A stretch of 64,000 nucleotides of DNA from a virus. Taxonomy: Duplodnaviria; Caudoviricetes. Position 1 is the first letter of the stretch, and every line of letters begins with the position of its first letter. The notes below the pieces were generated by a model that was not told the DNA's origin, searched no databases, and saw nothing but the letters and a program-made list of their open reading frames with translations. A program made the position numbers and the translations under genes. This document shows positions 1-64,000 of the stretch, piece by piece. Location: positions 1-64,000 of IMG/VR virus record IMGVR_UViG_3300037486_000510, one strand, 5' to 3'.

Positions 1-259
1 GTTCTCTATATTCACCATTATATATGTGTGATAAAATTTGTTTTATCTTTGACAAAAGTTTTGGATTTCCTACATCTATACTGCCATTATTATTAATCTT
101 ATAGTTAATAATCTTATTTTCAGTATGTTGACCGCTAGAACCGTTCATAAAATTTATCCAATTATCAATTAAAACTTTTAAACCAATGCCAATATCGGTA
201 ATTGGATCCGATTCTTCAGTAAATTTTTCATTAATAATATATTCTCTAACTAATTTCAT
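1..259 (-). CDS. Leader-family protein, truncated at window start (not in ORF track)
   Basis: Manual translation from ATG at 259 (overlaps upstream TAA as TAATG): MKLVREYIINEKFTEESDPITDIGIGLKVLIDNW..., open to position 1. Confidence 0.8.
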   Translation of the reverse strand, partial: MKLVREYIINEKFTEESDPITDIGIGLKVLIDNWINFMNGSSGQHTENKIINYKINNNGSIDVGNPKLLSKIKQILSHIYNGEYRE

Positions 260-1041
260 TAAATTTTCTTTGCATATTTTACAAATATATCATAATATTC
301 TTCTGGAATTTTGTAATAAGTATCATCATTCATTAAATCTTTAGGAAGCATTATCATGTAAACACCATAATCCCCTTGTCCACCATATTGCGATTGTGCT
401 CTTATTTTCATTATTGGAATCATCTGTAAATCAGATGGATTAAATTTATCAATTTTAACAATATTTTCTGTTCCTAATTTGTCTTCATAATATTTTTTAC
501 CATTTACAGTTACTGGAACTTTTTCAGTAAATCCTATAAATACATAAACATTATTATCTTCGTCTTCTTTTGCTTGTTTCTTTGTTCTTTTTAATTTATA
601 TATGCAAAGTTTTGCTTTTTGTAAATCAGATTTTGCTTGGTTATATCTAATATGATTATGATCAAGAGGCACATCTAAAGATTTTTCTATAATTAATTGT
701 ATTTGTTCAACCGTTAATCCATCTGCTCGAGCCTGTTCAATAAGTTGTGCTATATCTAATTTTGATTTATTCAAATTATGTAATAAAACTTTTTGAGCAA
801 ATGGAAAATATTTAAGTTGAATTTTTATGAACTGAGATATATCTAAATGATATGGTAAAAGATGATAAACACCGTCACTGAGAAAAAAAGTACCGTCATT
901 CTCAAACTCAATAGATTTTTTGGTTAAACCCAACGATGGTAATTCTTTAAGAACTTGCGCCTTTATTCCAATTCCCATATCTTCTATAGGATCGCCTTCT
1001 TCAGTGAATTTTTCACTAATATTTTCTCTAACTATTTTCAT
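259..1041 (-). CDS. Leader-family hypothetical protein (putative internal head protein)
   Basis: 260 aa; begins MKIVRENISEKFTEEGDPIEDMGIG. Confidence 0.7.
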   Translation of the reverse strand: MKIVRENISEKFTEEGDPIEDMGIGIKAQVLKELPSLGLTKKSIEFENDGTFFLSDGVYHLLPYHLDISQFIKIQLKYFPFAQKVLLHNLNKSKLDIAQLIEQARADGLTVEQIQLIIEKSLDVPLDHNHIRYNQAKSDLQKAKLCIYKLKRTKKQAKEDEDNNVYVFIGFTEKVPVTVNGKKYYEDKLGTENIVKIDKFNPSDLQMIPIMKIRAQSQYGGQGDYGVYMIMLPKDLMNDDTYYKIPEEYYDIFVKYAKKI

Positions 1042-1500
1042 TTATTTAGCAGATATAATATTTGGTTTAAAATATTTTTTATATTCTTCTTTTATTTTAA
1101 ATCTAACTTTCCATGATATTTTATAATCTGTAAAAACATCATAAAAACATTCTGAAATTCCTGCGTTATTAATTAAATCAATCGCATAATTTTTTCTATT
1201 TATTTTTTTAGGTTCACCGTTGTTGTATCTTTCTGTTTGACTATAAAGTGTATCGCTATAAAAATGAATTACAAAATAATTTCCTGTTTTAGCCTGTTGA
1301 TTTCTGCCAACAGCGCCCGTTATTTCTATATAATGTATATTTCCGCCCGTAGCACCATAAATAAAATGATTTTTAGAATCTTCGCGTATAATTCCTTTTA
1401 TTGTATTTTCCATATTTCCTAATATTCCAATTCCCATATCATTAATAGGATCTTCGCTATCATGAAACTTTTCATTAATATGTTCTCGCACCAATTTCAT
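1042..1500 (-). CDS. Leader-family hypothetical protein (putative internal head protein)
   Basis: 152 aa; begins MKLVREHINEKFHDSEDPINDMGIG. Confidence 0.7.
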   Translation of the reverse strand: MKLVREHINEKFHDSEDPINDMGIGILGNMENTIKGIIREDSKNHFIYGATGGNIHYIEITGAVGRNQQAKTGNYFVIHFYSDTLYSQTERYNNGEPKKINRKNYAIDLINNAGISECFYDVFTDYKISWKVRFKIKEEYKKYFKPNIISAK

Positions 1501-3278
1501 TAATCATTAATTACTTTTAACATCTGACCAGACCAGTATCTATATTCTGATAAAATATTATTCATTGTACTATGAGTTGCATGTGGAGTTAATTCAAGTA
1601 ATAAAGTATAATTATTATCTTCTATTGCTCTAAATGCTGGCAATCTATCTTCATTATCTAATTCTCCTACATTAAATTTATCTTCAACGTTTATGCGGCC
1701 TCCCATAATTTCTTCTTCAAAAAATAATTGAATAGTTATTTCAGATTTTTTTCCTTTATCTGTAATAATTACCATTGGTTCAAAATCTGGTCTACAATAT
1801 TGAAATATTTCAGTTATATTCCATGATTCTAACAACCCAAATGCAGGAACTAATGCATTATTTTCATTCATTATAGCTTGCATTTGAGCTTTTGTTATAT
1901 CATCTGAAGCATGAAAATCCTTTCCTTCAATGCGATATTTATTGCTTATTGCAAATAAAATAACAGGAGCATTCCACATATCATGAATCCTAATTATATT
2001 AGTCATCTGAGCTGTTGTAAAAGGTTCAAATGTTGTAAGATATACAGCGCATGGTTTGGATCCTCGTTGAACGTCTCTTATTTGAGGTTCGAACGCTTTT
2101 TGAATAGATGCTATAACTCTCATATTATCAACATCTGTAGGATTTCTTTTATTAAACGCGTCAACTACAATGTTTTCTGAACGAGATTCATTTAAAATTG
2201 TCGAATTATCAAATTTATTTATATAATTATTTATAAGATAAACATATGAATTAAATTTTTCTATTATAGATTCTGTTAATAATCCATAAGGCTTTTTGTA
2301 TTTTCTAAACGATGAAATAAAAACTTTAAATAAAGATTCATAAATAGGAGAACTTTCAACCCACTTTAATGTATCTGAATTAGTAATAAATTTTTTATTT
2401 AATTTACCGTGATATCCAAATTGCGGAGGATTTAAATATTTTGCTTCTATGTTTTCATTTACCGTACGAATAGCGCAATATTTATTGAAAATATCACACA
2501 TAATATTTAAATATAGTTGATCCTTTGTTTCAGCTTCCATTATTGGAATATTATAATCAGATAAGAATTCACTTAAGTCTGAAATAACTATATCATAAAA
2601 ATCTCGAGATTCATTTGCTTTTTCATATGCTTCATTAAGTAATTCAAATTCATAAGAAACAATTTGAGTCAATTTATCTTTTGATTTAATTACAATACCT
2701 TCTATGATGTCTTCTCTTGAATATGAAGCATTAAAAACTTTTTCAATCATTTTTGAAAATGTCATAGATTCACCATCATATTGTTTTGTATCATAAGCAA
2801 TAAGAAGTTTCTTTTGTTCTTCGTTTAATTTGCCTTCAAACAAAATAGGTGGTCTTCCCATGCATAAAATAGAAGCCCATTCTCTAACTGAATCATAATC
2901 ATAAGATTCAATTATTTTATCATTAATGCGTTTACTTACATCAGTTAAAATATATTTTGGCAATTTTGAATATGGAATTCTTATTGGACGTTCAACTGGA
3001 GTATAATATAATCCAAAAAATAATCCTTCGGGTATTTTTGCATCTTTAGTAATGATAGGTATTTCTATCATTGCATCCTCGTAGATATCTGTTAAAGTTC
3101 TTTCAATTAAATTAATTGGGGTGTTATCTTTTTTGTAAAAAAGTATTTCGTCTCCCTTTTTTTCAAAAATTAATCTATACGTATCTATTTTTTCAGTAAT
3201 TACAACACGATCTTCTAAGAGATCGTTTACGAATTTTTTCCCTTTTTTTTCTAGGGTTTTTGCTAACGTGTTTAACAT
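1500..3278 (-). CDS. Ligase-fold N-terminal domain fused to cytidylyltransferase-like domain, catalytic motifs degenerate
   Basis: TEKIDT resembles ligase motif I (KxDG), EGIVIK motif IV; C-terminal FEPFTTAQ resembles GRFQPFHxGH of HIGH-family nucleotidyltransferases. Confidence 0.5.
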   Translation of the reverse strand: MLNTLAKTLEKKGKKFVNDLLEDRVVITEKIDTYRLIFEKKGDEILFYKKDNTPINLIERTLTDIYEDAMIEIPIITKDAKIPEGLFFGLYYTPVERPIRIPYSKLPKYILTDVSKRINDKIIESYDYDSVREWASILCMGRPPILFEGKLNEEQKKLLIAYDTKQYDGESMTFSKMIEKVFNASYSREDIIEGIVIKSKDKLTQIVSYEFELLNEAYEKANESRDFYDIVISDLSEFLSDYNIPIMEAETKDQLYLNIMCDIFNKYCAIRTVNENIEAKYLNPPQFGYHGKLNKKFITNSDTLKWVESSPIYESLFKVFISSFRKYKKPYGLLTESIIEKFNSYVYLINNYINKFDNSTILNESRSENIVVDAFNKRNPTDVDNMRVIASIQKAFEPQIRDVQRGSKPCAVYLTTFEPFTTAQMTNIIRIHDMWNAPVILFAISNKYRIEGKDFHASDDITKAQMQAIMNENNALVPAFGLLESWNITEIFQYCRPDFEPMVIITDKGKKSEITIQLFFEEEIMGGRINVEDKFNVGELDNEDRLPAFRAIEDNNYTLLLELTPHATHSTMNNILSEYRYWSGQMLKVIND

Positions 3279-3297
3279 TTTTTATATTTTAGTTTAT

Positions 3298-3741
3298 TTA
3301 TTTAAAAATTGAACCGGTTACATTACAGTATTTTAATATATCCTTTTTTGTAAATTTTTTCAAATTATCGTGACAAAAAAAGTTGTGTACTACTTTTGGA
3401 GCGTATTTTAATGACTTTAATTTATTATTACTACAAGAAAACATTCCATGAACTTCGTAGGGACATCCTCGCAAAGTTGTAAAATTGTTGCGCTGAATAG
3501 AAAAATTACCGTCAATTTTATTAAATTGAATATAATCCGGAAAATTTTCTCCTATTTTATAATTACTTATAATAACAGAACCGTGTACATCTATGGTCAT
3601 ATTTTTTTTTATTACATAATCTTTGATTCTCATTTCATCTAACCATTTTTTTATTATGGTCTTTTTTCCAATTCCCATATCTTCAATAGGATCAGAATAT
3701 TCTGTAAACTTTTCATTAATATGTTCACGAACTATTTTCAA
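3298..3741 (-). CDS. Leader-family protein with short LRR-like repeats
   Basis: TTG start; MKIVREHINEKFTEYSDPIEDMGIG then NNFTTLRGCP and NNKLKSLKYAP repeats. Confidence 0.65.
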   Translation of the reverse strand: MKIVREHINEKFTEYSDPIEDMGIGKKTIIKKWLDEMRIKDYVIKKNMTIDVHGSVIISNYKIGENFPDYIQFNKIDGNFSIQRNNFTTLRGCPYEVHGMFSCSNNKLKSLKYAPKVVHNFFCHDNLKKFTKKDILKYCNVTGSIFK

Positions 3742-3747
3742 TAAATC

Positions 3748-3763
3748 TTTATTTTATATATTC
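3748..3763 (-). promoter_or_regulatory. Late-promoter-like motif GAATATATAAAATAAA
   Basis: Recurrent motif shortly upstream of starts; here 7 nt before the 3741 start. Confidence 0.65.
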
Positions 3764-3764
3764 A

Positions 3765-3789
3765 ATAAAAAAGGGACCAATGGTCCCTT
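3765..3789 (-). terminator. Rho-independent terminator
   Basis: AAGGGACC-ATT-GGTCCCTT followed by T-tract, just downstream of the 3811 stop. Confidence 0.75.
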
Positions 3790-3810
3790 ATATTTAAGAT
3801 TTTTTAGTTT

Positions 3811-4005
3811 TTAAATTCCGTATCCTTTATTTTTCTTTTTAGTTTCTTTTGGTTTACTAAAGTTTTTTCCAGATAATATACAATATATAAATTTAATTAC
3901 ATTATATGCTAGTCCGCTTAAGAAAAATAATAAGAAAGCATATACTACATAAAGCCATTTTTCTCCAGCACCCGGAAGATTTATTAAATATATAAAATCA
4001 ATCAT
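3811..4005 (-). CDS. Small membrane protein
   Basis: 64 aa with hydrophobic segment WLYVVYAFLLFFLSGLAY and basic tail; tiles with neighbours. Confidence 0.6.
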   Translation of the reverse strand: MIDFIYLINLPGAGEKWLYVVYAFLLFFLSGLAYNVIKFIYCILSGKNFSKPKETKKKNKGYGI

Positions 4006-4553
4006 TATTTAGATTTTACTTTTACAAAATATTTTCTTTTAGGCTCTGTACTTTCTCTAAGTTCTTTATTAATGTTAGAAGTAAACTCTTCCAGAGATCT
4101 ATTAAATGATTCAGAAATTATGGTAGTTATCATATCTGGTGTTAAAATATCATTAAGATTTGAAGCATTAAGTTGTTTATACATTTCATCTATAACATCA
4201 TAGAGTTTGAATTTTAGATTTGATTGTCTTATAGTTTCATTTATAACTGCGGCAGATTTAATTCTTAAGAAATTTTTCTTTTGAATAGCAGTTGAATTTT
4301 CATTAAGACTCATTGAACGTTTTAGTAAGAATTTTTCTCCTTTTTCGCTTACTCCACTTTCTTCAGACCAATAACCGTTGAGTTCACTTAGAAAAGACAT
4401 TTGTGAATTTTCATCAAGATCACGTACAGATGCAAGTCCATAATGTTCAAGCATTGCATTATAAATATTCTTAAAACCATCCAATACTTTGTTTTCCTGA
4501 AGTATCTCAGCTTCATTTATCTTTTCTTTATAAATTTCAGAAAATTTCTTCAT
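4005..4553 (-). CDS. Hypothetical, possible prohead core/scaffold-type protein
   Basis: Helical, acidic, repeated (I/L)xE motifs (KINE, ILQE, SLNE, VINE); late-promoter motif upstream. Confidence 0.4.
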   Translation of the reverse strand: MKKFSEIYKEKINEAEILQENKVLDGFKNIYNAMLEHYGLASVRDLDENSQMSFLSELNGYWSEESGVSEKGEKFLLKRSMSLNENSTAIQKKNFLRIKSAAVINETIRQSNLKFKLYDVIDEMYKQLNASNLNDILTPDMITTIISESFNRSLEEFTSNINKELRESTEPKRKYFVKVKSK

Positions 4554-4561
4554 AGTAATAT

Positions 4562-4577
4562 TTTATTTTATATATTC
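4562..4577 (-). promoter_or_regulatory. Late-promoter-like motif GAATATATAAAATAAA
   Basis: Identical to the 3748 copy; 9 nt before the 4553 start. Confidence 0.65.
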
Positions 4578-4604
4578 ATGACTTTTATGATAGTTTTAAA
4601 AGTT

Positions 4605-5240
4605 CTACTCATGTTTATAACCTATATAATGACCATTTTTATTAAGGATTTCTATATTATTTCTTAATTTTTCATTATTTAATTTATTTATTTCTTCGGT
4701 ATCAAGAAATGGAATTTGAATAATAGGGCTTGCAGACGGGGAATAACGGGTATCTTTCAAAGAATCTAAATATTTTTTAATAGCTTCAGGTGAATATTTT
4801 TTATTAAAAGCATTTTCTTTTCTTTTTTGTTTAACTTCTTCAGTTGTTAAAAGTAACCCGCATCTTTCTTTAGCATATGCGTAATCTTTCGAAGATATTT
4901 TATATGCTTCCTTTTTATTTTTTATAAGTGACATCATATAAAAAGCATATAAAATTTTAGTATTATTAGGATAAATATATGTTAATAATTTATGACATAT
5001 ATAATGTTCTCTCGGTATCAATAAAACTATATTTTCTTTTTTATTGTTACCCTCTAAACATTTTGGAATAATATGATGTTTTTCATATTGTATTCCGTTA
5101 TGATTAATTCTATTTTCGTTTAAGGCGTTTTCTATTATTTTATTATATACTTTTTGATGATCCATAAATATTTTTATTGTATATATTAACATTTTTAAGA
5201 AGTTTGGCACAATTTTTTTACTAATAAAGGATATAAACAA
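4605..5240 (-). CDS. HNH homing-endonuclease-like protein (probable true start 5165)
   Basis: YEKHHIIPKCLEGNNKKENIVLLIPREHYICHKLL is a typical phage HNH motif. Confidence 0.8.
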   Translation of the reverse strand: MFISFISKKIVPNFLKMLIYTIKIFMDHQKVYNKIIENALNENRINHNGIQYEKHHIIPKCLEGNNKKENIVLLIPREHYICHKLLTYIYPNNTKILYAFYMMSLIKNKKEAYKISSKDYAYAKERCGLLLTTEEVKQKRKENAFNKKYSPEAIKKYLDSLKDTRYSPSASPIIQIPFLDTEEINKLNNEKLRNNIEILNKNGHYIGYKHE

Positions 5241-5258
5241 CTAAAAAAATAAAACATT

Positions 5259-5576
5259 ATGAAAAAACTATTACTTTTATTAACAGCAGTACTTATTACA
5301 ATTTCTTTGTCAGCTAGACATTTTAATCACAGATTAACAGCAGAAGATAAAGAAGTATTTGAAACTCTTATGTATTTAAGATCTCAAGGAGATATTATAT
5401 TACCCGAAATTCATGTATACGCATCTCAAGATACTACAAAAAAGATGATGAAGAGCGATACTACTAAATGTATTACACAATGCCCCAAAGACACACACAA
5501 CAAAGAAATGAAACAACATAAAGAAATGAATCATGGAGAGAAATCTACGAATTCTTCTGTTCCTATTAAAAAATAA
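5259..5576 (+). CDS. Exported hypothetical protein
   Basis: Signal peptide MKKLLLLLTAVLITISLSA; on the strand opposite the surrounding block. Confidence 0.65.
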   Translation: MKKLLLLLTAVLITISLSARHFNHRLTAEDKEVFETLMYLRSQGDIILPEIHVYASQDTTKKMMKSDTTKCITQCPKDTHNKEMKQHKEMNHGEKSTNSSVPIKK

Positions 5577-5593
5577 CTAAAATAATAACCGCC

Positions 5594-6805
5594 ATGAAAA
5601 AATTATTCTTATTAATCGCGTTCTCAATTATCTCTATGATAATGATCGGCCAAAACGATACGGCAATGACCGATTATGAGAAGTATTATTACGCAAAGGA
5701 AGCAGCATTGCTTTCGCCTACAAGTATTCCTGATACTATTCGTGATACAGTTTATGTAAAATCAGCACCTGTAGAAAACGACGATTTGTATTACATTCCT
5801 ACTAAAGAAGATGTTAAAAATAAAAAGGAAATGATTCGTCTTGAAAAGAAACAAATACAAATGGAACAAAGCGCGGCATATTACGATGCGTATGAGGAAG
5901 TATATGAAGATTTTTATTATAGCACATTAATAAATCGATTCAGCTATGGTTTTGGATTTTCATATTATACTCCATATTGGTCAATAGGATATGGTTATTA
6001 CGACCCATGGTACACACCATATTGGGGATTTAACTGGGGATGGGGATATCCATACTACAACTATCCTTATTATGGTTATGGATGGGGTTATCCTTCATAT
6101 CCATATTATCACTATCCTTACTATCATGATGATTATTATCATCATGATAACTATTACGGAAGTGGCGGCTATCCTACAAATAATCATATGACTCAGCGAA
6201 GACAAACACCTTCAACGTCTATAAGAACAATACAAAAAACTTCTATACACAATAATGTGAAAGCGGCTATACCTCAACAATCAACTCATGGAAGAAGAAT
6301 TGAAAGCGGAACAGTTAGTAGAATGACACAACAAAGTACTGTGCAAAAACAAGCACCTACAACAAAGCCTATGTATAATCAAACTCAACGAAGAGAAGGC
6401 TACACACCTACATATACAAGACCAAATATGAGTAAAACTCAACCGTATAATACTACAAATCATTTTCAGAGTGAAATTCGTAATACTGAAAACAAATCTA
6501 ATACATACTCTGCTCCTATAGAACGTAAAAGTACATCTACACAAACAAGAAGTACATATTCAGTACCAGCTAGAACACATGCACCTTCATATTCAACACC
6601 CTCAAAAACTAATTCAATGCCTTCGAGAAGTAGTGGATCAAGTTATTCTTCACCAAGCAGAAGTTCAGGTGGATCTAGCTATTCTTCGCCAAGTAAAAGT
6701 TCGGGTGGATCAAGTTATTCAGGAGGGAGTTCTTCTAATGGACATTCTTCAAGTTCAAATAGTTCTTCAAATAGTTCTTCGGGCGGATCACATAGTAGAA
6801 GATAA
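5594..6805 (+). CDS. Exported Tyr/Gly/Trp-rich protein with Ser-rich low-complexity tail, Bacteroidota-like
   Basis: Signal peptide ending IG|Q, DDLYY motif, YxxWGWGYPY repeats, SSGGSSYSSPS-type tail. Confidence 0.6.
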   Translation: MKKLFLLIAFSIISMIMIGQNDTAMTDYEKYYYAKEAALLSPTSIPDTIRDTVYVKSAPVENDDLYYIPTKEDVKNKKEMIRLEKKQIQMEQSAAYYDAYEEVYEDFYYSTLINRFSYGFGFSYYTPYWSIGYGYYDPWYTPYWGFNWGWGYPYYNYPYYGYGWGYPSYPYYHYPYYHDDYYHHDNYYGSGGYPTNNHMTQRRQTPSTSIRTIQKTSIHNNVKAAIPQQSTHGRRIESGTVSRMTQQSTVQKQAPTTKPMYNQTQRREGYTPTYTRPNMSKTQPYNTTNHFQSEIRNTENKSNTYSAPIERKSTSTQTRSTYSVPARTHAPSYSTPSKTNSMPSRSSGSSYSSPSRSSGGSSYSSPSKSSGGSSYSGGSSSNGHSSSSNSSSNSSSGGSHSRR

Positions 6806-6806
6806 C

Positions 6807-6834
6807 AAAAAGGAGAGTTTAAACTCTCCTTTTT
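6807..6834. terminator. Bidirectional terminator
   Basis: Perfect 28-bp palindrome AAAAAGGAGAGTTT/AAACTCTCCTTTTT between convergent genes. Confidence 0.8.
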
Positions 6835-7244
6835 TAATATGAATAATAAAATCCTACATCTACTTTTTTACAAATATTTGTAGTGTAATCCCATATCCAA
6901 ACTTTAATATTATTAAGTGCTGCAATAGTCATCAATCTTCTGATTTCTTTAACATCTTTTGTACTTTCTACAATTAGTAAAACTCCTGGCTTCTTGTCTA
7001 ATATTGTAGCATAATACAATGATTGTCCTATACTTTCAGCCCATTTATCTGCAAATTCAACTTCAATAGCAAAGGTATCATTAATAATATCTACTCTTGA
7101 TAAATCTGGTAAAACATATTCGGTTTCTGCTCCTATACTATCTGCAAAAAGATCTCTATAATAAGATTCTCTTTGTTTAGTTAATTGAGCAATACATGAT
7201 AAACTTATTAAAGATAATAAAATACAAATTATTATTTTTTTCAT
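6834..7244 (-). CDS. PD-(D/E)xK-like nuclease fold with N-terminal signal peptide
   Basis: Signal ending CIA|Q; SRVDII...AIEVEFADKWAESIGQSLYYA...PGVLLI pattern. Confidence 0.5.
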   Translation of the reverse strand: MKKIIICILLSLISLSCIAQLTKQRESYYRDLFADSIGAETEYVLPDLSRVDIINDTFAIEVEFADKWAESIGQSLYYATILDKKPGVLLIVESTKDVKEIRRLMTIAALNNIKVWIWDYTTNICKKVDVGFYYSY

Positions 7245-8842
7245 TTTATTTTTGTGAGTGGCTTCATTAAATATTCTTCATTTAGAATTTCATCTAAATG
7301 ATATTTTAAAAATCCTTCTTTAAGATAGGGATGTATTTTTCTTAATGTATCAAAATCCTTATTATCTAAAGCCTTATCCACTTCTTTTTTAAGATCATAT
7401 TGATCCATTTTAGAATAATTTTTAGAAGATGTCTCTATTTCTGTTGTTTTTCCTAATAATTTTTCTTCATCTTCATTTTCTATCGCATCTTCTGCACCTT
7501 TAGCCATCATTCCAAAAAAATCTTTTTCATCTTCTCCTTTTAAAGATTTCATATGATCTCTAAATTGCAGTGTCAAAATACGTTTAAATGTAGGAGTTTC
7601 CATTAATTCATCTTCATATTTCAATATTTCTGGAAATTTTTTAGATAATCTTATTAACCACGGCATAACGTATGACGCTACTTCTTGTTTATTTTTTGCG
7701 ATTTCTTTAAGATATTCTTCAAGTTCTTTTAATGTAGGCGCAATTTTAAATTCTTTAAATGCATCATCAATAAAATCTTCATTTAATAAAGGCTTTATTA
7801 AATATTCTTCATTTAGAATTTCATCTAAATGACATTTTAAAAATCCTTCTTTAAGATATGGTTGTATTTTTCTTAATGTGTCAAAATCTCTTTTATCTAA
7901 TGCTGCATCAACTTCTTTTTTAAGATCATATTGGCTCATTTTAGTATAATCTGCAGGGCCTACTTTATTTTCTTTAGTTTTTCCTTTTCTTATTAATTTT
8001 TCAATTTCGTCTTCTTCCTCTTCTGGAAATGGGAGAGATATTTTAACTATATTTTCAAGAATTTCGTCTCTGTGATCATCTAAAAATATTCTTTCGATTG
8101 TATTATTTTTTTGAAAAATATCTATAAATTTATCTATATGAGCATTGATAAACTCTCTAAAAAATTCACTCAGTTCTTCTCGTGGAGCTTGTTGTTCAAA
8201 CATACGATCCATTTCAGTTTTAAAATAACGAAAATCTTGAGAATTTATCCATTTATCTGCATTATTTATAGCTATTTGCGCGATTTTTTTAACATCATAT
8301 TTTTTCTCTTCTTCATTTAATCTTTTCATAATATATTCATTATTTTTTGATTCAAAAATATAATCTACATCAATATTAAAATATGTTTTTAAAACATTTG
8401 ATATTTCACGTCTAATTCTTACTATAAAAGGTTTATCTCCATAATAATTTTCATCTTCGCATGCTCTGTAAAATGCTTCTTGAGGACTATATAAATTTTG
8501 TACATATCTAAAAAATTTATGTAATACTGATGATGGACCGTAGTTTTGTTTATCTCCAAAATATTTTACACCTATTGTATCTGCGTTTCCGCGTGTTTCT
8601 TCAAAAAATATTTTAGCAGCTTGTATTGGAGTCATTCCAATTCCCATATCTTTTATTGGATCAGAGTTTTCAATAAATTTTTCATGTAATTGTGATTTAT
8701 GAGGTATAATATTAGGACGAGGATTTTGTACAGGTCTCGGAGTAGGCCTTGGAATAGGTCTTGGAACGGGTCTTGGAACTGCTATTGGTCTTTTTTTACC
8801 ACAGCCGCAACCTTCAGCGATATATTCTTTAACTATTTTCAT
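7241..8842 (-). CDS. Leader-family protein with PRP-repeat linker and duplicated IDEAL/UVR-like domain
   Basis: Starts MKIVKEYIAE; internal LHEKFIENSDPIKDMGIG; two copies of QYDLKKEVDxALDxxDFDTLRKI...LDEILNEE. Confidence 0.65.
   Translation of the reverse strand: MKIVKEYIAEGCGCGKKRPIAVPRPVPRPIPRPTPRPVQNPRPNIIPHKSQLHEKFIENSDPIKDMGIGMTPIQAAKIFFEETRGNADTIGVKYFGDKQNYGPSSVLHKFFRYVQNLYSPQEAFYRACEDENYYGDKPFIVRIRREISNVLKTYFNIDVDYIFESKNNEYIMKRLNEEEKKYDVKKIAQIAINNADKWINSQDFRYFKTEMDRMFEQQAPREELSEFFREFINAHIDKFIDIFQKNNTIERIFLDDHRDEILENIVKISLPFPEEEEDEIEKLIRKGKTKENKVGPADYTKMSQYDLKKEVDAALDKRDFDTLRKIQPYLKEGFLKCHLDEILNEEYLIKPLLNEDFIDDAFKEFKIAPTLKELEEYLKEIAKNKQEVASYVMPWLIRLSKKFPEILKYEDELMETPTFKRILTLQFRDHMKSLKGEDEKDFFGMMAKGAEDAIENEDEEKLLGKTTEIETSSKNYSKMDQYDLKKEVDKALDNKDFDTLRKIHPYLKEGFLKYHLDEILNEEYLMKPLTKIK
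7260..7419. repeat. 160-bp intragenic direct repeat, copy B
   Basis: Aligns with 7791..7950 at offset 531 with scattered substitutions. Confidence 0.85.
7791..7950. repeat. 160-bp intragenic direct repeat, copy A
   Basis: Aligns with 7260..7419. Confidence 0.85.
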
Positions 8843-8890
8843 ATATTTTATATATTAAAATAGGAGATAGCGCAGTTGTAAATCTAATAT

Positions 8891-10426
8891 TTAAAATTTA
8901 ACTGAAAAAGCTTTAAATGGAAATCCTTTATCTTTATAAATACGTTCTCTTTCTCTGGCGTGGCGCATTAAATAGTTAATTCTTTGATATTTATGAGAGC
9001 CGTAAATAAAATTATCCTGAAAATCAATTACAGTCATTATCTCTTTTCCTTCTAGCAATCTCATACCACGACCTAAAGCTTGTCTTACAATATACTCTGA
9101 TTTTGAACTTTCTACTAAAAATATATTGTGACAGTTGTTTATAGAAATTCCTTCACTAAAAGTACCAATACTTGCAACAATAATGACTTCATTTTGTTCT
9201 TCCATTTGTTTTTTGAAATAATCTCTATGTTCTGCAGAAGTTCCGCCGTCAATATAATAAACAATCTTATCAGTATTTTCTTTTAACCAATTAAATAAAT
9301 TTCTGCCATATTCATTTTTTATATCTGAAAATAAAACTAGTGAATTTTTTGTAGTTTTAGCTATCGTTTCGCAAACATATACTAATCTTTTATGATTTTC
9401 TCGTATAATATCTTTTTCAAGATTAAGTAGTTTAACGCCATCTTTTTCATCTGCACTTACATTTCTGAGATCATATAATTTCTTTTTAATTTCTTGATCA
9501 AGATAATCCATTTCAATACCTACAATTCTTACTGGCGTAGCAAATTTTGAAGCAATTAAATCTGCAGATTTAACTACGTAAACACAAGGGCCTAAATATG
9601 ACTGAACTGTAAATGAATCTAAAGAACTCTCGGGCGGAAGAGTTCCTGTCATACCTATACTGTATTTTGAATTAAATGATTTAACGAGAATATTCTTAAT
9701 TGAAGAAGCACGAGCATGATGCGTTTCGTCTATAAAAACTGCGTCGAACTTCGAGAAGTAATCTAAGCCCTTCTTAGACAATGATTGGAATGTACCAAAT
9801 ATTATATTAGCTTTATCATCATCGTTCTTACCAGAGCCTCCGAATACACACTGTGACTTCCAGATTGGTTTTTTTCCGCAACTTTCTTCATATTCATAAA
9901 ATTCTTCTTCTGTTTGATTTACAAGACTTATGCTTGGAACTACATATAACATTCTGTTTATTTCTTTTTTTTCAAGTAAATAACGAAATAACATAAATGC
10001 CATAAGAGTTTTGCCTCCAGATGTTGAAATTTCTTCTGTACAAAACCTATATTTTAAAATGCGTGAAGTTCCTTCAATTTGATAATCTCTTGGTTGTTTT
10101 TCAGATTCTTCAAAATATGTATTTGTCCATTCAATAAAAACTGATTCATCATAATTTTTATCATATAAATATTCTATTCCATCTATTTCAAGAGTGAACA
10201 TATATTGTTTTGTAAGTTTTTGAACTTCACTCCATAATCCTATAGGAATGCGTCCATATCTATCTATGAATTTTGTTTCAAAACTTTTAGGCTGAGTAGA
10301 TTTTGCACGTATAGCTCCCCAATTCATCACTTTTTTTGTAAATGAATGTTCAAGTTGCTCATATTCTAATTGAGTAGATTCAACTATAACAAGAAACTTA
10401 CGACTATCATCAACCTTTAATTTCAA
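8891..10426 (-). CDS. uvsW: UvsW-like SF2 DNA helicase
   Basis: PRDYQ Q-motif, STSGGKT Walker A, DETHH, GMTGT, QALGRGMR; T4 UvsW architecture. Confidence 0.9.
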   Translation of the reverse strand: MKLKVDDSRKFLVIVESTQLEYEQLEHSFTKKVMNWGAIRAKSTQPKSFETKFIDRYGRIPIGLWSEVQKLTKQYMFTLEIDGIEYLYDKNYDESVFIEWTNTYFEESEKQPRDYQIEGTSRILKYRFCTEEISTSGGKTLMAFMLFRYLLEKKEINRMLYVVPSISLVNQTEEEFYEYEESCGKKPIWKSQCVFGGSGKNDDDKANIIFGTFQSLSKKGLDYFSKFDAVFIDETHHARASSIKNILVKSFNSKYSIGMTGTLPPESSLDSFTVQSYLGPCVYVVKSADLIASKFATPVRIVGIEMDYLDQEIKKKLYDLRNVSADEKDGVKLLNLEKDIIRENHKRLVYVCETIAKTTKNSLVLFSDIKNEYGRNLFNWLKENTDKIVYYIDGGTSAEHRDYFKKQMEEQNEVIIVASIGTFSEGISINNCHNIFLVESSKSEYIVRQALGRGMRLLEGKEIMTVIDFQDNFIYGSHKYQRINYLMRHARERERIYKDKGFPFKAFSVKF

Positions 10427-10824
10427 TTTATTATTATAACTGGTTTATTTAATTTTTTAGCTTTTTTTATAGTATCATTTGTTCCATTTGATATATGTTC
10501 TACTGGAATAAACGCCAGTAACAATTGGCATTCTTCAGCTATAAAACTATTACGTTCAAAATAATTTTTTACATTATACGGTTTTCCATACCATTCTTGT
10601 GGCATTCCACTATATTCATTCCATGCTTCATGGGCCGGATTAAATTCTATATATTTAAGTTTTTTATTTAAGGCAATTAATTTTCCAAGTCTATCAGCTC
10701 CTATAGCTCCACCGCTTATAATACAAATATCATTTCCGTATTTTTTTATGCATTCATTAATTACAGCTTCTACAGAAATTTTGTTATTATACTTTCGCGA
10801 GCCAACTACACCAATTTTTATCAT
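10423..10824 (-). CDS. SLOG-superfamily (DUF2493/YspA-like) protein
   Basis: KIGVVGSRKY, IISGGAIGAD, SNGT motifs. Confidence 0.7.
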   Translation of the reverse strand: MIKIGVVGSRKYNNKISVEAVINECIKKYGNDICIISGGAIGADRLGKLIALNKKLKYIEFNPAHEAWNEYSGMPQEWYGKPYNVKNYFERNSFIAEECQLLLAFIPVEHISNGTNDTIKKAKKLNKPVIIIN

Positions 10825-11111
10825 TTAAAATTTCTACAATATTTTTCGTATTCTTCAAGCCAAGTTTGATATTCACAAAGCAAACACGTTACATTTTCAT
10901 TAATACAATCTCCATAGTGCTTACCCATATCAGGAACAGGATCGTTAGATAATAAAATTTCATGTATATTTTCAATAACAACAATTACAATGTCTTTACT
11001 CCATTGAGCATTATCTTCTTTAGAAAGATAATCTGTAAGCCAATCAACAAAATTTTTCATATTATTTTCCTCTTGATATCTGTTCAATTTCCACACGTTT
11101 AGGAATAGCAA
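10821..11111 (-). CDS. Hypothetical protein (probable start 11060)
   Basis: Tiles in operon; C-x6-C-x2-C cluster. Confidence 0.5.
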   Translation of the reverse strand: MLFLNVWKLNRYQEENNMKNFVDWLTDYLSKEDNAQWSKDIVIVVIENIHEILLSNDPVPDMGKHYGDCINENVTCLLCEYQTWLEEYEKYCRNFK

Positions 11112-11532
11112 ATATAATATTATCTAATGTGCTGATTGTCTTATCCATATATTTAGAATGATTGTCTACAATTGCTCTTTTTTCAACCAAATCTTGTAAA
11201 TCTACTAATATTCTATTATGTTTTGTAGATTCGTTAGGATATCTTACCTGAACTTTATTTGTATAATAATCATATTTTTCAGCGTATGCTCTATTATACG
11301 TTTTATTCATTCCAATCATTAATGAAATAAGATAATGATAATATTCGACTGCTCTTTGTCTTTCTGTATATAAATAGGTCATAAGTTCGGGAATTTCAAA
11401 AATTTGTTTCATTTTTGCAGACATTTCTGCTATTTTTGCATCCCATTCTTTGCGTTCACGAGAAAATCTATTTTCTAAAGATTCTTCTAGTTTGGCGTCA
11501 GCATTTAAACTAAAAAGGTTCGTGGCTTCCAT
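11062..11532 (-). CDS. UvsY-like recombination mediator
   Basis: 156 aa helical protein with YAEKYDYY motif close to uvsW as in T4; positional plus weak sequence resemblance. Confidence 0.5.
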   Translation of the reverse strand: MEATNLFSLNADAKLEESLENRFSRERKEWDAKIAEMSAKMKQIFEIPELMTYLYTERQRAVEYYHYLISLMIGMNKTYNRAYAEKYDYYTNKVQVRYPNESTKHNRILVDLQDLVEKRAIVDNHSKYMDKTISTLDNIIFAIPKRVEIEQISRGK

Positions 11533-11816
11533 ATTTCAATATTTACTATTCTCAGTGATTCACATTTTGTAGGACGATAACGATCATATTGTATATTATC
11601 ATTTTCTAAAAAATTTCCTCTATTTAAGTCTATTTTAAGAATACTGTATTTTTCTGTTTCTAATGTAAGTTTAAGCTTTTTATTTATTAAACTTTCATAA
11701 CTGCTAAAATAATTAAAATGTTTCAACATCCTACATATTTGATTTTTTTCTACAGATGCGCTTTTTGCATGACTATCATGATTACATGTAGGTAATTCAA
11801 ATATTTCTTTTTCCAT
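11505..11816 (-). CDS. Hypothetical protein
   Basis: 103 aa ORF tiling in operon. Confidence 0.45.
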   Translation of the reverse strand: MEKEIFELPTCNHDSHAKSASVEKNQICRMLKHFNYFSSYESLINKKLKLTLETEKYSILKIDLNRGNFLENDNIQYDRYRPTKCESLRIVNIEIWKPRTFLV

Positions 11817-11817
11817 A

Positions 11818-12012
11818 TTATTTTTGAGTTTTATGTTTTTTATAAAATTCTATTAATTCAAAAATACATTTAGCTTCTCCCGTACTAGAAAATTTATGCT
11901 TTTCTTCTAAATACTCTACCATTTGATCAAGAGTAAGAGTATTCCAATCAAGAAAACCTATCGATAAGGTTTTTTTATTTTGCTCTATTTGTTCTTTAGT
12001 TAACTTTATCAT
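11818..12012 (-). CDS. Hypothetical protein
   Basis: 64 aa ORF tiling in operon. Confidence 0.55.
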   Translation of the reverse strand: MIKLTKEQIEQNKKTLSIGFLDWNTLTLDQMVEYLEEKHKFSSTGEAKCIFELIEFYKKHKTQK

Positions 12013-12014
12013 AA

Positions 12015-12146
12015 TTAAAATTTATAATATACTATAAATCCTGCACTACATACTTCTCTATTTGGTATAGTAAATTGGCATTCTGCAGGTGTTGTTAATA
12101 ATGTATAATTTACTGATATTGAATTAAAATAATTTAGTTGATACAT
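12015..12146 (-). CDS. Small hypothetical protein (43 aa, not in ORF track)
   Basis: Manual translation MYQLNYFNSISVNYTLLTTPAECQFTIPNREVCSAGFIVYYKF; stop lies 2 nt before the next ATG. Confidence 0.35.
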   Translation of the reverse strand: MYQLNYFNSISVNYTLLTTPAECQFTIPNREVCSAGFIVYYKF

Positions 12147-12233
12147 CAATTGTTTTCTTTTTATATTTTGTTATTATATGTTTGTGTTTTCTATGAGTTT
12201 TAAGCTTTATATCTATATTTAATTCTGGGAAAT

Positions 12234-12689
12234 CTAATTGTTCTTCAAATCTGTATCTAATTTCTGTTGTGAGTTTTTTGCGCATGTTGGTTTACGTTTA
12301 TTATATACATTTAAGGCATCTTTATAATAACTATTTATTGATTTAAGAATATATTTAAAAGTTTTATTAGAAAATAAGTATCCATATTTTTTTGCCACCT
12401 TTAATCCTTCTATCCATGCTTGATATTCTATTAGCATTTCATCGTTATTTACTAATTTTTCAAAGCTCTCTGGAATTAGTGTGTGGCCTACTTCATGAAA
12501 AAACGCAGCAAATTTTAAATCTTTATCATCATATATTCCTAATACAATATCTTCATTTTCAATTGCGTATGCATTATTTCTTAAATTTGTTTTTTCAATT
12601 TCATATTTTTTAGAAACTCTTTTAATATTTTTTTGTGTTACATTTACTACCTTCAAATTATAATCTTTAGCAATTTGTGTTGTTCTCAT
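12234..12689 (-). CDS. Zincin-like (HExxH) metallopeptidase-fold protein
   Basis: AAFFHEVGH followed by downstream EYQAW. Confidence 0.55.
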   Translation of the reverse strand: MRTTQIAKDYNLKVVNVTQKNIKRVSKKYEIEKTNLRNNAYAIENEDIVLGIYDDKDLKFAAFFHEVGHTLIPESFEKLVNNDEMLIEYQAWIEGLKVAKKYGYLFSNKTFKYILKSINSYYKDALNVYNKRKPTCAKNSQQKLDTDLKNN

Positions 12690-12722
12690 AAATATACCAT
12701 TATTTGATATATTTATTGGTTT

Positions 12723-13829
12723 TTAAATATCGATTATGTCTAATTCATTATTAGAAAAATATTTATTAAAGTTAGGAGTTCTTATATTTTTATCTCTCAA
12801 ATAAATAAGCACATCAGTAAGGTCCCATTTTTTTCTTGTGGGTAATTCAAGTTCTTTTTTTAACTTTGTCCAAAGAAAAACTTCTTCTCCCGCATTTATT
12901 TTTTCGATGCTTTTTTTTCTGCCATCTTTATCATCATCATACCAATAACGAAGTTGAATATCTAAAGGAAAAGCTTTATGTGCTCCTGCATTTGCCACAG
13001 AATTATTAAATAAATATGAATCAAATGGCCCTTCAAATAAAGTTATTGGTTTAGTATAATCTACTAAACAAATATTAAATAACTGTGATAATGTGCTTAT
13101 TTCATTAGGAATTTCTTTAGTATTTTTTTTCATTAATTCATAAATTCTTTCTAATGTTCCAGTAAGATATTTGTTTTCTCCTTTAAACGTTCTTTTTTGA
13201 ATTCCTAGAATTTTTCCCGAATGCGTTAAATTTAAAATAATAACATGATTTAATCTTGCATTATACATAAATTTGGAGGCGTTATATTGCATTCTGTTTG
13301 TTAACCATGGCCAAACAGGAGATTCTTTTGCTTCTATTAAATTAAAATATTGTAAGAACTCCTGTCGGTCGATGGCATAATTATCTACAGATTCCATGTC
13401 TAAGAAAAGCGACATATCATACTTAGTGTCAGCATGAGTACCAAAATCTGTTATTCCTTTTGCTATATAATTTATTATTTTTAAATCAATATCAATTTTA
13501 TAATCATGAAAAAATTGGTCTATTCTTTTAAATTCTCCACAATTATGGCATTTAAAAAAATTAGTGAATTTGCCTATTAAAATAAAATTGCCCCTTTTTT
13601 TATAATCATTATGCATGCTATCTCCGCAGGCGGGACACGCAAAATTTATTCTATCTTTATGAACTCTTATTTGTTGTTTTCCGTAATTTCCTGGAAATCT
13701 TTGTTCTAATATTTGTTTCAATAAAGATACAAGATGTTCTCTATATTCATTATCAGATAGAGTAGCATCAATAGATGAAAGAGAAGAGTCGAAACTCAAC
13801 TCTTTCATTTCATTGATGATTGGATACAT
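12723..13829 (-). CDS. DNA primase (T4 gp61-like)
   Basis: Zn finger FACPACGDS...FKCHNCG; TOPRIM LFEGPFDS and YDDDKDG. Confidence 0.85.
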   Translation of the reverse strand: MYPIINEMKELSFDSSLSSIDATLSDNEYREHLVSLLKQILEQRFPGNYGKQQIRVHKDRINFACPACGDSMHNDYKKRGNFILIGKFTNFFKCHNCGEFKRIDQFFHDYKIDIDLKIINYIAKGITDFGTHADTKYDMSLFLDMESVDNYAIDRQEFLQYFNLIEAKESPVWPWLTNRMQYNASKFMYNARLNHVIILNLTHSGKILGIQKRTFKGENKYLTGTLERIYELMKKNTKEIPNEISTLSQLFNICLVDYTKPITLFEGPFDSYLFNNSVANAGAHKAFPLDIQLRYWYDDDKDGRKKSIEKINAGEEVFLWTKLKKELELPTRKKWDLTDVLIYLRDKNIRTPNFNKYFSNNELDIIDI

Positions 13830-13830
13830 T

Positions 13831-14820
13831 TTAAATGCTGTTTAGTGCTTCATCTAAATCTCCATCAAGACCACCTAAATTACCTTTAGTTTCTATATCT
13901 GGAAGATTCAAATCAGGAAGAGAATCAAGATCACTAGAATTTATGTTTAAATCTTCAAGGGATAAATCTGTAGAAGTTATGCCCTTATTTTTACTTGATT
14001 CAGATGTTGCTGGTTTCTGTGGAGCGTTTCTTACAGTTGCATAAGTAGATGAAACTGATTCTCCTGTTACAGATGTGATTATTTGATTTACATAATCGTG
14101 TGTTTCTTGATCCCAATCTTTAAATGCATATTTACTAAGATCTGGACTATTTTCCTTTAAATAATTGAATACAGTTTCTCTTGGTGTTTTTGCATTAATT
14201 TTCATAAATTTACCATTATCGTCTAATATAAATAATGGTATTTTTGTATCAAGAAATTTTGATTGATCGTAGTTGTTAAATCCAGCAACTTTAGTTACTA
14301 CTACTGAAAAAGCCTTTCCGTCAAGCAAATCAAATGGTTCGTGTGGTTCACCTATGATAGGTTTCTTTTCAGCTTCGATTTTTTCAAAAATCTTTTTTCC
14401 AAATTTCCAAACCAATAATTTGCCAACAAGTTCTTTATTCTGGTCATCTTTTATAACCTGAATAATCGCACTAAATGAATGCCTTCTACTGAAAATTTCA
14501 GCTTTCTTTTGTTCTTGAACAGATTCACTTTTACGAAGTTTGAAAAACATGTCTTGAAGAGGAGAGGGTTTACCAACAGAAGATGGACAGTCAACGTAAC
14601 GTCCTCTATTTGTTAGCGGATCTACTAACCAGCATACCCATTTTTCAGAAATTGAATGTTGTGGGTCTTCCCACCATGCGATAAAACGTATAACAGATTG
14701 ATATACGCCATTTTTTCCTTTATCTGCTACTGGAGAATATTCTACAGTATTTTTTGGAGTTTGGTCTCCAATCTCTACGTTCGGATGAAATAGAGCATCT
14801 AAGTCATAATTGTTACTCAT
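13831..14820 (-). CDS. Single-stranded DNA-binding protein (T4 gp32-like)
   Basis: IRF, CPSSVGKPSP, VWKFGKKIFEKI, PFDLLDGKAF..VVTKVAGFNNYDQSKF core and acidic C-terminal tail. Confidence 0.85.
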   Translation of the reverse strand: MSNNYDLDALFHPNVEIGDQTPKNTVEYSPVADKGKNGVYQSVIRFIAWWEDPQHSISEKWVCWLVDPLTNRGRYVDCPSSVGKPSPLQDMFFKLRKSESVQEQKKAEIFSRRHSFSAIIQVIKDDQNKELVGKLLVWKFGKKIFEKIEAEKKPIIGEPHEPFDLLDGKAFSVVVTKVAGFNNYDQSKFLDTKIPLFILDDNGKFMKINAKTPRETVFNYLKENSPDLSKYAFKDWDQETHDYVNQIITSVTGESVSSTYATVRNAPQKPATSESSKNKGITSTDLSLEDLNINSSDLDSLPDLNLPDIETKGNLGGLDGDLDEALNSI

Positions 14821-14880
14821 AGTCTTTTAGAAATTTTAGTTAATTAGTAATTTAGTAATTTAGTCTTAAAGCGCTTTTAG
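14821..14880 (-). promoter_or_regulatory. Putative translational operator of the SSB gene
   Basis: CTAA units repeat at 8-9 nt period right up to the ATG. Confidence 0.5.
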
Positions 14881-14933
14881 AACCTTTTACTTGTATTATA
14901 TATTCATAAAAATGAATAAAGTTTTTATTCTTA

Positions 14934-14950
14934 TGTTAAAAAAATGTTAA
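14934..14950 (-). promoter_or_regulatory. TTAACA-N5-TTAACA direct-repeat box
   Basis: Exact 11-bp-period repeat upstream of the SSB gene; two further copies at 16353 and 16945. Confidence 0.45.
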
Positions 14951-14970
14951 TTTTTTAATATTGGAAATCA

Positions 14971-15201
14971 TTATAGAGTATACTCTTCTTCAACTCTTTG
15001 AAGTTGTTTTTGACGAAGTTTATCAATTTTTTCAAATTTTGAATTCAGTTTATATCTTCTGCTTCTTTTTATTTTATTTATTGCAAACTGTTCATCCTTT
15101 TTGTATTTAAGTATTGCATACCTAACTACTTTTACAGCTTCTATGACAATTAACGTTAAGCATAGAATGTCAATTCCGATTAATACATAAATAATATTCA
15201 T
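14971..15201 (-). CDS. Small membrane protein, possible holin/lysis accessory
   Basis: N-terminal transmembrane segment and basic tail; directly downstream of the amidase. Confidence 0.4.
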   Translation of the reverse strand: MNIIYVLIGIDILCLTLIVIEAVKVVRYAILKYKKDEQFAINKIKRSRRYKLNSKFEKIDKLRQKQLQRVEEEYTL

Positions 15202-15280
15202 TTTATTTCTTTATTTATATTATATATTTATAATCTAAATTTTATATAAAGTTTTCAATATAGATGTTTAATTATAGTTT

Positions 15281-15931
15281 TTAAGATATATTAGATAAGC
15301 ATTTAAGCATTTCTATAAGTTCTGGTTGAGGATGTGGATCAGATTTTTCCGGAAATGGACGAAAAGATATATGTCCCCAAACTCCCGGTTCTCCTTCTCG
15401 TGCTTTTTGTGATATTCCCCACATATCTTCATTATATGTTAAAGGAATATCATATCTCATTTTCCAATATAATAAAAGCTCTCCGATAGTTTGTATTTGA
15501 GGAAGAGTATATTTTTCATAATAATTGTATCCTCTAAAACCATTAGGATAATATTGTGATGGAACATATATTTCATGTCCATAATAAGTTCTAAATTTTC
15601 CATTACCAACTGGTATAAGCCAGCCCCAATTATCAATTTCTATTCCTATAGATTGTTTATCTAATTCTGCATTTCCTGCTCCTAAATGATATGCCCAATA
15701 TTTTGAAGAAAAAAGTTGCCAAGGTATTCCTGATCTATCCACAATTATGCATGTTGCTATTCTTTCGGGTGTTGCTTCCCAAGATTCTATATCTCCATTA
15801 ACTCCACTTCCTGATATAGTATGATGTAAAATAATCTGTTTTTTAGGATATTCTTCTTTAATGTATTGATTATTAGGAAAAGGTACTGTTTCTATTTTAC
15901 TTAAATCTATCGGCTTTAAATTTTCCCACAT
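15281..15931 (-). CDS. N-acetylmuramoyl-L-alanine amidase (Amidase_2-type endolysin)
   Basis: IILHHT, WAYHLG, SIGIEIDN, GH...KSDP zinc-amidase motifs. Confidence 0.85.
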   Translation of the reverse strand: MWENLKPIDLSKIETVPFPNNQYIKEEYPKKQIILHHTISGSGVNGDIESWEATPERIATCIIVDRSGIPWQLFSSKYWAYHLGAGNAELDKQSIGIEIDNWGWLIPVGNGKFRTYYGHEIYVPSQYYPNGFRGYNYYEKYTLPQIQTIGELLLYWKMRYDIPLTYNEDMWGISQKAREGEPGVWGHISFRPFPEKSDPHPQPELIEMLKCLSNIS

Positions 15932-15965
15932 ATTTTTTAATTTATTTTGTTTAGCATAGTTTAAT

Positions 15966-16292
15966 TTACATGCTTCTTGCCAATCTCATTATTTTATATC
16001 CATCTTCTGTAAATTCATATCCAGTTTCTGTTCTGCTTATAAATCCTAATTTCAAATATGTACATATAATATATGCAGCAGTTTCTTTAGTTTCTGCAAG
16101 ACAATCTTTTATTTCAGTGTCATTGAGTATTGGAGTTGTTCCGGTAGAAATCTTTTTATTTATTTTACCTCTTAGAGAACTAAATAACAATTCTCTTGTC
16201 ATGAATGGAAGTGTTAAATATGTATCAAAATCTCCATTTTTAACTCTTTGTCCAATTTTGTTTAAAAACACTTCATTATTTAAATTTTTCAT
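15966..16292 (-). CDS. Hypothetical protein
   Basis: 108 aa ORF with normal phage composition. Confidence 0.6.
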   Translation of the reverse strand: MKNLNNEVFLNKIGQRVKNGDFDTYLTLPFMTRELLFSSLRGKINKKISTGTTPILNDTEIKDCLAETKETAAYIICTYLKLGFISRTETGYEFTEDGYKIMRLARSM

Positions 16293-16352
16293 AGTTTATA
16301 ATTTTATTTATTTATTAAGTTATATATCTCAATTATAAACAAAGTAAATATT

Positions 16353-16369
16353 TTAACAAAATTTTAACA
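16353..16369 (+). promoter_or_regulatory. TTAACA-N5-TTAACA direct-repeat box
   Basis: Exact repeat in the divergent intergenic region, 11 nt before a late-promoter-like motif. Confidence 0.45.
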
Positions 16370-16380
16370 GAAATAATATT

Positions 16381-16396
16381 GAATATATAAAATAAA
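16381..16396 (+). promoter_or_regulatory. Late-promoter-like motif GAATATATAAAATAAA
   Basis: Exact copy 10 nt before the 16407 start. Confidence 0.65.
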
Positions 16397-16406
16397 TCTT
16401 TAATTA

Positions 16407-16883
16407 ATGAGAGCTCAATTGATTAATGAAAAATTTACTGATGAATCGGATCCTATATCTGATATGGGTATAGGCTTTGCAGGAATTAATGATTTTAAAA
16501 ATCGTCTTAAAGAAGTTGCAGAAATTCCTAATAAAGATCTTAAAAATATGAATTTTAGAGATAATTCTCAAAAAATTCTTGAATTACGAGAGATAACAGC
16601 ACAATTAGTTATGTTTTATTTTAGAGAAAAATATGGATTAAAATTTAAGCCAGAATCGGGAGCTAAATATGAGGGCTCTATGATAGGAGAAGCACGATTA
16701 GGAAATTTTATTTTTAAATTATGGTGGTCAACTACAATGCAAAGTATAAAATTAATGATATTATCTACAGGCCCACATGGACAATATAAAGAATCATCAA
16801 ATTGTCAATCTATGAAATCTCTTGAAGGAAATCTTATAAAGATCTGTAAAGAACTTAATATAAAATTGTTAAATCAAGAATAA
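16407..16883 (+). CDS. Leader-family hypothetical protein
   Basis: Begins MRAQLINEKFTDESDPISDMGIG. Confidence 0.7.
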   Translation: MRAQLINEKFTDESDPISDMGIGFAGINDFKNRLKEVAEIPNKDLKNMNFRDNSQKILELREITAQLVMFYFREKYGLKFKPESGAKYEGSMIGEARLGNFIFKLWWSTTMQSIKLMILSTGPHGQYKESSNCQSMKSLEGNLIKICKELNIKLLNQE

Positions 16884-16944
16884 TTAGAATTGATCAAAGA
16901 AGAGAAAAATCTAAAAATAATTAAAAATCATATTTAGAAAAAAA

Positions 16945-16961
16945 TTAACAAAAAATTAACA
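16945..16961 (+). promoter_or_regulatory. TTAACA-N5-TTAACA direct-repeat box
   Basis: Exact repeat in the gap between convergent genes. Confidence 0.35.
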
Positions 16962-17043
16962 TTTTTAGCGAAACTTAAATATATGCTTCCATAAAATAAA
17001 TACTTAAGCCTCCCCGGAAAATCTCTATATCAGAATACAAAAT

Positions 17044-17670
17044 TTAAATTTTTTCTTTTTTTCTAAAAGTTTCTAAAACCCAATAAGAATCTACTAAATC
17101 ATCAACATTATCTATCCAAGAAATTCCTCCTTTTTTATGAAATTCTTCTGATCTTTCAAATAATGATAAACGAAATTTACATATTGGACCTATTTTAATA
17201 AACTGATTTATCATTTCCTTTTTTCCCATAGTTTGTTTAGCACATCCTGCTATACTTTTCACCGTAATAGGAGAGTAAGTAAACATATTATCAAATGGCA
17301 CTAGTTCAGATAATCTATCCATAAGTTTATACTTATAACCACCTAATTGTAGCACTACGTCTCCCTTTGATGCATAAGCGAGGCCCTCGAATACAAGATA
17401 GGTATCTTTATTAATATGAGGTAAAAGCGTTTCTGTGATTAGATTTACAAGATAGCGCGCATTAGAGACTTCATATCTCATTTTAGAAGAAAGAGATTCT
17501 CCTTTATTTTTATCATCGATACGATTAATTACATTAACGCCGGCTTTCTTATAAATTTCTGAATATTTATCAGAAAGTTCATACGGCCAAAGATAAAAAT
17601 AATATTTATTATCTGAAAAAACACACGCGGCAGGTTTATTTATAGAAAAATCAAAACCGATAATATTCAT
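17044..17670 (-). CDS. RuvC-like Holliday junction resolvase
   Basis: IIGFDFS, LVFEGLAY, DDLVDSYW acidic catalytic motifs of the RNase H fold. Confidence 0.75.
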   Translation of the reverse strand: MNIIGFDFSINKPAACVFSDNKYYFYLWPYELSDKYSEIYKKAGVNVINRIDDKNKGESLSSKMRYEVSNARYLVNLITETLLPHINKDTYLVFEGLAYASKGDVVLQLGGYKYKLMDRLSELVPFDNMFTYSPITVKSIAGCAKQTMGKKEMINQFIKIGPICKFRLSLFERSEEFHKKGGISWIDNVDDLVDSYWVLETFRKKEKI

Positions 17671-17686
17671 TATTTATATTTTTAAA

Positions 17687-18175
17687 TTATTGATAATTAT
17701 TAGATATATCATTAGTAAGCATATCAATTAAATCCTGCTTTTTTGGAGATTGTCCATATTCTTTTTTATATTTTCTAACTAAATAATTATAAATATTGTC
17801 ATCGTATATTAAACTTTCTGCAGAATCATAGATATAGCTATATGGATCTTCGATATCATCTACAGACTGTCTTAGCCCATGTATTATGTCTTTTATTTCA
17901 CGCATATATTGCTGTGTAGTTATAATATGTGTTTTTGTTTTTTCTATTTCTCTCTTTTTAGGAATTATAGTTCCATTTTCTTCCATCCACTTAGAAGATA
18001 TCATTTTTTTATTTCCATGTATATCAGTAACATGAAGAATATCAAATTTGCTACTATAATCTTCTACTTTAGCTATATGATATTTGTTGGTTTTTGTTTG
18101 AACACTCATTCCTGCACGAAATTTACTTGCGAAATTAGATTCATTAATATTATCTTTTATGAATATTGCTTTCAT
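17687..18175 (-). CDS. Hypothetical protein with partial leader (MKAIFIKDNINES)
   Basis: 162 aa; IxE motif at residue ~12 but no DPIxDxGIG. Confidence 0.55.
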   Translation of the reverse strand: MKAIFIKDNINESNFASKFRAGMSVQTKTNKYHIAKVEDYSSKFDILHVTDIHGNKKMISSKWMEENGTIIPKKREIEKTKTHIITTQQYMREIKDIIHGLRQSVDDIEDPYSYIYDSAESLIYDDNIYNYLVRKYKKEYGQSPKKQDLIDMLTNDISNNYQ

Positions 18176-18184
18176 AATTTTTAC

Positions 18185-18511
18185 TTACTTAGCTAAAGTG
18201 TATCCCAATGCTGCAGTAACAAGACTACTAGTTAATAATTTACCCAACGCGCCATTTTCCTGTATTCCAAGAACGCTACAAATTGCTTTTCCTATTGCTG
18301 GACCTGCTAATGCGCCTACTCCAGCACCTAATAGGCCTGTAAATAAACCTTCATCTATGTCTTCTCCTTTTTTAAGTTTATCTACAATAAGACTATAGGT
18401 TCTTTCTGCTTCTTTAATTTGCGTAGGCGTAAAGCCCTTTATTTGTTCAGACTCAAATATGCTTGATCCATTAGAATATTTTAAATCATAATATGTAGGA
18501 AATTTTTCCAT
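18185..18511 (-). CDS. Glycine-zipper protein
   Basis: GLLGAGVGALAGPAIG and second hydrophobic segment after an acidic IxE-rich N-terminus. Confidence 0.55.
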   Translation of the reverse strand: MEKFPTYYDLKYSNGSSIFESEQIKGFTPTQIKEAERTYSLIVDKLKKGEDIDEGLFTGLLGAGVGALAGPAIGKAICSVLGIQENGALGKLLTSSLVTAALGYTLAK

Positions 18512-18521
18512 AATGATATTT

Positions 18522-18896
18522 TTATTTTATATATTCTTTTTGAAAATCTTCTAAAAAAGATAGTATCATTTCATATCCATCTATAATTTCGTTGATTTTA
18601 TTAATATGACGTTTATCGTCATAATGACTATCAATAGTAAGTTTGCGTTCTCGAATAGATCTATCAATAGATTCTATTGCAGATTTAGTATCAAATTTAT
18701 GATTTATTATAATGTCTAATGCGTTACTAAATCCTACTTCTTCATATGTTGTTAAATTAGAACTAGATAATACATCATTTCTAAATTCTATTAATTTTTC
18801 TCTTAAAAATTTTTCAAGCGCATTTTTTCCAATACCCAAGTCTTTTATAGGATCCGATATTTCTACAAATTTTTCATTTATAAATTTTGCTCTCAT
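18522..18896 (-). CDS. Leader-family hypothetical protein
   Basis: Begins MRAKFINEKFVEISDPIKDLGIG. Confidence 0.7.
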   Translation of the reverse strand: MRAKFINEKFVEISDPIKDLGIGKNALEKFLREKLIEFRNDVLSSSNLTTYEEVGFSNALDIIINHKFDTKSAIESIDRSIRERKLTIDSHYDDKRHINKINEIIDGYEMILSFLEDFQKEYIK

Positions 18897-19489
18897 TATA
18901 GCGTATACATTTCGTCATTTATTCCTGCAGTATAAACTTCATTAGTTAATCTTTTAGTAATTTTATATCTATTATACGCTAAATTCAATGTAAATGTATT
19001 AAACTCGGCAGCAATAGAAGCATAACTTATATTAAATTGAGATAGCGCAATAGGAACTATTTTTTGGAACTCAAACGCAAGTAATTCAAAACCATGATGA
19101 TCAAGAAAACTTATATACATAGAAGGCCAAAATGGCTGAGTGTCGTGATATTTTTGGTATTCTTCTATTTGTTCAAATATCAACCAATAAGTTATAAAGC
19201 CCTCAGTTAATTTAAATGTAACAGTGATCATTTTGTCAAGAATTGGTTCTAATTCTTTGCCGCCTCTATATCTAATTTTGAATTGACTTTGTCCTTGAAT
19301 TACTGGATCTAATCTCACTTCTGGAAACGTAACAGATTGAACTGATGCATTAAAAAAATCTTCAAGACTTTGATATTGTAGCTTTAATCGTTTAACTACA
19401 GGCGTCCATCTTTCTCTAACTTCAGGATAAAAGAAATCTTTAGGAAACCATACTGCGTACATATTAAGTTTAGAATTCAAAAGGCTCAT
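18896..19489 (-). CDS. Tail-tube-fold (gp19/gp54-like) structural protein
   Basis: 197 aa; SVTFP, ITVTF, FTLNLAY beta-pattern typical of T4 tube-fold proteins. Confidence 0.5.
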   Translation of the reverse strand: MSLLNSKLNMYAVWFPKDFFYPEVRERWTPVVKRLKLQYQSLEDFFNASVQSVTFPEVRLDPVIQGQSQFKIRYRGGKELEPILDKMITVTFKLTEGFITYWLIFEQIEEYQKYHDTQPFWPSMYISFLDHHGFELLAFEFQKIVPIALSQFNISYASIAAEFNTFTLNLAYNRYKITKRLTNEVYTAGINDEMYTL

Positions 19490-19530
19490 AGATAATATTT
19501 TAAGTTATTTTATAAATATTTTTTAAAAAA

Positions 19531-20370
19531 ATGTTAATATATAATATACATTTAAATTATATATCTATGAAATCTCCGATTAAAGATCAAAACAATAAGT
19601 TTATTTGCGAAGAATGCAACAGAACATTTGCAAAAAAAGATGGATTAAGCAAGCATATATCTATTAATCATATGTCTAAAAAAGAATATTATGATAAATA
19701 TTTCAAAAATGAAGGCGAAGAATTGTGTCCTATTTGTGGAAATAAAAATCCATATTTAAATAGATGGGATAGAGGTTATAAAAAAACATGTTCTTATAAA
19801 TGCGCTAATTTATTAAGAACACAATCACAGGAAATAACAAAATTCAAAAAATATGGAGATAAACGATATAATAATACAAAACAAAGAAACAAAACCAATA
19901 TTGAAAAATATGGAAATAAATGTCCTACACAAAATTTTAATATACATCAAAAAATTAAAGAAAATAATATTGAAAAATTGGGGGTTGAATATCCCTTTCA
20001 AAGTGATAAAATTCAACAAAAAGTTATAAATAAATTTTCTCAGTATAGAAGATTTAAAGATACGAATGTATATTATAATACAAGTTATGAATTTGATTTT
20101 TTAGAAAAATACTATTATATATTTTCTGATATACAACGAGGAAACTCTATTAAATACACATATAATAAAAAACCTACATATTATTTACCAGATTTTTATA
20201 TACCATCATTAAATTTAATTGTCGAAATAAAAAATTCATATCTGGCCAAACGTGATAAATCTAAAATAGTGGCAAAGAAAAAAGCCACTATTTCTAATGG
20301 CTTTAATTATATTATGATAACTGATAAACGATATAATAAATTTAATAAGTTATATGCTAATTTTTTTTAA
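19531..20370 (+). CDS. Zn-finger + PD-(D/E)xK putative homing endonuclease (probable start 19567)
   Basis: CEECNR..HISINH C2H2, CPICG, C-terminal YLPDFYIP.LNLIVEIK. Confidence 0.7.
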   Translation: MLIYNIHLNYISMKSPIKDQNNKFICEECNRTFAKKDGLSKHISINHMSKKEYYDKYFKNEGEELCPICGNKNPYLNRWDRGYKKTCSYKCANLLRTQSQEITKFKKYGDKRYNNTKQRNKTNIEKYGNKCPTQNFNIHQKIKENNIEKLGVEYPFQSDKIQQKVINKFSQYRRFKDTNVYYNTSYEFDFLEKYYYIFSDIQRGNSIKYTYNKKPTYYLPDFYIPSLNLIVEIKNSYLAKRDKSKIVAKKKATISNGFNYIMITDKRYNKFNKLYANFF

Positions 20371-20374
20371 AATT

Positions 20375-22159
20375 TTATGTTTTTTTCAATTCTGCGTTTT
20401 CAGCGCTTAATCTATTAACTTCTGCCATTAAATCTGCGACATTTTTTTGTAAATCAGTAACAGTAAATAAACTTGAATAATTAGCCATTACAGTTTGCTG
20501 ATCTGAATAATTGTAATATGTTCCTTGATAGAAAGTATAATATGTTCCATTAGGATTTTTTATGATTATAGAATATTCATTATTTTTTTGAGATTTAATT
20601 CTAGCAAGTTGTTCTTCTGTTAATTTAAATTCTATTTCTCCAATAGTTGTATTCATATTATCTGCATTATAAGTTGGTCCAACTTCTATTTTAGTAAGAT
20701 CATCTAATTGAAATAACAAACCATAATTATAAGCGCCTGATAGATCTACATTTTCAAGATCTCCTCTTGAATTTAATCTATGAAACGTGAATTTATAATC
20801 TGAATCAAATGTTTTTAAGAATAATGGTCCAGTTCCTTGTGGAAATACTTCATTATCTACATTTAATACAACTTTTGTTACATCATAAAATACTTTTACA
20901 TATTTAATTTTTTCTATGTTATTTCCGATTTTTGTATTAACTGTTTCTGATTCTATTCTATTAAATACTTTATATGGAATTAAATTATCAACATTCAATC
21001 TTGTAAATCTCATTCCATATTTTTTAGGATCTGTTGATGAAAATGATGCTTTTCGAATAATCTGTGTTCCATCCATTCTATTTGTTAATCTGCAAGTATA
21101 TTGTATTGTGTAAGATACAGCTATATCTGAATTTTTTAATATGGGTCTAAAATAATTTGCATCCTCAAAATCACTATCTTGTGTAAAAGAATATTTTTGC
21201 GTTAGAATACTACTTCCCGGAATTTGTTCATATACAGATATTTCATGAATAACCACCCATTTTCTTGCATCTATTCCATATGTATCTGTAAATTGTTCAT
21301 AATTATCATTTGGATTATTGGACGTGTATAATCTTATTCTTCCAGTTTCAATATCATTTATGTAATTTCCTATTATACTTTCATTCCATATTGCATAATA
21401 TTCTATAAAATCTCCGTATGTTGATTCTGCTATATGACAATTAAAGTTATCAGCTACACTTGTTACGGGTAATTGAGCGTTTACAATTTCTTTTAAAACA
21501 AAAGAATCATTAACAATTTCATCAATAGTACTATATGTTAAAAAGATATCTGAAAGCTGAGCTACTTCTAATGTTGTACCTAAATTAGTAACCGTGTCAT
21601 CTCCTAATTCTTGTATAGAAGGAATTGAAAATTCTACATATTTATCATAAAATCTATTTCCTAAAAATAATGTATTAAAAGCAAATTTTATTACATTACT
21701 TCCAAGAGTTTGCGTTTGCTTTGCATAAGTAAAATTGGCTAAATCAACCATACTTCCTGTTGATGTTTCTGCTCTTACTTGAAGTAAAAATCCCGCGATG
21801 TCATCGAAATTATATCCAGAAACAATATGAACTTTAATAGTATCAAGTGGATAAGTTGTAGTAGATATTACAACAGAAGAATCCCAATAATATGGATAAG
21901 TAGTAGTGTAATTAGAAGAATCTAAGTACCAAGCAGTTCTTTGCGAATTAAGAGGAATGGAATTTAATGGAAGTATATTATTTGTTCCGCCTAAAGCGCC
22001 ATCGCCTTCATAAAAATATTTAGTCCCTGAATCTGATAGGCCATTAAATTCGGCAACATGAGGAGAAGTTAAAGTAGTTACTTCATCTGTTTTATTAAAC
22101 TCATATTCAAGAAGTAAAAAATCTGTTAGTTGTATATATTTTGAGATATTTGTTGCCAT
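20375..22159 (-). CDS. Putative virion structural protein
   Basis: 594 aa beta-rich protein with C-terminal coiled coil; late-promoter-like motif at 22168..22187. Confidence 0.5.
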   Translation of the reverse strand: MATNISKYIQLTDFLLLEYEFNKTDEVTTLTSPHVAEFNGLSDSGTKYFYEGDGALGGTNNILPLNSIPLNSQRTAWYLDSSNYTTTYPYYWDSSVVISTTTYPLDTIKVHIVSGYNFDDIAGFLLQVRAETSTGSMVDLANFTYAKQTQTLGSNVIKFAFNTLFLGNRFYDKYVEFSIPSIQELGDDTVTNLGTTLEVAQLSDIFLTYSTIDEIVNDSFVLKEIVNAQLPVTSVADNFNCHIAESTYGDFIEYYAIWNESIIGNYINDIETGRIRLYTSNNPNDNYEQFTDTYGIDARKWVVIHEISVYEQIPGSSILTQKYSFTQDSDFEDANYFRPILKNSDIAVSYTIQYTCRLTNRMDGTQIIRKASFSSTDPKKYGMRFTRLNVDNLIPYKVFNRIESETVNTKIGNNIEKIKYVKVFYDVTKVVLNVDNEVFPQGTGPLFLKTFDSDYKFTFHRLNSRGDLENVDLSGAYNYGLLFQLDDLTKIEVGPTYNADNMNTTIGEIEFKLTEEQLARIKSQKNNEYSIIIKNPNGTYYTFYQGTYYNYSDQQTVMANYSSLFTVTDLQKNVADLMAEVNRLSAENAELKKT

Positions 22160-22258
22160 TTTATACTTTTATTTAATTTATATATTCCTTAATAAATTTT
22201 CTTTTATCTATGATATAATTTATACATATAATCTGTGTATTCATATGAATATATATAA

Positions 22259-22317
22259 AAAGTAGTAAGGCTTTTGGGAAAAGCCAACTAGATGGTTAAA
22301 ACTAGCTGTCCTACTTT
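22259..22317 (-). ncRNA. Candidate structured RNA (three-way junction)
   Basis: AAAGTAG/CTACTTT closing stem enclosing AGCTAG/CTAGTT and GGCTTTT/AAAAGCC hairpins; flanked by promoter-like motifs. Confidence 0.35.
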
Positions 22318-22350
22318 ATTTATATATCTTAAAAATAAAATGGTTAATCT

Positions 22351-23097
22351 ATGAAGGAATTTAGAAAAAATAATGAGGGAAATTTGGTCTGTGAAGAATG
22401 TGAAAAAATATTTAGTTCGCAAATAGGATTAGGAACGCATATAGGTATGATACATAATTCTAAACTATATTATGACAAATGGATTAAAGAAAAAGACGAA
22501 GACATATGTAAAATTTGCAGTAAAAAAACAAAGTTTTCTTCTAAAATAACTCGAGGATATTATAAAACTTGTTCAAAAAAGTGTGAAAACAAAAATCGGG
22601 TAAACACAATTAAACAAACATTAATTAAAACGTTTGGAGTAGAAAATATTTCTCAACTAAAAGAAACAAAAGAAAAAAAGAGACAAACATATTTGAAACA
22701 TTTTGGCGTTGACAATAACATGAAAAATAAAAATAATTTTGAGAAACAACAAAAATCAGCAAAATTATTAAAATATTTTAAAGATACAACTATTTATTAT
22801 CGCGGGTCATTTGAACTTGATTTTCTAGAAAAATATCAAGATTTATTTCCCGACATAATAAATCCTGAATCTGTAAAATATTTATTTGAAGGAAAACAAC
22901 TTATTTATCATCCAGATTTTTTCATACCATTGTTAAATCTTACAGTTGAAATTAAAAATTCATATCTCGCTAATAAAGATAAATTTAAAATTGAAGCAAA
23001 AGAAAAAGCCATTATTGCTAATGGCTTCAAATATATTATGATTGTTGATAAAGATTATACAGACTTTACCAAGTATATATCGAATATGAAAACGTAG
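22351..23097 (+). CDS. Zn-finger + PD-(D/E)xK putative homing endonuclease, paralog of 19531..20370
   Basis: CEECEK..HIGMIH, CKICS, YHPDFFIP.LNLTVEIKNSYLA. Confidence 0.7.
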   Translation: MKEFRKNNEGNLVCEECEKIFSSQIGLGTHIGMIHNSKLYYDKWIKEKDEDICKICSKKTKFSSKITRGYYKTCSKKCENKNRVNTIKQTLIKTFGVENISQLKETKEKKRQTYLKHFGVDNNMKNKNNFEKQQKSAKLLKYFKDTTIYYRGSFELDFLEKYQDLFPDIINPESVKYLFEGKQLIYHPDFFIPLLNLTVEIKNSYLANKDKFKIEAKEKAIIANGFKYIMIVDKDYTDFTKYISNMKT

Positions 23098-23899
23098 GGC
23101 CAATAACTACTGATGTTTTTTGCGTCATAAAATTCCATCCTCCTGTTATTCCTACACCTAAAGATACTCCCTGGAACCAATGGCGTTTAGGCTGTTTGAA
23201 AATATCGGGCCAATCTGCCGGGTCTATCATCACTCCCTGTAACTGCGCTACTGTAAATCCAGGATAATTGCTTTGTACAAATACTCGTAAAACTCCATTT
23301 TCAACTTTTTGTCCCCATATAAGATTTATTTGTGTAAGCCTATTTGTTAATTCTGTATCCATATGTGCAAGTTCAAGTGGATCTTTATTTATAATTTTGA
23401 TATACGTTCTTCCTGAAAAAGAATCAAAATTTAAAGAATCATACTGATAACGTAGAGTCCACGGCGCTGCGTATGTATTTTCATCTATTTTTACAAGATC
23501 TTCTATTTTCTTTTCTAAATCTTTAATATGATTTTGAAACCACACTGAATCTTGTCGCAATTGAATAATAGCATCAGTTAGAGAAATAACATCCCCTTCT
23601 TGAGCTTCAACTAAATCATAAAGTTCTTTGTTAAGTTCTTCCAATTCCTTTTTAGAGGCAATATAACTTGCAATTGAAGCCTGAAGAGATCCATTTTTTT
23701 GTTTTTCATATTTAATAGAATCATTAAGAGCAATTATATTTTGATCACTAATCGCGTCTTGTCTTTGAAGTTCTTTTATTCGTGAACATTGTATAGCACT
23801 AAGTATAATAAATCCAATTATTATAAGTGCTATGAATAATTTGCTTTTAACAAATTTCCATACTTTTGTCCAATCTATTTTTTTAGTTTCTTCTGTCAT
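23066..23899 (-). CDS. Membrane-anchored coiled-coil protein, possible spanin
   Basis: N-terminal TM segment (then Cys), coiled coil, C-terminal amphipathic beta-strands ending YSIYTW. Confidence 0.45.
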   Translation of the reverse strand: MTEETKKIDWTKVWKFVKSKLFIALIIIGFIILSAIQCSRIKELQRQDAISDQNIIALNDSIKYEKQKNGSLQASIASYIASKKELEELNKELYDLVEAQEGDVISLTDAIIQLRQDSVWFQNHIKDLEKKIEDLVKIDENTYAAPWTLRYQYDSLNFDSFSGRTYIKIINKDPLELAHMDTELTNRLTQINLIWGQKVENGVLRVFVQSNYPGFTVAQLQGVMIDPADWPDIFKQPKRHWFQGVSLGVGITGGWNFMTQKTSVVIGPTFSYSIYTW

Positions 23900-23917
23900 T
23901 TTTAATTTTTAATTAAT

Positions 23918-25852
23918 CTACACGTGATATACATAAAAAATTTCTCCACATCCCTCGGCATTTTCGTGATCATAACTAAATGCATTCATTGTTCCTACAA
24001 CTCCGTTTCCGGTCCCAGACGTAATCGTTATATTACGTATTATTGCGAAACCAGAAGACCAGATATCAACATCATAATCCACTTGATAAGCATAATCACA
24101 ATCTCCCCAGAACCCTATATATACTGAATTATCTTTTGTAATTCCGGTAACTGAAATATTTGCCCATTCAGAACCGCCATCATTGTACGGACCCGGCTGA
24201 CCCGGTAACATAATATCTGCACATCCTATTTGAGAAGAATCTTTTACTGCGCAACCCCATACCTCTACTTGTCCTTGCGTTACTTCTGTTGGAACACTAA
24301 TTCCAATATTAACATATATGCTAATGTCAACTGTAACTGTTTGTGTGGTTAATCCACTAAATCGTAAATATCCTGAAGAATCAAACTGTACATAAATATC
24401 TGAACTACCGGGTCCGTAGTATCCTCTTTGCCAAATAGTTACACTAGTTTGTGGTGCTTCAGAATTTATATATAACGTGCCCGATCTAGTAGTATTTAAC
24501 GAATTTATATCTAATCTTACATCAAAAGACTGAATAGCTGCAGTAGACGATTCTTCTGGACTACAATGAATCCAATCTATATCTCCAGGGAGAGGTGGAC
24601 ATGGATTTAAATCTGGATCATATATGCCAGTTATATACCACCCAGTAATAGAGTTAGTCGATAAATCTACAGTGTATACAGATGAATCTACTTCATCAAA
24701 TATTCCAGAAGCATCTGCCCATAATACATGCATTATTGGATCTGTAACCCATAAATATGGAGCTTCAGTCGTTGTAAAAGATCTACAAATAGAATTTCGT
24801 ATCCACCCATTTTTATTAAATGACATGTAGTATTTGTATGGAGTAAGCTGTTCTAATCCATTTACAGTTAGTTCAGCATATTCTGCACAATTATGATACA
24901 CAAAAGGTCTAAATGTAGATGAATTAACTGTGACATTTATACTAGATAAATTTGAAACATCTTTGTACAAATATAAATCTGCAATAACATCTGCGTCAGG
25001 AGTAAATTCTAATTTATCCCAAGTTATTGACGCAGAAGTATGTCCTGCAATAGAAGTAAACGATGATGGGTTTCTTTCAAAAACTCCATTAAATAATGAA
25101 TTAGCATTTATTTCATAATTAGTTAATATTGTTCCATCTGCTGTGTTTGTAGTAAATCTTCCGCCAGGATCATCTCTATTAACTTTTAACGAAGAAACAT
25201 CAAATATTAAGTGTGTATCTCTTAAGTTTCCATTATCATCTAAATTACCTATTCTAAATATATTTGCTGAAGCTTCTCTAACAATTGCGATTGATTGTTT
25301 GTCATCTTCGCCAGAAGAATATACTGTAAAAGGATTATAAACGCCAATTAACACATTTGAAAATTCTATTCTAGCATAGTTTTTAGGTTCAGTACCATAT
25401 ATTTTAGATGGTGTACTATAATAATTTATTTCTCCTGTTGAATATACATTATCTATAAGATATTTAGCAACATCATTGTTATTAAAATATCGATTATATT
25501 TAAAAGTGTCTGACATAACTTCAGCAGAAGTAAAATAGCCTGCTGTACTTAGACTTGCGTATTTGTATACAAATTCTCCTGTGCATGGATCTAATATTTC
25601 ATATACACCTCCATTAAGATCAATGAATAAATCTCCTGTGTTATATGATCTACCCTCTGGCAATACTTCTGATGAACCAACAGTAGAAGCACATAATATT
25701 ATATTACCCATAATGGCTGTATTTATTGTAGCTGTTTGAGTTCTTGCATCAAAATCTGTAAAATATATGCCTAAACCTGCTAATCCAGCAGACCCATCGT
25801 CTCCTCGTGTTCCGAATCCTGGTCTTCCTGGTGCATATTGAAATTTATCCAT
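23918..25852 (-). CDS. Virion protein with FN3/BACON-like domains
   Basis: Paralog of 25889..27571 (FQY.PG..G.G..G.DGS.G; YNPFTVYSSG; FRIGN); WIHCSP...RSGTLYINS BACON-like segment. Confidence 0.55.
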   Translation of the reverse strand: MDKFQYAPGRPGFGTRGDDGSAGLAGLGIYFTDFDARTQTATINTAIMGNIILCASTVGSSEVLPEGRSYNTGDLFIDLNGGVYEILDPCTGEFVYKYASLSTAGYFTSAEVMSDTFKYNRYFNNNDVAKYLIDNVYSTGEINYYSTPSKIYGTEPKNYARIEFSNVLIGVYNPFTVYSSGEDDKQSIAIVREASANIFRIGNLDDNGNLRDTHLIFDVSSLKVNRDDPGGRFTTNTADGTILTNYEINANSLFNGVFERNPSSFTSIAGHTSASITWDKLEFTPDADVIADLYLYKDVSNLSSINVTVNSSTFRPFVYHNCAEYAELTVNGLEQLTPYKYYMSFNKNGWIRNSICRSFTTTEAPYLWVTDPIMHVLWADASGIFDEVDSSVYTVDLSTNSITGWYITGIYDPDLNPCPPLPGDIDWIHCSPEESSTAAIQSFDVRLDINSLNTTRSGTLYINSEAPQTSVTIWQRGYYGPGSSDIYVQFDSSGYLRFSGLTTQTVTVDISIYVNIGISVPTEVTQGQVEVWGCAVKDSSQIGCADIMLPGQPGPYNDGGSEWANISVTGITKDNSVYIGFWGDCDYAYQVDYDVDIWSSGFAIIRNITITSGTGNGVVGTMNAFSYDHENAEGCGEIFYVYHV

Positions 25853-25862
25853 GTTAATATCT

Positions 25863-25876
25863 TTTATTTATATATT
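25863..25876 (-). promoter_or_regulatory. Late-promoter-like motif AATATATAAATAAA
   Basis: Contains the T4 late consensus TATAAATA; 10 nt before the 25852 start. Confidence 0.6.
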
Positions 25877-25888
25877 TTAATCATTATA

Positions 25889-27571
25889 TTATTCTGCTAA
25901 ATAAAAACAATCGTCACAATCATTTACTTGATTAACCCCTACGAGTTTAGATCTTGCTCCGTCTAAAGATTTAACTTCGCATGATCCTAATCTATCAGAT
26001 GTCCATGTTCTTTTATCGCAATTAACTGTAAAGCTTCCAGTACCTGTTCTTGGACTCGAAATAGATCCACCATTAGAAATTAAAACCCATGAATCTGAAG
26101 GTATTACATACCATCTGTGTCCGGTTGGAGCAGTTACAGTAATTGTTCGGTATGGATATGCAGGCGAACAAAGTGTATTTAACGGATTTGTGCATACTTG
26201 TGTATGATCAATAGTTATAGTTGGTGCTACATATGCTTGCTGATTAACTGTGACAGTTACTGGCTGAGCTTGTGAAGTTATAGTAATGGTTCCTGATCGT
26301 GCGCCACCTGTATTTGCAGCAACACCTACACTAAATTGTGTAGCAGATATTACAGTAACAGGCGTAATCCATCCGCTATTTACAGTAAGATTCCATCCAG
26401 TGGCAGAGTCAGTCGTTACAGTTACTAAATTAGAACCGTAAATCGTTCCATCCGCTGAAGCGTCCAATGTTAAAGGACTGGCAGATGTTGTAGGCAATGA
26501 TCCAACAGTAGTCGAATTTATTGCAGAAGTTCTCTGCCAGCCATCGGCTACTATATTCATATGATAATAATAAATATCATTTTCTAATAAACCCCTAATT
26601 GTAGCAGTGCCAGTTGTACTAACATCATAAAATATTAATGGATCAAAAGATTCTAGAGTGTCTTTGTAAACATACAAATTTCCTACTGCGGCCGTTGATG
26701 CAGGCGTAAAATCATTTAAATTCCATGAAATTTCAAATGAAGATACATCACCATCAGATACATAAAATGATATGGGGGTTTGCGTAAATATTTCGAAGCC
26801 GTTATATAAAGAATTATTTCCAATTTCTGTATTAGTAAGTATTTCTCCTTCTGTAGTATCTATGCGTATTGGTGTAGAATTCTTTTTTAAAGTTGAAATA
26901 TCAAATGTTAATGATGTATTTCGTATTGAAGTATCATTTCCAATTCTAAAAGTATTGCTATTTATATTTCTAACTATTGAAAACGCTTTATGATCATCAA
27001 TATATCTATATTGTCCCGAAGAATAAACAGTAAATGGATTATAGATCGTATTCATCGGTATATTAGAATATTCTACTCTTGCAAAATTTTTGGGTTTAAT
27101 TCCATAAATTTTTGAGGGATAATCTAAATGTCCAGATCTTTGTAAATTATATACATTATCAATAATGTAGTTAGTTGCGCTTGGATCAGATATATCAAAA
27201 ATATTACGATATCTATCAAATACGCCATCGCCTGCATCAGCAGATGTATCTTGAAAATATGTTACAGTAGTAAATCTTGGAAATGGAGGATCAGTATACG
27301 ATCCTTCTGATGCATCAGTAATTATAGTTATATGTCCTTCATTATCAACAATACTTTCATAATTAATATATCTTCTTCTACCCGGAAGAGGAGTTCCAAT
27401 TAGATCAGTAGAAAATAAAGATTCGTTAGATTGAATTTTATTTGTGATAATAGCTATATCTGCTTCTAAATCATAATCAGTATAGTGCAATCCCATTGCG
27501 TGTATGCCAATAGATCCATCTGCTCCTTTTGCGCCATATCCAATTAAACCCGGAAAATATTGAAAATTCAT
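25889..27571 (-). CDS. Virion protein with two BACON-like domains
   Basis: SGWIT...FSVGVAANTGGARSGTITIT and SDSWV...RLGSCEV segments. Confidence 0.55.
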   Translation of the reverse strand: MNFQYFPGLIGYGAKGADGSIGIHAMGLHYTDYDLEADIAIITNKIQSNESLFSTDLIGTPLPGRRRYINYESIVDNEGHITIITDASEGSYTDPPFPRFTTVTYFQDTSADAGDGVFDRYRNIFDISDPSATNYIIDNVYNLQRSGHLDYPSKIYGIKPKNFARVEYSNIPMNTIYNPFTVYSSGQYRYIDDHKAFSIVRNINSNTFRIGNDTSIRNTSLTFDISTLKKNSTPIRIDTTEGEILTNTEIGNNSLYNGFEIFTQTPISFYVSDGDVSSFEISWNLNDFTPASTAAVGNLYVYKDTLESFDPLIFYDVSTTGTATIRGLLENDIYYYHMNIVADGWQRTSAINSTTVGSLPTTSASPLTLDASADGTIYGSNLVTVTTDSATGWNLTVNSGWITPVTVISATQFSVGVAANTGGARSGTITITSQAQPVTVTVNQQAYVAPTITIDHTQVCTNPLNTLCSPAYPYRTITVTAPTGHRWYVIPSDSWVLISNGGSISSPRTGTGSFTVNCDKRTWTSDRLGSCEVKSLDGARSKLVGVNQVNDCDDCFYLAE

Positions 27572-27579
27572 GTAACTAC

Positions 27580-27593
27580 TTTATTTATATATT
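27580..27593 (-). promoter_or_regulatory. Late-promoter-like motif AATATATAAATAAA
   Basis: Contains TATAAATA; 8 nt before the 27571 start. Confidence 0.6.
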
Positions 27594-27594
27594 T

Positions 27595-30500
27595 TTATTT
27601 TTCATATAGAGTAATTTTTATAAAATATGAATAATTTCCTGTTTTAGGAATTATTATTTTATAATAATATTCTCCGTTTATTTGTACAGGTTGTCCATTA
27701 AAATTCTGTTTTTCATCAAGTATAAAATCAGAATTATGTGTATAAGCTATCTTGTTCAATGGCACTGATCTTCTTCCTGAAGATGATGTCGTATAGTAAA
27801 AATCTAATTTTATTTTAGGCGCATTAATACCATAATAAGGCAAGACCGTATTTTTAATGTAGTCATTAATTATATTGTCAGCACTAGTTAATCCTGACCA
27901 GTTGCTTAAAAAAGTTAAACTAGAAGTAAATGTGTTTAAAATAGCTTTAGTTAAATTATAATATGCAGTTATTTCTGATGTAGTTTCACTATATCTCAAT
28001 GTAGTTGTATCCCATTTATCAAATACTAGAAAATCAGGAAATTTAGGTAATTTTGATCCAAAAAAAGAAGGTAATTCTACCGGACATTCATATCCATCTG
28101 TTGGCACACCATCTTTAATATAATAATCCCCATCCCATTGTGATTTAAATACGTTAAAATCTTTAATATAAGAAATCGCATTATCTGCGTCAAGATCTGC
28201 TTGAGAAATGTTTGACACTAATTTATTATACCATAATTGACTAATACTGTTATAATTTATTAAATTTGTATTACTCAAGATAAAATCTTGATCAACTATG
28301 TCTATGAATTCTTTTTCTTCATCCGCTTTAAATTCAAATATATTATTAAACTTAGGTTGATACCAACCATTATATGTAGATATATTATTGAACGATTTTG
28401 GAGAATTAACTGTGATAGTCATTAAATTTGCACTTCCAAAATCATAACTAGAATAAATATCATCGTCACGTATAATATAAAACATTACGTTATTATACAT
28501 AACATTATCATAATTGGGAGTTAATAAGTATTTTAAAGTTTCTATGTTGGTTGTGTTACTTATATATAAATTTTCATTAGAATTGTATTTATATCCATAA
28601 TTTATTGAATATTTACTAAATGTATTGCTATTAGGAAAATAACTATATAATGGAGCTTGTGTAAACGTATTATATGTTAACGGCGAATAGAAAAAGTTAT
28701 CAACAATTATATTTGCTCCAAATGCATTATAAATAGAACTAATTCCATTTATGTTTTTATTATATTGCGCGTAAGGTCGTGCAACACTTGAATCGTAGCC
28801 ATAATCTTTTCCGTATATATTTATTAAAAGTTTTGCAAGAGTAGAATTATTAACTATAAATGGTGTTTTTACAAATGAATAATAAGATTGTGAAGGATCT
28901 GCAGATGTTACAAATGCAGAATTTGTAGAATCTAATAAAGATTTGCCAGGTAGATATGAAGAATATCTTGCAGTGTAATTTAATTCATCGTTTCCTTGGT
29001 ACCAAATCATCAAGATTGTTCTTGTATTTTCATTTATAATTACTTCAATTGGATGTTTAGATGTTTTGTTTTTAGAAGGAGTAGAAATAAATGAAAATCT
29101 AAATCGATTATAGTTTTTTAGGTCTATTAGTTGTTTCGCTATGTACTCAAGAGATAATGATAATTTTAATCCCGTAATAGTAACATCTAGAGAATCTTTA
29201 TAATTATTGTAATAAGATATTGAAGAACGCGTTATTGCAGCATCAACATTATAATTTGAATAAATTAATTTTGAAAAATAATCAACATAAGGATACGCAA
29301 ACATAGCATCTTTAAATGATAAATTATTAGATGAATCTACTATATCGTTTATATCATAAAAAATATAATTTTCCCATGCTCTTGTTCCAGGAGTTAAATA
29401 TTTAAATACTGGATAACTAATTTCTTGAGAAAATTGTGATGCGTCAGGTATAAAATTCGATGTCATTCCCGTCTGAAATGATGATCCATTTAATTTAAGC
29501 AATAATGGATTATTTCTACAATCTGTACCTAATCCAACCCACTTTGAAACAGTTGGAACTGTTAATCCATATTTTAATAAGGCGCTTGAATCATAATACG
29601 AACCAATATTTTCTACGTTTGCGTCTGAATATCCAGTGTATGCAAATGATGTGTCTAATACTGCATAAGTTATTATAGTATCTGTGTTAGTCTCAAAATC
29701 TATACTTGAATCAAATGTATTAAAAAGTGTAGAAACATCGTATGTATTAGGAGTTCCATCTTTAGTAAAAATTCCTGTCCCTGATTTAATAATATAAGAA
29801 CCTTGAATATCTAATGTATAATTTGAACATGCATCTAGTGAAATTTGATATGTATCAACATCATCTTCTCTATTATATGAATATTCGCTTTGATAATTTA
29901 AATGTGTTGAATCATAAACTGCATTATCTATATCTTTTACGGGATTTATTCCTAATAATGAAATATTAAGAGGAGATATGCTATAAGCGTTAAATTTATT
30001 TACTACAGTGTTAATATCTTCTGCAGTCATTATTAACATTTTATCACCATTTTGAATAGGTTCTTTAACATATAAATAACTATTATTAGACACATCTAAA
30101 TATAATATTTTTTTGTACCAAAGATCTTTTCCTTGATATAGAGTTGGTGTTTCAAATTTATCAAGTATATTTTGCAATGAATCAAAATAATAAAAATTAT
30201 TATTTCCTCGATTGATAAAATTTAACATTATACTTTGACGATTTCCAAAAAATTCAAAATCTATTGGTCCAAATGATGCATCATAAGCAATAGTTTCAAA
30301 ATCAGTTAAAGACGGAGTAAATCTTCCAAAAAAGGCTATATCTGACGCTCTTGCACTATTATTAAAATTAGAAGATGAATCGTTAATATTATTTAATGTA
30401 GTAGCCATTATTCTTTGAAACATCCATTCTTCTGTTGGATCAGCATCGTCAGTAAGAATAATAGATGCCCAATTGCTTCCGCTATTTCCTGATTTAAAAC

Positions 30501-32322
30501 ATGTTCCATCATATTCTAAAAATCTATTAAACGCCTTTTCTATTTCTTGAACTTGATATGTTATATCGCCGTTTATATCAAAATATGTATGGTATATTGT
30601 AGGATAAATTCCGCTAGCATCTTCAGAAATTGAACAATAAACATTGCAATCATAGTCAGACGCATTTGTGGAATATGCTTCCCAAATTTTATTTTGAGTT
30701 TTGTTTACAACTCTTAAATGTTCTCCTTGTTCAAGTACATTGTTAAGAGTCAATGTAATAAATGAATTTATGCTATTATCTTTTACAACATCTACACTAA
30801 AAATATTTTTGTATGGTTTACTTACATATGAGTTAAATGTGGCGCCATTAATTTGATTTACGTTAATAATTCTTTGAAGTTGAATTTGGTCATTCAATAC
30901 AAATATTCTATTTTTATATGAAGACATAATAGTTCCCCAACTTGAGTCAAATACTGAAGAATGCATAAATACACTACTATCTTTTCCATCAAGCGATATA
31001 ATTTCAATATTTCCGCCCGATGTATCTGAGTAATATGCTATATTGTATAAAATATTTTCAGTTAAATACAAACCAAAATATCTACTCATTGTGTAAAGAC
31101 TTGCGTCACTATCACTAAATACATATTCTATGTTTATTAAATTGGGACATAATAAATTTTGTCTAGAAAATCCATCTGATATAAACGCGTTTATATCAGT
31201 AAAGTTATCTGTTTTTTGATTAAAGAAATATGGATCTTCTGATCTTCCTGTTAAAATTCCTCTATCTACGGCAATACCATACCATGTATTTGGGTCTGTT
31301 TCGGATAAATTGATGCTAGGATCAATTGGATTTGTTAAAGATAAAAATACAGGTGCTTGAATTTTAACAACATCTGCTAAATGTGTTGTTAAATATTTTC
31401 CAAGATTTGATTCTGGTTTTAAACTCCAACTTTTAATTATATTACTATTTTGTAAATATTGAGATGCTAAAGTATTAAGAGATGGATTGTAAAGATATGT
31501 ATCTGCATTATATACTCCGTTTAATTTAAATATCGCAAAATAATCAGGTAATTTAGAATTTATCCATAACGGCGCTAATAATCCATTATCTTGATCATAT
31601 AATTCATCAAATAATATTCTTGCGCCATAATTATATGTGGTAATATACTGATCTTTATAATCTAATTTAGGAAGATCTATTACAAGAGTTTTATCATTAT
31701 CAATAGAATATAATGCTCCAGTATTTATTAATGTTGAAAAATTATTTCTTATATCGCTAGATAATACGCTATTCGCAGATATTACTTTTTTACGATAAGT
31801 TTTATTTGATAAGAGTTCTGATACTTTAAAGGTATCTAAAAATAAATTATTGCTAGTATCTACAACTAATTTAACATTTCCTGTAAATTTGGGATTAGTT
31901 CTTAATAACAAATAAGATGCTTCGCCATCAACCAAAACATTTTCACTATTATATGTACTAACAATTCCTTCTCTGAGTGTATATACTTTATTAAATATTG
32001 AAACATCTACTGTATCTGCTACATTGCCAGCAGACACATCATCTTCTGAACTATAAAAATTAAAGGTGAGATTTGTACTAAAATTGTAATTAATATCTGT
32101 AAAAATATGAAAAGATGCTATATTATTAGTTGCATCTAAATATATTGCGTAATACGCACTATTTTGTACGTAATTGTTTATGTCTAATCCATTAACATAC
32201 AATATATTATCTCCTATACTAGCATCAGGTATTACCAGATAATCTGTCGCGTCATAGGTGAAGTTTAAAAATGCTTCAGGATTTTTTGTAGTTAATATAG
32301 CTGTATCGTTGAATTGTTTCAT
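27595..32322 (-). CDS. Large putative virion structural protein
   Basis: 1575 aa, Asn/Ser/Tyr-rich, within the structural block. Confidence 0.55.
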   Translation of the reverse strand: MKQFNDTAILTTKNPEAFLNFTYDATDYLVIPDASIGDNILYVNGLDINNYVQNSAYYAIYLDATNNIASFHIFTDINYNFSTNLTFNFYSSEDDVSAGNVADTVDVSIFNKVYTLREGIVSTYNSENVLVDGEASYLLLRTNPKFTGNVKLVVDTSNNLFLDTFKVSELLSNKTYRKKVISANSVLSSDIRNNFSTLINTGALYSIDNDKTLVIDLPKLDYKDQYITTYNYGARILFDELYDQDNGLLAPLWINSKLPDYFAIFKLNGVYNADTYLYNPSLNTLASQYLQNSNIIKSWSLKPESNLGKYLTTHLADVVKIQAPVFLSLTNPIDPSINLSETDPNTWYGIAVDRGILTGRSEDPYFFNQKTDNFTDINAFISDGFSRQNLLCPNLINIEYVFSDSDASLYTMSRYFGLYLTENILYNIAYYSDTSGGNIEIISLDGKDSSVFMHSSVFDSSWGTIMSSYKNRIFVLNDQIQLQRIINVNQINGATFNSYVSKPYKNIFSVDVVKDNSINSFITLTLNNVLEQGEHLRVVNKTQNKIWEAYSTNASDYDCNVYCSISEDASGIYPTIYHTYFDINGDITYQVQEIEKAFNRFLEYDGTCFKSGNSGSNWASIILTDDADPTEEWMFQRIMATTLNNINDSSSNFNNSARASDIAFFGRFTPSLTDFETIAYDASFGPIDFEFFGNRQSIMLNFINRGNNNFYYFDSLQNILDKFETPTLYQGKDLWYKKILYLDVSNNSYLYVKEPIQNGDKMLIMTAEDINTVVNKFNAYSISPLNISLLGINPVKDIDNAVYDSTHLNYQSEYSYNREDDVDTYQISLDACSNYTLDIQGSYIIKSGTGIFTKDGTPNTYDVSTLFNTFDSSIDFETNTDTIITYAVLDTSFAYTGYSDANVENIGSYYDSSALLKYGLTVPTVSKWVGLGTDCRNNPLLLKLNGSSFQTGMTSNFIPDASQFSQEISYPVFKYLTPGTRAWENYIFYDINDIVDSSNNLSFKDAMFAYPYVDYFSKLIYSNYNVDAAITRSSISYYNNYKDSLDVTITGLKLSLSLEYIAKQLIDLKNYNRFRFSFISTPSKNKTSKHPIEVIINENTRTILMIWYQGNDELNYTARYSSYLPGKSLLDSTNSAFVTSADPSQSYYSFVKTPFIVNNSTLAKLLINIYGKDYGYDSSVARPYAQYNKNINGISSIYNAFGANIIVDNFFYSPLTYNTFTQAPLYSYFPNSNTFSKYSINYGYKYNSNENLYISNTTNIETLKYLLTPNYDNVMYNNVMFYIIRDDDIYSSYDFGSANLMTITVNSPKSFNNISTYNGWYQPKFNNIFEFKADEEKEFIDIVDQDFILSNTNLINYNSISQLWYNKLVSNISQADLDADNAISYIKDFNVFKSQWDGDYYIKDGVPTDGYECPVELPSFFGSKLPKFPDFLVFDKWDTTTLRYSETTSEITAYYNLTKAILNTFTSSLTFLSNWSGLTSADNIINDYIKNTVLPYYGINAPKIKLDFYYTTSSSGRRSVPLNKIAYTHNSDFILDEKQNFNGQPVQINGEYYYKIIIPKTGNYSYFIKITLYEK

Positions 32323-32331
32323 ATTTTATTT

Positions 32332-34629
32332 TTAATATGGAAGTAAATTTTCTAAATTAGTATAAATTGATGGCTCACGATTAACAATTGCCTGAAAAAA
32401 TTGTTGCATAGAGCAAGTTAAATTTTCAAGTTCTGCATTTGATCCACCGGGTCTCGATAATGTAACATAAACTTTATTCGGGATATCTACTATTGTACTT
32501 TGTAAATCGGCGGTACTTTCTGAAATAGTTAATCCTCTTGGTGATCTAATTGGCAAATCAACAGCCAAATATCCTGCTTGATGTTTGTAATATGTTCCAG
32601 TTCCAGAAGTTGGATTAGGAACACTATCATCCACATGTACATTTACTCCTGCAGCATCTAAGGTTTCATTTAATTTAACGCTCTGTTCTTCAATTTGAGC
32701 ATCTTCTAAGATATTTACAATTTGATTAGTATTTTCAAGATTGGCTGGAAAATCAATAATAACGGGTTGAGACCAATCTGATTTCAACGGATTGGTTGGC
32801 CAACCAGCTTCTGATATAGATCGTACTTTAAGTTGAACTTTTTCTCCTTTTTGTATTGGGATGTCAACCTGATTTATATTTACAACTTCACCATCTGCTA
32901 TATTTTCTATAGCCCATGTATAATTACCCGTTGTTTCATTAAATATCTTTTGTTTTACTGCTGAAGCAACTATTATCCAATCAGTAAAAACTCCTTTTGT
33001 AGTTTGTCCTGTACTAGGATCTATAAATTCAAATGTATTTAATGCGTTTCCAGTATTATCTAATTTTAAATAACGATAAGCTTGTTCAAACTGAATAATT
33101 TCTTGAGGCGGATTTCCTTTAAGATTAGGAATTGGAAAAAACCCTCTTGCGCGATATTTGGGATCAGTAGTAACAGCTGAATTTTCGTATGCAATTGTAG
33201 TAAGATTTTTAACTAAAGTCTGATATTGACTTGTTTTAATTCTAAGACTTATTGTATCTGTTTTTATTTTGCTAGATAAATATGATCTATCAGCCGGATC
33301 AGTTAATTCTACTAATTCAGCCTTTCTTTGTGCAATTGTATTATTTAAACTATCAATTTCAGATTTAAGTTTTTCAATTTCTATTCTTTGATTTTTAATA
33401 GCATCTGTGTCTAGTGTAGCATTTAATTGAGTATTTATCTGTACAACATTAAAATTTGCACTTGATAAAGTTGGCGCGTTTGGAACTAATCCATAATACG
33501 CTGGAATAAATTTTTCTCTTACTTGTCCTTCTAATTGTTTTCCAAAATCAGATACATACGCGTTATAGTAGTCAGTTAAAGTTTGCGAGCCTCCATCTAA
33601 TATTAAATTATTAGTATAAAATGTAATTCCATAACTCCAATCATCTGCGATAATATTAAAATCATCGTTTACTCCCTTTAAGAAAATAATATTGCATTCG
33701 TCATTCCCTATAGGAATATTTAATATTTTTGTTGAAAATGGTTCAGAATATATTTCAAATCTATTGTTAATTGTGGGTGATTCCATCCCCACATAAGGAA
33801 TTAATTGTACTCTATTTTCTGTTATGTGTATATCATTTATTTTCCATATAGAATTACCATAACGTAATAAATCTCCAATTGATAATTGATGATTTTTAAC
33901 AACAGGTTCATCTGAAGTAACGCCATAATTAATAGTATCTAATAAAAACCATTTTTTTCCAGAAACATTTTGTATATCTTGTATAACAAAGTAACCCGTG
34001 TATGGTTCTGCTGAAAGAGGAAGATTTACAGTTTCTTCATCTTCCCAATAATTTTTTTCTTGTTCAGAAAGATATGTTATAGTTTCATAATAGGTCCTTT
34101 CAGTTCCAACGATATTGGTTAAAAACCATTGAGTTTCAGTATCTGATTCATTGTCAAAGATAATTCTTTTAACTACAGCTCTATCTGATCTATCATCAAT
34201 TTTGTTTTTAAGTTCAAATGATACTATAAGTTGAGGAAACATCATTGATTCAAAAAACCAGTTACTTCTAGTTTTAAATTTAGATGGCGCTGGTACATTC
34301 ATTATTTTATCAGGCGAAATGGGAACAGGTATTGTACTCACTTTTCTATATGTTCCATCTTTTAATAATACAACGCCGTCTCCATTTACAAAGGCATCCA
34401 TTGTTTGTGTCAACCTATCGACTTTATTTATTACATAATTATATGATGGAATCGAATATGTTACAGTTGAAGCGTCACCTGTGATAAGATTAGTTTCTTC
34501 AACTGAAAAGCTAACAGTATCTTGTTGCGTAGTTACACTTTCATTAAGTTTAACCATTGCGTCTGTTGCAATGTTAACTTGATTTACAAGTAAATTTACT
34601 GTTTCTGTGAATGAATTTATGTTTGCCAT
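32332..34629 (-). CDS. Putative virion structural protein with coiled coil
   Basis: 765 aa; central heptad region IEKLKSEIDSLNNTIAQRKAEL. Confidence 0.5.
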   Translation of the reverse strand: MANINSFTETVNLLVNQVNIATDAMVKLNESVTTQQDTVSFSVEETNLITGDASTVTYSIPSYNYVINKVDRLTQTMDAFVNGDGVVLLKDGTYRKVSTIPVPISPDKIMNVPAPSKFKTRSNWFFESMMFPQLIVSFELKNKIDDRSDRAVVKRIIFDNESDTETQWFLTNIVGTERTYYETITYLSEQEKNYWEDEETVNLPLSAEPYTGYFVIQDIQNVSGKKWFLLDTINYGVTSDEPVVKNHQLSIGDLLRYGNSIWKINDIHITENRVQLIPYVGMESPTINNRFEIYSEPFSTKILNIPIGNDECNIIFLKGVNDDFNIIADDWSYGITFYTNNLILDGGSQTLTDYYNAYVSDFGKQLEGQVREKFIPAYYGLVPNAPTLSSANFNVVQINTQLNATLDTDAIKNQRIEIEKLKSEIDSLNNTIAQRKAELVELTDPADRSYLSSKIKTDTISLRIKTSQYQTLVKNLTTIAYENSAVTTDPKYRARGFFPIPNLKGNPPQEIIQFEQAYRYLKLDNTGNALNTFEFIDPSTGQTTKGVFTDWIIVASAVKQKIFNETTGNYTWAIENIADGEVVNINQVDIPIQKGEKVQLKVRSISEAGWPTNPLKSDWSQPVIIDFPANLENTNQIVNILEDAQIEEQSVKLNETLDAAGVNVHVDDSVPNPTSGTGTYYKHQAGYLAVDLPIRSPRGLTISESTADLQSTIVDIPNKVYVTLSRPGGSNAELENLTCSMQQFFQAIVNREPSIYTNLENLLPY

Positions 34630-34649
34630 TATATTATTATTTTTTTATA

Positions 34650-36368
34650 TTATAGTATACTTCCATTGGATGTAAAAGTGAACATTACGCTAGTATCATA
34701 TAATAATCTTAACATTGTTCCACTTGTATCAAATGTCCAATTTCCTAATTTTAATTTAGGCGCATTGTAACTTAAAATTATATTATTGCTAGTATCTACT
34801 ATTGAATTTTCAAGTATAAGATCTTTAACTTTTACGCTGACATCCATTTGAACAAGATACGTGGGTCTGCTATTAAAGAAACCTATTTTTCCGTTATACA
34901 TATAAATAGATGAATCTACGATAGGATCTGCGCCATCTGCAAACATAGGAATTGCATTTTCTGTACCAGTAATATCTCGAGTTATGTCATTTATTTGATA
35001 TTGAAGTTCATCAACATGATTTAACATGTCAGTATAATTTGATGTTAAATCTAAATATTGCTGCGTAATATAATTAATTGTTCCTGTATGTCTATTTAAA
35101 ATAGCAAGGTTTTTAGATAATCCATCAAATACTTCTGTAAAATCTCCAAGTTGTTCTTGCACTGATGTTGATTCGTCCATTATTGTAGCTTCTGTATCAT
35201 CTAACATATAATCAGACTTAATATTCAGCCTAAATGAATATGATGTGCCAAATCCGTCAGTAGTACTTTGTAATTTACTAATTGATGGTATTATAATTTG
35301 ATTAAGAGGAAAATCTTGAGTATTTCCTGCTGCATAATCTAAGAATAATATACCTAATAAATTAGTTGCTAAAATTTCGTCTAATGCTTTATTATAAACT
35401 GAATAATAAAGAAGTATTGCATTAAAATCATAATTATCATTTAATACATATTTTGGCTCAACTGCTAAACTATCAAATGTTAATGCAGCGTCTCCTAAAA
35501 TAGTTTTTAAATTGTCAAGATCAAATTCAATAGACATACAGTCTACTCTTGAACGTCTAAGAGGATATGTAATAGATATATCTTCATAATAGGGACCAGA
35601 TGGAATATATGCAGAATCATCTGTAATATAGTAATTTGGAGAAACATAATCATAAAAGGCTCTAATATCTAAACCATCTGGATGAGCCTGTGTATAGCTT
35701 TCTCTTCCTAAAATATTTGTATTTCCATTCATAAGAAGAGGAATTGCCATTAAATGATGATAATTATCATCTTCTACTTGTTTAAAATAAACTGGAGTTT
35801 GTCCAAAGGATGTAGGAACTAATACATATGTTTCATTATATGTTCCAAATGTATCTGTACGTACAGAACCTGCGCTAATTTGTCCAATGCCTTTAACAAC
35901 TGAACTATATCCTACTGAATTATCCAGAAGATGCTCTTCTCTCCAGTATCCTCCTGCAGAAATATCGGGCGCCCAACGAATAGCTCCAGTTTCTTTTAAC
36001 CATTTCCAAAATACTCTTTCAGAAACAGTAGTATTTAAAGCAGGATTATAACTATCTAAAGCCAATAAATTAGTTTCAAGGTTAAGTGCATAATTTTGAA
36101 AACTTTCTGCAACAACACGTCTTCCATCTATAATATTAGCGCCTAAATATTGATATGCACCAGGAATTGCATAAACGTTAAATTTATTTATTTCTGCTGC
36201 AGAGGGTACGTCTATGGCTGGAATATTTAACAATGCGTAATGAGACATTTTAACAATATTGTTTCTCTCGTTTATGTTTAGCCCAATATCTTCTAGCGCA
36301 GAAGTAAACGTATATATCGTCCCACCTTGGGCTCGCATTCTTTTTACAAATGGTGTTATAGTTGCCAT
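34650..36368 (-). CDS. Putative virion structural protein
   Basis: 572 aa; C-terminal tail-fibre-like segment KIGFFNSRP. Confidence 0.5.
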   Translation of the reverse strand: MATITPFVKRMRAQGGTIYTFTSALEDIGLNINERNNIVKMSHYALLNIPAIDVPSAAEINKFNVYAIPGAYQYLGANIIDGRRVVAESFQNYALNLETNLLALDSYNPALNTTVSERVFWKWLKETGAIRWAPDISAGGYWREEHLLDNSVGYSSVVKGIGQISAGSVRTDTFGTYNETYVLVPTSFGQTPVYFKQVEDDNYHHLMAIPLLMNGNTNILGRESYTQAHPDGLDIRAFYDYVSPNYYITDDSAYIPSGPYYEDISITYPLRRSRVDCMSIEFDLDNLKTILGDAALTFDSLAVEPKYVLNDNYDFNAILLYYSVYNKALDEILATNLLGILFLDYAAGNTQDFPLNQIIIPSISKLQSTTDGFGTSYSFRLNIKSDYMLDDTEATIMDESTSVQEQLGDFTEVFDGLSKNLAILNRHTGTINYITQQYLDLTSNYTDMLNHVDELQYQINDITRDITGTENAIPMFADGADPIVDSSIYMYNGKIGFFNSRPTYLVQMDVSVKVKDLILENSIVDTSNNIILSYNAPKLKLGNWTFDTSGTMLRLLYDTSVMFTFTSNGSIL

Positions 36369-36379
36369 ATTATATTATT

Positions 36380-36394
36380 TTTATTTTATATATT
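36380..36394 (-). promoter_or_regulatory. Late-promoter-like motif AATATATAAAATAAA
   Basis: 11 nt before the 36368 start. Confidence 0.6.
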
Positions 36395-36412
36395 TAAATT
36401 AATTATTAAAGC

Positions 36413-39400
36413 TTACTGACTCACATAAATTATATATTTTCCTAGCCAGATAGCGTATTTTCCTAAAGAACTTACAGCATAAAGTCCGCCTGGATTCCAT
36501 ACGCCACCGCCAAAGGGGTACGCTAATCCATTGCCATTATTATATAATTCTGCTACTTCAGCAGTTGTTAATGCTTTATTCCATACTCCTATTTCATCTA
36601 ACTGACCATTATACATATATTGATTATTTCCATTTTGTCCAAAACTTGTAATACATCCAGAAAAATAAGAAACATCATAAGTAGTACTATAAGAATAATA
36701 AGACGTATCTACATATACGCCTATAGTGTTTGCGCTAGAATCTGCAACAGCAACAACATGATGCCAATTATTATCTACAACTGAATGTGCGGTACCTGTT
36801 ACTTCTGGTATATGACTTGCTCCATCACATGTTATGAAACTAACCATTCCTCCGGATCCTATATAAATTCGATAGCCATACCAATTGCTGCTATAATCGG
36901 TATTGTCTATTAAAAACATATCATTTGTAGATGCACTTGCAGTTTTTAGCCAAAAAGAATAAGAAAAGGTTGTTGGTTGAATATTTCCAACAGTTACTCT
37001 ACTAGTACTTCCACCATTTTTAAATTTATAGCATCCTGCTAATTTTCCTGAAGTTGAATTGTATGATATATCTACACAGGATCCTGTGTGAATTGAAAGA
37101 GAATCTGCCGCGCTTCCATCAGTTTCATTTAAAGGCCAGTATGATATTATATTTTGTAATAATGTAGATGTGCCTCCGCCGCTGAATGGATAGGCTAATC
37201 CATTGCCATTATTATATAACGATGCTACTTCACCATTAGTTAATGCTCTACTCCACCATCCAACTTCATCCATTATTCCTCTACAAGCTTCATTGGCTCC
37301 ATCATAAGAACTGCCTACGCCAAAAAAACTATTGGCAGTTAGTAATCTTTGATATTGAAGCGTCGATCCCGCTGTAGATACATTATTTACATATATTACT
37401 GGATATGTTCCTACTCCTCCTGCTATAGCAACTATGTGGTACCACGTTTCAGTAGAAAGTGCTGATGAATGTGCAACGCTAAACGAAGATGTATCTTTAT
37501 CACGAAATGCAGCAACTATGCCATCAGTATAGCTTCGTGCAAAAACTTCGCAATTATACCACGGCGTAGTACTATATCCACATCTAAACATATATTGATC
37601 TCCTGTTGGCGCAACGTTAGCTATTTTATGTTCTTTTATCCAAAAGGAAACCGACATTTTATCGCTTACATCTGCATATAAAGTAGCAAAATCACCGCTC
37701 ATTATTCCTGAGCCAGACGAGGATGGATCAAAATCTACTGCTTGCAAAATTTTTCCTGTTGTATTTAGAGAAGGGTTATGCCAAGTAGTTATATCATTAT
37801 TGCCGTGGGAATCGTATAATGTAGTTCCTGTGGTTTCTTCCATTTTCCAATAAGATATTAAATCACTTAATAGAGCGCTAGGAGTGTCTCCACCACCAGT
37901 AAAAGGAAATGATAGTCCTGACCCTGAATTATACAATTGTGATATTTCAGATGTTGCTAATTCTCTATCCCATATTCCTACTTCATCTATATAACCATTG
38001 AATCTATAAGAATCCCCCCTTCCTATATAAAATTGGCCACCTGCCACATATAAAATGCTTGTATCCCATGTAGCAGACGAAGCTTCTGCACCATTTATAT
38101 ATAGTCTTTGATTTGGTTGTTTAAATGAAAATGCCAAATGAGTCCAAGTAGATAATCCTATACTTGCATTTGCTGTAAGCGTACTATCTCCTCCAGCGTA
38201 TCCAGTATGCCCAAGATATATGGTGGGTTTTCCTGTAGTTTCTGCTATATAAAACCACCATCCATCATTATCAGTTCCTGACCAATCTGCTGCTATACTA
38301 AGTCTTGCGCTGCCGCCTACGCTTGCTGATTTTACCCAGCAAGAAAATGTTACTTCAGGATATGCAAAATATGCTGTTGATGGTTTAGATAAACCAGTGT
38401 TTCCTGCTGTAAATGCATAACTATTTACTATTTTTCCGGATTGATTTTGAGTTATTCCAGTTCCTTTAATTAAATCATAAGTATTAAGAGAATCGTGTGC
38501 TGAAACATCAGAAGTTTCGTCTAATTTCCAATATGCTTTTAAATTAGTAGATAAATCTGTAGATGCTTCTGCTGTAACAAACGGAAACGCAAATCCTGCG
38601 CCGTTATTATATAACGTAGCTACTTCAGTAGGTGTAAGTAATCTAGACCAATATCCTACTTCATCTATTCTTCCGTCAATTGCTCTAGTTGCTCCTCCGT
38701 AACTATTGCCTATGCATATATAATAGTTTGGTCTATCCGCAGGATAAAAAGAAATTTTATTATTTGATGTTTGTTTAGCGTCGGCAGCGTTTACATATAA
38801 TGCTCTTAAAGATACATCATAAGAATACATATACACTATATGATACCACTGCGCTGTAGCAAAAGTTATTTTGGAGGTACCCGAATAAATTTCATAATAA
38901 CTTCCATCTGTAGTATAAGTATTTGTTTGTATAGCGTTATATCCCCCTGCATCAACCATAGAAATAACTCCTGTAGGTGAATTACTTCCAGGCCCATCAG
39001 TGCTTTGAAAACGTGCAAGAATCATAGGATGGCCTGCAGCAACTGCTAACGTATCAAATTTTGCCCAAAAAGATATAGAAAACTGACTATTGCTTGTGTC
39101 TAGTCCAGAAAGAGTAAGGTCTTGTAAATAATCTGTACTTGTGTCAAAATCTATTGATTTTATAGATATGGCGTCGGTTGATCCTACTACAGCTCCCGAA
39201 AGTGTAAGATGATTAACTCCTACTGCATCATATATTGTGGTGCCAGTGTCTTCATCTAACTTCCAGTACGACTGTAAGCCTGTAGATAAATCTTCAAGAG
39301 TAAATGGATATGATAATGCATATCTACCATTATATATAGTAGATACATCATCTGCTGTTAATGCTCTATTCCATGCTCCTACTTCATCTATATAACCATC

Positions 39401-39982
39401 AAAGAAATAACCTCCGAGTTCAGTTCCAATATTTCCAATGTTTAATCTATTAGTAGCGCTATACATTGAATACCCTGAAGATGCGTTAATGTTTTTCCAG
39501 CTGGTTTGGCGAACGTTGTTAACGTACATATACATCGAAGTATCGCGATCAGCAATAAAAACTAAATGATTCCATCTATTAGGCAGTATATTTGCATCAC
39601 CGTATATTTCGGTATAAGATGTTTCAGTCCACCCTAATTTAAAATAAGGCTTATCGGTGCCATCATGTCCTAAATCTGTATAAACATAAGGTTCTGTACC
39701 CCAGTTACCCATTATACCTCTAGACGATGTAGATGCATTATCAATATAAACCCACGCTGAAAAAGTAAAATCATTTGTACTTAAATCTGTATTAAACGCG
39801 GTATTAGTAGCGCTAGATAATCGAGCGTATTGACTTGATGCTTTGTTGAATTTCATGGATTGACGCTTAATGCCGTTAGTAGCAAAAGTGCCATTATATT
39901 CAGTAAAACTATGATTTCCTGTAGCGTCTCCTATCGAATTATCTAATTTCCAATATGCTATTAAATTTGTTGATACTGCCAT
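36413..39982 (-). CDS. Five-repeat LamG/ConA-like lectin protein
   Basis: Five units each L.(A/S)YW(K/P)(L/M)(D/E/N)...G.(I/M/L)DE(V/I)G.W...L...Y.NG.G..YPF. Confidence 0.8.
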   Translation of the reverse strand: MAVSTNLIAYWKLDNSIGDATGNHSFTEYNGTFATNGIKRQSMKFNKASSQYARLSSATNTAFNTDLSTNDFTFSAWVYIDNASTSSRGIMGNWGTEPYVYTDLGHDGTDKPYFKLGWTETSYTEIYGDANILPNRWNHLVFIADRDTSMYMYVNNVRQTSWKNINASSGYSMYSATNRLNIGNIGTELGGYFFDGYIDEVGAWNRALTADDVSTIYNGRYALSYPFTLEDLSTGLQSYWKLDEDTGTTIYDAVGVNHLTLSGAVVGSTDAISIKSIDFDTSTDYLQDLTLSGLDTSNSQFSISFWAKFDTLAVAAGHPMILARFQSTDGPGSNSPTGVISMVDAGGYNAIQTNTYTTDGSYYEIYSGTSKITFATAQWYHIVYMYSYDVSLRALYVNAADAKQTSNNKISFYPADRPNYYICIGNSYGGATRAIDGRIDEVGYWSRLLTPTEVATLYNNGAGFAFPFVTAEASTDLSTNLKAYWKLDETSDVSAHDSLNTYDLIKGTGITQNQSGKIVNSYAFTAGNTGLSKPSTAYFAYPEVTFSCWVKSASVGGSARLSIAADWSGTDNDGWWFYIAETTGKPTIYLGHTGYAGGDSTLTANASIGLSTWTHLAFSFKQPNQRLYINGAEASSATWDTSILYVAGGQFYIGRGDSYRFNGYIDEVGIWDRELATSEISQLYNSGSGLSFPFTGGGDTPSALLSDLISYWKMEETTGTTLYDSHGNNDITTWHNPSLNTTGKILQAVDFDPSSSGSGIMSGDFATLYADVSDKMSVSFWIKEHKIANVAPTGDQYMFRCGYSTTPWYNCEVFARSYTDGIVAAFRDKDTSSFSVAHSSALSTETWYHIVAIAGGVGTYPVIYVNNVSTAGSTLQYQRLLTANSFFGVGSSYDGANEACRGIMDEVGWWSRALTNGEVASLYNNGNGLAYPFSGGGTSTLLQNIISYWPLNETDGSAADSLSIHTGSCVDISYNSTSGKLAGCYKFKNGGSTSRVTVGNIQPTTFSYSFWLKTASASTNDMFLIDNTDYSSNWYGYRIYIGSGGMVSFITCDGASHIPEVTGTAHSVVDNNWHHVVAVADSSANTIGVYVDTSYYSYSTTYDVSYFSGCITSFGQNGNNQYMYNGQLDEIGVWNKALTTAEVAELYNNGNGLAYPFGGGVWNPGGLYAVSSLGKYAIWLGKYIIYVSQ

Positions 39983-39995
39983 GATTTATTATCTT

Positions 39996-42900
39996 TTAAA
40001 CAGGGGTTCCATATAATATAACTGTAAGCTCGTCTGATGCAATTGCGTTTCTACCTAAATTAGCGTCTGTAATTACATAATTAGTTGCATCTGCATCTTG
40101 TGCATGTAATTCTAATAGAGTTTCAGATATTAAAACAATACTACTGGCATCAATAATTATAAAATTACACGCATTTCCAGATCCATATAATGTATTCCAG
40201 CCATCAAAATCAGTTACAGAAAATGAAATATATGGGCTGTTAACATATGCATGTATACTATTTGTAGTGCATGTAAATCCTGAAGAATCAATAGTAGCTG
40301 ACACTGGTTGTGGTGCCGGGCCCTGCCAAACTGTTATAGTTTTGCTAGATAATCCACTTCCACTACTTATATCAAATGTAGTTGTTCTTGCTGTATAACC
40401 TGCATTGGTTGAAGGATTTGCTCTAAGTATAAATCCACTTTGATAATTATCAGAAGCTTCAAGAGAAGCGCCATCATAAACTCCCCATGTTAACCAATCA
40501 GGTAAACTTTCAGCGTTTGTTATAATCCAATGCGGTGTTGTAGAACTATAACTTGTAGTAACTGTAGAATATTGTTCTTCTACTGTGTTATAATACCATA
40601 AGAACGTATATGCCTGCATTTCAACAAATTCAGTAAAGCTTAGATATTCTTGATCAACATTTAGTATTGCAGTAGATGCTTCTGAATAACCACCCACAGT
40701 TGTATCTCTGTATGCTGCGCCGGCTGTTGGTTGCGGGTCAGCCCATAAAGTAAGATTTCCACTTCCAGTTCCTGAAGGAGATCCAGCAAAACTTAGCCAA
40801 GTAGCTGCAGTTGAAGCTTCCCACGGATTTAATACATTAGTAACAACTGAAACATCATGCTGTCCACCTGCATCTCCGAATGTGTATGTAGAAGGAACAA
40901 AAGTTAAATATACGCTAGGATCTTGAGAAATAGTTACAGTTCTTGTAGGCACTAATGAATTAATATAAACTGTTGCGTTTCTTCTTAATCCACCATCTGG
41001 CTGTTGTTCAGCTGTAATTATGAATTGGCCGTCACCTGAACTTGATTCATTCGTAAGAGATAACCAGTCATACGACTCTGACGCATTCCACGTATTAATT
41101 ATATCTGTTGTAACATTGATTGAAACATCACCACCACTTTTTAAGAAATTTTTAGATGTAGGTGTACGGTATAAAGTTATTCTAGGATCGGTTAATAAGT
41201 AAACAACGAATTCTTCATTATTATGAGCGCTATCACTAAATGTAAGACCACCACTAAAACTAACATCATTGTGCTCAAAGTTAAATGATCCAACTCCATA
41301 ATCTGCTGTAGAAGGCACAGTTCTTTCTCCTCTCCAGCTAACATCTAAATCTCCTGCGTTCCATCCCGGAACAGTTATATATAATCCTTGAACGATGGCA
41401 ACTGCCATTCCTGCTTCTAAAGTAGCAGAATCATAAGTTGATATGTCCATTCCGCTTTCATCGCTAGGATCTATTGCCAATGTTACTATAGGAGGCACGG
41501 GTTCTTTATATTGTAGTAGATAATAAGTAACACTACCTCCAAAGTCATTAGTTATATAAAGACTTCCGTCTCTATCATATCCTGTATTGTTTTCTGTAAT
41601 AGGATGAATTTTAATTACACGTCCAGGAGTATCAGAAACATGGTCTCCTACACTAAGATCTTGCTCTATAAGTGTATCGTATGCGCAAATCCAATTAGGT
41701 ATTTCTGATACAACTGTAAAATGTCCACCCGGATTTGTAGTTATAATTCCGATACTTATATCATATGCACAAGGATTTCCAAATATAGGACAATATTCAT
41801 CGAAGGCCCATGTACCATCTACACTATATCCTGCTCCAGTTTCTTTTTCTATAGTAACAGTAGAAGGCTCAGGAGTAGGTGGAGTATAACCTGTAGGAGC
41901 AACTTTTAAGAAAAATCCACCATAAGATATTAACGTATTTTGAAATAATATAAAAGATGTATTGGCGCCTGCTGAAGGCTCACTTGGAGTAGAAGAACCA
42001 AGTGTATTGAATTCGACGTTACTTCCATAAGATAATCCTACAGTATTATATGCAAAAGCTCTAACATAATAGTGTGTAGATGCATTTAATTCTGTTAAAT
42101 AACTAACATAACTTCCTTCGCCGGTTGTTCCAGCTAATGTCGATGGATTGGCGATAGTTGGACTTGTAGCTGTATTCCAACATATACCCCTATACGTTAA
42201 TGCTATGCTTCCATCATGAGTTACATTGCCACCACCTGTTGCAGTATATGTAGAAATATCTGTTATAGACGTTGTAGATACAAACGGGAGTCCTGTCGAA
42301 GGTTCTTCACCGTATTCATAAGCGCCTAATGATGGTGGGCTATTCCATAATTTTCCTTCAGCATCGTATATTAAACCGCTTACATCTACTCCGCCATAAA
42401 TTAAGTCAGAATATGCCGCTAAATGTAAAAAAGTTATGGTAGGTAAACTCCCATCTTCATTTCTTGATGCATCTAAACCAGTTAATGATAAATTTGTAAA
42501 ATCTCCATCAGAAACACTATATACAGGATTATTTGTATTATTATATAAAAATGTATTATGATTTAATGAAGAATTTACGCTAAAGGTTCCAGATCCTAAT
42601 GAATTATCGTATGCAATGCAATTTTGTATATTATTTGAACAATTACCGTAATCCATCATTTGAAAACCATACGTATTATTGTTGTATGAAGTAACATTAT
42701 TAATGTGCATTATACATAAAGCTGCATTTTGAGTAAGTCCTGCAGTTCTATTGTTAAACGCTAAACAATTTTCTATTGTTCTAAGATGTTCTGTTTCATG
42801 ACCAGTATAAGGATTAGGTACTAAAGGACCTAATTTATATCCATTACCATCTCCGCCTTCTGTTACACCATCTTCTCTATATCCATTATTCCATGACCAG

Positions 42901-45900
42901 CAATTTTCAATAATAACCATTTTTTGTGAGTACCATAAATCTATTCCGTCATCGGAGTTATTCCAAAATCTACAACCACGAACAGTATTAACAGTTCCAA
43001 CACCATCATCTTGAACGCCTAATCCGTCTGCATCGCCATACGCGTCATTTAAAGGATCTGGTAATGGATGTGCGGTATCATAAGGATCATAATTATGGTG
43101 AAAATCGCTATTTAATACTAAACAATCTCCAGAAGAAAGTAATTGTCCTCCCCCGCCGCAATGGTGAATATTAAGTAACTCAAATGTGGAATTTAAACAT
43201 TGATATGCAGTAAAACCACCAAGATTATCTGAAGGTGTTTGATAGCAATATGCTATTTCAAGCCCTTTAAGATAAATATAATTGCCAGAAATTCTAACTA
43301 AAGTTTGCGGCCAATCAGGAAAAGTAAATGTTGAAGCTTCGATAAAAACCGGAGTCTCACCAGGATATGCCCATATATTAATAGACGCATCGGCCGTTCC
43401 ATTTTTTCCAGTGAGTATTTGTGAGCTATGATATTCATATGTGCCGCCTCTCATATAAATAATATCTCCTGCAGATACATCTTGCCATGCTCTATTTAAA
43501 GTAAACCAGGGACTAGAAATAGTTCCATCTCCAGTTCCATCACTTCCATCAGAAGAAATATAATAAACATTTACGCTGCTGTTTGGCATTAATACGATGC
43601 TAGTCCAAGGAGCTAATGTAAGATTTCCAACGGGATATATATTTCCAGATACATCTACCATAGGAATAATTAAAGATGCAACTATTTTATTGGCATTTGT
43701 TTCGTTATAATAAAATAATAGTTCGTTAGTGCTTGAAACTATAGTATAAGAATTTTGAGAATTTGCATCTTGGCTTGAATAAGTTTGCCATTCAGCCAAT
43801 GTTTTATAATCTGTACCTTCTCCTGGTTTATAAGTGCGAATTGTAATATTATCATCTATAGGTCTTGCATAAATATTATAATTAGAAGTACCATAATTTG
43901 TAATATTATCAGAAGCAGTAAGTGATACTCCTAACGTATATTGAGTAGCTGATTTTGCAATAAATTGATTATATCTTATTATATTGCCATATAAAGATGC
44001 GTAATCCCAGCTTCCAGACGCATATAGTTGTCCTTCTCCGTCATCTCCATTATTATAGCATAAATTATGTTCTACTGTATTATTGTGTGCAGAACCTAAC
44101 ATAATACCAGTGCCTCTATTGTTTGCGCATGTATTATATCTTACGCTTGCATCTGTAGTAAAGCTATCTAAATATATTCCGCGAGCTATATAAGCAGTTG
44201 GATTACTTGTTCCGTTTGTATTTCCGTATCCGTTTAAGATGATATTAGATTCTATATCCCAATGGTGTGGACTTGAAATAAGAGTACGATAAATTCCTCC
44301 ACCGTCATTAACTGTTAAACAGTGATTATTAATAAAATTATATCTTATCGCAGCCCCAGATCCGCTTCCTCCAGATATACCACAATAACCCATATTTTCT
44401 ATTCTATTGTAATATACTGTAGTATTAGTAGAACCAATTCTTATGCCCGTTGCATATTCTCCGTGATAGCCTTGACCAGCTATTAAACCTATATTAGTAA
44501 TTTTATTATAGTTTATTGTACAATCAGCGCCAGAAATACGTATTCCCGATTCATTACATCTATCAATGGTATTATTTGTAATATTTGTGTTCGCGCCTGG
44601 ATCTGATATTCCACTAAGTCCTGCATATTTAATACTACAATCCGTTATTGTAATATTTGAACAATTATATTCTGTAAAGTTGACCGCAGTTGATGTACAT
44701 CCAATAAACGATAAATTGTTAAGCGTTAAATAATCATAAGTGTTTCCCTGAAACAAATTGCCTTTTGTTGCAACTTTAACTTCTGTTGATCCAGGATCTG
44801 AACCAAAATATACATATAGTTTTTGAGAAATTGTGTCATGATACCATTCGCCATAAGTAGGGCTCATATATAAAGTGCTGAGATCATTTTGGAAGAAATA
44901 TCCCATATTATCATAAATATAATCATATGCGTCAGGTCTTGACCCATCGTTATATACAATAGTACTTCCGTCGTGTTCAATTATCTTATATCTTCCTTGA
45001 AGCCAATATGTTTGTCTTATTACAACATCGGCTCCTGTCCAATTAGGTTCATTTGCTAATTGATTATCTGTTATAGATAAAGAACCATCATGAGATTCAT
45101 ATGTTAAATAAGTTGTTCCTTTGGGATATCTTCCCATTCCATATTGAGATCCATCTATAACAACCATATTAGTTTGCTGATCAGCAGATATATCTCTTGA
45201 ATATACACCGCTTCCTTCATTTGTCCAGCCTGATGTGATAGTAGTAAAACCTGTAATTTTAGGATCTTCGCCTGTACTATAAGCTCCAAATGTAATAGGA
45301 TTTCCGGCAGTTCCTGATTTAGTAATATTTAATGTTCCATAAAATGTATCGCCTTTTCTAAATAAAATAGTTTCACCTGCCTCGATATTTCCCATCGATG
45401 CGTTAACCTTATCAATTGTTTTCCACGCGGTATTTATCGTTTTGCCATCACTTGCATCATTTCCTGAACTACTAACATAATAAGTTGAAGATTCTATAGG
45501 AGCGTCTGCTTCATATAACATTGCTCCAACTTGCCATACACCATTTTGAGCTGTTGTTGAAGGATATCCTGTTCCCCATGATGCATTAATAGAAAGACCC
45601 GTAGAATAATCACTAGATAATGTAGTACCATAATCGAGTCTTACACGTGGAACAAAAGTGCTTACATCTATAAAACTAGGATCCATTACAACTGAATTTA
45701 CATCATATCCCAATGCTTGCCAACCTTCGAATGTTAATTCGGAACCTAAATAATTAAATCTTATTGAGCCATCTCCTTCTTTCCAGAAAACGTTGTAGTC
45801 AGATTCAAACCCGACTGCGCAAGATGCATCAGCAATATTTATCATATGCTGATCATGCTCAGTATAAAAAATATTATTTTTAATTTTTGTATCAGATGCA

Positions 45901-46526
45901 GGAGAACCGCCCGTTCCCGACGCGCATGTATCTGTATTAGTATAAATATAAATTAATGGTCTCCAAGTTTCACCACTAGCTACACTTCGATTTCCATATA
46001 ATGTATTATTATAAACTCGTACTCCGCTTAAGCCTTTTATATTTACTGCAACTCCACCACCATTAACGATATTATAAAAAACTCCTCCTGAAGTATCTGT
46101 TATAAGATTACACGATTTACGTATAATAGCCATCGGAACTTGATCCAAATAATTATATTTTATGTAGGCATTTCTTTCATGACCTGTAAACAAACCATGC
46201 GTAATACTCCACCAACTATTGCCCGGATCTGGATCATTCCATTTAAACACGTTTCCAGATATAATTTCTCCATCAAGAGTATTGTTGTAACCTGTTGGAG
46301 GAAATGGATCAATACCTGCTTGAAGCATATATCCTGCTGTATTATCAGATTCAATTAAATTGTTTCTAAAAATAAATTCAGTTTGCTCAGATTTAGGCGG
46401 GCTTACGCCATTCCATACACTATCATCTGGAATTGTCCAGTTGTATGTCCAAGATGATGATTCGTATACGAGTAATGCCATAGTTAGGAGTAGGAAAATT
46501 TTTAGGTTAAGTAATAATTTGTGCAT
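39996..46526 (-). CDS. Multidomain right-handed beta-helix (including PL9-like lyase) + FN3 + BACON protein (probable start 46481)
   Basis: YYVSSSGND..G and YYISSDGSD..GDG beta-helix caps; DADG, NSDDGIDLW, GDGNGYKLG PL9 motifs; FN3 YYVRAFAYN; BACON WLS repeats. Confidence 0.75.
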   Translation of the reverse strand: MHKLLLNLKIFLLLTMALLVYESSSWTYNWTIPDDSVWNGVSPPKSEQTEFIFRNNLIESDNTAGYMLQAGIDPFPPTGYNNTLDGEIISGNVFKWNDPDPGNSWWSITHGLFTGHERNAYIKYNYLDQVPMAIIRKSCNLITDTSGGVFYNIVNGGGVAVNIKGLSGVRVYNNTLYGNRSVASGETWRPLIYIYTNTDTCASGTGGSPASDTKIKNNIFYTEHDQHMINIADASCAVGFESDYNVFWKEGDGSIRFNYLGSELTFEGWQALGYDVNSVVMDPSFIDVSTFVPRVRLDYGTTLSSDYSTGLSINASWGTGYPSTTAQNGVWQVGAMLYEADAPIESSTYYVSSSGNDASDGKTINTAWKTIDKVNASMGNIEAGETILFRKGDTFYGTLNITKSGTAGNPITFGAYSTGEDPKITGFTTITSGWTNEGSGVYSRDISADQQTNMVVIDGSQYGMGRYPKGTTYLTYESHDGSLSITDNQLANEPNWTGADVVIRQTYWLQGRYKIIEHDGSTIVYNDGSRPDAYDYIYDNMGYFFQNDLSTLYMSPTYGEWYHDTISQKLYVYFGSDPGSTEVKVATKGNLFQGNTYDYLTLNNLSFIGCTSTAVNFTEYNCSNITITDCSIKYAGLSGISDPGANTNITNNTIDRCNESGIRISGADCTINYNKITNIGLIAGQGYHGEYATGIRIGSTNTTVYYNRIENMGYCGISGGSGSGAAIRYNFINNHCLTVNDGGGIYRTLISSPHHWDIESNIILNGYGNTNGTSNPTAYIARGIYLDSFTTDASVRYNTCANNRGTGIMLGSAHNNTVEHNLCYNNGDDGEGQLYASGSWDYASLYGNIIRYNQFIAKSATQYTLGVSLTASDNITNYGTSNYNIYARPIDDNITIRTYKPGEGTDYKTLAEWQTYSSQDANSQNSYTIVSSTNELLFYYNETNANKIVASLIIPMVDVSGNIYPVGNLTLAPWTSIVLMPNSSVNVYYISSDGSDGTGDGTISSPWFTLNRAWQDVSAGDIIYMRGGTYEYHSSQILTGKNGTADASINIWAYPGETPVFIEASTFTFPDWPQTLVRISGNYIYLKGLEIAYCYQTPSDNLGGFTAYQCLNSTFELLNIHHCGGGGQLLSSGDCLVLNSDFHHNYDPYDTAHPLPDPLNDAYGDADGLGVQDDGVGTVNTVRGCRFWNNSDDGIDLWYSQKMVIIENCWSWNNGYREDGVTEGGDGNGYKLGPLVPNPYTGHETEHLRTIENCLAFNNRTAGLTQNAALCIMHINNVTSYNNNTYGFQMMDYGNCSNNIQNCIAYDNSLGSGTFSVNSSLNHNTFLYNNTNNPVYSVSDGDFTNLSLTGLDASRNEDGSLPTITFLHLAAYSDLIYGGVDVSGLIYDAEGKLWNSPPSLGAYEYGEEPSTGLPFVSTTSITDISTYTATGGGNVTHDGSIALTYRGICWNTATSPTIANPSTLAGTTGEGSYVSYLTELNASTHYYVRAFAYNTVGLSYGSNVEFNTLGSSTPSEPSAGANTSFILFQNTLISYGGFFLKVAPTGYTPPTPEPSTVTIEKETGAGYSVDGTWAFDEYCPIFGNPCAYDISIGIITTNPGGHFTVVSEIPNWICAYDTLIEQDLSVGDHVSDTPGRVIKIHPITENNTGYDRDGSLYITNDFGGSVTYYLLQYKEPVPPIVTLAIDPSDESGMDISTYDSATLEAGMAVAIVQGLYITVPGWNAGDLDVSWRGERTVPSTADYGVGSFNFEHNDVSFSGGLTFSDSAHNNEEFVVYLLTDPRITLYRTPTSKNFLKSGGDVSINVTTDIINTWNASESYDWLSLTNESSSGDGQFIITAEQQPDGGLRRNATVYINSLVPTRTVTISQDPSVYLTFVPSTYTFGDAGGQHDVSVVTNVLNPWEASTAATWLSFAGSPSGTGSGNLTLWADPQPTAGAAYRDTTVGGYSEASTAILNVDQEYLSFTEFVEMQAYTFLWYYNTVEEQYSTVTTSYSSTTPHWIITNAESLPDWLTWGVYDGASLEASDNYQSGFILRANPSTNAGYTARTTTFDISSGSGLSSKTITVWQGPAPQPVSATIDSSGFTCTTNSIHAYVNSPYISFSVTDFDGWNTLYGSGNACNFIIIDASSIVLISETLLELHAQDADATNYVITDANLGRNAIASDELTVILYGTPV

Positions 46527-46533
46527 TCATATT

Positions 46534-49224
46534 TTACGTTATATTATATTTATTCGCTAAATAATTATAGATGGCAGTTTCATCTGCGAGAGAATCTGCT
46601 TTACCACGAAGTATTAATTCTTTAACGTCTATTTGCGCGCCATATCCGGAATATCCTCCGCCTATGGCGATTTCATTCATAGATACAGAATCTATTGAAA
46701 CATCTACACTACTGTTAGCATTATACGTATATTTTGAATTAGCGCCATTAAATAAAACTCTATAAATAGCCCACGAATTTTTGCCATTAGCTAATTCTTC
46801 AGAAAAAGCAGATCCTCCGCGCATTTTTAAACTATCAGGATTACCTGCTACTTGTAAATATACATTTCCATCAAATTGCGCAGGATATGTGTATTCTACC
46901 ATCGTAGGCATTTTCATAACCATATAAGCATATATAGTTATTCCAAGTGATATACTTTCGTTAGATAATATATCATTTCCATCAAAAGACAATCCTTCTA
47001 CAGTATATATAGGTTGATAAGTTTGTGTAGATTCTGTTAAGTGATTGCCAGCGCCAGATAAATCGCTCCACTGCGAAACATAATTACTTGCATCTTTTGT
47101 TATTGTACTTAAATTATCTGTTTTATACCAGCCAAAGGTACTACCATCAAATAAAACTGAAGGCGGAGGACTAACAATATTATACTTCGTTGCTAAATAA
47201 TTATAAATTGCAGTTTCTTGCGCTGGTGTATCTCCTTTACGAAGTATTATTTCTTTATAACTAACATTAGCAGCGACTGTTGCAGATCCAATATAAAAAC
47301 TATTTAATGATCCGCCAGTAGCATTATTTATAGCAGGATCTCCGTTATTACATATAATTTTACTATTTGCACCATTTAATTGCCATCTTAATATCTTCCA
47401 TTCACCTAAAGTAAATTCATTATTATTTAATCCCCATACGCCTTGATAAGCCCAAACACTAGGAGTTGGAGTAGTCTGTTTTAATCGTGGTCCAGCTGGC
47501 GAATTAAAGATTGTATTGCCATCTGTCCATGAATTTTGACGTATAACAGCATATACAAAACAGGGTGTTGTATAAGAAAACAAATCTTGCAATTCATTGT
47601 CTACATCAAGAAAACTAATTCCGCTAGCATCAATTTTTGGCCATGTAGATGCATTAGTCGAAGCTTCAAGATTACGTCCCGAACCAAGAACATCCATCCA
47701 TTTAGATACTGATGAATCTGTTAAAGTAATTGTAGACGGTTGATCATATAAATACCAACCCATTGTACTACCATCAAGTAAAATTGAAGGCGCAGAAACA
47801 GATGTAAATGGATATGTGTTTCCAATTCCATTGTTATATAATCGAGAAATTTCATTAGGTGTTAATGCTTTGTTCCAGATTCCGACTTCATCAATTAACC
47901 CATCAAAAGTATATACGCTATCCCATCCGTCATTTCTCGCTCCTATCCATTTAGAAGCCGCTCCGCTATTTACACTAATATCTTTACTTTCAATTTCTGA
48001 AGATCCATTAACATAATAAACTATATTATTTATAGATGTATCATGATTGTATGTCGCAACAACATGATACCAAGTTCCGCTGTTTATTGATATATCACAA
48101 GTTCCTCCGAATGTTTCGCCTTCTACTCTCAGTTTAAGATAATCTCCCTCATATGATATTACATTCAAATGAGCGCTATAACCATCACCCCCGATAATGC
48201 CGTGTATCGATCCGCTTGTAGGTATAACATTTGGATATATCCATGCTGAAAATGAAAAATTCTTATTATAAAATTCAAGATCAGAATCGCTTGTAGCTAT
48301 AAGATAATCATTATTAGCATGCTCAAATAATCCCGCTTTTCCTATTTTGCCAGTTGAATTAAGAATTACTCCATTATTAGTAACAATATGATGACCTCCT
48401 ATACTATCTTGAGGTAATCCAGAAGTTTCATCTAATTTCCAATATGAAACTATATTTTTAAGTAATGAATCTGCAATTGCAAATGGATATGCATTTCCAT
48501 TTCCTCCATTGTATAATTCAGCAACTTCTGTGGATGTTAATGCTCTATTCCAAATTCCGACTTCGTCTATGTAGCCACCAAATTGAATATCATCTGCGCC
48601 CGTTCTGTTACCTATAACAAATTGATCTTCGACACAATAAATAATTTTGTGTTTCCACAGATTACTTGTATTATTTAAATTTCCATCTACATATATCTTT
48701 GCATAATTGCCATCAAAAGTGCATACGATTAAATGCCAATTATCATCATCCATTTCATTAGTAGTCCAAGTATTGCAAGTACCATCTTCATAATTTCCTT
48801 CTCTTACAATCCATACTAATAATCCAGTATCGGTTATACATAAATCGTATCCATATACATTAAGATCTTCTACATGCGTATTAAAATTGGTTACTACTCC
48901 TCCGTACGCAGATACATTATTGCATTTTATCCAACAAGATATAGAAATATTTTCGTATTCGTGCATATTTGAGGAATATGCCTTTTGATAATTTGTGTTA
49001 TTAAATAAATAACTTGTTTCTATTTTTCCAGAATATCCTTGTGATACGTCTAGCACTGCTAACTGATTTGTTCCAAACGAATCTAGCGCAGAAGAATCCT
49101 GAACATCATCTAATTTATAATACCCCTTTAAACCATAGAACAAAGTAGATCTTCGGATTGCTATTTTTGATCCTCCTGGCATTGCTATCATTTTGCCATC
49201 ACTTCTATTTAATACGTAACTCAC
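46534..49224 (-). CDS. LamG x2 plus duplicated ConA-like domain protein
   Basis: Two YxKLD...IDEVGIWN.AL units; two PS(I/V)L(L/F)DGST.GWY units. Confidence 0.75.
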   Translation of the reverse strand: MSYVLNRSDGKMIAMPGGSKIAIRRSTLFYGLKGYYKLDDVQDSSALDSFGTNQLAVLDVSQGYSGKIETSYLFNNTNYQKAYSSNMHEYENISISCWIKCNNVSAYGGVVTNFNTHVEDLNVYGYDLCITDTGLLVWIVREGNYEDGTCNTWTTNEMDDDNWHLIVCTFDGNYAKIYVDGNLNNTSNLWKHKIIYCVEDQFVIGNRTGADDIQFGGYIDEVGIWNRALTSTEVAELYNGGNGNAYPFAIADSLLKNIVSYWKLDETSGLPQDSIGGHHIVTNNGVILNSTGKIGKAGLFEHANNDYLIATSDSDLEFYNKNFSFSAWIYPNVIPTSGSIHGIIGGDGYSAHLNVISYEGDYLKLRVEGETFGGTCDISINSGTWYHVVATYNHDTSINNIVYYVNGSSEIESKDISVNSGAASKWIGARNDGWDSVYTFDGLIDEVGIWNKALTPNEISRLYNNGIGNTYPFTSVSAPSILLDGSTMGWYLYDQPSTITLTDSSVSKWMDVLGSGRNLEASTNASTWPKIDASGISFLDVDNELQDLFSYTTPCFVYAVIRQNSWTDGNTIFNSPAGPRLKQTTPTPSVWAYQGVWGLNNNEFTLGEWKILRWQLNGANSKIICNNGDPAINNATGGSLNSFYIGSATVAANVSYKEIILRKGDTPAQETAIYNYLATKYNIVSPPPSVLFDGSTFGWYKTDNLSTITKDASNYVSQWSDLSGAGNHLTESTQTYQPIYTVEGLSFDGNDILSNESISLGITIYAYMVMKMPTMVEYTYPAQFDGNVYLQVAGNPDSLKMRGGSAFSEELANGKNSWAIYRVLFNGANSKYTYNANSSVDVSIDSVSMNEIAIGGGYSGYGAQIDVKELILRGKADSLADETAIYNYLANKYNIT

Positions 49225-49238
49225 TTTCTATTTTTATT

Positions 49239-49994
49239 TTATGTAATAAATGGATATGATAACCCAATTCCATTATTATATAATGTAGATACTTCTGTAG
49301 GAGATAAAGCTCTATTCCAAATAGCTGCCTCATCTAAATATCCAGTATAATCGTATCCCGGAGTAGAACTAAAACTTAATTTTATAGCATTCGTGGTTGA
49401 TAAATTAATACCTGTTGTTACTCCTTGTGGATCATAAGATACATTATCTACATAAAATTTTGCCGAAGAATCCCTATCAACAACAGCAATCGCTAAATGC
49501 CAATTACCATCTTGCCATCCAGTTCCTGAATGTAAAAATAATGTGTCACTTGAATCAGCATCATTTAGATAAAGTGCCAGATTTTTAGTTTCATCAAACC
49601 AAATACCCCACCCTTTCCAAGTTCCCTCATATTTTGAGAACAAATTTTGATTTGCAAGATCAGCAGATGTCTTAAACCAAATAGAAAAACTAAAATCTTG
49701 ATAATGACCAAAGTTAAATTCTGTTAAATTGCCAAAAGTTATATAATCGTGTACGGCACGATCAAAATAAATGGATTTGCCTATTTTACCATTTTGATTC
49801 AAGTCAGCACCACTTACTGTTCCTTCGTAATCTGATATTTCATCAAATACATTACCACTTGTTTCATCTAATTTCCAATAAGCTGTTAATCCGCTAAGCA
49901 AAGATAATTCAGAAGGCTGTGAAAATATTATATTACCTCCAGTACTTCCTAATATTATATGTTTTCCATCGCTTCCGCGAATTACATAGCTCAT
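49239..49994 (-). CDS. Single LamG-domain protein
   Basis: LTAYWKLDE...YLDEAAIWNRALS...YPF. Confidence 0.75.
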   Translation of the reverse strand: MSYVIRGSDGKHIILGSTGGNIIFSQPSELSLLSGLTAYWKLDETSGNVFDEISDYEGTVSGADLNQNGKIGKSIYFDRAVHDYITFGNLTEFNFGHYQDFSFSIWFKTSADLANQNLFSKYEGTWKGWGIWFDETKNLALYLNDADSSDTLFLHSGTGWQDGNWHLAIAVVDRDSSAKFYVDNVSYDPQGVTTGINLSTTNAIKLSFSSTPGYDYTGYLDEAAIWNRALSPTEVSTLYNNGIGLSYPFIT

Positions 49995-50004
49995 TACACA
50001 CCAT

Positions 50005-50018
50005 TTTATTTATATATT
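50005..50018 (-). promoter_or_regulatory. Late-promoter-like motif AATATATAAATAAA
   Basis: Contains TATAAATA; 10 nt before the 49994 start. Confidence 0.6.
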
Positions 50019-50076
50019 TCAGTTAAAAATATACAAGAGCAGATTACTATAAAATGTTATTAAATTTTAGAATTTA

Positions 50077-50406
50077 TTAATATACTGATACATCAGTTAT
50101 TAATCCATTTAAAACTGTTATGTGTGTTGAACCATCCACGATAAATGTTCCTGAATAAGTAGAAGTATCCTCATTTAATTGAGTAATATTTCTTTTTACT
50201 ATAACATCATCAGCTATAAGAGTAACAAATTCTCCTGTAGCGCCCTTTACTCTACCAGTAGTGTTTACTGGCTTTATGAGAATTCCCCCTGAAGTACTAG
50301 CATCATAAAATAAATTCAAATAATTTTGAAACACTCTATTATTATAATCATAAATAGAAGGAAAGTCTGGTATCATTGAAGTTAAGAATACATTTTTCAA
50401 GTCCAT
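50077..50406 (-). CDS. Hypothetical virion-associated protein
   Basis: 109 aa; promoter motif GATATATAAAATAAA at 50422..50436. Confidence 0.55.
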   Translation of the reverse strand: MDLKNVFLTSMIPDFPSIYDYNNRVFQNYLNLFYDASTSGGILIKPVNTTGRVKGATGEFVTLIADDVIVKRNITQLNEDTSTYSGTFIVDGSTHITVLNGLITDVSVY

Positions 50407-50544
50407 GATAAATAAGTTTTATTTATTTTATATATCTTTTAATTTTGGATTACTATCTTAATATAAATATGAAAATGGTCTTTTTTTAATAAAATATATA
50501 AGATATAATAATTATATATTTTTAACCCTTTAAACTAAAATAAT

Positions 50545-51789
50545 ATGACACCAGAAATCCTTAATGAATTCAGTTGGGAAATGTATGACGACGGATATAA
50601 TGGGAGCACTAAATTAACTCCTAATAAATCTATTAATGGTAATTCCGTACAAAATAAATGTTTTTCTAGAGAGCCATACGCTCAAAAACTTTTTGATATT
50701 TATACTCATCAAGATTCTAATTTAATTAAAAAAGATCTTAAAAAGGGAGACGTCGTGTTAATTACTGACATTTTTAACGTCAAAGATAATTTTATAGATG
50801 TTGAATTAGCCGGAGGATTGACAGTTACGGTTGATTTACTTCGAGAGAAAAAATTCATACAAGTATTTGGATACACAGCAATAAAAGAATTTGTAGATTA
50901 TTTACGAGATAAAAACAATGTAAAAGAATTTATAGCAAAGGGATTAAATGCTTATATTCTTGAAGCTGTTCCTTCAGTCAAAATTTCATTATGGCAAGGT
51001 CATCTTAAATCTGTAAGAGATGAATTTATGGAACAAATTTCGAATCCCACAACAGCATATAAAGCAAAAGTGTTTGAAGCAAATAAGGGCGGATTCTTTG
51101 TAGAAGTTCAAGGAATAGAAGCATTTATGCCAGGTTCTTTAGCCGCTCCAAATAAAATTATAGATTTTCAATCATATATTGGAAAAGAAATCATTGTAAT
51201 GATAGAAGATTTCTTAAAAGAAATGAATTCATTTATAGTATCTCATAAAAAATATTTGAATCATATTCTTCCTATTAAAACACAAGAATTAAGTTTATCT
51301 AAAAAGTATACGGGGCTTGTAACGGGGTGTTCAAAATATGGAATATTTGTCGAATTTGACGAATTATTTACTGGATTGCTTCATACATCAAAAATGGATG
51401 AAGAAACTAAGATTAAATTTAATGCAAGAAATATTAAGTCTGGCGATGAAATAGAATTTTATATATCAGAAATAACTAAAGATAATAGAATTATTTTAAC
51501 TAAAGAAAGCCCCGAAGATAAATTGAATAAACTTCAAACATTTATATTAAATTCAAAGGATAAAATATTAGAATCTAGTGTTGCTGCTGTAATGAATTTT
51601 GGTGTAATTATAAATACAGGTGAAGTTAACGGCTTAGTAGTTATTAAAGAATTTAAGAAGAATAAAATAATGGCGAATAATTTCGTGTCAGGAGATAAAA
51701 TAAATGTTGTCTTTGATGAAATACGGGATGACAAACTTTTATTTCGATTGCCCACTAAAGAAGATTATGATAAAAATAAATTACTATAA
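50545..51789 (+). CDS. Ribosomal protein S1 (bS1)-like multi-S1-domain protein
   Basis: About four S1/OB repeats: KGGFFVEVQGIEAFMPGS, KYGIFVEFDELFTGLLHTSKM, NFGVIINTGEVNGLV. Confidence 0.85.
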   Translation: MTPEILNEFSWEMYDDGYNGSTKLTPNKSINGNSVQNKCFSREPYAQKLFDIYTHQDSNLIKKDLKKGDVVLITDIFNVKDNFIDVELAGGLTVTVDLLREKKFIQVFGYTAIKEFVDYLRDKNNVKEFIAKGLNAYILEAVPSVKISLWQGHLKSVRDEFMEQISNPTTAYKAKVFEANKGGFFVEVQGIEAFMPGSLAAPNKIIDFQSYIGKEIIVMIEDFLKEMNSFIVSHKKYLNHILPIKTQELSLSKKYTGLVTGCSKYGIFVEFDELFTGLLHTSKMDEETKIKFNARNIKSGDEIEFYISEITKDNRIILTKESPEDKLNKLQTFILNSKDKILESSVAAVMNFGVIINTGEVNGLVVIKEFKKNKIMANNFVSGDKINVVFDEIRDDKLLFRLPTKEDYDKNKLL

Positions 51790-51821
51790 TTATCTTAATA
51801 TTACATAATGAAATATTATTT

Positions 51822-51852
51822 AAAGGAGTTTTTATCGTAAAGCTCCTTTTTT
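51822..51852 (+). terminator. Rho-independent terminator
   Basis: AAAGGAGTTT...AAAGCTCCTTT stem and T-tract after the S1-like gene. Confidence 0.7.
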
Positions 51853-51855
51853 ATT

Positions 51856-51871
51856 GAATATATAAAATAAA
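51856..51871 (+). promoter_or_regulatory. Late-promoter-like motif GAATATATAAAATAAA
   Basis: Exact copy abutting the 51873 start. Confidence 0.65.
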
Positions 51872-51872
51872 A

Positions 51873-52622
51873 ATGAAAAAGAATATTCAATTCTTTTATG
51901 TTTATTTAATTACTAATGTTATTTTAAATAAACAGTATATTGGAAGTAGATTGTGTTACAAAAATAAAATAGAAGACGATATTTATTGGAGTTCAAGTAA
52001 ATATGTTAAAATGGATATAAAAACATATGGAATAAAAACTTTTACTAAAAAAATTATAAAAGATGATTATAAAAATGCTGTTGATATGTTAGAGGGAGAA
52101 ACTGAAAATATTTTAAAATATAATACACTGGAACCTAATGGATATAATAGAAGTTTACCCGGGGAAAATATAAAATTTTACACTGGAGGTAATCACCTTA
52201 GTAAAAAAACTAAAGAAAAAATAAGTATAAAATTAAAAGGGAAAAAGCGAAGTACGGGAATGTTTGGTAAAAAACATACAGAGGAATCAAAAAGAAAAAT
52301 GTCCGAGTCATTAAAAAAACAAATAAAAACTAAAGAACATAAAATAAAATTAAGCAAATCTTTAACTGGAATTAAAAGATCAGAGGAAACTCGAAAAAAA
52401 ATGAGTAGTTCTAAACAGGGAATATCTTTATCAGAAGAACATAAAATTCATCTCAGAGAATCAATAAAAAAATCGAAAAGACGCAATTATTGTAAACGGG
52501 GTTCATATATAAGACATAAAAAAGATTTAATATGTCCGCATTGCGGAAAACTAATTGCTCCGAATATGTATATGAGATGGCACGGTGATAATTGCAAAAA
52601 TAATATTTTATTGAATATATAA
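51873..52622 (+). CDS. GIY-YIG homing endonuclease with NUMOD3-like repeats
   Basis: FYVYLITN...QYIGSR, NGYN, MFGKKHTEESKRKMSES repeats, C-terminal CPHCG. Confidence 0.85.
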   Translation: MKKNIQFFYVYLITNVILNKQYIGSRLCYKNKIEDDIYWSSSKYVKMDIKTYGIKTFTKKIIKDDYKNAVDMLEGETENILKYNTLEPNGYNRSLPGENIKFYTGGNHLSKKTKEKISIKLKGKKRSTGMFGKKHTEESKRKMSESLKKQIKTKEHKIKLSKSLTGIKRSEETRKKMSSSKQGISLSEEHKIHLRESIKKSKRRNYCKRGSYIRHKKDLICPHCGKLIAPNMYMRWHGDNCKNNILLNI

Positions 52623-52628
52623 AATAAA
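52613..52628 (+). promoter_or_regulatory. Late-promoter-like motif GAATATATAAAATAAA
   Basis: Exact copy 10 nt before the 52639 start. Confidence 0.65.
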
Positions 52629-52638
52629 TGCTTAATTA

Positions 52639-52950
52639 ATGAGAGCCAAACTTATAGATGAGAAGTTTACAAAAGATTCCGATCCAATAAAAGATCTGAA
52701 AATAGGATATAAAAATTATTATGATTATGCTGAAAAAGTGTTAAAAAAATATAATTTAAATCCGGAAGATTTTACACTATTTCTTTATGATGTTTATCGC
52801 AATTTTCCCGTAGATGGAGTACTTGATCAAATGTTTGAAATTCTTGAGCATACTCCATTGGAATATCAAGTAGACTACATAAGTAGTAATCTATATCATT
52901 TTATGGTAGAAGAAGGCGTCGATGAAAATGAAGCTATAAAAGAAGTATAA
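52639..52950 (+). CDS. Leader-family hypothetical protein
   Basis: Begins MRAKLIDEKFTKDSDPIKDLKIG. Confidence 0.65.
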   Translation: MRAKLIDEKFTKDSDPIKDLKIGYKNYYDYAEKVLKKYNLNPEDFTLFLYDVYRNFPVDGVLDQMFEILEHTPLEYQVDYISSNLYHFMVEEGVDENEAIKEV

Positions 52951-52968
52951 AAATAAAAAATAAAAGAA

Positions 52969-54396
52969 ATGAAAAAGGCAAAGAGTTATTCAATTTTGGA
53001 AGTGTGTAATTGGGCAGATATAGGTATCATATGGGAATTTTATTCAACAAAAGAATCTGCGTTTATCGTATCTGATCTTTCAAAATGCACATCTAAAAAT
53101 ATTATACTTACAAATGAAACTATTTATCATCCTTCATATTCAAATGCTATTTTAATAAGAGAATATGAAGCAACAAAATCTCGTTATCAATTTCACATAG
53201 CGCCCCAAAATTATCATTCAATATTGCCTTTAATTGATAGTGTAACTACATGGATAGCAGAAAGCGCAGAAACATCTCATGATACTCAGTTAAAGATATC
53301 CTTATCTTTTAATCATCGTCATTTAGATACACTCTCAAGCATATCTAACATGAATCCCAGTAGATTGATATTAAAATTTGATGAAAATTTCGTATATTCA
53401 AGATTTCCTGAACAACAAAAATCTCCATATGCGTTATCAATTAAAAAATTAGCTACTCCAGTATCTAATTATATAAATGAAACTGAAATAGAAAAAAATA
53501 TTAATTATATTCTTACAACACCTCAATCTGAATACTATGGAATTAATTTTTCTAATTATACAAGAGGAATATTGGAGTGTAATTATATAGGTGGTCGAGA
53601 TTATGCATCAAAAGCAAAAGAAATTAAAGAAATTTTGGAATATTTTATAATAAAATCATATCAAAGTTTAAATGAAGAAGATCATGATGAATTTGAGAAA
53701 TATGAAATAAAAAAGATGGGAGCAAGATTTAGTAAAATTCAAATGGCATATTATGATCCTGAAATATTTATAAATGAATATAAAGATTTAAAAATATATG
53801 TAGATTTAAAAACTTCTGACCAAATTATTAAAACTTTTTGGAATACATTAAGAAAACCTTTATTTGAAATGATATTAAATGGTAATTTGCAAAAAGGCAT
53901 AATTAACTATGATGCAGATTTAGGCATATTTCAATTAAAGAAAACTAAAATTCAGGGAACTTATTTAAAAAACGTTGATTTTGTTAATTGCGAAGTATCT
54001 GGAATATTTGAAAGTTGTACGTTTATAAGTACTGAAATAACAAATTCACGAATTTATAATTCAAAATTTATAAAAGGAAATAAGATAATTAATTCTTATC
54101 TTGAAGGAGCCAGTGTTAATAAAGAAAATGAAATTACAAAATGTTATGTGATAAATGAAGAAGAAATAATCAATTGTCCTATAAAAGAAAGCGTTATTAA
54201 ATTTGCTACTCCAGGAAAAAATATTACATTAGATGAACACAGCACAATAGTGGTTACACAAATGCCGCTATCTAAAAAAACTGATGCTATTCAAGTTGAA
54301 GAACTAAGAGATTACGCATGGATTAAAGAAATGAATAAATCAGAAGACAAGGGATATCAAAATGCTTATGATAGAAATAAATATTTAAAAAAATGA
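52969..54396 (+). CDS. Amidoligase-like protein (degenerate) with C-terminal pentapeptide-like beta-helix
   Basis: IGIIWEFY, LKISLSF, YYGINF, LECNYIGG.DY follow the amidoligase pattern with substitutions. Confidence 0.45.
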   Translation: MKKAKSYSILEVCNWADIGIIWEFYSTKESAFIVSDLSKCTSKNIILTNETIYHPSYSNAILIREYEATKSRYQFHIAPQNYHSILPLIDSVTTWIAESAETSHDTQLKISLSFNHRHLDTLSSISNMNPSRLILKFDENFVYSRFPEQQKSPYALSIKKLATPVSNYINETEIEKNINYILTTPQSEYYGINFSNYTRGILECNYIGGRDYASKAKEIKEILEYFIIKSYQSLNEEDHDEFEKYEIKKMGARFSKIQMAYYDPEIFINEYKDLKIYVDLKTSDQIIKTFWNTLRKPLFEMILNGNLQKGIINYDADLGIFQLKKTKIQGTYLKNVDFVNCEVSGIFESCTFISTEITNSRIYNSKFIKGNKIINSYLEGASVNKENEITKCYVINEEEIINCPIKESVIKFATPGKNITLDEHSTIVVTQMPLSKKTDAIQVEELRDYAWIKEMNKSEDKGYQNAYDRNKYLKK

Positions 54397-55127
54397 CTAA
54401 ACAAGAATTAATAGATTATGTCAATAGAGAAATAACTGCATCTGCAGCGATTCCATTTTCTGTTCCTCCTATAGAAATCGAAAGAATAATTGATTTGGAA
54501 CAAAGATGGATGTATAGAGAGTATAGAGACGCTGTTCAAGATGCATGGTATGTATTAGATAAACATTATTATCTTACTGATGAGTGGAAACATACAAGAA
54601 CCTTTCAATTACCTCCTTGCGTTTTAGCAATTAGATATGTGTATGAAATGACGTCGGGCCAAAGAGTTTTTGGTATACATGATCCAGATTTAACGTTTGA
54701 TAGATTAATGGCTGCGGATCTTTATTTAACTCCATTATCTTCAGATCAAATAACTTATAGAACAATTCAATGGAGTTTTTGGGATTTAGCAAAACAATTC
54801 AACTTAAAAGATATTCAGCATCATTTTAATATTAATACGCATAGATTAATTATTACTGGTAGAGATCCTGCTGAATCTCTTTGGGTAACAACATTAAATG
54901 AAATACCAAAGGAAGATTTATATGAAGATCCAGTTTTTATAAAATGGATAATCGCAAAAGCTAAAATACAATTAGCAAGAATTATAGGAACATTTAATTA
55001 TACACTTATCGGTGGCGTACAAATTAATTATGCAGATATACGAGCTGAAGGAAAAGAAGAATTAACAGAACTTAAAGAAAAAATTAGAACCGATAGTCCT
55101 GCCGACTGGTTTATGATGATCTCGTAA
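54393..55127 (+). CDS. Neck/head-completion protein (T4 gp13-like)
   Basis: C-terminal LIGGVQINYADIRAEGKEELTEL matches the gp13-family pattern. Confidence 0.65.
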   Translation: MTKQELIDYVNREITASAAIPFSVPPIEIERIIDLEQRWMYREYRDAVQDAWYVLDKHYYLTDEWKHTRTFQLPPCVLAIRYVYEMTSGQRVFGIHDPDLTFDRLMAADLYLTPLSSDQITYRTIQWSFWDLAKQFNLKDIQHHFNINTHRLIITGRDPAESLWVTTLNEIPKEDLYEDPVFIKWIIAKAKIQLARIIGTFNYTLIGGVQINYADIRAEGKEELTELKEKIRTDSPADWFMMIS

Positions 55128-55175
55128 AATTATTTTTAAAAAATAGCTACTTCTGTATATAACAGATTAAAAAAT

Positions 55176-55200
55176 AAGGGAGAATGTCTCCCTTTCGTTT
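55176..55200 (+). terminator. Rho-independent terminator
   Basis: AAGGGAGA-ATG-TCTCCCTT then TCGTTT. Confidence 0.65.
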
Positions 55201-55207
55201 TATAGAA

Positions 55208-55223
55208 GATATATAAAATAAAA
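55208..55223 (+). promoter_or_regulatory. Late-promoter-like motif GATATATAAAATAAAA
   Basis: Just before the 55229 start. Confidence 0.6.
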
Positions 55224-55228
55224 AGTAA

Positions 55229-55591
55229 ATGATTAAAGAAATCTACACTAGAAATCCCGAAGATCCCAATTTTCAATATGGTATTTTGGAGCATTCAGAT
55301 ACAGTAGAGTCTATTATTACTAAAGCAAAAATGATATTAGGCACTAGACAAGGTCAAACAATAGGTGATTTAAATTTTGGTGTAGGCTTAGAAGATTTAA
55401 TCTTTGAAACGAGAGTAAACAAAAATCAATTAGAAGAAAAAATTATATCGCAATTTAATCAATATATATCTGAAACTAAAGATTATAAAGTTGTACCTCA
55501 AGTTTCTTTTGGAAAAGCGGAGGGGTACGATTATGCTATAATAGACATTTATATAAATGATCAACGTACTATAGGAATTTTAGTAAAATAA
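55229..55591 (+). CDS. Baseplate wedge gp25-like protein
   Basis: ILGTRQGQ..GD.NFGVGLEDLIFE pattern, 120 aa. Confidence 0.75.
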   Translation: MIKEIYTRNPEDPNFQYGILEHSDTVESIITKAKMILGTRQGQTIGDLNFGVGLEDLIFETRVNKNQLEEKIISQFNQYISETKDYKVVPQVSFGKAEGYDYAIIDIYINDQRTIGILVK

Positions 55592-55601
55592 TAAAAAATA
55601 A

Positions 55602-57497
55602 ATGAAAATATTTGATACAACTCGCATTAGATTCTCTGAATTATATTATGATGCAATAGAATTTATAAAAACCAGTTATAGTGAATTGGGCCAATATTTT
55701 ACAATGGCATCTCCTATGGGGCAATTACTTCAGGTGATGTTGCAATATGGAAGAATGATTCTATATTATGTAGAAGATTCTATAACTGAATTAAATATAA
55801 AAACTGCATCTAGACCACAAAGTATAAAAGGTTTAGCTACTTTAACTGGTCATAGTCCATCTAGAGCTATTGCAGCAAGAGGAACAATATCTATATCTCA
55901 TAATGGCACAAAATTACCAACATATTCAAATATTTTAACTATTCCAAATTATACTAAGATTTCAAGTAATGAAAATGGCTTAACTTATACAGTTGTATTA
56001 CCGGGTGAAGAAGCTCATTTAGATTTGACGAGTCCAGTCAATTCTTTAGATTTAAATATAATTCAGGGAACAGTTGAATTTCAACAAGCAACTGGTACCG
56101 GTGATCCACTTCAATCGTTTAATTTTCAAAACAAAAAAGGTTCAACAATAGATAATTATTTTGTAAGTGTATATGTTGATGGAAAAAAATGGCAAACAGT
56201 AGATTCTATTTTAGATATGCCATTTAATCAAGAAGCAGTAATGATAAAAACCGGCCAAACAGGCGGAATAGATATTTTCTTTGGAAACGGTTATAATGGA
56301 GCTGTTCCTCGACTAGGTTCAATAATATTATTAGAATATCTTATTACTGACGGAGCTGCAGGAAATTTAAATACAATGGCAAGTAATACGGCAAATTCTT
56401 GGAATTTTACCACAAAAGGAATAGCTCTTAATGGAGAGGAAGTAGATATTAACAAATACGTTAATGTATACGTTAAAAATTCAATAATGTTTGGAGCAAT
56501 GGAAGAACCGTTATATTTAACTAGATTATTGACTCCAAGAGTATCAAGGAGTTTTGTTCTAGCAAATGAAAATAATTATATTTATTTTCTTAAAAAATTA
56601 AACATGTTTACTCTTATAGATGCTATACCAGGATTTGAAACATTTGAAGATCAATATATGCTAGATAAATACAATCAAGCAAAAACAACTTATGAAAATA
56701 TAAATGAAGAATATAGAAATTTAATTTCTACGTATGGTGTAAATTCTGGTTTAGCAACTTCTAAAAAGGCTGAATTAGATCGTGCTCAACAACAATTATA
56801 TTATTATCAAGAAAGACTTGCTGAGCAAAAATTAGATGATAATACAGTATATTTATATTTAGTTCCTGATATTTCTAAAAGATTACCTTCATCTGAAAAT
56901 TATTATACGTGTAGTACTGCTGTATTTGCTTTATCTTTAGGAGAAAAAACAGCAATTTTGGATTTAATTGAACAAAGTGGACAAAGAATTTTAACAGTTG
57001 ATAATGTAATATTGGATTTAAAACATCCAAGATTTACTTTAAATATGTCATTAATATTATGGGAAGGAACTACTTATGATACAGTTAGACAAAGTATTAT
57101 AAATAAAACATCTTCATATTTTACACAAACTACTAGAAGAGATAGAATTCCTGTATCTGATTTAATTAAAATAATTGAAAGTATTGATGGTGTAGATTCT
57201 GTAAATGTTTGGTTTGACGCAGACGCTGAAAATTTAAAAATTTATAGAACTCATTATGGAATAGATGATTACGGAGATATAATTCTTGAAAGATATATAA
57301 AAGATGCATTCGGTAAAGAAGTTCCTATTAGAGACATTTATCCTTTAATTCGTGGAGGATTTGAAAATGAATTAGGAGTTTATTATGAAGATAGTTTAAC
57401 AAAAAATAAATTATCAACTTTAAATATTCAAGTAAGAGGGTACACTTCTAAAAACTTAAATTCAGAAACAAACATAACAATTATGAATAATTTATAA
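55602..57497 (+). CDS. Baseplate wedge gp6-like protein
   Basis: TASRPQSI..LA.L.GH.P.R..AARG, YLITDGAAGN, size and position after gp25-like. Confidence 0.7.
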   Translation: MKIFDTTRIRFSELYYDAIEFIKTSYSELGQYFTMASPMGQLLQVMLQYGRMILYYVEDSITELNIKTASRPQSIKGLATLTGHSPSRAIAARGTISISHNGTKLPTYSNILTIPNYTKISSNENGLTYTVVLPGEEAHLDLTSPVNSLDLNIIQGTVEFQQATGTGDPLQSFNFQNKKGSTIDNYFVSVYVDGKKWQTVDSILDMPFNQEAVMIKTGQTGGIDIFFGNGYNGAVPRLGSIILLEYLITDGAAGNLNTMASNTANSWNFTTKGIALNGEEVDINKYVNVYVKNSIMFGAMEEPLYLTRLLTPRVSRSFVLANENNYIYFLKKLNMFTLIDAIPGFETFEDQYMLDKYNQAKTTYENINEEYRNLISTYGVNSGLATSKKAELDRAQQQLYYYQERLAEQKLDDNTVYLYLVPDISKRLPSSENYYTCSTAVFALSLGEKTAILDLIEQSGQRILTVDNVILDLKHPRFTLNMSLILWEGTTYDTVRQSIINKTSSYFTQTTRRDRIPVSDLIKIIESIDGVDSVNVWFDADAENLKIYRTHYGIDDYGDIILERYIKDAFGKEVPIRDIYPLIRGGFENELGVYYEDSLTKNKLSTLNIQVRGYTSKNLNSETNITIMNNL

Positions 57498-57501
57498 TAA
57501 T

Positions 57502-57765
57502 ATGGCAAGAAGAAGCTTATATACTGTAAGAGAATCATATTTAAATCAAGCAAAACATATAAATGATGTATTTTTGAATTTAGGATATGATTATAGAGGA
57601 AACATACTTAAGAAGGGAACTTCTCCAGAATTGTGGGCAAATCCTTTGCAAGATTCTAATTATTTAACTTTAGAAGGTATGATAACATTTATTTTAGAAC
57701 AAGCCAAATATGTTAAAAAGTGGTTTTCTATAGCACATGACAAAAATACTACTCTTATAAATTAA
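57502..57765 (+). CDS. Small baseplate-associated hypothetical protein
   Basis: 87 aa ORF tightly packed between wedge genes. Confidence 0.55.
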   Translation: MARRSLYTVRESYLNQAKHINDVFLNLGYDYRGNILKKGTSPELWANPLQDSNYLTLEGMITFILEQAKYVKKWFSIAHDKNTTLIN

Positions 57766-57767
57766 CC

Positions 57768-60700
57768 ATGAATATAGCTAACTGGATAATATTTGACAAA
57801 AAAGGGAGTCCATTAAATTGGCAGTCAGATCCTTATATTTTACTGCAATTTACAGATGCATCTGGCGTAGGCGCTGAAGGATTTTTAATCTCAGATCCAA
57901 GTGGTTATATTTCAGGCGCCGAAATTACTAACAGTGGATATTCATATACTATAACTGATACTAGTATATCGTATACATATTTATTAGGTAGTGGCACAGC
58001 AATATCTCCTGCAGATGTTACAATTACAGCCAAAGATATTTCAATTTTTAATCCTGAAGGTTCTACTGTACAAGGTATAGACAGCTTAGCAATTTCTTTA
58101 GATACGAGTGGATTTATTTATCCATCGGTTACGTATGCTGGCGCTATATTTCTTGAACCTGTTTCACAGGGGCTGGTAGAAACAGAACATCTTTTTATAC
58201 TTGAACAAATAGATTCATCAGTTTATATTAGACCACAAGATACAACTCATTCTATACTTATATTTAGAATGATGGGAGATGATAATGAAATTTCATTTTT
58301 TGAAGTAGATGATGATCAAGTAGAAATTACATGGGTTGATGAATTAATATTTGATACAGCTACGTATGTTTCTAATACGCCTATAACGCTTAACATAGGA
58401 TTTAGATCAGAATATGAAGGTATCTTTGAGAGAACTATACGAGTTTATCATCAAATTGGAGATGTTCTTTATACATTAGCTGACATTGTAGTAAATGCTG
58501 AAGCTATTGGAGAAGATGAAAGATTTAGAACTTTAATTAATAATTTTGGAGCGCCAGATCCAGTAGATTTTCCTTCTCTTTTTAAAGAAGTAGATATTAA
58601 TGAAGATCTCCCTGATTGGAAAGTTATTAATCCAAAATCAAAACATATGATTTTGGAATATGATCAAATTGTACCATATATTGGTACATATAAAGCACTT
58701 ATAAATGCAATAAAATGGTTAGGCTACGATGATGTATATATACGTGAATGGTTTAGAGATGTAAAAGAACATAGAAAATTATCGTTTATCGTTCCTTATG
58801 ATGCGCATGATAGATTACAAACTATTTTACAATTTAGTGCTGAAGCTCGAACACATCTTAAAAAACTAAACCAATTATCTTTATTCTATTGTTTAACAAG
58901 AGAAACTGGGCAAATAGATGATTGGGGTACGCCGTTGACAGAAAATTGCTATACTTATAATATTAAAGAAATATTTATTAAATTATGTGCTTTAAAAAAA
59001 TGGTTAGAAAGAAATATTATAGGCGTAAATTGTCGAATAATTGACATTACAGGAGAAGGAATATATTTTGAAAGAATTCAGAATTTAATTTATGCTACAG
59101 ATAATATAGGTTTCAATTATAATGTTTCTCAAACTTTAACGCCTTATGCGTTAGAAGAAAATTCTGAATTAATACATGGTGATGCAAGTTTAAATCTTAC
59201 ATTTTTAGAATTATCAAGAACACGCATTTTAGATTTACCATATCGTTTTATTGATATGGCAGAATATGCATGGAATCCATCAACTCCAACAGTTTATTAT
59301 TCTCTTGCTGATCCTGCTTATTTAGCTGATCCTAGTAGTTTTCTATTAGTGGGAGCAACTTTTCAATATCCATTTATCAACATTAATGAAATAATGTGGA
59401 AATTATCTGTTGAAAAAGATTTTGCAGGAGTTATTGGAAACACATTAGTTACAAAACCGTTATTTGTTCTTGAAAATGATATTAGATATTATAATATACT
59501 TGATGTGTCTTCAATATTTTTTGATACATCTACTCATTTAACAATATATCTTGAAAAAGCATATCTAAGAGATCCAAGTATTGATGTATGGACAGATTCG
59601 ATAGCATATTCAATTTATCCAAATCCATATATGTATTTAGATGCATCATATTCAAAAACAATAGTCTTATCAGGAGAATATACAATAACATCAGGAAAAG
59701 GAACAATTTATCAGTTAGATGCATCAGAAACATACAATTTATTAGGCGTTGATACTTATTCGTTTACTGTTGATACAAGCGTAGTTATATTAACTGATAC
59801 TTCTACGATAATATTGACCCCCGATGTATATGATTATGTAATGGAAACATCTACGGGAACCATTATATCATTTGACGACTATGTATCGTTTAATCCCGCT
59901 ATTTCTAGTTTACTTCAATATGCATATAATGATAATTATCATATTCCGCTTCTTAGTTTTAAATATTATGATACTATAGATAAAAATGCAACAAGAATAT
60001 CTTTAGGAGATAAATTATATCATCTAGATATTCTTGATGGTAAAATAGAGATGAATGCTGGAATGCTAACTCCTGCTACTTCTTCTGATAATCTTATAAT
60101 GTATATAAATTGGAATTATGATACGAGTTTAGAAGAACAAATGATTACTGTAAATGCTGTTTATAATTCTCCTCGTATGAAATTATATCAAGTAGATCCT
60201 GCTGCTTATTATGCGGGAGATCCATCTGGATTAACGGGGGGAAATGCTGCAAATATAATGACTATAGATAACAGTATTTATCGAATGCACGTAAATCATA
60301 TAGGAAAATATAATGTAGAATTATTTGCTTGGGACTCATATAACACTATGTTTTATAATCCGACAAAAGAAGATTATTTAGTATGGATTAAATATCCAAC
60401 AATTTATGCGTTAACTGAAAGTGCTACTTTATTGAATAAAGATGCTAGTATTTTTATGTCAATGAATGATGTCAGTATTTTAATATCAAATAATAAATAT
60501 CCTATTTTTGATAAAATCATACCGTTACAGGGATTAACTATACAATATAATGAAGGTGGAAAACCGTATGTTAATGTTCCTTCAATTACATATTTTCAAG
60601 ATGTTCCAGAATCTGGCTCTCTTAATAGATTCTATAATTTAACTGAAAGAGTTTTGACAATTTCTGGAGTTACTGTTACAATTGATCCAGATTTTCAAAA

Positions 60701-61583
60701 ATTTATTTCAGGTGATGATGTTAAATTAGTAAAATTCGACAAGCAAAGAAATACCATAACACAAGAAGTTGCAGCTCATATAAATACTGCTGTTGGAAAT
60801 ACCCTTACGTTATCTTCGGGTACTACAGTAACAGTAGATGCTTCAAGCGAAGTTTATATTTTAAATGATACTTATAGAGCTGTAACAAATGCATCAAATA
60901 ACAGTATATCAACTTCTATCATAGATATTGTAGATGCTTCATTTGCAACTACTCAGATGATTGGAATAATTGTTAATGATGGATGCACTGGATATACTTG
61001 GGGCGCTTCTTATAGAATTCAAAGTGTTATTGGAAATACTCATACACTAGATGCCAATATTCCTGAATATTTTATAAATAATCTTGGAAGATTTACAATT
61101 CAAGCGAAATATGCATTTTCAACATATTCAAATATGTTATTTGAAACTGATAGCGCAACTGAAGTTGATAATAACTTCAAAATATATTTAAAAAATTCGT
61201 ATTGTCAAGAAAAATATTTAGATAATACATTTATATATGCTAATATTTTATTTGATCATGATAGAGTTAATTTAGATTGGTATGATACTTCATGTGGATT
61301 AGATATATCAACCTTTTATTATTATAGCAGCCCTATATCAATTGATACTAGTACTATAGTAATATTAAGAGCATTATATGATCCAAGTACCTATCTTTTA
61401 AATCAAAAAAATATATGGACTGTAAGATACCATGATACTAATAAAGTTTTATTTAAAGTATTTAATAGTGATGTAGCCTATGTATTTTCAGAAGCTGGAA
61501 CATATAACGTAGAATGTATTTCTTATGATAGTTATGGAAATGCAATTACTAAATTATATGAAGGCTTTGTAAAAGTCGAGTAA
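57768..61583 (+). CDS. Large baseplate wedge protein (gp7-like core with appended domains)
   Basis: IGTYKALINAIKWLGY wedge motif; position after gp6-like. Confidence 0.55.
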   Translation: MNIANWIIFDKKGSPLNWQSDPYILLQFTDASGVGAEGFLISDPSGYISGAEITNSGYSYTITDTSISYTYLLGSGTAISPADVTITAKDISIFNPEGSTVQGIDSLAISLDTSGFIYPSVTYAGAIFLEPVSQGLVETEHLFILEQIDSSVYIRPQDTTHSILIFRMMGDDNEISFFEVDDDQVEITWVDELIFDTATYVSNTPITLNIGFRSEYEGIFERTIRVYHQIGDVLYTLADIVVNAEAIGEDERFRTLINNFGAPDPVDFPSLFKEVDINEDLPDWKVINPKSKHMILEYDQIVPYIGTYKALINAIKWLGYDDVYIREWFRDVKEHRKLSFIVPYDAHDRLQTILQFSAEARTHLKKLNQLSLFYCLTRETGQIDDWGTPLTENCYTYNIKEIFIKLCALKKWLERNIIGVNCRIIDITGEGIYFERIQNLIYATDNIGFNYNVSQTLTPYALEENSELIHGDASLNLTFLELSRTRILDLPYRFIDMAEYAWNPSTPTVYYSLADPAYLADPSSFLLVGATFQYPFININEIMWKLSVEKDFAGVIGNTLVTKPLFVLENDIRYYNILDVSSIFFDTSTHLTIYLEKAYLRDPSIDVWTDSIAYSIYPNPYMYLDASYSKTIVLSGEYTITSGKGTIYQLDASETYNLLGVDTYSFTVDTSVVILTDTSTIILTPDVYDYVMETSTGTIISFDDYVSFNPAISSLLQYAYNDNYHIPLLSFKYYDTIDKNATRISLGDKLYHLDILDGKIEMNAGMLTPATSSDNLIMYINWNYDTSLEEQMITVNAVYNSPRMKLYQVDPAAYYAGDPSGLTGGNAANIMTIDNSIYRMHVNHIGKYNVELFAWDSYNTMFYNPTKEDYLVWIKYPTIYALTESATLLNKDASIFMSMNDVSILISNNKYPIFDKIIPLQGLTIQYNEGGKPYVNVPSITYFQDVPESGSLNRFYNLTERVLTISGVTVTIDPDFQKFISGDDVKLVKFDKQRNTITQEVAAHINTAVGNTLTLSSGTTVTVDASSEVYILNDTYRAVTNASNNSISTSIIDIVDASFATTQMIGIIVNDGCTGYTWGASYRIQSVIGNTHTLDANIPEYFINNLGRFTIQAKYAFSTYSNMLFETDSATEVDNNFKIYLKNSYCQEKYLDNTFIYANILFDHDRVNLDWYDTSCGLDISTFYYYSSPISIDTSTIVILRALYDPSTYLLNQKNIWTVRYHDTNKVLFKVFNSDVAYVFSEAGTYNVECISYDSYGNAITKLYEGFVKVE

Positions 61584-61585
61584 TC

Positions 61586-64000
61586 ATGGATAATAAATTA
61601 ATATTAAGACCTTCTTCTGGCAGTACAAGAAAATTACAATTAAAAAATTTATGGACTGTTTCTCGTAAATTAATATTGCGAGCTGTAAATTATTTGTTCG
61701 GTTCGCCTCCAACCGTTATAACAACAGATCCGGTTACAAATATTTCTTCGTATAGTGCTACAGGGGGTGGTAATGTAACTGATGATGGTGGATGGCCTTA
61801 TACTGAAAGAGGCATATGCTGGGATACATCTATAAATCCTACTATATTATATTATGTACAAATGGATACTTCGTTTGGCGAAGGAACATATACGTGTGTA
61901 ATGAATAATTTAGAGCCTTCAACCCTTTATTATATTAGAGCATTAGCAGCTAATACTCGTGGTTTAACTTATGGACAAGATGTTTCATTTTACACGTTAC
62001 CAGTAACGGGTGGAGATTCAGCACTATATGTTGGAATAGGAACTATTTATGGTACTACAGATACTACATCAATTGTTGTCGCTTATGTTACTTATACAGG
62101 CAGTATTACGCCAGTTTATAGAGGAGCGTGTTGGTCTTCTTCTACTACAATGCCTACCGTAACTGATAGTTCTATACGAGATACAAGTACCGGCGCTGGA
62201 ACGTATTATAATTATTTATCTGGATTAACGCCAGATACAACTTATTATGTAAGAGCCTTTGCATATAATAACGCGCAATTAGTTTATAGTTATAATCAAC
62301 CTTTTACTACAGCTGCAGCGTATCCGCAGACAACTGCTCCAGGCGTATCTACATTGTCTCCGTATAATGTTTCTACCGGCAGCGCAACTTTGGGTGGCTA
62401 TGTTTATTCAGAAGGCAACGCTCCGCCTGTTTATCGTGGAGTTTGTTATGGTCTTTATAGTTCTCCTACTATTAATGATGCTTCGGCTCTGGATTACGCA
62501 ACTGGATTATCTAATTATTTCATTACCGTATCAGGATTAAATCCTTCTACATATTATTATACTCGAGCATTTGCTTGGAATTCTATAGGATTATCTTATG
62601 GAAGTAACTATACATTTACAACATCAACTTCAACTGGTTCTATATCTTTACCAAGTGTAGTCGTGGTAGATGTAACTGATATTTCTACATCTTCTGCTAA
62701 ATTTACTGGAAACGTAACTAGTACTGGCGGTGCAACTACATATAGAGGAGCGTGTTGGTCTGCCGAACACGGCTATCCTACTATAGCCGATTCTTCTATA
62801 CAATCTGGTAGTACTGGATCGGGATATTACGATGTTTCTATAACAGGATTAGACTGTTCAACAACATATGCTGTTAGAGCATTTGCTTGGAATTCAGCAG
62901 GAATAATATACGGATCTAAACCCCCGGCCTCTATTTATTCATTCAACACTCCAGCATGTTCTCTTATTACGTCTGCGCCAGTTGTTGAAACTGTTAGTGT
63001 TGTAAATATAGGATATACTGAAGCATCAGTAAATGGAAATGTAACACACGATGGAAGTATTGCTACAGTGTATAAAGGCATTTGTTGGGCAACACATGTA
63101 GATCCTAATAGATCAACAGACAATCATACCGTTACATCTGGGGGAGAAGGCGCTTTTACTCATAAGGCAATTTATTTAAGTCCAGGCACACTTTATCATA
63201 CTAGAGCTTACGCATATAATACAGTTGGAACTAGTTACGGAATAGATATTTCATTTAATACATTAACATCTTCATACACTGCGCCAACTGTAATAACTTC
63301 TCCGGCTACAAATGTACTTGCAACATCTGCTACTACAGGAGGAAATGTAACACACGATGGTTACGTTACACTTACATATAGAGGAATTTGTATAAGTACA
63401 AGTGCAAATCCTACTGTATTAGATACTTCTATACGACATGCAGAAACAGGAGAAGGTGTATATGCTTGCCAATTTTCTAATTTAACATCCAATACGACAT
63501 ATTATTCTCGAGCATTTGCTTATAATTCAGAAGGCATATCCTATGGCGCAGATGCATCATTTTATACTTTGCTTACATCTCCCGAAATAAAATCAATACA
63601 CGAAGGATATTACCAAGATACTGCAACATATTATATCCCAACGAACGCATCAGCTGGTGATTTTATCATAGGAGTTTTAACAACAAAAAAAGACGCTCAA
63701 TGGTTAAGTCTGCATAACAACACAACCGCTAATTTTAATATAGCGTTGAGACAAACTATGTCTAATCCAATAATATTATATGATACGCCGATGCGTTCTA
63801 TTTTATATTATGGAATATCTACCGGAATAAATGATAATTTAACTATTAAATCAACAATGTATGATGAAGACGGCACTGCATTTTCTAGCGATGCAAGAAG
63901 CTTAACATATGTTATAAAAAATCACAATGTAAATTCAGTTGACCCGACTGATCATCAATTTAATTGGAACTGCACTGCAGGTTACGGAATTTTTACTCCT
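61586..64000 (+). CDS. FN3-repeat virion protein, truncated at window end (not in ORF track)
   Basis: Manual translation from ATG 61586 open for 805 codons; six repeats of (R/K)G.C(W/Y/I)...Y..RA(F/L/Y)A.N..(G).YG...F.T. Confidence 0.85.
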   Translation, partial: MDNKLILRPSSGSTRKLQLKNLWTVSRKLILRAVNYLFGSPPTVITTDPVTNISSYSATGGGNVTDDGGWPYTERGICWDTSINPTILYYVQMDTSFGEGTYTCVMNNLEPSTLYYIRALAANTRGLTYGQDVSFYTLPVTGGDSALYVGIGTIYGTTDTTSIVVAYVTYTGSITPVYRGACWSSSTTMPTVTDSSIRDTSTGAGTYYNYLSGLTPDTTYYVRAFAYNNAQLVYSYNQPFTTAAAYPQTTAPGVSTLSPYNVSTGSATLGGYVYSEGNAPPVYRGVCYGLYSSPTINDASALDYATGLSNYFITVSGLNPSTYYYTRAFAWNSIGLSYGSNYTFTTSTSTGSISLPSVVVVDVTDISTSSAKFTGNVTSTGGATTYRGACWSAEHGYPTIADSSIQSGSTGSGYYDVSITGLDCSTTYAVRAFAWNSAGIIYGSKPPASIYSFNTPACSLITSAPVVETVSVVNIGYTEASVNGNVTHDGSIATVYKGICWATHVDPNRSTDNHTVTSGGEGAFTHKAIYLSPGTLYHTRAYAYNTVGTSYGIDISFNTLTSSYTAPTVITSPATNVLATSATTGGNVTHDGYVTLTYRGICISTSANPTVLDTSIRHAETGEGVYACQFSNLTSNTTYYSRAFAYNSEGISYGADASFYTLLTSPEIKSIHEGYYQDTATYYIPTNASAGDFIIGVLTTKKDAQWLSLHNNTTANFNIALRQTMSNPIILYDTPMRSILYYGISTGINDNLTIKSTMYDEDGTAFSSDARSLTYVIKNHNVNSVDPTDHQFNWNCTAGYGIFTP

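Follow-up and report, generated by a model that had tools for sequence, protein, structure and literature searches.

A leader peptide shared by divergent proteins of an uncultured phage: candidate capsid-targeted, protease-cut cargo

Introduction

Why should proteins with unrelated bodies begin with one and the same short peptide? The question is raised by eight open reading frames in a stretch of 64,000 nucleotides (the window) from an uncultured phage, the genome of which is probably ~400 kb long; the record in hand comprises 77 kb and is 19% complete. A first-pass annotation read the leader as a capsid-targeting sequence (CTS) of the T4 kind, followed by a retained motif and by exchangeable bodies. 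T-even internal proteins have already been described as diverse proteins with only a CTS in common (PMC3012670), and in this respect the novelty of the arrangement was overstated. Tagged, diverse internal proteins are a known kind; the retained KF..GIG motif is new.

Results

Leader genes of the window

Both a six-frame scan and the ORF listing place the leader on exactly eight ORFs in the window. When an HMM of the leader was applied to all 77 kb of the record, i.e. beyond the window, it recovered the same eight, as originally counted, and added a ninth at record position 75892-76590 on the minus strand. All nine have E<=3e-11, well apart from noise, as the next match is at E=1.6. The leader genes and associated features are as follows.

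2..259, minus strand: leader ORF 1, running off the window start; pre-KF peptide MKLVREYIINE of 11 aa (nt 227-259), KF..GIG at nt 182-226
259..1041, minus strand: leader ORF 2, 260 aa; MKIVRENISE (nt 1012-1041) then KFTEEGDPIEDMGIG (nt 967-1011); orphan body
1042..1500, minus strand: leader ORF 3, 152 aa; MKLVREHINE then KFHDSEDPINDMGIG; orphan body
3298..3741, minus strand: leader ORF 4, 147 aa, TTG start; MKIVREHINE then KFTEYSDPIEDMGIG; short LRR-like solenoid body
3750..3760, minus strand: late-type promoter motif TATATAAAATA, preceded by a terminator-like hairpin
4005..4553, minus strand: conserved gene in the leader cluster, 182 aa; N-terminus MKKFSEIYKEKINE, predicted cut position then A; promoter motif at 4564-4574
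7241..8842, minus strand: leader ORF 5, 533 aa; MKIVKEYIAE, spacer, KFIENSDPIKDMGIG (nt 8636-8680, aa 55-69), helical body
8844-8854: promoter motif before leader ORF 5
16384-16394: promoter motif before leader ORF 6
16407..16883, plus strand: leader ORF 6, 158 aa; MRAQLINE then KFTDESDPISDMGIG; 8-aa class
18522..18896, minus strand: leader ORF 7, 124 aa; MRAKFINE then KFVEISDPIKDLGIG
52616-52626: promoter motif before leader ORF 8
52639..52950, plus strand: leader ORF 8, 103 aa; MRAKLIDE then KFTKDSDPIKDLKIG

The general unit consists of [I/L/V]-x-E, the predicted cut position, KFxEESDP(I/V)xD(M/L)GIG and a body of ~115 aa (median). The N-terminal peptide, with consensus MKLVREHINE or MRAKFIYE, is 8-11 residues long, and its length classes in the window are 10 aa, 11 aa (MKLVREYIINE) and 8 aa (MRAxxIxE). 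All nine copies in the record have Glu at P1 and I/L/V(/M) at P3. The leader proteins of the window are single units, and leader ORF 2 corresponds to two separate genes in the relative G001. In leader ORF 5 a spacer of 44 aa, Cys/Pro/Arg-rich, basic and ending in LHE, stands between MKIVKEYIAE and KF..GIG, and the helical body contains four LNE sites. The 182-aa protein (4005..4553) has three more [ILV]NE sites, further spaced, and is, from its sequence, a candidate prohead core protein without KF..GIG. The 592-aa gene (1500-3278) was considered as a counterpart of the DUF6267 domain that is fused to leader units in protein P0075; the two are unrelated, and no relatives of the 592-aa product were found in the PDB.

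Promoters and gene neighbourhood

The promoter at 3750..3760 heads an operon, running from 3741 down to 2, that includes leader ORFs 4, 3, 2 and 1, with leader ORF 4 as its first gene, and the 592-aa gene. Four leader ORFs had been placed behind a late-promoter-like motif, and those with starts at 3741, 8842, 16407 and 52639 do each lie directly behind TATATAAAATA. Leader ORF 7 has no promoter motif of its own and directly follows its upstream gene. The TATAAATA-like promoter, presumed to be late, is common to leader genes and structural genes (protease, fibre, baseplate); of the 30 transcription units that contain leader genes, only 12 carry it in its strict form. A single-sequence search with T4 gp55 in G001 and G000 gave no match, which is uninformative at this distance.

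A baseplate gene block (52969-61583) follows leader ORF 8 directly, and baseplate/tail genes, along with homing endonucleases, are also the commonest neighbours of the 229 leader ORFs at 103 independent loci. Among the genes adjacent to the leader genes at these 103 loci, no recurrent enzyme family stands out. Where T4 has genes 67 and 68, immediately ahead of the protease gene, two leader genes are found.

Spread and internal copies

The record is collinear with a complete relative of 405 kb (G001), at 60-82% protein identity. This genome carries 88 motif copies in ~63 genes, with I/L/V at P3 in 87/88 junctions and Glu at P1 in 87/88. Twenty-six of the 88 copies are internal, at ~120-aa spacing within ORFs. 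By an exhaustive search the motif extends to at least 1,661 clusters of proteins (50% identity); in 150 other, independent proteins with 513 copies, most of them internal junctions between units, P1 is Glu in 511/513 and P3 is I/L/V/M in 98%. The initial description of the motif as an N-terminal leader only was incomplete: in relatives it doubles as the internal junction of polyprotein-like chains. Such an ORF holds 2-6 units in G001, and other proteins have as many as 10; the chains combine units of different families, their junctions are uniform, and start codons are absent from their interior. The best conserved part is KF..GIG, which is retained at internal copies without the 10-mer.

Among cultured phages no match was obtained either by megablast of the window or by tblastn with the 30-aa leader. 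With the 147-aa member as query, tblastn gave matches in Lak and other huge phages from residue 25 on, i.e. to the body only. Of six matches in a scan of cellular genomes only two are genuine leaders, and these come from short contigs binned into MAGs.

Bodies

BLAST sorts the 94 units of the two genomes, this one and its relative, into 48 clusters with unrelated bodies, which bears out the divergence proposed from the window, and exchange of bodies between relatives was seen, in line with the idea that they are swappable. The bodies are mostly basic and of LRR-like, ankyrin or orphan type; on their sequences they are classed as non-enzymatic binders or orphans. Pfam and PHROGs matched no family in any window member, the ESM Atlas held no usable match for the bodies of 259-1041 and 1042-1500, and Foldseek against the PDB gave only weak LRR matches for the body of the 147-aa member, all with E above 0.1. 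In 19 long leader proteins Pfam found only ankyrin repeats and one DUF6267, and no embedded peptidase. The leader might have belonged to a longer folded domain; AlphaFold2 instead predicts it as disordered and outside the body fold, for which pLDDT is above 94. A two-unit model displays a dip in predicted order at the internal junction, a weak signal given a mean pLDDT of 66 and a poorly modelled first unit.

Selection on peptide or DNA

At conserved leader residues synonymous codons track genome-wide usage (Ser TCN and AGY, Ile ATT/ATA ~50:50, Gly three codons), and entropy is highest at third codon positions. Because the codons follow genome-wide usage, selection can be placed on the leader peptide, as had been surmised from differing synonymous codons. 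The conservation could alternatively be that of DNA, with a functionless peptide: promoter and leader would form a recombination cassette, or the DNA would encode an RNA element. Such a reading would accord with the nearly identical promoter and leader DNA upstream of 16407 and 52639 and with the homing endonucleases common beside leader genes, and on the same two grounds cassette exchange does occur. Against it stand the codons at invariant residues, the variable third positions, the equally good conservation of promoterless internal copies and the retention of the peptide across the 1,661 clusters; the codon analysis effectively refutes DNA-level conservation, which is left with hardly any probability.

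Head genes and protease sites

G001 encodes a Peptidase_S77 (gp21-type prohead protease, 57-61 bits) and a Gp23 major capsid protein (MCP, 134 bits), and Peptidase_S77 is also encoded in G003. The 77-kb record itself has no protease or MCP gene, its head module lying outside this fragment, and both are tentatively attributed to the window's phage from their presence in the collinear relative. The MCP site, HFHA-LNE, predicted cut position, AAMGG, which would place the mature N-terminus at Ala44, parallels T4 FGSF-LTE65, AEIGG; gp23* in the PDB has 456 residues, equal to 521-65. The LNE-A of the MCP is kept in >95% of 120 orthologues, which adds little as the entire N-terminus is also conserved.

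With leaders masked, the top enrichment of [ILV]NE among 485 proteins is in the protease-scaffold fusion (10 observed vs 0.97 expected, p=9e-8), a parallel to T4, where no head protein is denser in [IL]xE than gp22. The S77 domain of the fusion takes up residues ~1-170. The pattern ^M[KR]xxxEx[ILV]xE begins 27/485 G001 proteins vs 0.05 expected. Two CTS-only proteins were found, one with a gp67-like poly-acidic tail. On the primed side of the MCP and scaffold sites there is nothing KF..GIG-like, so recognition by the protease does not account for the 15-mer.

Discussion

Proposed model

The transcriptional, protease-site and sequence data may point to the leader genes as T4-type tagged cargo, loaded into the prohead, cut by the S77 protease and delivered with the DNA, a proposal that has about an even chance of being right. 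The leader genes would be transcribed together with structural genes from the TATAAATA-like late promoter. The 8-11-residue N-terminal peptide would act like the T4 CTS and bring the protein, or in relatives a whole chain of 2-10 units, into the prohead scaffolding core. There the gp21-type protease (Peptidase_S77) would cut after the Glu of each [I/L/V]-x-E, usually I/L/V-N-E, removing the tag and separating the units. Each freed unit would then start with the flexible acidic 15-mer KFxEESDP(I/V)xD(M/L)GIG, which could dock the unit to core or capsid, or serve as a signal during ejection or inside the host, and the units would probably be delivered alongside the DNA. As [ILV]-x-E belongs to the conserved motif, its match to gp21 specificity could be a coincidence. 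At ~63 genes, 88 units and ~10% of coding capacity, the cargo would far exceed that of T4.

Comparison with known systems

The capsid-targeting reading is supported circumstantially, in part through likeness to T4. As read from the T4 record AF158101, IPII and IPIII begin MKTYQEFIAE, a peptide of the same 10-residue length as MKLVREHINE, with five shared positions (M1, K2, E6, I8, E10) and the same (I/L)-x-E ending; the resemblance first noticed from the sequence alone agrees in length and pattern, the leader peptide always ending in [ILV]-x-E. As in T4, a gp21-family protease and a gp23 MCP are encoded in the clade, namely in the complete relative, and in both systems the bodies are mostly basic and the genes lie near head or baseplate genes. 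T4 IPI, IPII and IPIII likewise join unrelated, fast-changing bodies to a common tag (PMC3012670). The bodies described here have no sequence similarity to IPI-III or Alt, a weak criterion as the T4 bodies are mutually unrelated too. T4, in agreement with the first reading, has no counterpart of the strongly conserved 15-mer KFxEESDPIxDMGIG that stands behind the predicted cut here. The tag-plus-motif junction is also internal here, giving chains of 2-10 units, and scale differs as well: T4 has 3-4 such genes, the 405-kb genome ~63.

In the giant phages phiKZ, 201phi2-1 and SPN3US many head-internal proteins are processed at an x-x-E motif by a T4-related prohead protease, and paralogues with conserved N-termini occur as they do here (PMC5694885). 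Their propeptides are mostly >100 residues with the motif S/A/G-x-E, against 8-11 residues and I/L/V-x-E in the present family; they have no KF..GIG, and chains of repeated units are not described for them. Polyvalent proteins, known from phages and conjugative elements (Iyer, Burroughs, Anand, de Souza and Aravind 2017), are polypeptides of 2-15 domains that are predicted to be packaged, proteolytically released and delivered with the DNA (PMC5512222). Their multi-domain form is matched here only by the chains in relatives. Recognisable conflict domains with enzymatic activity are typical of them, and most also contain a peptidase, a zincin-like MPTase; the present bodies are small binders or orphans in which no embedded peptidase was found, and all joints are one short motif.

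Alternative explanations

The leader could serve as a shared adaptor for a non-virion function, in which KF..GIG docks varied binder modules on one common host or phage partner, or is the recognition site of a modifying enzyme; [ILV]-x-E would then be just part of the motif and the likeness to the T4 CTS coincidental. The superior conservation of KF..GIG, including at internal copies that lack the 10-mer, fits such an adaptor, as do bodies built of typical protein-binding repeats and a family that is very large for capsid cargo. Enzyme-recognition (RiPP-like) leader tags would be expected to have a dedicated neighbour enzyme, and none recurs beside the leader genes at the 103 loci, though one might be encoded at a distance in these large genomes. 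An adaptor would also fail to account for N-terminal peptides with tight lengths of 10, 8 and 11 residues and a T4-like pattern, for proteins that have the CTS alone and for a scaffold fusion enriched in [ILV]NE, and the promoter motif shared with structural genes argues against it. On balance an adaptor is possible but doubtful.

Considerably less probable is that the chains are polyproteins processed in the cytoplasm, whether by the S77 enzyme acting outside the prohead or by a different protease, into intracellular effectors without any packaging or ejection. Such polyproteins would be expected to form multi-unit chains whose junctions are uniform and which contain no further start codons, and to show lower predicted order where the units join. 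No embedded peptidase domain was found in the chains, though, the N-terminal CTS-like peptide would be left without a role, and T4 gp21 works inside the assembled prohead (PMC5694885).

Within the capsid-cargo model, KF..GIG may be a second address, exposed as an N-terminus only after the prohead-protease cut. One cassette would then combine a removable load signal with a cryptic post-cleavage signal and deliver a library of ~90 exchangeable binder modules, an extension that is speculative and rather unlikely. The second signal could act in capsid docking, in ordering or enabling tail exit, in binding a common host target or in timing destruction. In many bacteria a newly exposed N-terminal Lys acts as a secondary N-degron.

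Significance

Should the capsid-cargo reading fail, what remains is an undescribed and very abundant junction peptide. If it is true, capsid-loaded cargo would take up about 10% of the coding capacity in a whole clade of uncultured megaphages and would be predictable from sequence alone via a 25-residue junction (at least 1,661 clusters). The specificity of a distant gp21-type protease would be defined as [ILV]-N-E, and a separable 15-residue motif, undescribed before, would be a possible signal for packaging, ejection or docking to the host. Foreign proteins are already loaded into capsids by means of the T4 CTS, and a second portable signal would for this reason be of practical interest. The T4 paradigm of internal proteins, three or four in number, would widen to include libraries of modular polyproteins.

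Architecture and distribution of the leader

The leader consists of two parts, a pre-KF peptide resembling the T4 capsid-targeting sequence (CTS) and ending in [ILV]-x-E, and a 15-mer, KF..GIG. The window, DNA of 26-35% GC, covers positions 1-64000 of its source record. Scanning it in six frames and checking its listed ORFs recovered the leader on exactly the eight window ORFs named in the first-pass annotation. Searching all stop-to-stop frames of the 77,286-bp source record (IMG/VR viral; CheckV completeness 19%) with a leader HMM returned the same eight and a ninth copy, all at E<=3e-11, with the next match at E=1.6. The sharing of the leader among window ORFs is confirmed as far above chance.

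Record 75892-76590, (-): ninth leader ORF, from the leader HMM; an ankyrin protein

Pre-KF peptides in the record have 10 residues (MKIVREHINE, MKLVREHINE, MKIVRENISE), 11 residues (MKLVREYIINE) or 8 residues (MRAQLINE, MRAKFINE, MRAKLIDE). The 533-aa member has MKIVKEYIAE and then a 44-residue Cys/Pro/Arg-rich spacer with LHE at its end.

Searching IMG/VR with a degenerate DNA pattern encoding DPIxDMGIG matched 103 loci. Among the matching contigs is G001, a complete genome of 405,016 bp with terminal repeats, to which the window aligns collinearly from ~153 to 232 kb with 60-82% identity in core proteins; leader genes at the same positions in the two are divergent, replaced, fused or split. 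The leader HMM finds 88 copies in G001, with Glu at P1, the last residue before the predicted cut (|), in 87 and I/L/V at P3 in 87. The leader had been described as N-terminal, which holds for the eight window ORFs but not as its sole position: 26 of the 88 G001 copies are internal, ~110-130 residues apart, with a maximum of six copies in one ORF (757 aa). Internal copies lack MKxVREH and keep [ILV]-x-E immediately before KF.

When 1.84 billion cluster representatives were searched exhaustively with a profile, 1,661 proteins had the motif at E<=1e-3, of which 116 reached E<=1e-30; the largest number of copies in one protein was 10. Of the 513 copies in the best 150 of these 1,661 proteins, 511 have Glu at P1, 98% have I/L/V/M at P3, 69% have Asn at P2 and 89% have KF at P1'P2'; the median copy-to-copy spacing is 124 residues, and the N-terminal peptide has 10 residues in 81 proteins, 8 in 25 and 11 in 14. 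These copy, junction and spacing statistics define the real unit as [ILV]-x-E / KFxEESDP(I/V)xD(M/L)GIG plus a body of ~115 residues, single or concatenated.

None of the cultured phages searched carries the motif, and 596 Gb of prokaryotic assemblies contained just two true copies, both on short MAG contigs; KF..GIG is restricted to this viral clade. No model or description of it was found in Pfam and PHROG, which are incomplete as model libraries, or in the published literature. The LRR-like body also turns up in proteins of other phages (P0025, P0028), where the leader in front is degenerate, MKNLKDYIIQE|GFLRKNLGLG or no more than FFKNLGVG, so that older, diverged forms of the bipartite leader may exist outside the clade.

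Cargo bodies

The 94 units of the window record and G001 fall into 48 BLAST clusters, the three larger body families being LRR-like (16), an unnamed family (11) and ankyrin (10), and single ORFs of these two genomes combine units of different families. Compared with other small proteins, the bodies are shifted to the basic side (median pI 8.8 versus 7.7). Apart from one DUF6267 fusion, no enzymatic Pfam domains were found in leader proteins.

AF2 modelling of a 147-aa window member (alignment of 27 sequences; mean pLDDT 89) gave residues 1-20 a pLDDT of about 47-51 with hardly any regular structure; from residue 25 on, in the body, pLDDT is above 94; in PDB the body has LRR-like matches only, and these are weak. 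The first reading had named membership of a longer folded domain as grounds for refuting it. Nothing of the kind is seen in this model and, given the predicted disorder of residues 1-20, the leader is not predicted to belong to a larger fold. In a two-unit G001 protein, pLDDT runs at 78-83, dips to 55-62 at the internal junction and then reaches 91; the dip is weak evidence because the first unit is poorly modelled.

CTS-like N-termini, a candidate core protein and further genes

The resemblance to the T4 tag pattern noted at the outset is borne out by MKIVKEYIAE and its relatives when set beside MKTYQEFIAE, the N-terminus of both IPII and IPIII. In G001, 27 of the 485 proteins start with the pattern ^M[KR]xxxEx[ILV]xE, where 0.05 would be expected. 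KF..GIG follows in 24 of the 27, one has a variant of it after an insertion, and two have the 10-mer alone.

G001 274974-276281 (L128), (+): 435-aa protein with the 10-mer alone, MKHVYESLKE; promoter motif in front
Window 4005-4553, (-): conserved 182-aa helical protein, starting MKKFSEIYKEKINE|A; promoter motif at 4564-4574
Window 1500-3278, (-): 592-aa gene in the leader operon; four [ILV]NE sites
Window 8681-8842, (-): basic peptide of ~40 residues in the 533-aa protein; cleavage-type sites on both sides
G001 159313-160251, (-): homologous protein with a similar basic peptide directly after LNE

The 435-aa protein has a very long poly-acidic (poly-Asp/Glu) C-terminal tract, resembling that of the T4 prohead core protein gp67. 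The 182-aa protein, in which KF..GIG is absent, may be a prohead core protein; only one of the 485 G001 proteins is more enriched in [ILV]NE than its orthologue there (5 observed, 0.23 expected). The 592-aa gene shares 79% identity with the orthologous G001 gene and has no match in Pfam or PDB; DUF6267 was considered as its identity and rejected, the sequences being unrelated. The basic peptide, GCxCG-KK and then Pro/Arg-rich, occupies the N-terminal region of the window's 533-aa protein but the C-terminus of the G001 homologue; after release it may serve as an internal peptide that binds DNA.

Prohead protease, capsid and probable scaffold in relatives

The head module is absent from the window's record (77,286 bp, 19% complete), and protease and major capsid protein (MCP) are known from relatives. 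Peptidase_S77 (T4 gp21) domains are encoded in G001 and in another relative, G003. In G001 the domain makes up the N-terminal part of a 781-aa protein, and a gp23-family MCP gene is next.

G001 306658-309003 (L130), (-): putative prohead protease-scaffold fusion; protease domain at residues 19-137
G001 309233-309697 (L130), (+): denV-like pyrimidine-dimer glycosylase gene, with two leader genes on one side and the prohead protease gene on the other

Past the protease domain lies a helical, [ILV]NE-rich extension of ~640 residues, which is probably scaffold, in which case the protein would be a gp21-gp22 fusion. With leaders masked, it ranks first of the 485 G001 proteins for [ILV]NE enrichment (10 observed versus 0.97 expected, p=9e-8); the T4 scaffold gp22 has the top [IL]xE density of T4 head proteins (5.95 versus about 1.6 per 100 residues). 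HMMER pairs G001 MCP residue 89 with T4 gp23 residue 91. The sole [ILV]-x-E within G001 MCP residues 7-110 is HFHA-LNE43|AAMGG; gp23 in the T4 record has FGSF-LTE65|AEIGG, and the mature gp23 chain in PDB has 456 residues (521-65).

Just upstream of the G001 protease gene are two leader genes, in the position of core genes 67 and 68 in T4. T4 denV adjoins ipII and ipIII, and the denV-like gene beside the leader genes may be a synteny remnant or a coincidence.

Promoters and neighbouring genes

The T4 late-promoter core consensus, TATAAATA, is included in a promoter-like motif, TATATAAA(A)TA, that occurs 90 times in G001, 55 of them no more than 60 nt ahead of a start codon, and is common to fibre, baseplate, protease-scaffold and leader genes. 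Its timing would be late. In the window it lies 5-25 nt upstream of starts, often right after a GC-rich hairpin and T-run.

Window, TATATAAA(A)TA: 3750-3760, 4564-4574, 8844-8854, 16384-16394, 18523-18533, 25865-25874, 27582-27591, 36382-36392, 50007-50016, 50424-50434, 51859-51869, 52616-52626, 55210-55220

The strict motif precedes 12 of 30 leader transcription units in G001 versus 38 of 193 overall, and several further leader units have one-mismatch variants.

At the 103 IMG/VR loci, homing endonucleases and baseplate/tail genes recur beside leader genes, and none of the neighbours is conspicuous as a candidate modifying enzyme. That homing endonucleases are the most frequent of them suggests that leader-gene regions are hot spots of gene flux.

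Window 4605-5240, (-): HNH-type homing endonuclease (phrog_655, E=1e-35)
Window 5259-5576, (+): ORF with signal-peptide-like N-terminus
Window 5594-6805, (+): ORF with signal-peptide-like N-terminus
Window 6834-7244, (-): ORF with signal-peptide-like N-terminus

The last three ORFs are missing from G001 and resemble a moron-like block that was inserted into the leader cluster. One of them encodes a low-complexity protein of 403 aa, rich in Tyr/Gly/Pro and in Ser.

Possible mechanism and alternatives

In T4, gp21 acts inside the prohead, removing propeptides of 10-20 residues (PMC3012670, PMC5694885). Judged from sequence, promoter timing, targeting, cleavage, packaging and ejection of the leader proteins could follow a similar course. 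The genes would be expressed late and the CTS-like peptide at the N-terminus would bring the products into the prohead core; the S77 protease would then cut after every [ILV]-x-E, taking the tag off and separating chain units; KF..GIG would be kept at each new N-terminus, and the units would probably be delivered with the DNA. We give this capsid-loading mechanism, as a whole, roughly an even chance; of the readings considered it has the best support.

MCP and scaffold sites have nothing like KF..GIG on the primed side, and protease recognition therefore does not explain the 15-mer. The main rival, in which the leader is a non-virion adaptor or recognition peptide, is a serious if somewhat unlikely alternative. 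That the chains are polyproteins processed in the cytoplasm seems improbable. A purely DNA-level cassette is effectively excluded: third codon positions of the leader are the most variable, and the choice of synonymous codons at conserved residues matches that of the whole genome. Selection therefore acts at the level of the peptide, as the first-pass annotation had proposed.

Comparison with known systems

Under capsid loading, the leader system would work like the T4 CTS/internal-protein system, as far as sequence can indicate. T4-type internal proteins are diverse and have only the CTS in common (PMC3012670, PMC5694885). Leader genes carry the tag pattern and cleavage motif, and relatives in the clade have protease and capsid genes. 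The bodies are unrelated to IPI-III. Unlike in T4, a conserved 15-mer is added, the junction also links units within chains, as many as 10 of them, and the family is far larger (about 63 genes in G001, against 3-4 in T4). The likeness to polyvalent proteins (PMC5512222) is one of logic only, since leader proteins differ in domain content and have no embedded peptidase. What is specific to the leader system is the KF..GIG motif and its abundance.

What the first reader, a model, noticed from the sequence alone, without database searches (positions are those of the whole stretch)
23918..64000. D-x-S motif strongly enriched only in outer virion proteins: candidate phage-specific modification sequon
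Hand counts of D-x-S (x mostly A/T/V/S/I/P/G): 26 in the 1271-aa baseplate protein, about 22 in the 1575-aa protein, 22 in the LamG x5 protein, about 40 in the 2176-aa protein, 14 in the 805-aa FN3 fragment and 4 in the 109-aa ORF at 50077. Controls: 2 in UvsW (511 aa), 2 in primase, 1 in the gp6-like protein (631 aa), 0 in the S1-like protein. Within the 1271-aa protein the conserved wedge core (~300 aa, 25 Asp) has none, while its appended domains are dense with them. The motif cuts across unrelated folds (LamG, FN3, BACON, beta-helix). Ser is encoded by both TCN and AGY, so this is not a DNA motif. Established: Bacteroidota O-glycosylate exported proteins at D-(S/T)-hydrophobic, and some phages glycosylate virions with their own glycosyltransferases. 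D-x-S differs from the host sequon, and virions assemble in the cytoplasm. Inference: a phage-encoded enzyme modifies (for example glycosylates) surface serines, giving a glycan-coated particle.
Basis: partly seen in the sequence, partly recalled or inferred. Interest (0 to 1): 0.8.

Follow-up and report, generated by a model that had tools for sequence, protein, structure and literature searches.

The report
Asp-x-Ser tag on megaphage tail fibres
The tail-fibre and outer baseplate proteins of this uncultured giant phage and its whole clade carry the three-residue motif Asp-x-Ser about three times more often than chance, in short loops between beta-strands; it looks like a tag that something reads, perhaps a sugar-adding enzyme, but no chemistry has been done.

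Summary
All six hand counts are exact. In the 12 outer virion proteins D-x-S occurs 180 times against 70 expected (z 13). It is the top outlier of 1,600 residue-pair tests; the next reaches z 4.9. D-x-T, N-x-S, E-x-S and S-x-D are not enriched. Shuffling within 15-60-residue blocks leaves the excess intact. Both Ser codon families are used.

The excess belongs to a lineage, not to a fold.
- All 120 listed homologues of the baseplate protein have O/E of at least 2.16.
- In a complete 405-kb relative, 263 ordinary ORFs give O/E 0.98 and 19 mostly giant ORFs give 3.1.
- Four orthologous outer proteins give 2.4x and 3.0x in the clade, 1.4x in Lak-A1 and 0.94x in LR756500.
- LamG proteins outside the clade give 1.23x.

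The sites lie at strand-loop-strand junctions.

The glycosylation reading is only partly supported. A soluble 1136-aa multi-glycosyltransferase operon lies just past the window, but the closest complete relative lacks it. No glycosyltransferase family I tested tracks the motif. The scan has noted D-x-S on another genome of this clade, and other fibre motifs in other phages.

The parts
23918..25852 (-). 644-aa fibre-like protein with a weak BACON match; D-x-S 10 vs 4.7 expected
25889..27571 (-). 560-aa fibre-like protein, paralogue of the 644-aa one at its N-terminus; D-x-S 10 vs 4.1
27595..32322 (-). 1575-aa fibre protein; D-x-S 22 vs 12.4. Orthologues: G001 18/9.7, Lak-A1 20/13.3, LR756500 5/7.9
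32332..34629 (-). 765-aa fibre protein (phrog_29329); D-x-S 7 vs 3.4
34650..36368 (-). 572-aa fibre protein; D-x-S 10 vs 3.4. Its G001 orthologue (1341 aa) has 42 vs 9.8
36413..39982 (-). 1189-aa protein with five Laminin_G_3 domains; D-x-S 22 vs 8.3. The sites are scattered over many loop positions of the fold
39996..46526 (-). 2176-aa protein with right-handed beta-helix and BACON domains; D-x-S 40 vs 13.2, D-x-T 8. Its N-terminus looks like a signal peptide
46534..49224 (-). 896-aa protein with two Laminin_G_3 domains; D-x-S 12 vs 5.8
49239..49994 (-). 251-aa single-LamG protein; D-x-S 3 vs 2.2, not enriched on its own
50077..50406 (-). 109-aa ORF with 4 D-x-S vs 0.7; 61% identical over 71 aa to part of a 1751-aa G001 protein
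55602..57497 (+). Negative control inside the module: gp6-like baseplate wedge subunit, D-x-S 1 vs 2.6. In 20 non-redundant orthologues the total is 20 vs 49.3
57768..61583 (+). 1271-aa outer baseplate protein; D-x-S 26 vs 8.1. All 120 listed homologues have O/E of at least 2.16
61586..64000 (+). FN3-repeat fibre protein, 935 aa in full, ending at 64393 of the contig; D-x-S 14 vs 4.3 in the window part and 15 vs 4.9 in the whole protein

Best explanation
D-x-S is a lineage-specific tag kept by selection on the exposed tail-fibre and outer-baseplate proteins of a large clade of Bacteroidota-type megaphages; it is weaker in Lak phages. More fully the motif reads hydrophobic-D-[V/A/T/S/P/I/G/C]-S-[I/G/T].

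Shown: the tag sits where one beta-strand ends and the next begins. Asp follows the end of a strand and Ser starts, or just precedes, the next strand.

Inferred: the tag is read by a trans-acting factor made during infection. The most likely reader is a cytoplasmic enzyme that modifies the Ser hydroxyl, with O-glycosylation the leading candidate. That would give modified fibres and baseplate, but not a modified capsid. The enzyme has not been identified.
For: Specificity: D-x-S ranks first of 1,600 residue-pair tests (z 13.1). D-x-T, N-x-S, E-x-S and S-x-D are flat or depleted. Over 120 homologues D-x-S is 3371 vs 1031, D-x-T 747 vs 841, N-x-S 740 vs 972 and S-x-D 858 vs 1031. Needing Asp (not Asn or Glu), Ser (not Thr) and one direction fits a chemical reader better than a generic turn.

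Not the fold: the four closest LamG x5 homologues have O/E 3.2-3.8, and 100 more distant ones pool to 1.23. Four orthologous outer proteins give 65/27.2 in G000, 92/30.5 in G001, 46/33.3 in Lak-A1 and 24/25.6 in LR756500. The 8 LamG copies in the window carry 29 sites spread over 19 alignment columns, so the sites were gained independently.

Not base composition: G001 has 28.8% GC, Lak-A1 25.9% and LR756500 24.3%. pT24 (28.7% GC) gives 306 vs 306.6 and crAss001 gives 121 vs 108.3.

Confined to one protein class: in G001, 263 ORFs give 279 vs 286 and 19 ORFs give 385 vs 124. The MCP has 1 vs 1.2.

Conserved: 16 of 77 D-x-S columns are kept in at least 10 of 13 orthologues at 57-61% identity. 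7 of 15 conserved motif Ser columns use both Ser codon families.

Placement: 14 sites fall in model blocks with pLDDT of at least 60. In 10 of them Asp is at, or within one residue after, the end of a strand. 7 are tight strand-DxS-strand connectors.

Precedent: Aah/TibC glycosylate Ser in a strand-loop-strand motif (passages read in PMC3835316).

Means: a soluble 1136-aa multi-GT, a methyltransferase and an epimerase/dehydratase lie inside the baseplate module of the same contig. G001 carries a roughly 24-kb sugar/GT island and further GTs.

Possible avoidance elsewhere: the inner-baseplate-region ORFs give 2 vs 8.2.
Against: No modification has been measured.

No enzyme co-varies with the motif.
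- The contig's GT operon is missing at the same junction in G001, L014 and L015, and it has no tblastn hit in G001 at E <= 1e-3.
- G001's GTs have no hit in the 77 kb of G000.
- GT2 is absent from Lak-A1 and Lak-B6 but present in LR756500.
- GT25 also occurs in LR756504 and LR756501, whose baseplate-region ORFs show no excess.
- G001's GT2 pair belongs to a family found in 59 IMG/VR loci. Most are unrelated phages of 33-51% GC, and the large ORFs beside them pool to 234 vs 257.9.
- No GT9 (Aah/TibC-like) gene is in G001.

Phage GT and sugar genes can instead serve DNA hypermodification. I saw this only in a search-listing abstract and in a reference entry in PMC12619734.

Most of the excess lies in conserved columns (124 of 272 occurrences in columns kept in at least 8 of 10 sequences). 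Recently gained sites are only modestly above other pairs: 0.66 of expectation against a mean of 0.42, sd 0.13. A structural role would give the same pattern.

The middle residue is often beta-branched and the neighbours hydrophobic, which also fits simple strand-edge packing.
Confidence: 0.4

Rival explanations
1. The motif is purely structural. D-x-S would be this lineage's preferred way to end one beta-strand and start the next: an Asp cap on the backbone plus a Ser hydroxyl, with x packed into the core. It would be kept by purifying selection and nothing would be attached.
For: The sites sit at strand-loop-strand junctions. Much of the excess lies in conserved columns (124 of 272 occurrences in columns kept in at least 8 of 10 sequences). 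Residue x is small or beta-branched, and positions -1 and +1 are hydrophobic. No enzyme tracks the motif.
Against: Orthologous proteins in LR756500 do without it (24 vs 25.6). LamG domains outside the clade do too (1.23x), so the folds do not need it. An Asx or ST turn would also favour Asn at position i and Thr at i+2, yet N-x-S and D-x-T are depleted. The same bias arose in LamG, FN3, beta-helix and BACON-bearing proteins and in proteins of unknown fold, which points to one common outside cause.
Confidence: 0.3
2. The motif is a non-covalent docking or binding tag. It could be read by a fibre-specific chaperone or assembly factor (for example the Hsp20 encoded beside the fibre genes) or by a decoration protein. 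Alternatively, arrays of Asp/Ser pairs could bind cations or host surface glycans.
For: The motif is lineage-specific and confined to one protein class. An Hsp20 gene lies next to the fibre genes on this contig, and tblastn finds it in G001 and in six related loci, some of them near-identical. This reading needs no modifying enzyme, which matches the failed enzyme associations.
Against: No known chaperone reads such a tripeptide (recalled, not searched). Metal sites rarely tell Ser from Thr. The MIDAS-type D-x-S-x-S is not enriched (13 vs 17.5). blastp found no Hsp20 homologue in the Lak-A1 ORF set.
Confidence: 0.15
3. The host's general Bacteroidota O-glycosylation system modifies the fibres after export to the periplasm.
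For: BACON domains and kinship with Lak phages suggest a Bacteroidota host. One protein, the 2176-aa one, has a signal-peptide-like N-terminus. The scan has noted exported fibres rich in the host sequon in other Bacteroidota phages (unchecked).
Against: The host sequon D-(S/T)-(AILVMT) is not enriched: 46 vs 52.1 overall and 7 vs 9.9 in the 2176-aa protein. 11 of 12 outer proteins have no signal-like N-terminus. The host system acts only on exported proteins, and on the residue next to Asp (PMC8729774, passages).
Confidence: 0.03
4. The excess is an artefact of amino-acid composition, internal repeats or a DNA-level motif.
For: The proteins are rich in Asp, Ser and Thr and contain repeated domains.
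Against: Whole-protein and block shuffles give z of about 13-14. The sequence contexts are diverse. The LamG copies carry the motif at 19 different columns. Both Ser codon families are used, and they switch between orthologues at conserved sites.
Confidence: 0.02

Closest known systems
Bacteroidota general protein O-glycosylation, sequon D-(S/T)-(A/I/L/V/M/T) (PMC8729774, passages read)
   Same: A three-residue acceptor motif that starts with Asp and has a hydroxyl amino acid as the presumed acceptor; the probable host phylum is the same.
   Different: Here Ser is two residues after Asp, not next to it, and Thr is excluded. The host motif itself is not enriched (46 vs 52.1). The host system works only beyond the cytoplasm, whereas 11 of 12 of these proteins have no export signal.
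Aah/TibC heptosyltransferases that modify AIDA-I, TibA and Ag43 (PMC3835316, passages read; it cites Charbonneau 2012, not read)
   Same: Many Ser residues are glycosylated on beta-rich surface adhesins at a strand-loop-strand motif. That the modification happens in the cytoplasm is my recollection and comes from no call.
   Different: [quoted passage not shown] Here there is a strict D-x-S with Ser at the end of the loop. No GT9-type gene was found in the complete relative.
Virion glycosylation of mycobacteriophages by phage-encoded glycosyltransferases (Freeman et al. 2023; known to me only through the passage and reference in PMC12619734)
   Same: Phage-encoded GTs that put glycans on virion proteins.
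   Different: There the glycans sit at the C-termini of the capsid and tail-tube subunits. Here the capsid protein has no excess (1 vs 1.2), and the candidate sites are internal loops of fibres and baseplate.
Asx-turn and ST-turn motifs of protein structure (recalled, no call)
   Same: Asp at position i can cap the backbone NH of residue i+2, and the motif occurs at strand ends and in tight loops.
   Different: Those motifs accept Asn as well as Asp and Thr as well as Ser, and they occur in all proteins. Here only D...S is enriched, only in one class of proteins and only in one phage lineage.
Giant-virus fibre and capsid glycosylation with virus-encoded sugar pathways (Mimivirus, chloroviruses; recalled, no call)
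   Same: A very large virus carries its own nucleotide-sugar pathway and several GTs, including multi-domain soluble GTs.
   Different: Those are eukaryotic viruses. No D-x-S sequon is known there, and here the sugar genes differ between two members of the same clade.

Membership tests
Bacteroidota general O-glycosylation substrates | Sequon D-(S/T)-(A/I/L/V/M/T) present or enriched | tested here: not met
   46 observed vs 52.1 expected in the 12 outer proteins
Bacteroidota general O-glycosylation substrates | Protein exported beyond the cytoplasm (signal peptide) | tested here: not met
   Reading the N-termini by eye, 1 of 12 (the 2176-aa protein) has a signal-like hydrophobic start. No signal-peptide predictor was available.
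Aah/TibC (BAHT) type cytoplasmic O-glycosylation | Acceptor in a strand-loop-strand structural motif | tested here: met
   Of 14 sites in model blocks with pLDDT of at least 60, 10 have Asp at or just after a strand end, and 7 are tight strand-DxS-strand connectors
Aah/TibC (BAHT) type cytoplasmic O-glycosylation | GT9-like heptosyltransferase encoded with the substrate | tested here: not met
   No PF01075 match in the complete relative G001. Pfam was run on 53 of the contig's 57 ORFs of at least 100 aa: 37 of 41 ORFs inside the window outside the fibre cluster were not all covered (17 of them were not scanned), but none of those scanned is GT9
Aah/TibC (BAHT) type cytoplasmic O-glycosylation | No sequence consensus; Ser or Thr accepted | tested here: not met
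   There is a strict D-x-S, and D-x-T is depleted
Phage-encoded virion glycosylation (mycobacteriophage type) | Glycosyltransferase genes in the phage genome | tested here: met
   A 1136-aa multi-GT lies at contig 70960-74370. G001 has GT2, GT10-like and GT25 genes and a sugar pathway
Phage-encoded virion glycosylation (mycobacteriophage type) | The GT co-occurs with the modified substrate across relatives | tested here: not met
   The GT operon is absent from G001, L014 and L015. The GT2, GT25 and G001 GT2-pair distributions do not follow the motif
Phage-encoded virion glycosylation (mycobacteriophage type) | Glycan shown on virion proteins | not testable with these tools
   This needs mass spectrometry or glycan staining of particles or of recombinant proteins
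Asx-turn / ST-turn structural motif | Asn interchangeable with Asp, and Thr with Ser | tested here: not met
   N-x-S is 73 vs 83.5 and D-x-T 54 vs 68.1. Over 120 homologues they are 740 vs 972 and 747 vs 841
Asx-turn / ST-turn structural motif | Found generally in proteins of the same fold | tested here: not met
   LamG proteins outside the clade give 1.23x. Orthologues in LR756500 give 0.94x
MIDAS metal site (D-x-S-x-S) | A second Ser two residues after the first | tested here: not met
   D-x-S-x-S is 13 vs 17.5 expected given the D-x-S count

The most novel reading that the evidence does not exclude
D-x-S is the acceptor sequon of an undescribed, Ser-specific, cytoplasmic protein-modification system shared by a very large clade of environmental and gut Bacteroidota megaphages, Lak phages included. 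The system decorates fibres and baseplate at strand-loop-strand junctions. Its writer belongs to none of the glycosyltransferase families tested here, so it would be a new enzyme family or a new chemistry. Other huge-phage clades may use their own tags; the scan has noted DS(A/D), GSP and DGY motifs elsewhere (unchecked).
Probability: 0.3. Interest if true: 0.85.

Novelty: new variant of a known kind. Interest (0 to 1): 0.62.

Why it matters
Tail fibres and the baseplate decide which bacteria a phage can attack, and they are what the environment and host defences see first.

If one in four Asp residues in these proteins belongs to a modification tag, then these giant phages, the gut Lak phages among them, would carry chemically decorated host-recognition organs that sequence-based annotation misses. 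The tag would also define a new, easily searched sequon.

Even if nothing is attached, a direction-specific tripeptide held at threefold excess in 120 of 120 homologues, yet absent from orthologues in a sister megaphage, is a clean and testable case of lineage-specific selection on protein surfaces.

The motif also offers a simple sequence mark for picking out exposed virion proteins in this clade.

Tried and rejected
1. DNA-level motif: rejected. Both Ser codon families are used, and they switch at 7 of 15 conserved motif columns. The same switching occurs at 9 of 21 other conserved Ser columns, so that test does not set the motif apart.

2. Low GC forcing Asp/Ser turns: rejected. LR756500 (24.3% GC), pT24 (28.7%) and four 634-735-kb phages (26-32% in the stretches read) show no excess.

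3. Fold explanation: rejected for LamG and for four orthologue sets (97). I did not run the same control for FN3, BACON or beta-helix homologues.

4. Host sequon: not enriched. MIDAS D-x-S-x-S: not enriched.

5. Enzyme association.
- GT2 runs the wrong way round.
- GT25 is present in G001, Lak-A1 and Lak-B6 and absent from LR756500. It is also present in LR756504 and LR756501, which show no excess near the baseplate, and absent from LR745206, LR756502 and pT24. That is inconclusive.
- The G001 GT2 (260 aa) and GT10-like proteins have no Lak hit.
- The G000 multi-GT has only one weak GT2-domain hit in GenBank phages, in LR756500.
- The G001 GT2 pair family is widespread in unrelated phages.
- No GT9 was found.
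- Of 282 G001 ORFs, 39 hit Lak-A1 but not LR756500. The annotated ones are nucleotide-metabolism enzymes, a papain-like protease, a phosphoesterase and GT25. With three lineages this profile has little power.

6. 'Young site' test: gains seen in at most 2 of 10 orthologues are only 1.9 sd above other pairs, so there is no clear sign of ongoing gain.

7. The AlphaFold model of the baseplate C-terminal 802 residues was poor (mean pLDDT 50.7). Only 8 of its 20 sites lie in blocks with pLDDT of at least 60. The tools return no coordinates, so solvent exposure could not be computed.

8. Literature: searches found no paper on D-x-S in phage proteins. The 'Asp-X-Ser' and 'DXS motif' listing (22 papers, 15 listed, titles and abstract starts seen) holds nothing on phages. 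I found nothing in print, but only this library was searched, and supplements were not consulted.

9. The sequencing-run look-up only told me that the source is a sediment metagenome.

10. PHROGs named only the gp6-like wedge subunit, an adaptor-like match and one family of unknown function among 10 proteins.

Full report
WHAT THE WINDOW IS. The window is 28% GC. It is part of a 77,286-base contig that IMG/VR's CheckV estimate puts at 19% complete, and it comes from a sediment metagenome.

It encodes T4-like replication proteins: a UvsW-like helicase and gp32. It also encodes a baseplate and fibre module: a gp6-like wedge subunit and proteins with Laminin_G_3, beta-helix, BACON and FN3 domains.

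Its nearest named relatives are the Lak megaphages of Prevotella, at 26-33% identity for the baseplate protein and 44% for gp6. Much closer relatives are many uncultured contigs with 64-78% identity in gp6. One of them is a complete 405,016-base genome with terminal repeats, which I call G001.

THE OBSERVATION. Pooled over the 12 fibre and outer-baseplate proteins, D-x-S occurs 180 times against 70.0 expected from each protein's own composition (z 13.1). I ran the same test on all 400 residue pairs at gaps of 0-3. D-x-S ranks first of 1,600, and the runner-up reaches z 4.9.
- D-x-T is 54 vs 68.1, N-x-S 73 vs 83.5, E-x-S 46 vs 37.2 and S-x-D 60 vs 70.0. None is enriched.
- Shuffling residues only within blocks of 15, 30 or 60 residues keeps local composition. 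It gives 71-73 (maximum 100 in 1,000 shuffles) against 181 observed.
- 181 of 741 Asp residues lie in the motif, and Ser is encoded by both TCN and AGY codons.
- The other ORFs of the window show nothing: 24 vs 27.7 in 29 ORFs. The seven ORFs of the inner-baseplate region are low, at 2 vs 8.2 (P 0.012).

THE MOTIF IN FULL. I pooled 531 sites from 22 proteins of this contig and G001.
- The middle residue is V, A, C, P, S, T, I or G. K, M, Q, D, H, Y and F are almost excluded (0-0.2x).
- The residue before Asp is often L, F, Y, H, R or P.
- The residue after Ser is often I, G, T or Q, and the next is L, Y or N.

WHERE IT SITS. Two AlphaFold models were made. One covers LamG domain 5 of the 1189-aa protein (mean pLDDT 74.8). 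The other covers the C-terminal 802 residues of the baseplate protein (mean pLDDT 50.7, with two confident beta regions).

14 sites fall in blocks with pLDDT of at least 60. In 10 of them Asp is the last residue of a strand or lies within one residue after it. In 7, D-x-S is the whole tight connection to the next strand. The tools give no coordinates, so exposure could not be measured.

IT IS A PROPERTY OF A LINEAGE, NOT OF A FOLD.
(a) All 120 listed homologues of the baseplate protein (57-72% identity in the wedge core; 265 found in all) have O/E of at least 2.16, with a median of 3.27. Pooled they give 3371 vs 1031.
(b) In G001, 263 ORFs give 279 vs 286 (O/E 0.98). 19 ORFs, mostly giants of 1,200-5,500 aa, give 385 vs 124. 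The major capsid protein has 1 vs 1.2.
(c) For the LamG x5 protein, the four closest homologues have O/E 3.2-3.8, and 100 more distant LamG proteins pool to 1162 vs 944, or 1.23.
(d) The eight LamG copies in the window carry 29 sites at 19 different alignment columns, and at most 4 of the 8 copies share a column. The sites were therefore gained independently within one fold.
(e) Four sets of orthologous outer proteins give 65/27.2 in this contig, 92/30.5 in G001, 46/33.3 in Lak-A1 and 24/25.6 in LR756500.
(f) In Lak-A1 and Lak-B6, D-x-S is still the top-ranked pair in the proteins of at least 900 aa near the baseplate: 48 vs 26.7 and 49 vs 24.2. Across the whole Lak-A1 genome, ORFs of at least 800 aa give 269 vs 190 and the rest give 508 vs 514.
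(g) No excess appears in LR756500 (422 vs 440), pT24 (306 vs 306.6) or crAss001 (121 vs 108.3). Nor does it appear in the baseplate regions of four 634-735-kb phages, where the pooled counts are 30/24.8, 38/29.8, 9/8.4 and 35/37.3. These genomes are just as AT-rich, so base composition is not the cause.

HOW THE SITES EVOLVE. In 13 orthologues (57-61% identical) there are 77 D-x-S columns. 16 are kept in at least 10 of 13 sequences and 29 are singletons. After removing near-duplicates (10 sequences), the count is 272 vs 83.5. 124 of those occurrences lie in columns conserved in at least 8 of 10 sequences. Occurrences seen in at most two sequences amount to 0.66 of expectation, against 0.42 (sd 0.13) for 168 other pairs. 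Most of the excess is therefore old and held by purifying selection, with some turnover. That pattern fits both a sequon and a structural role.

THE ENZYME QUESTION. Pfam found no glycosyltransferase in the window ORFs that I scanned.

Between a 1178-aa protein and the gp5-like hub gene lie three genes:
- an epimerase/dehydratase (contig 68941-69864);
- a methyltransferase (69861-70979);
- a 1136-aa protein with three GT2 stretches, a DXD sugar-binding region and Glyco_transf_7C (70960-74370).
The 1136-aa protein has no membrane segment. Its nearest solved relative is the K4 chondroitin polymerase (E 2e-9).

G001 carries a roughly 24-kb island between its gp24-like and capsid genes. The island holds an aminotransferase, an NDP-hexose 2,3-dehydratase, a C-methyltransferase, a GDP-mannose dehydratase, FkbM-type methyltransferases, a radical-SAM protein, and GT10-like and GT25 genes. 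G001 also has a GT2 pair 5 kb from a D-x-S-rich fibre cluster and a processive GT2. The means for glycosylation therefore exist.

But nothing ties them to the motif.
- The contig's operon is missing at the same junction in G001, L014 and L015. It has no hit in G001, and it lies beside a homing-endonuclease gene, so it looks like a mobile island.
- GT2 is absent from both Lak genomes and present in LR756500.
- GT25 is in all three motif-positive complete genomes, but also in two motif-negative ones.
- G001's GT2 pair belongs to a family found in 59 IMG/VR loci. Only five of them (four distinct contigs, one fetched twice) are low-GC loci sharing 21 or more G001 genes, so most are unrelated phages, and the neighbouring large ORFs pool to 234 vs 257.9.
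- There is no GT9.
- Phage GTs can also serve DNA hypermodification. I saw this only in a search-listing abstract and a reference entry.

WHAT IT MOST LIKELY IS. Five facts are shown: the excess, its specificity, its restriction to outer virion proteins, its restriction to a lineage, and its place at strand-loop-strand junctions.

The rest is inferred. The motif needs Asp (not Asn or Glu), Ser (not Thr) and one direction. It was gained in unrelated folds, and orthologues in a sister phage do without it. So something made by this lineage probably reads it. I rate a Ser-directed covalent modification, with glycosylation first, at 0.4. I rate a purely structural lineage habit at 0.3, a non-covalent docking or binding tag at 0.15, host periplasmic glycosylation at 0.03 and artefact at 0.02.

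COMPARISON WITH WHAT IS KNOWN. The host phylum's sequon is D-(S/T)-(AILVMT), and it acts only on exported proteins (PMC8729774, passages). That motif is not enriched here (46 vs 52.1). [quoted passage not shown] Mycobacteriophage glycans sit on capsid and tail-tube C-termini (passage in PMC12619734). I found no paper describing D-x-S in phage proteins.

EARLIER NOTES OF THIS SCAN (unchecked AI notes). That agrees with my clade-wide count. Other notes describe different short motifs (DS-A/D, GSP, DGY) on fibres of other huge phages. I did not test those.

VERDICT. The glycosylation reading is plausible but unproven, and it is weakened by the failure of every enzyme association I could test.

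Noticed in passing
window 39996-46526 (-): The 2176-aa beta-helix/BACON protein begins with a short basic stretch followed by a long hydrophobic run that looks like a Sec signal peptide. The other 11 outer proteins have no such start. The host O-glycosylation sequon is not enriched in it (7 vs 9.9).
   Followed up: partly
contig 68941-75113 (beyond the window; locus L069 4941-11113): An operon of an epimerase/dehydratase, a methyltransferase and a soluble 1136-aa multi-glycosyltransferase lies beside a NUMOD3 endonuclease gene, inserted between a 1178-aa protein and the gp5-like hub gene. The insertion is absent at this junction in G001, L014 and L015, so it looks like a mobile accessory island.
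   Followed up: yes
G001 about 280,000-304,000 (loci L062-L063): A roughly 24-kb island of deoxy-amino-sugar synthesis, methyltransferase, radical-SAM and GT10-like/GT25 genes lies between the gp24-like vertex gene (278804-279730) and the major capsid gene (304803-306575). Its target (DNA, host surface or virion) is unknown.
   Followed up: partly
window 50545-57497 and gp6-like orthologues in L005-L041: D-x-S is under-represented in the inner-baseplate-region ORFs (2 vs 8.2, P 0.012) and in gp6-like proteins (20 vs 49.3 in 20 non-redundant orthologues). This may be avoidance of the motif; the orthologues are not independent samples.
   Followed up: partly
window 23918-25852 and 25889-27571 (-): The 644-aa and 560-aa fibre-like proteins share a Gly-rich N-terminal stretch of about 30 residues that includes a D-G-S. 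It is probably a common attachment adaptor.
   Followed up: no
contig 64537-65022 (+), locus L069 537-1022: A phage-encoded Hsp20 small heat-shock protein lies directly after the FN3 fibre gene. tblastn finds it in G001 and in six related loci (L007, L014, L015, L028, L038, L041).
   Followed up: partly
G001, whole genome: Residue pairs Q-x-x-Q, G-x-Q, Q-G and G-x-x-G are enormously over-represented across the proteome (for example 735 vs 263), which points to many collagen-like G-x-Q repeat proteins. One 150-aa ORF at 390898-391350 matches the Pfam Collagen family.
   Followed up: no
protein P0216: A 1226-aa homologue of the baseplate protein (59% identical in the wedge core) on a 160,925-base contig is filed at NCBI under a 'Candidatus Nanoarchaeia archaeon' MAG. 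It is probably a megaphage contig binned by mistake.
   Followed up: no
window 19531-20370 and 22351-23097 (+); G001 378073-378876: A multi-copy family that joins a C2H2 zinc finger to DUF7487 is scattered through this contig, G001 and Lak-A1. Many G001 ORFs hit the same Lak ORF at 461335-462396.
   Followed up: no
Lak-A1 MK250016, whole record (L072-L099): Reading TAG as Gln raises the ORFs of at least 250 aa in a 42.7-kb stretch from 6 to 19. This fits the known stop-codon recoding of Lak phages. The window's own clade reads as standard code.
   Followed up: partly
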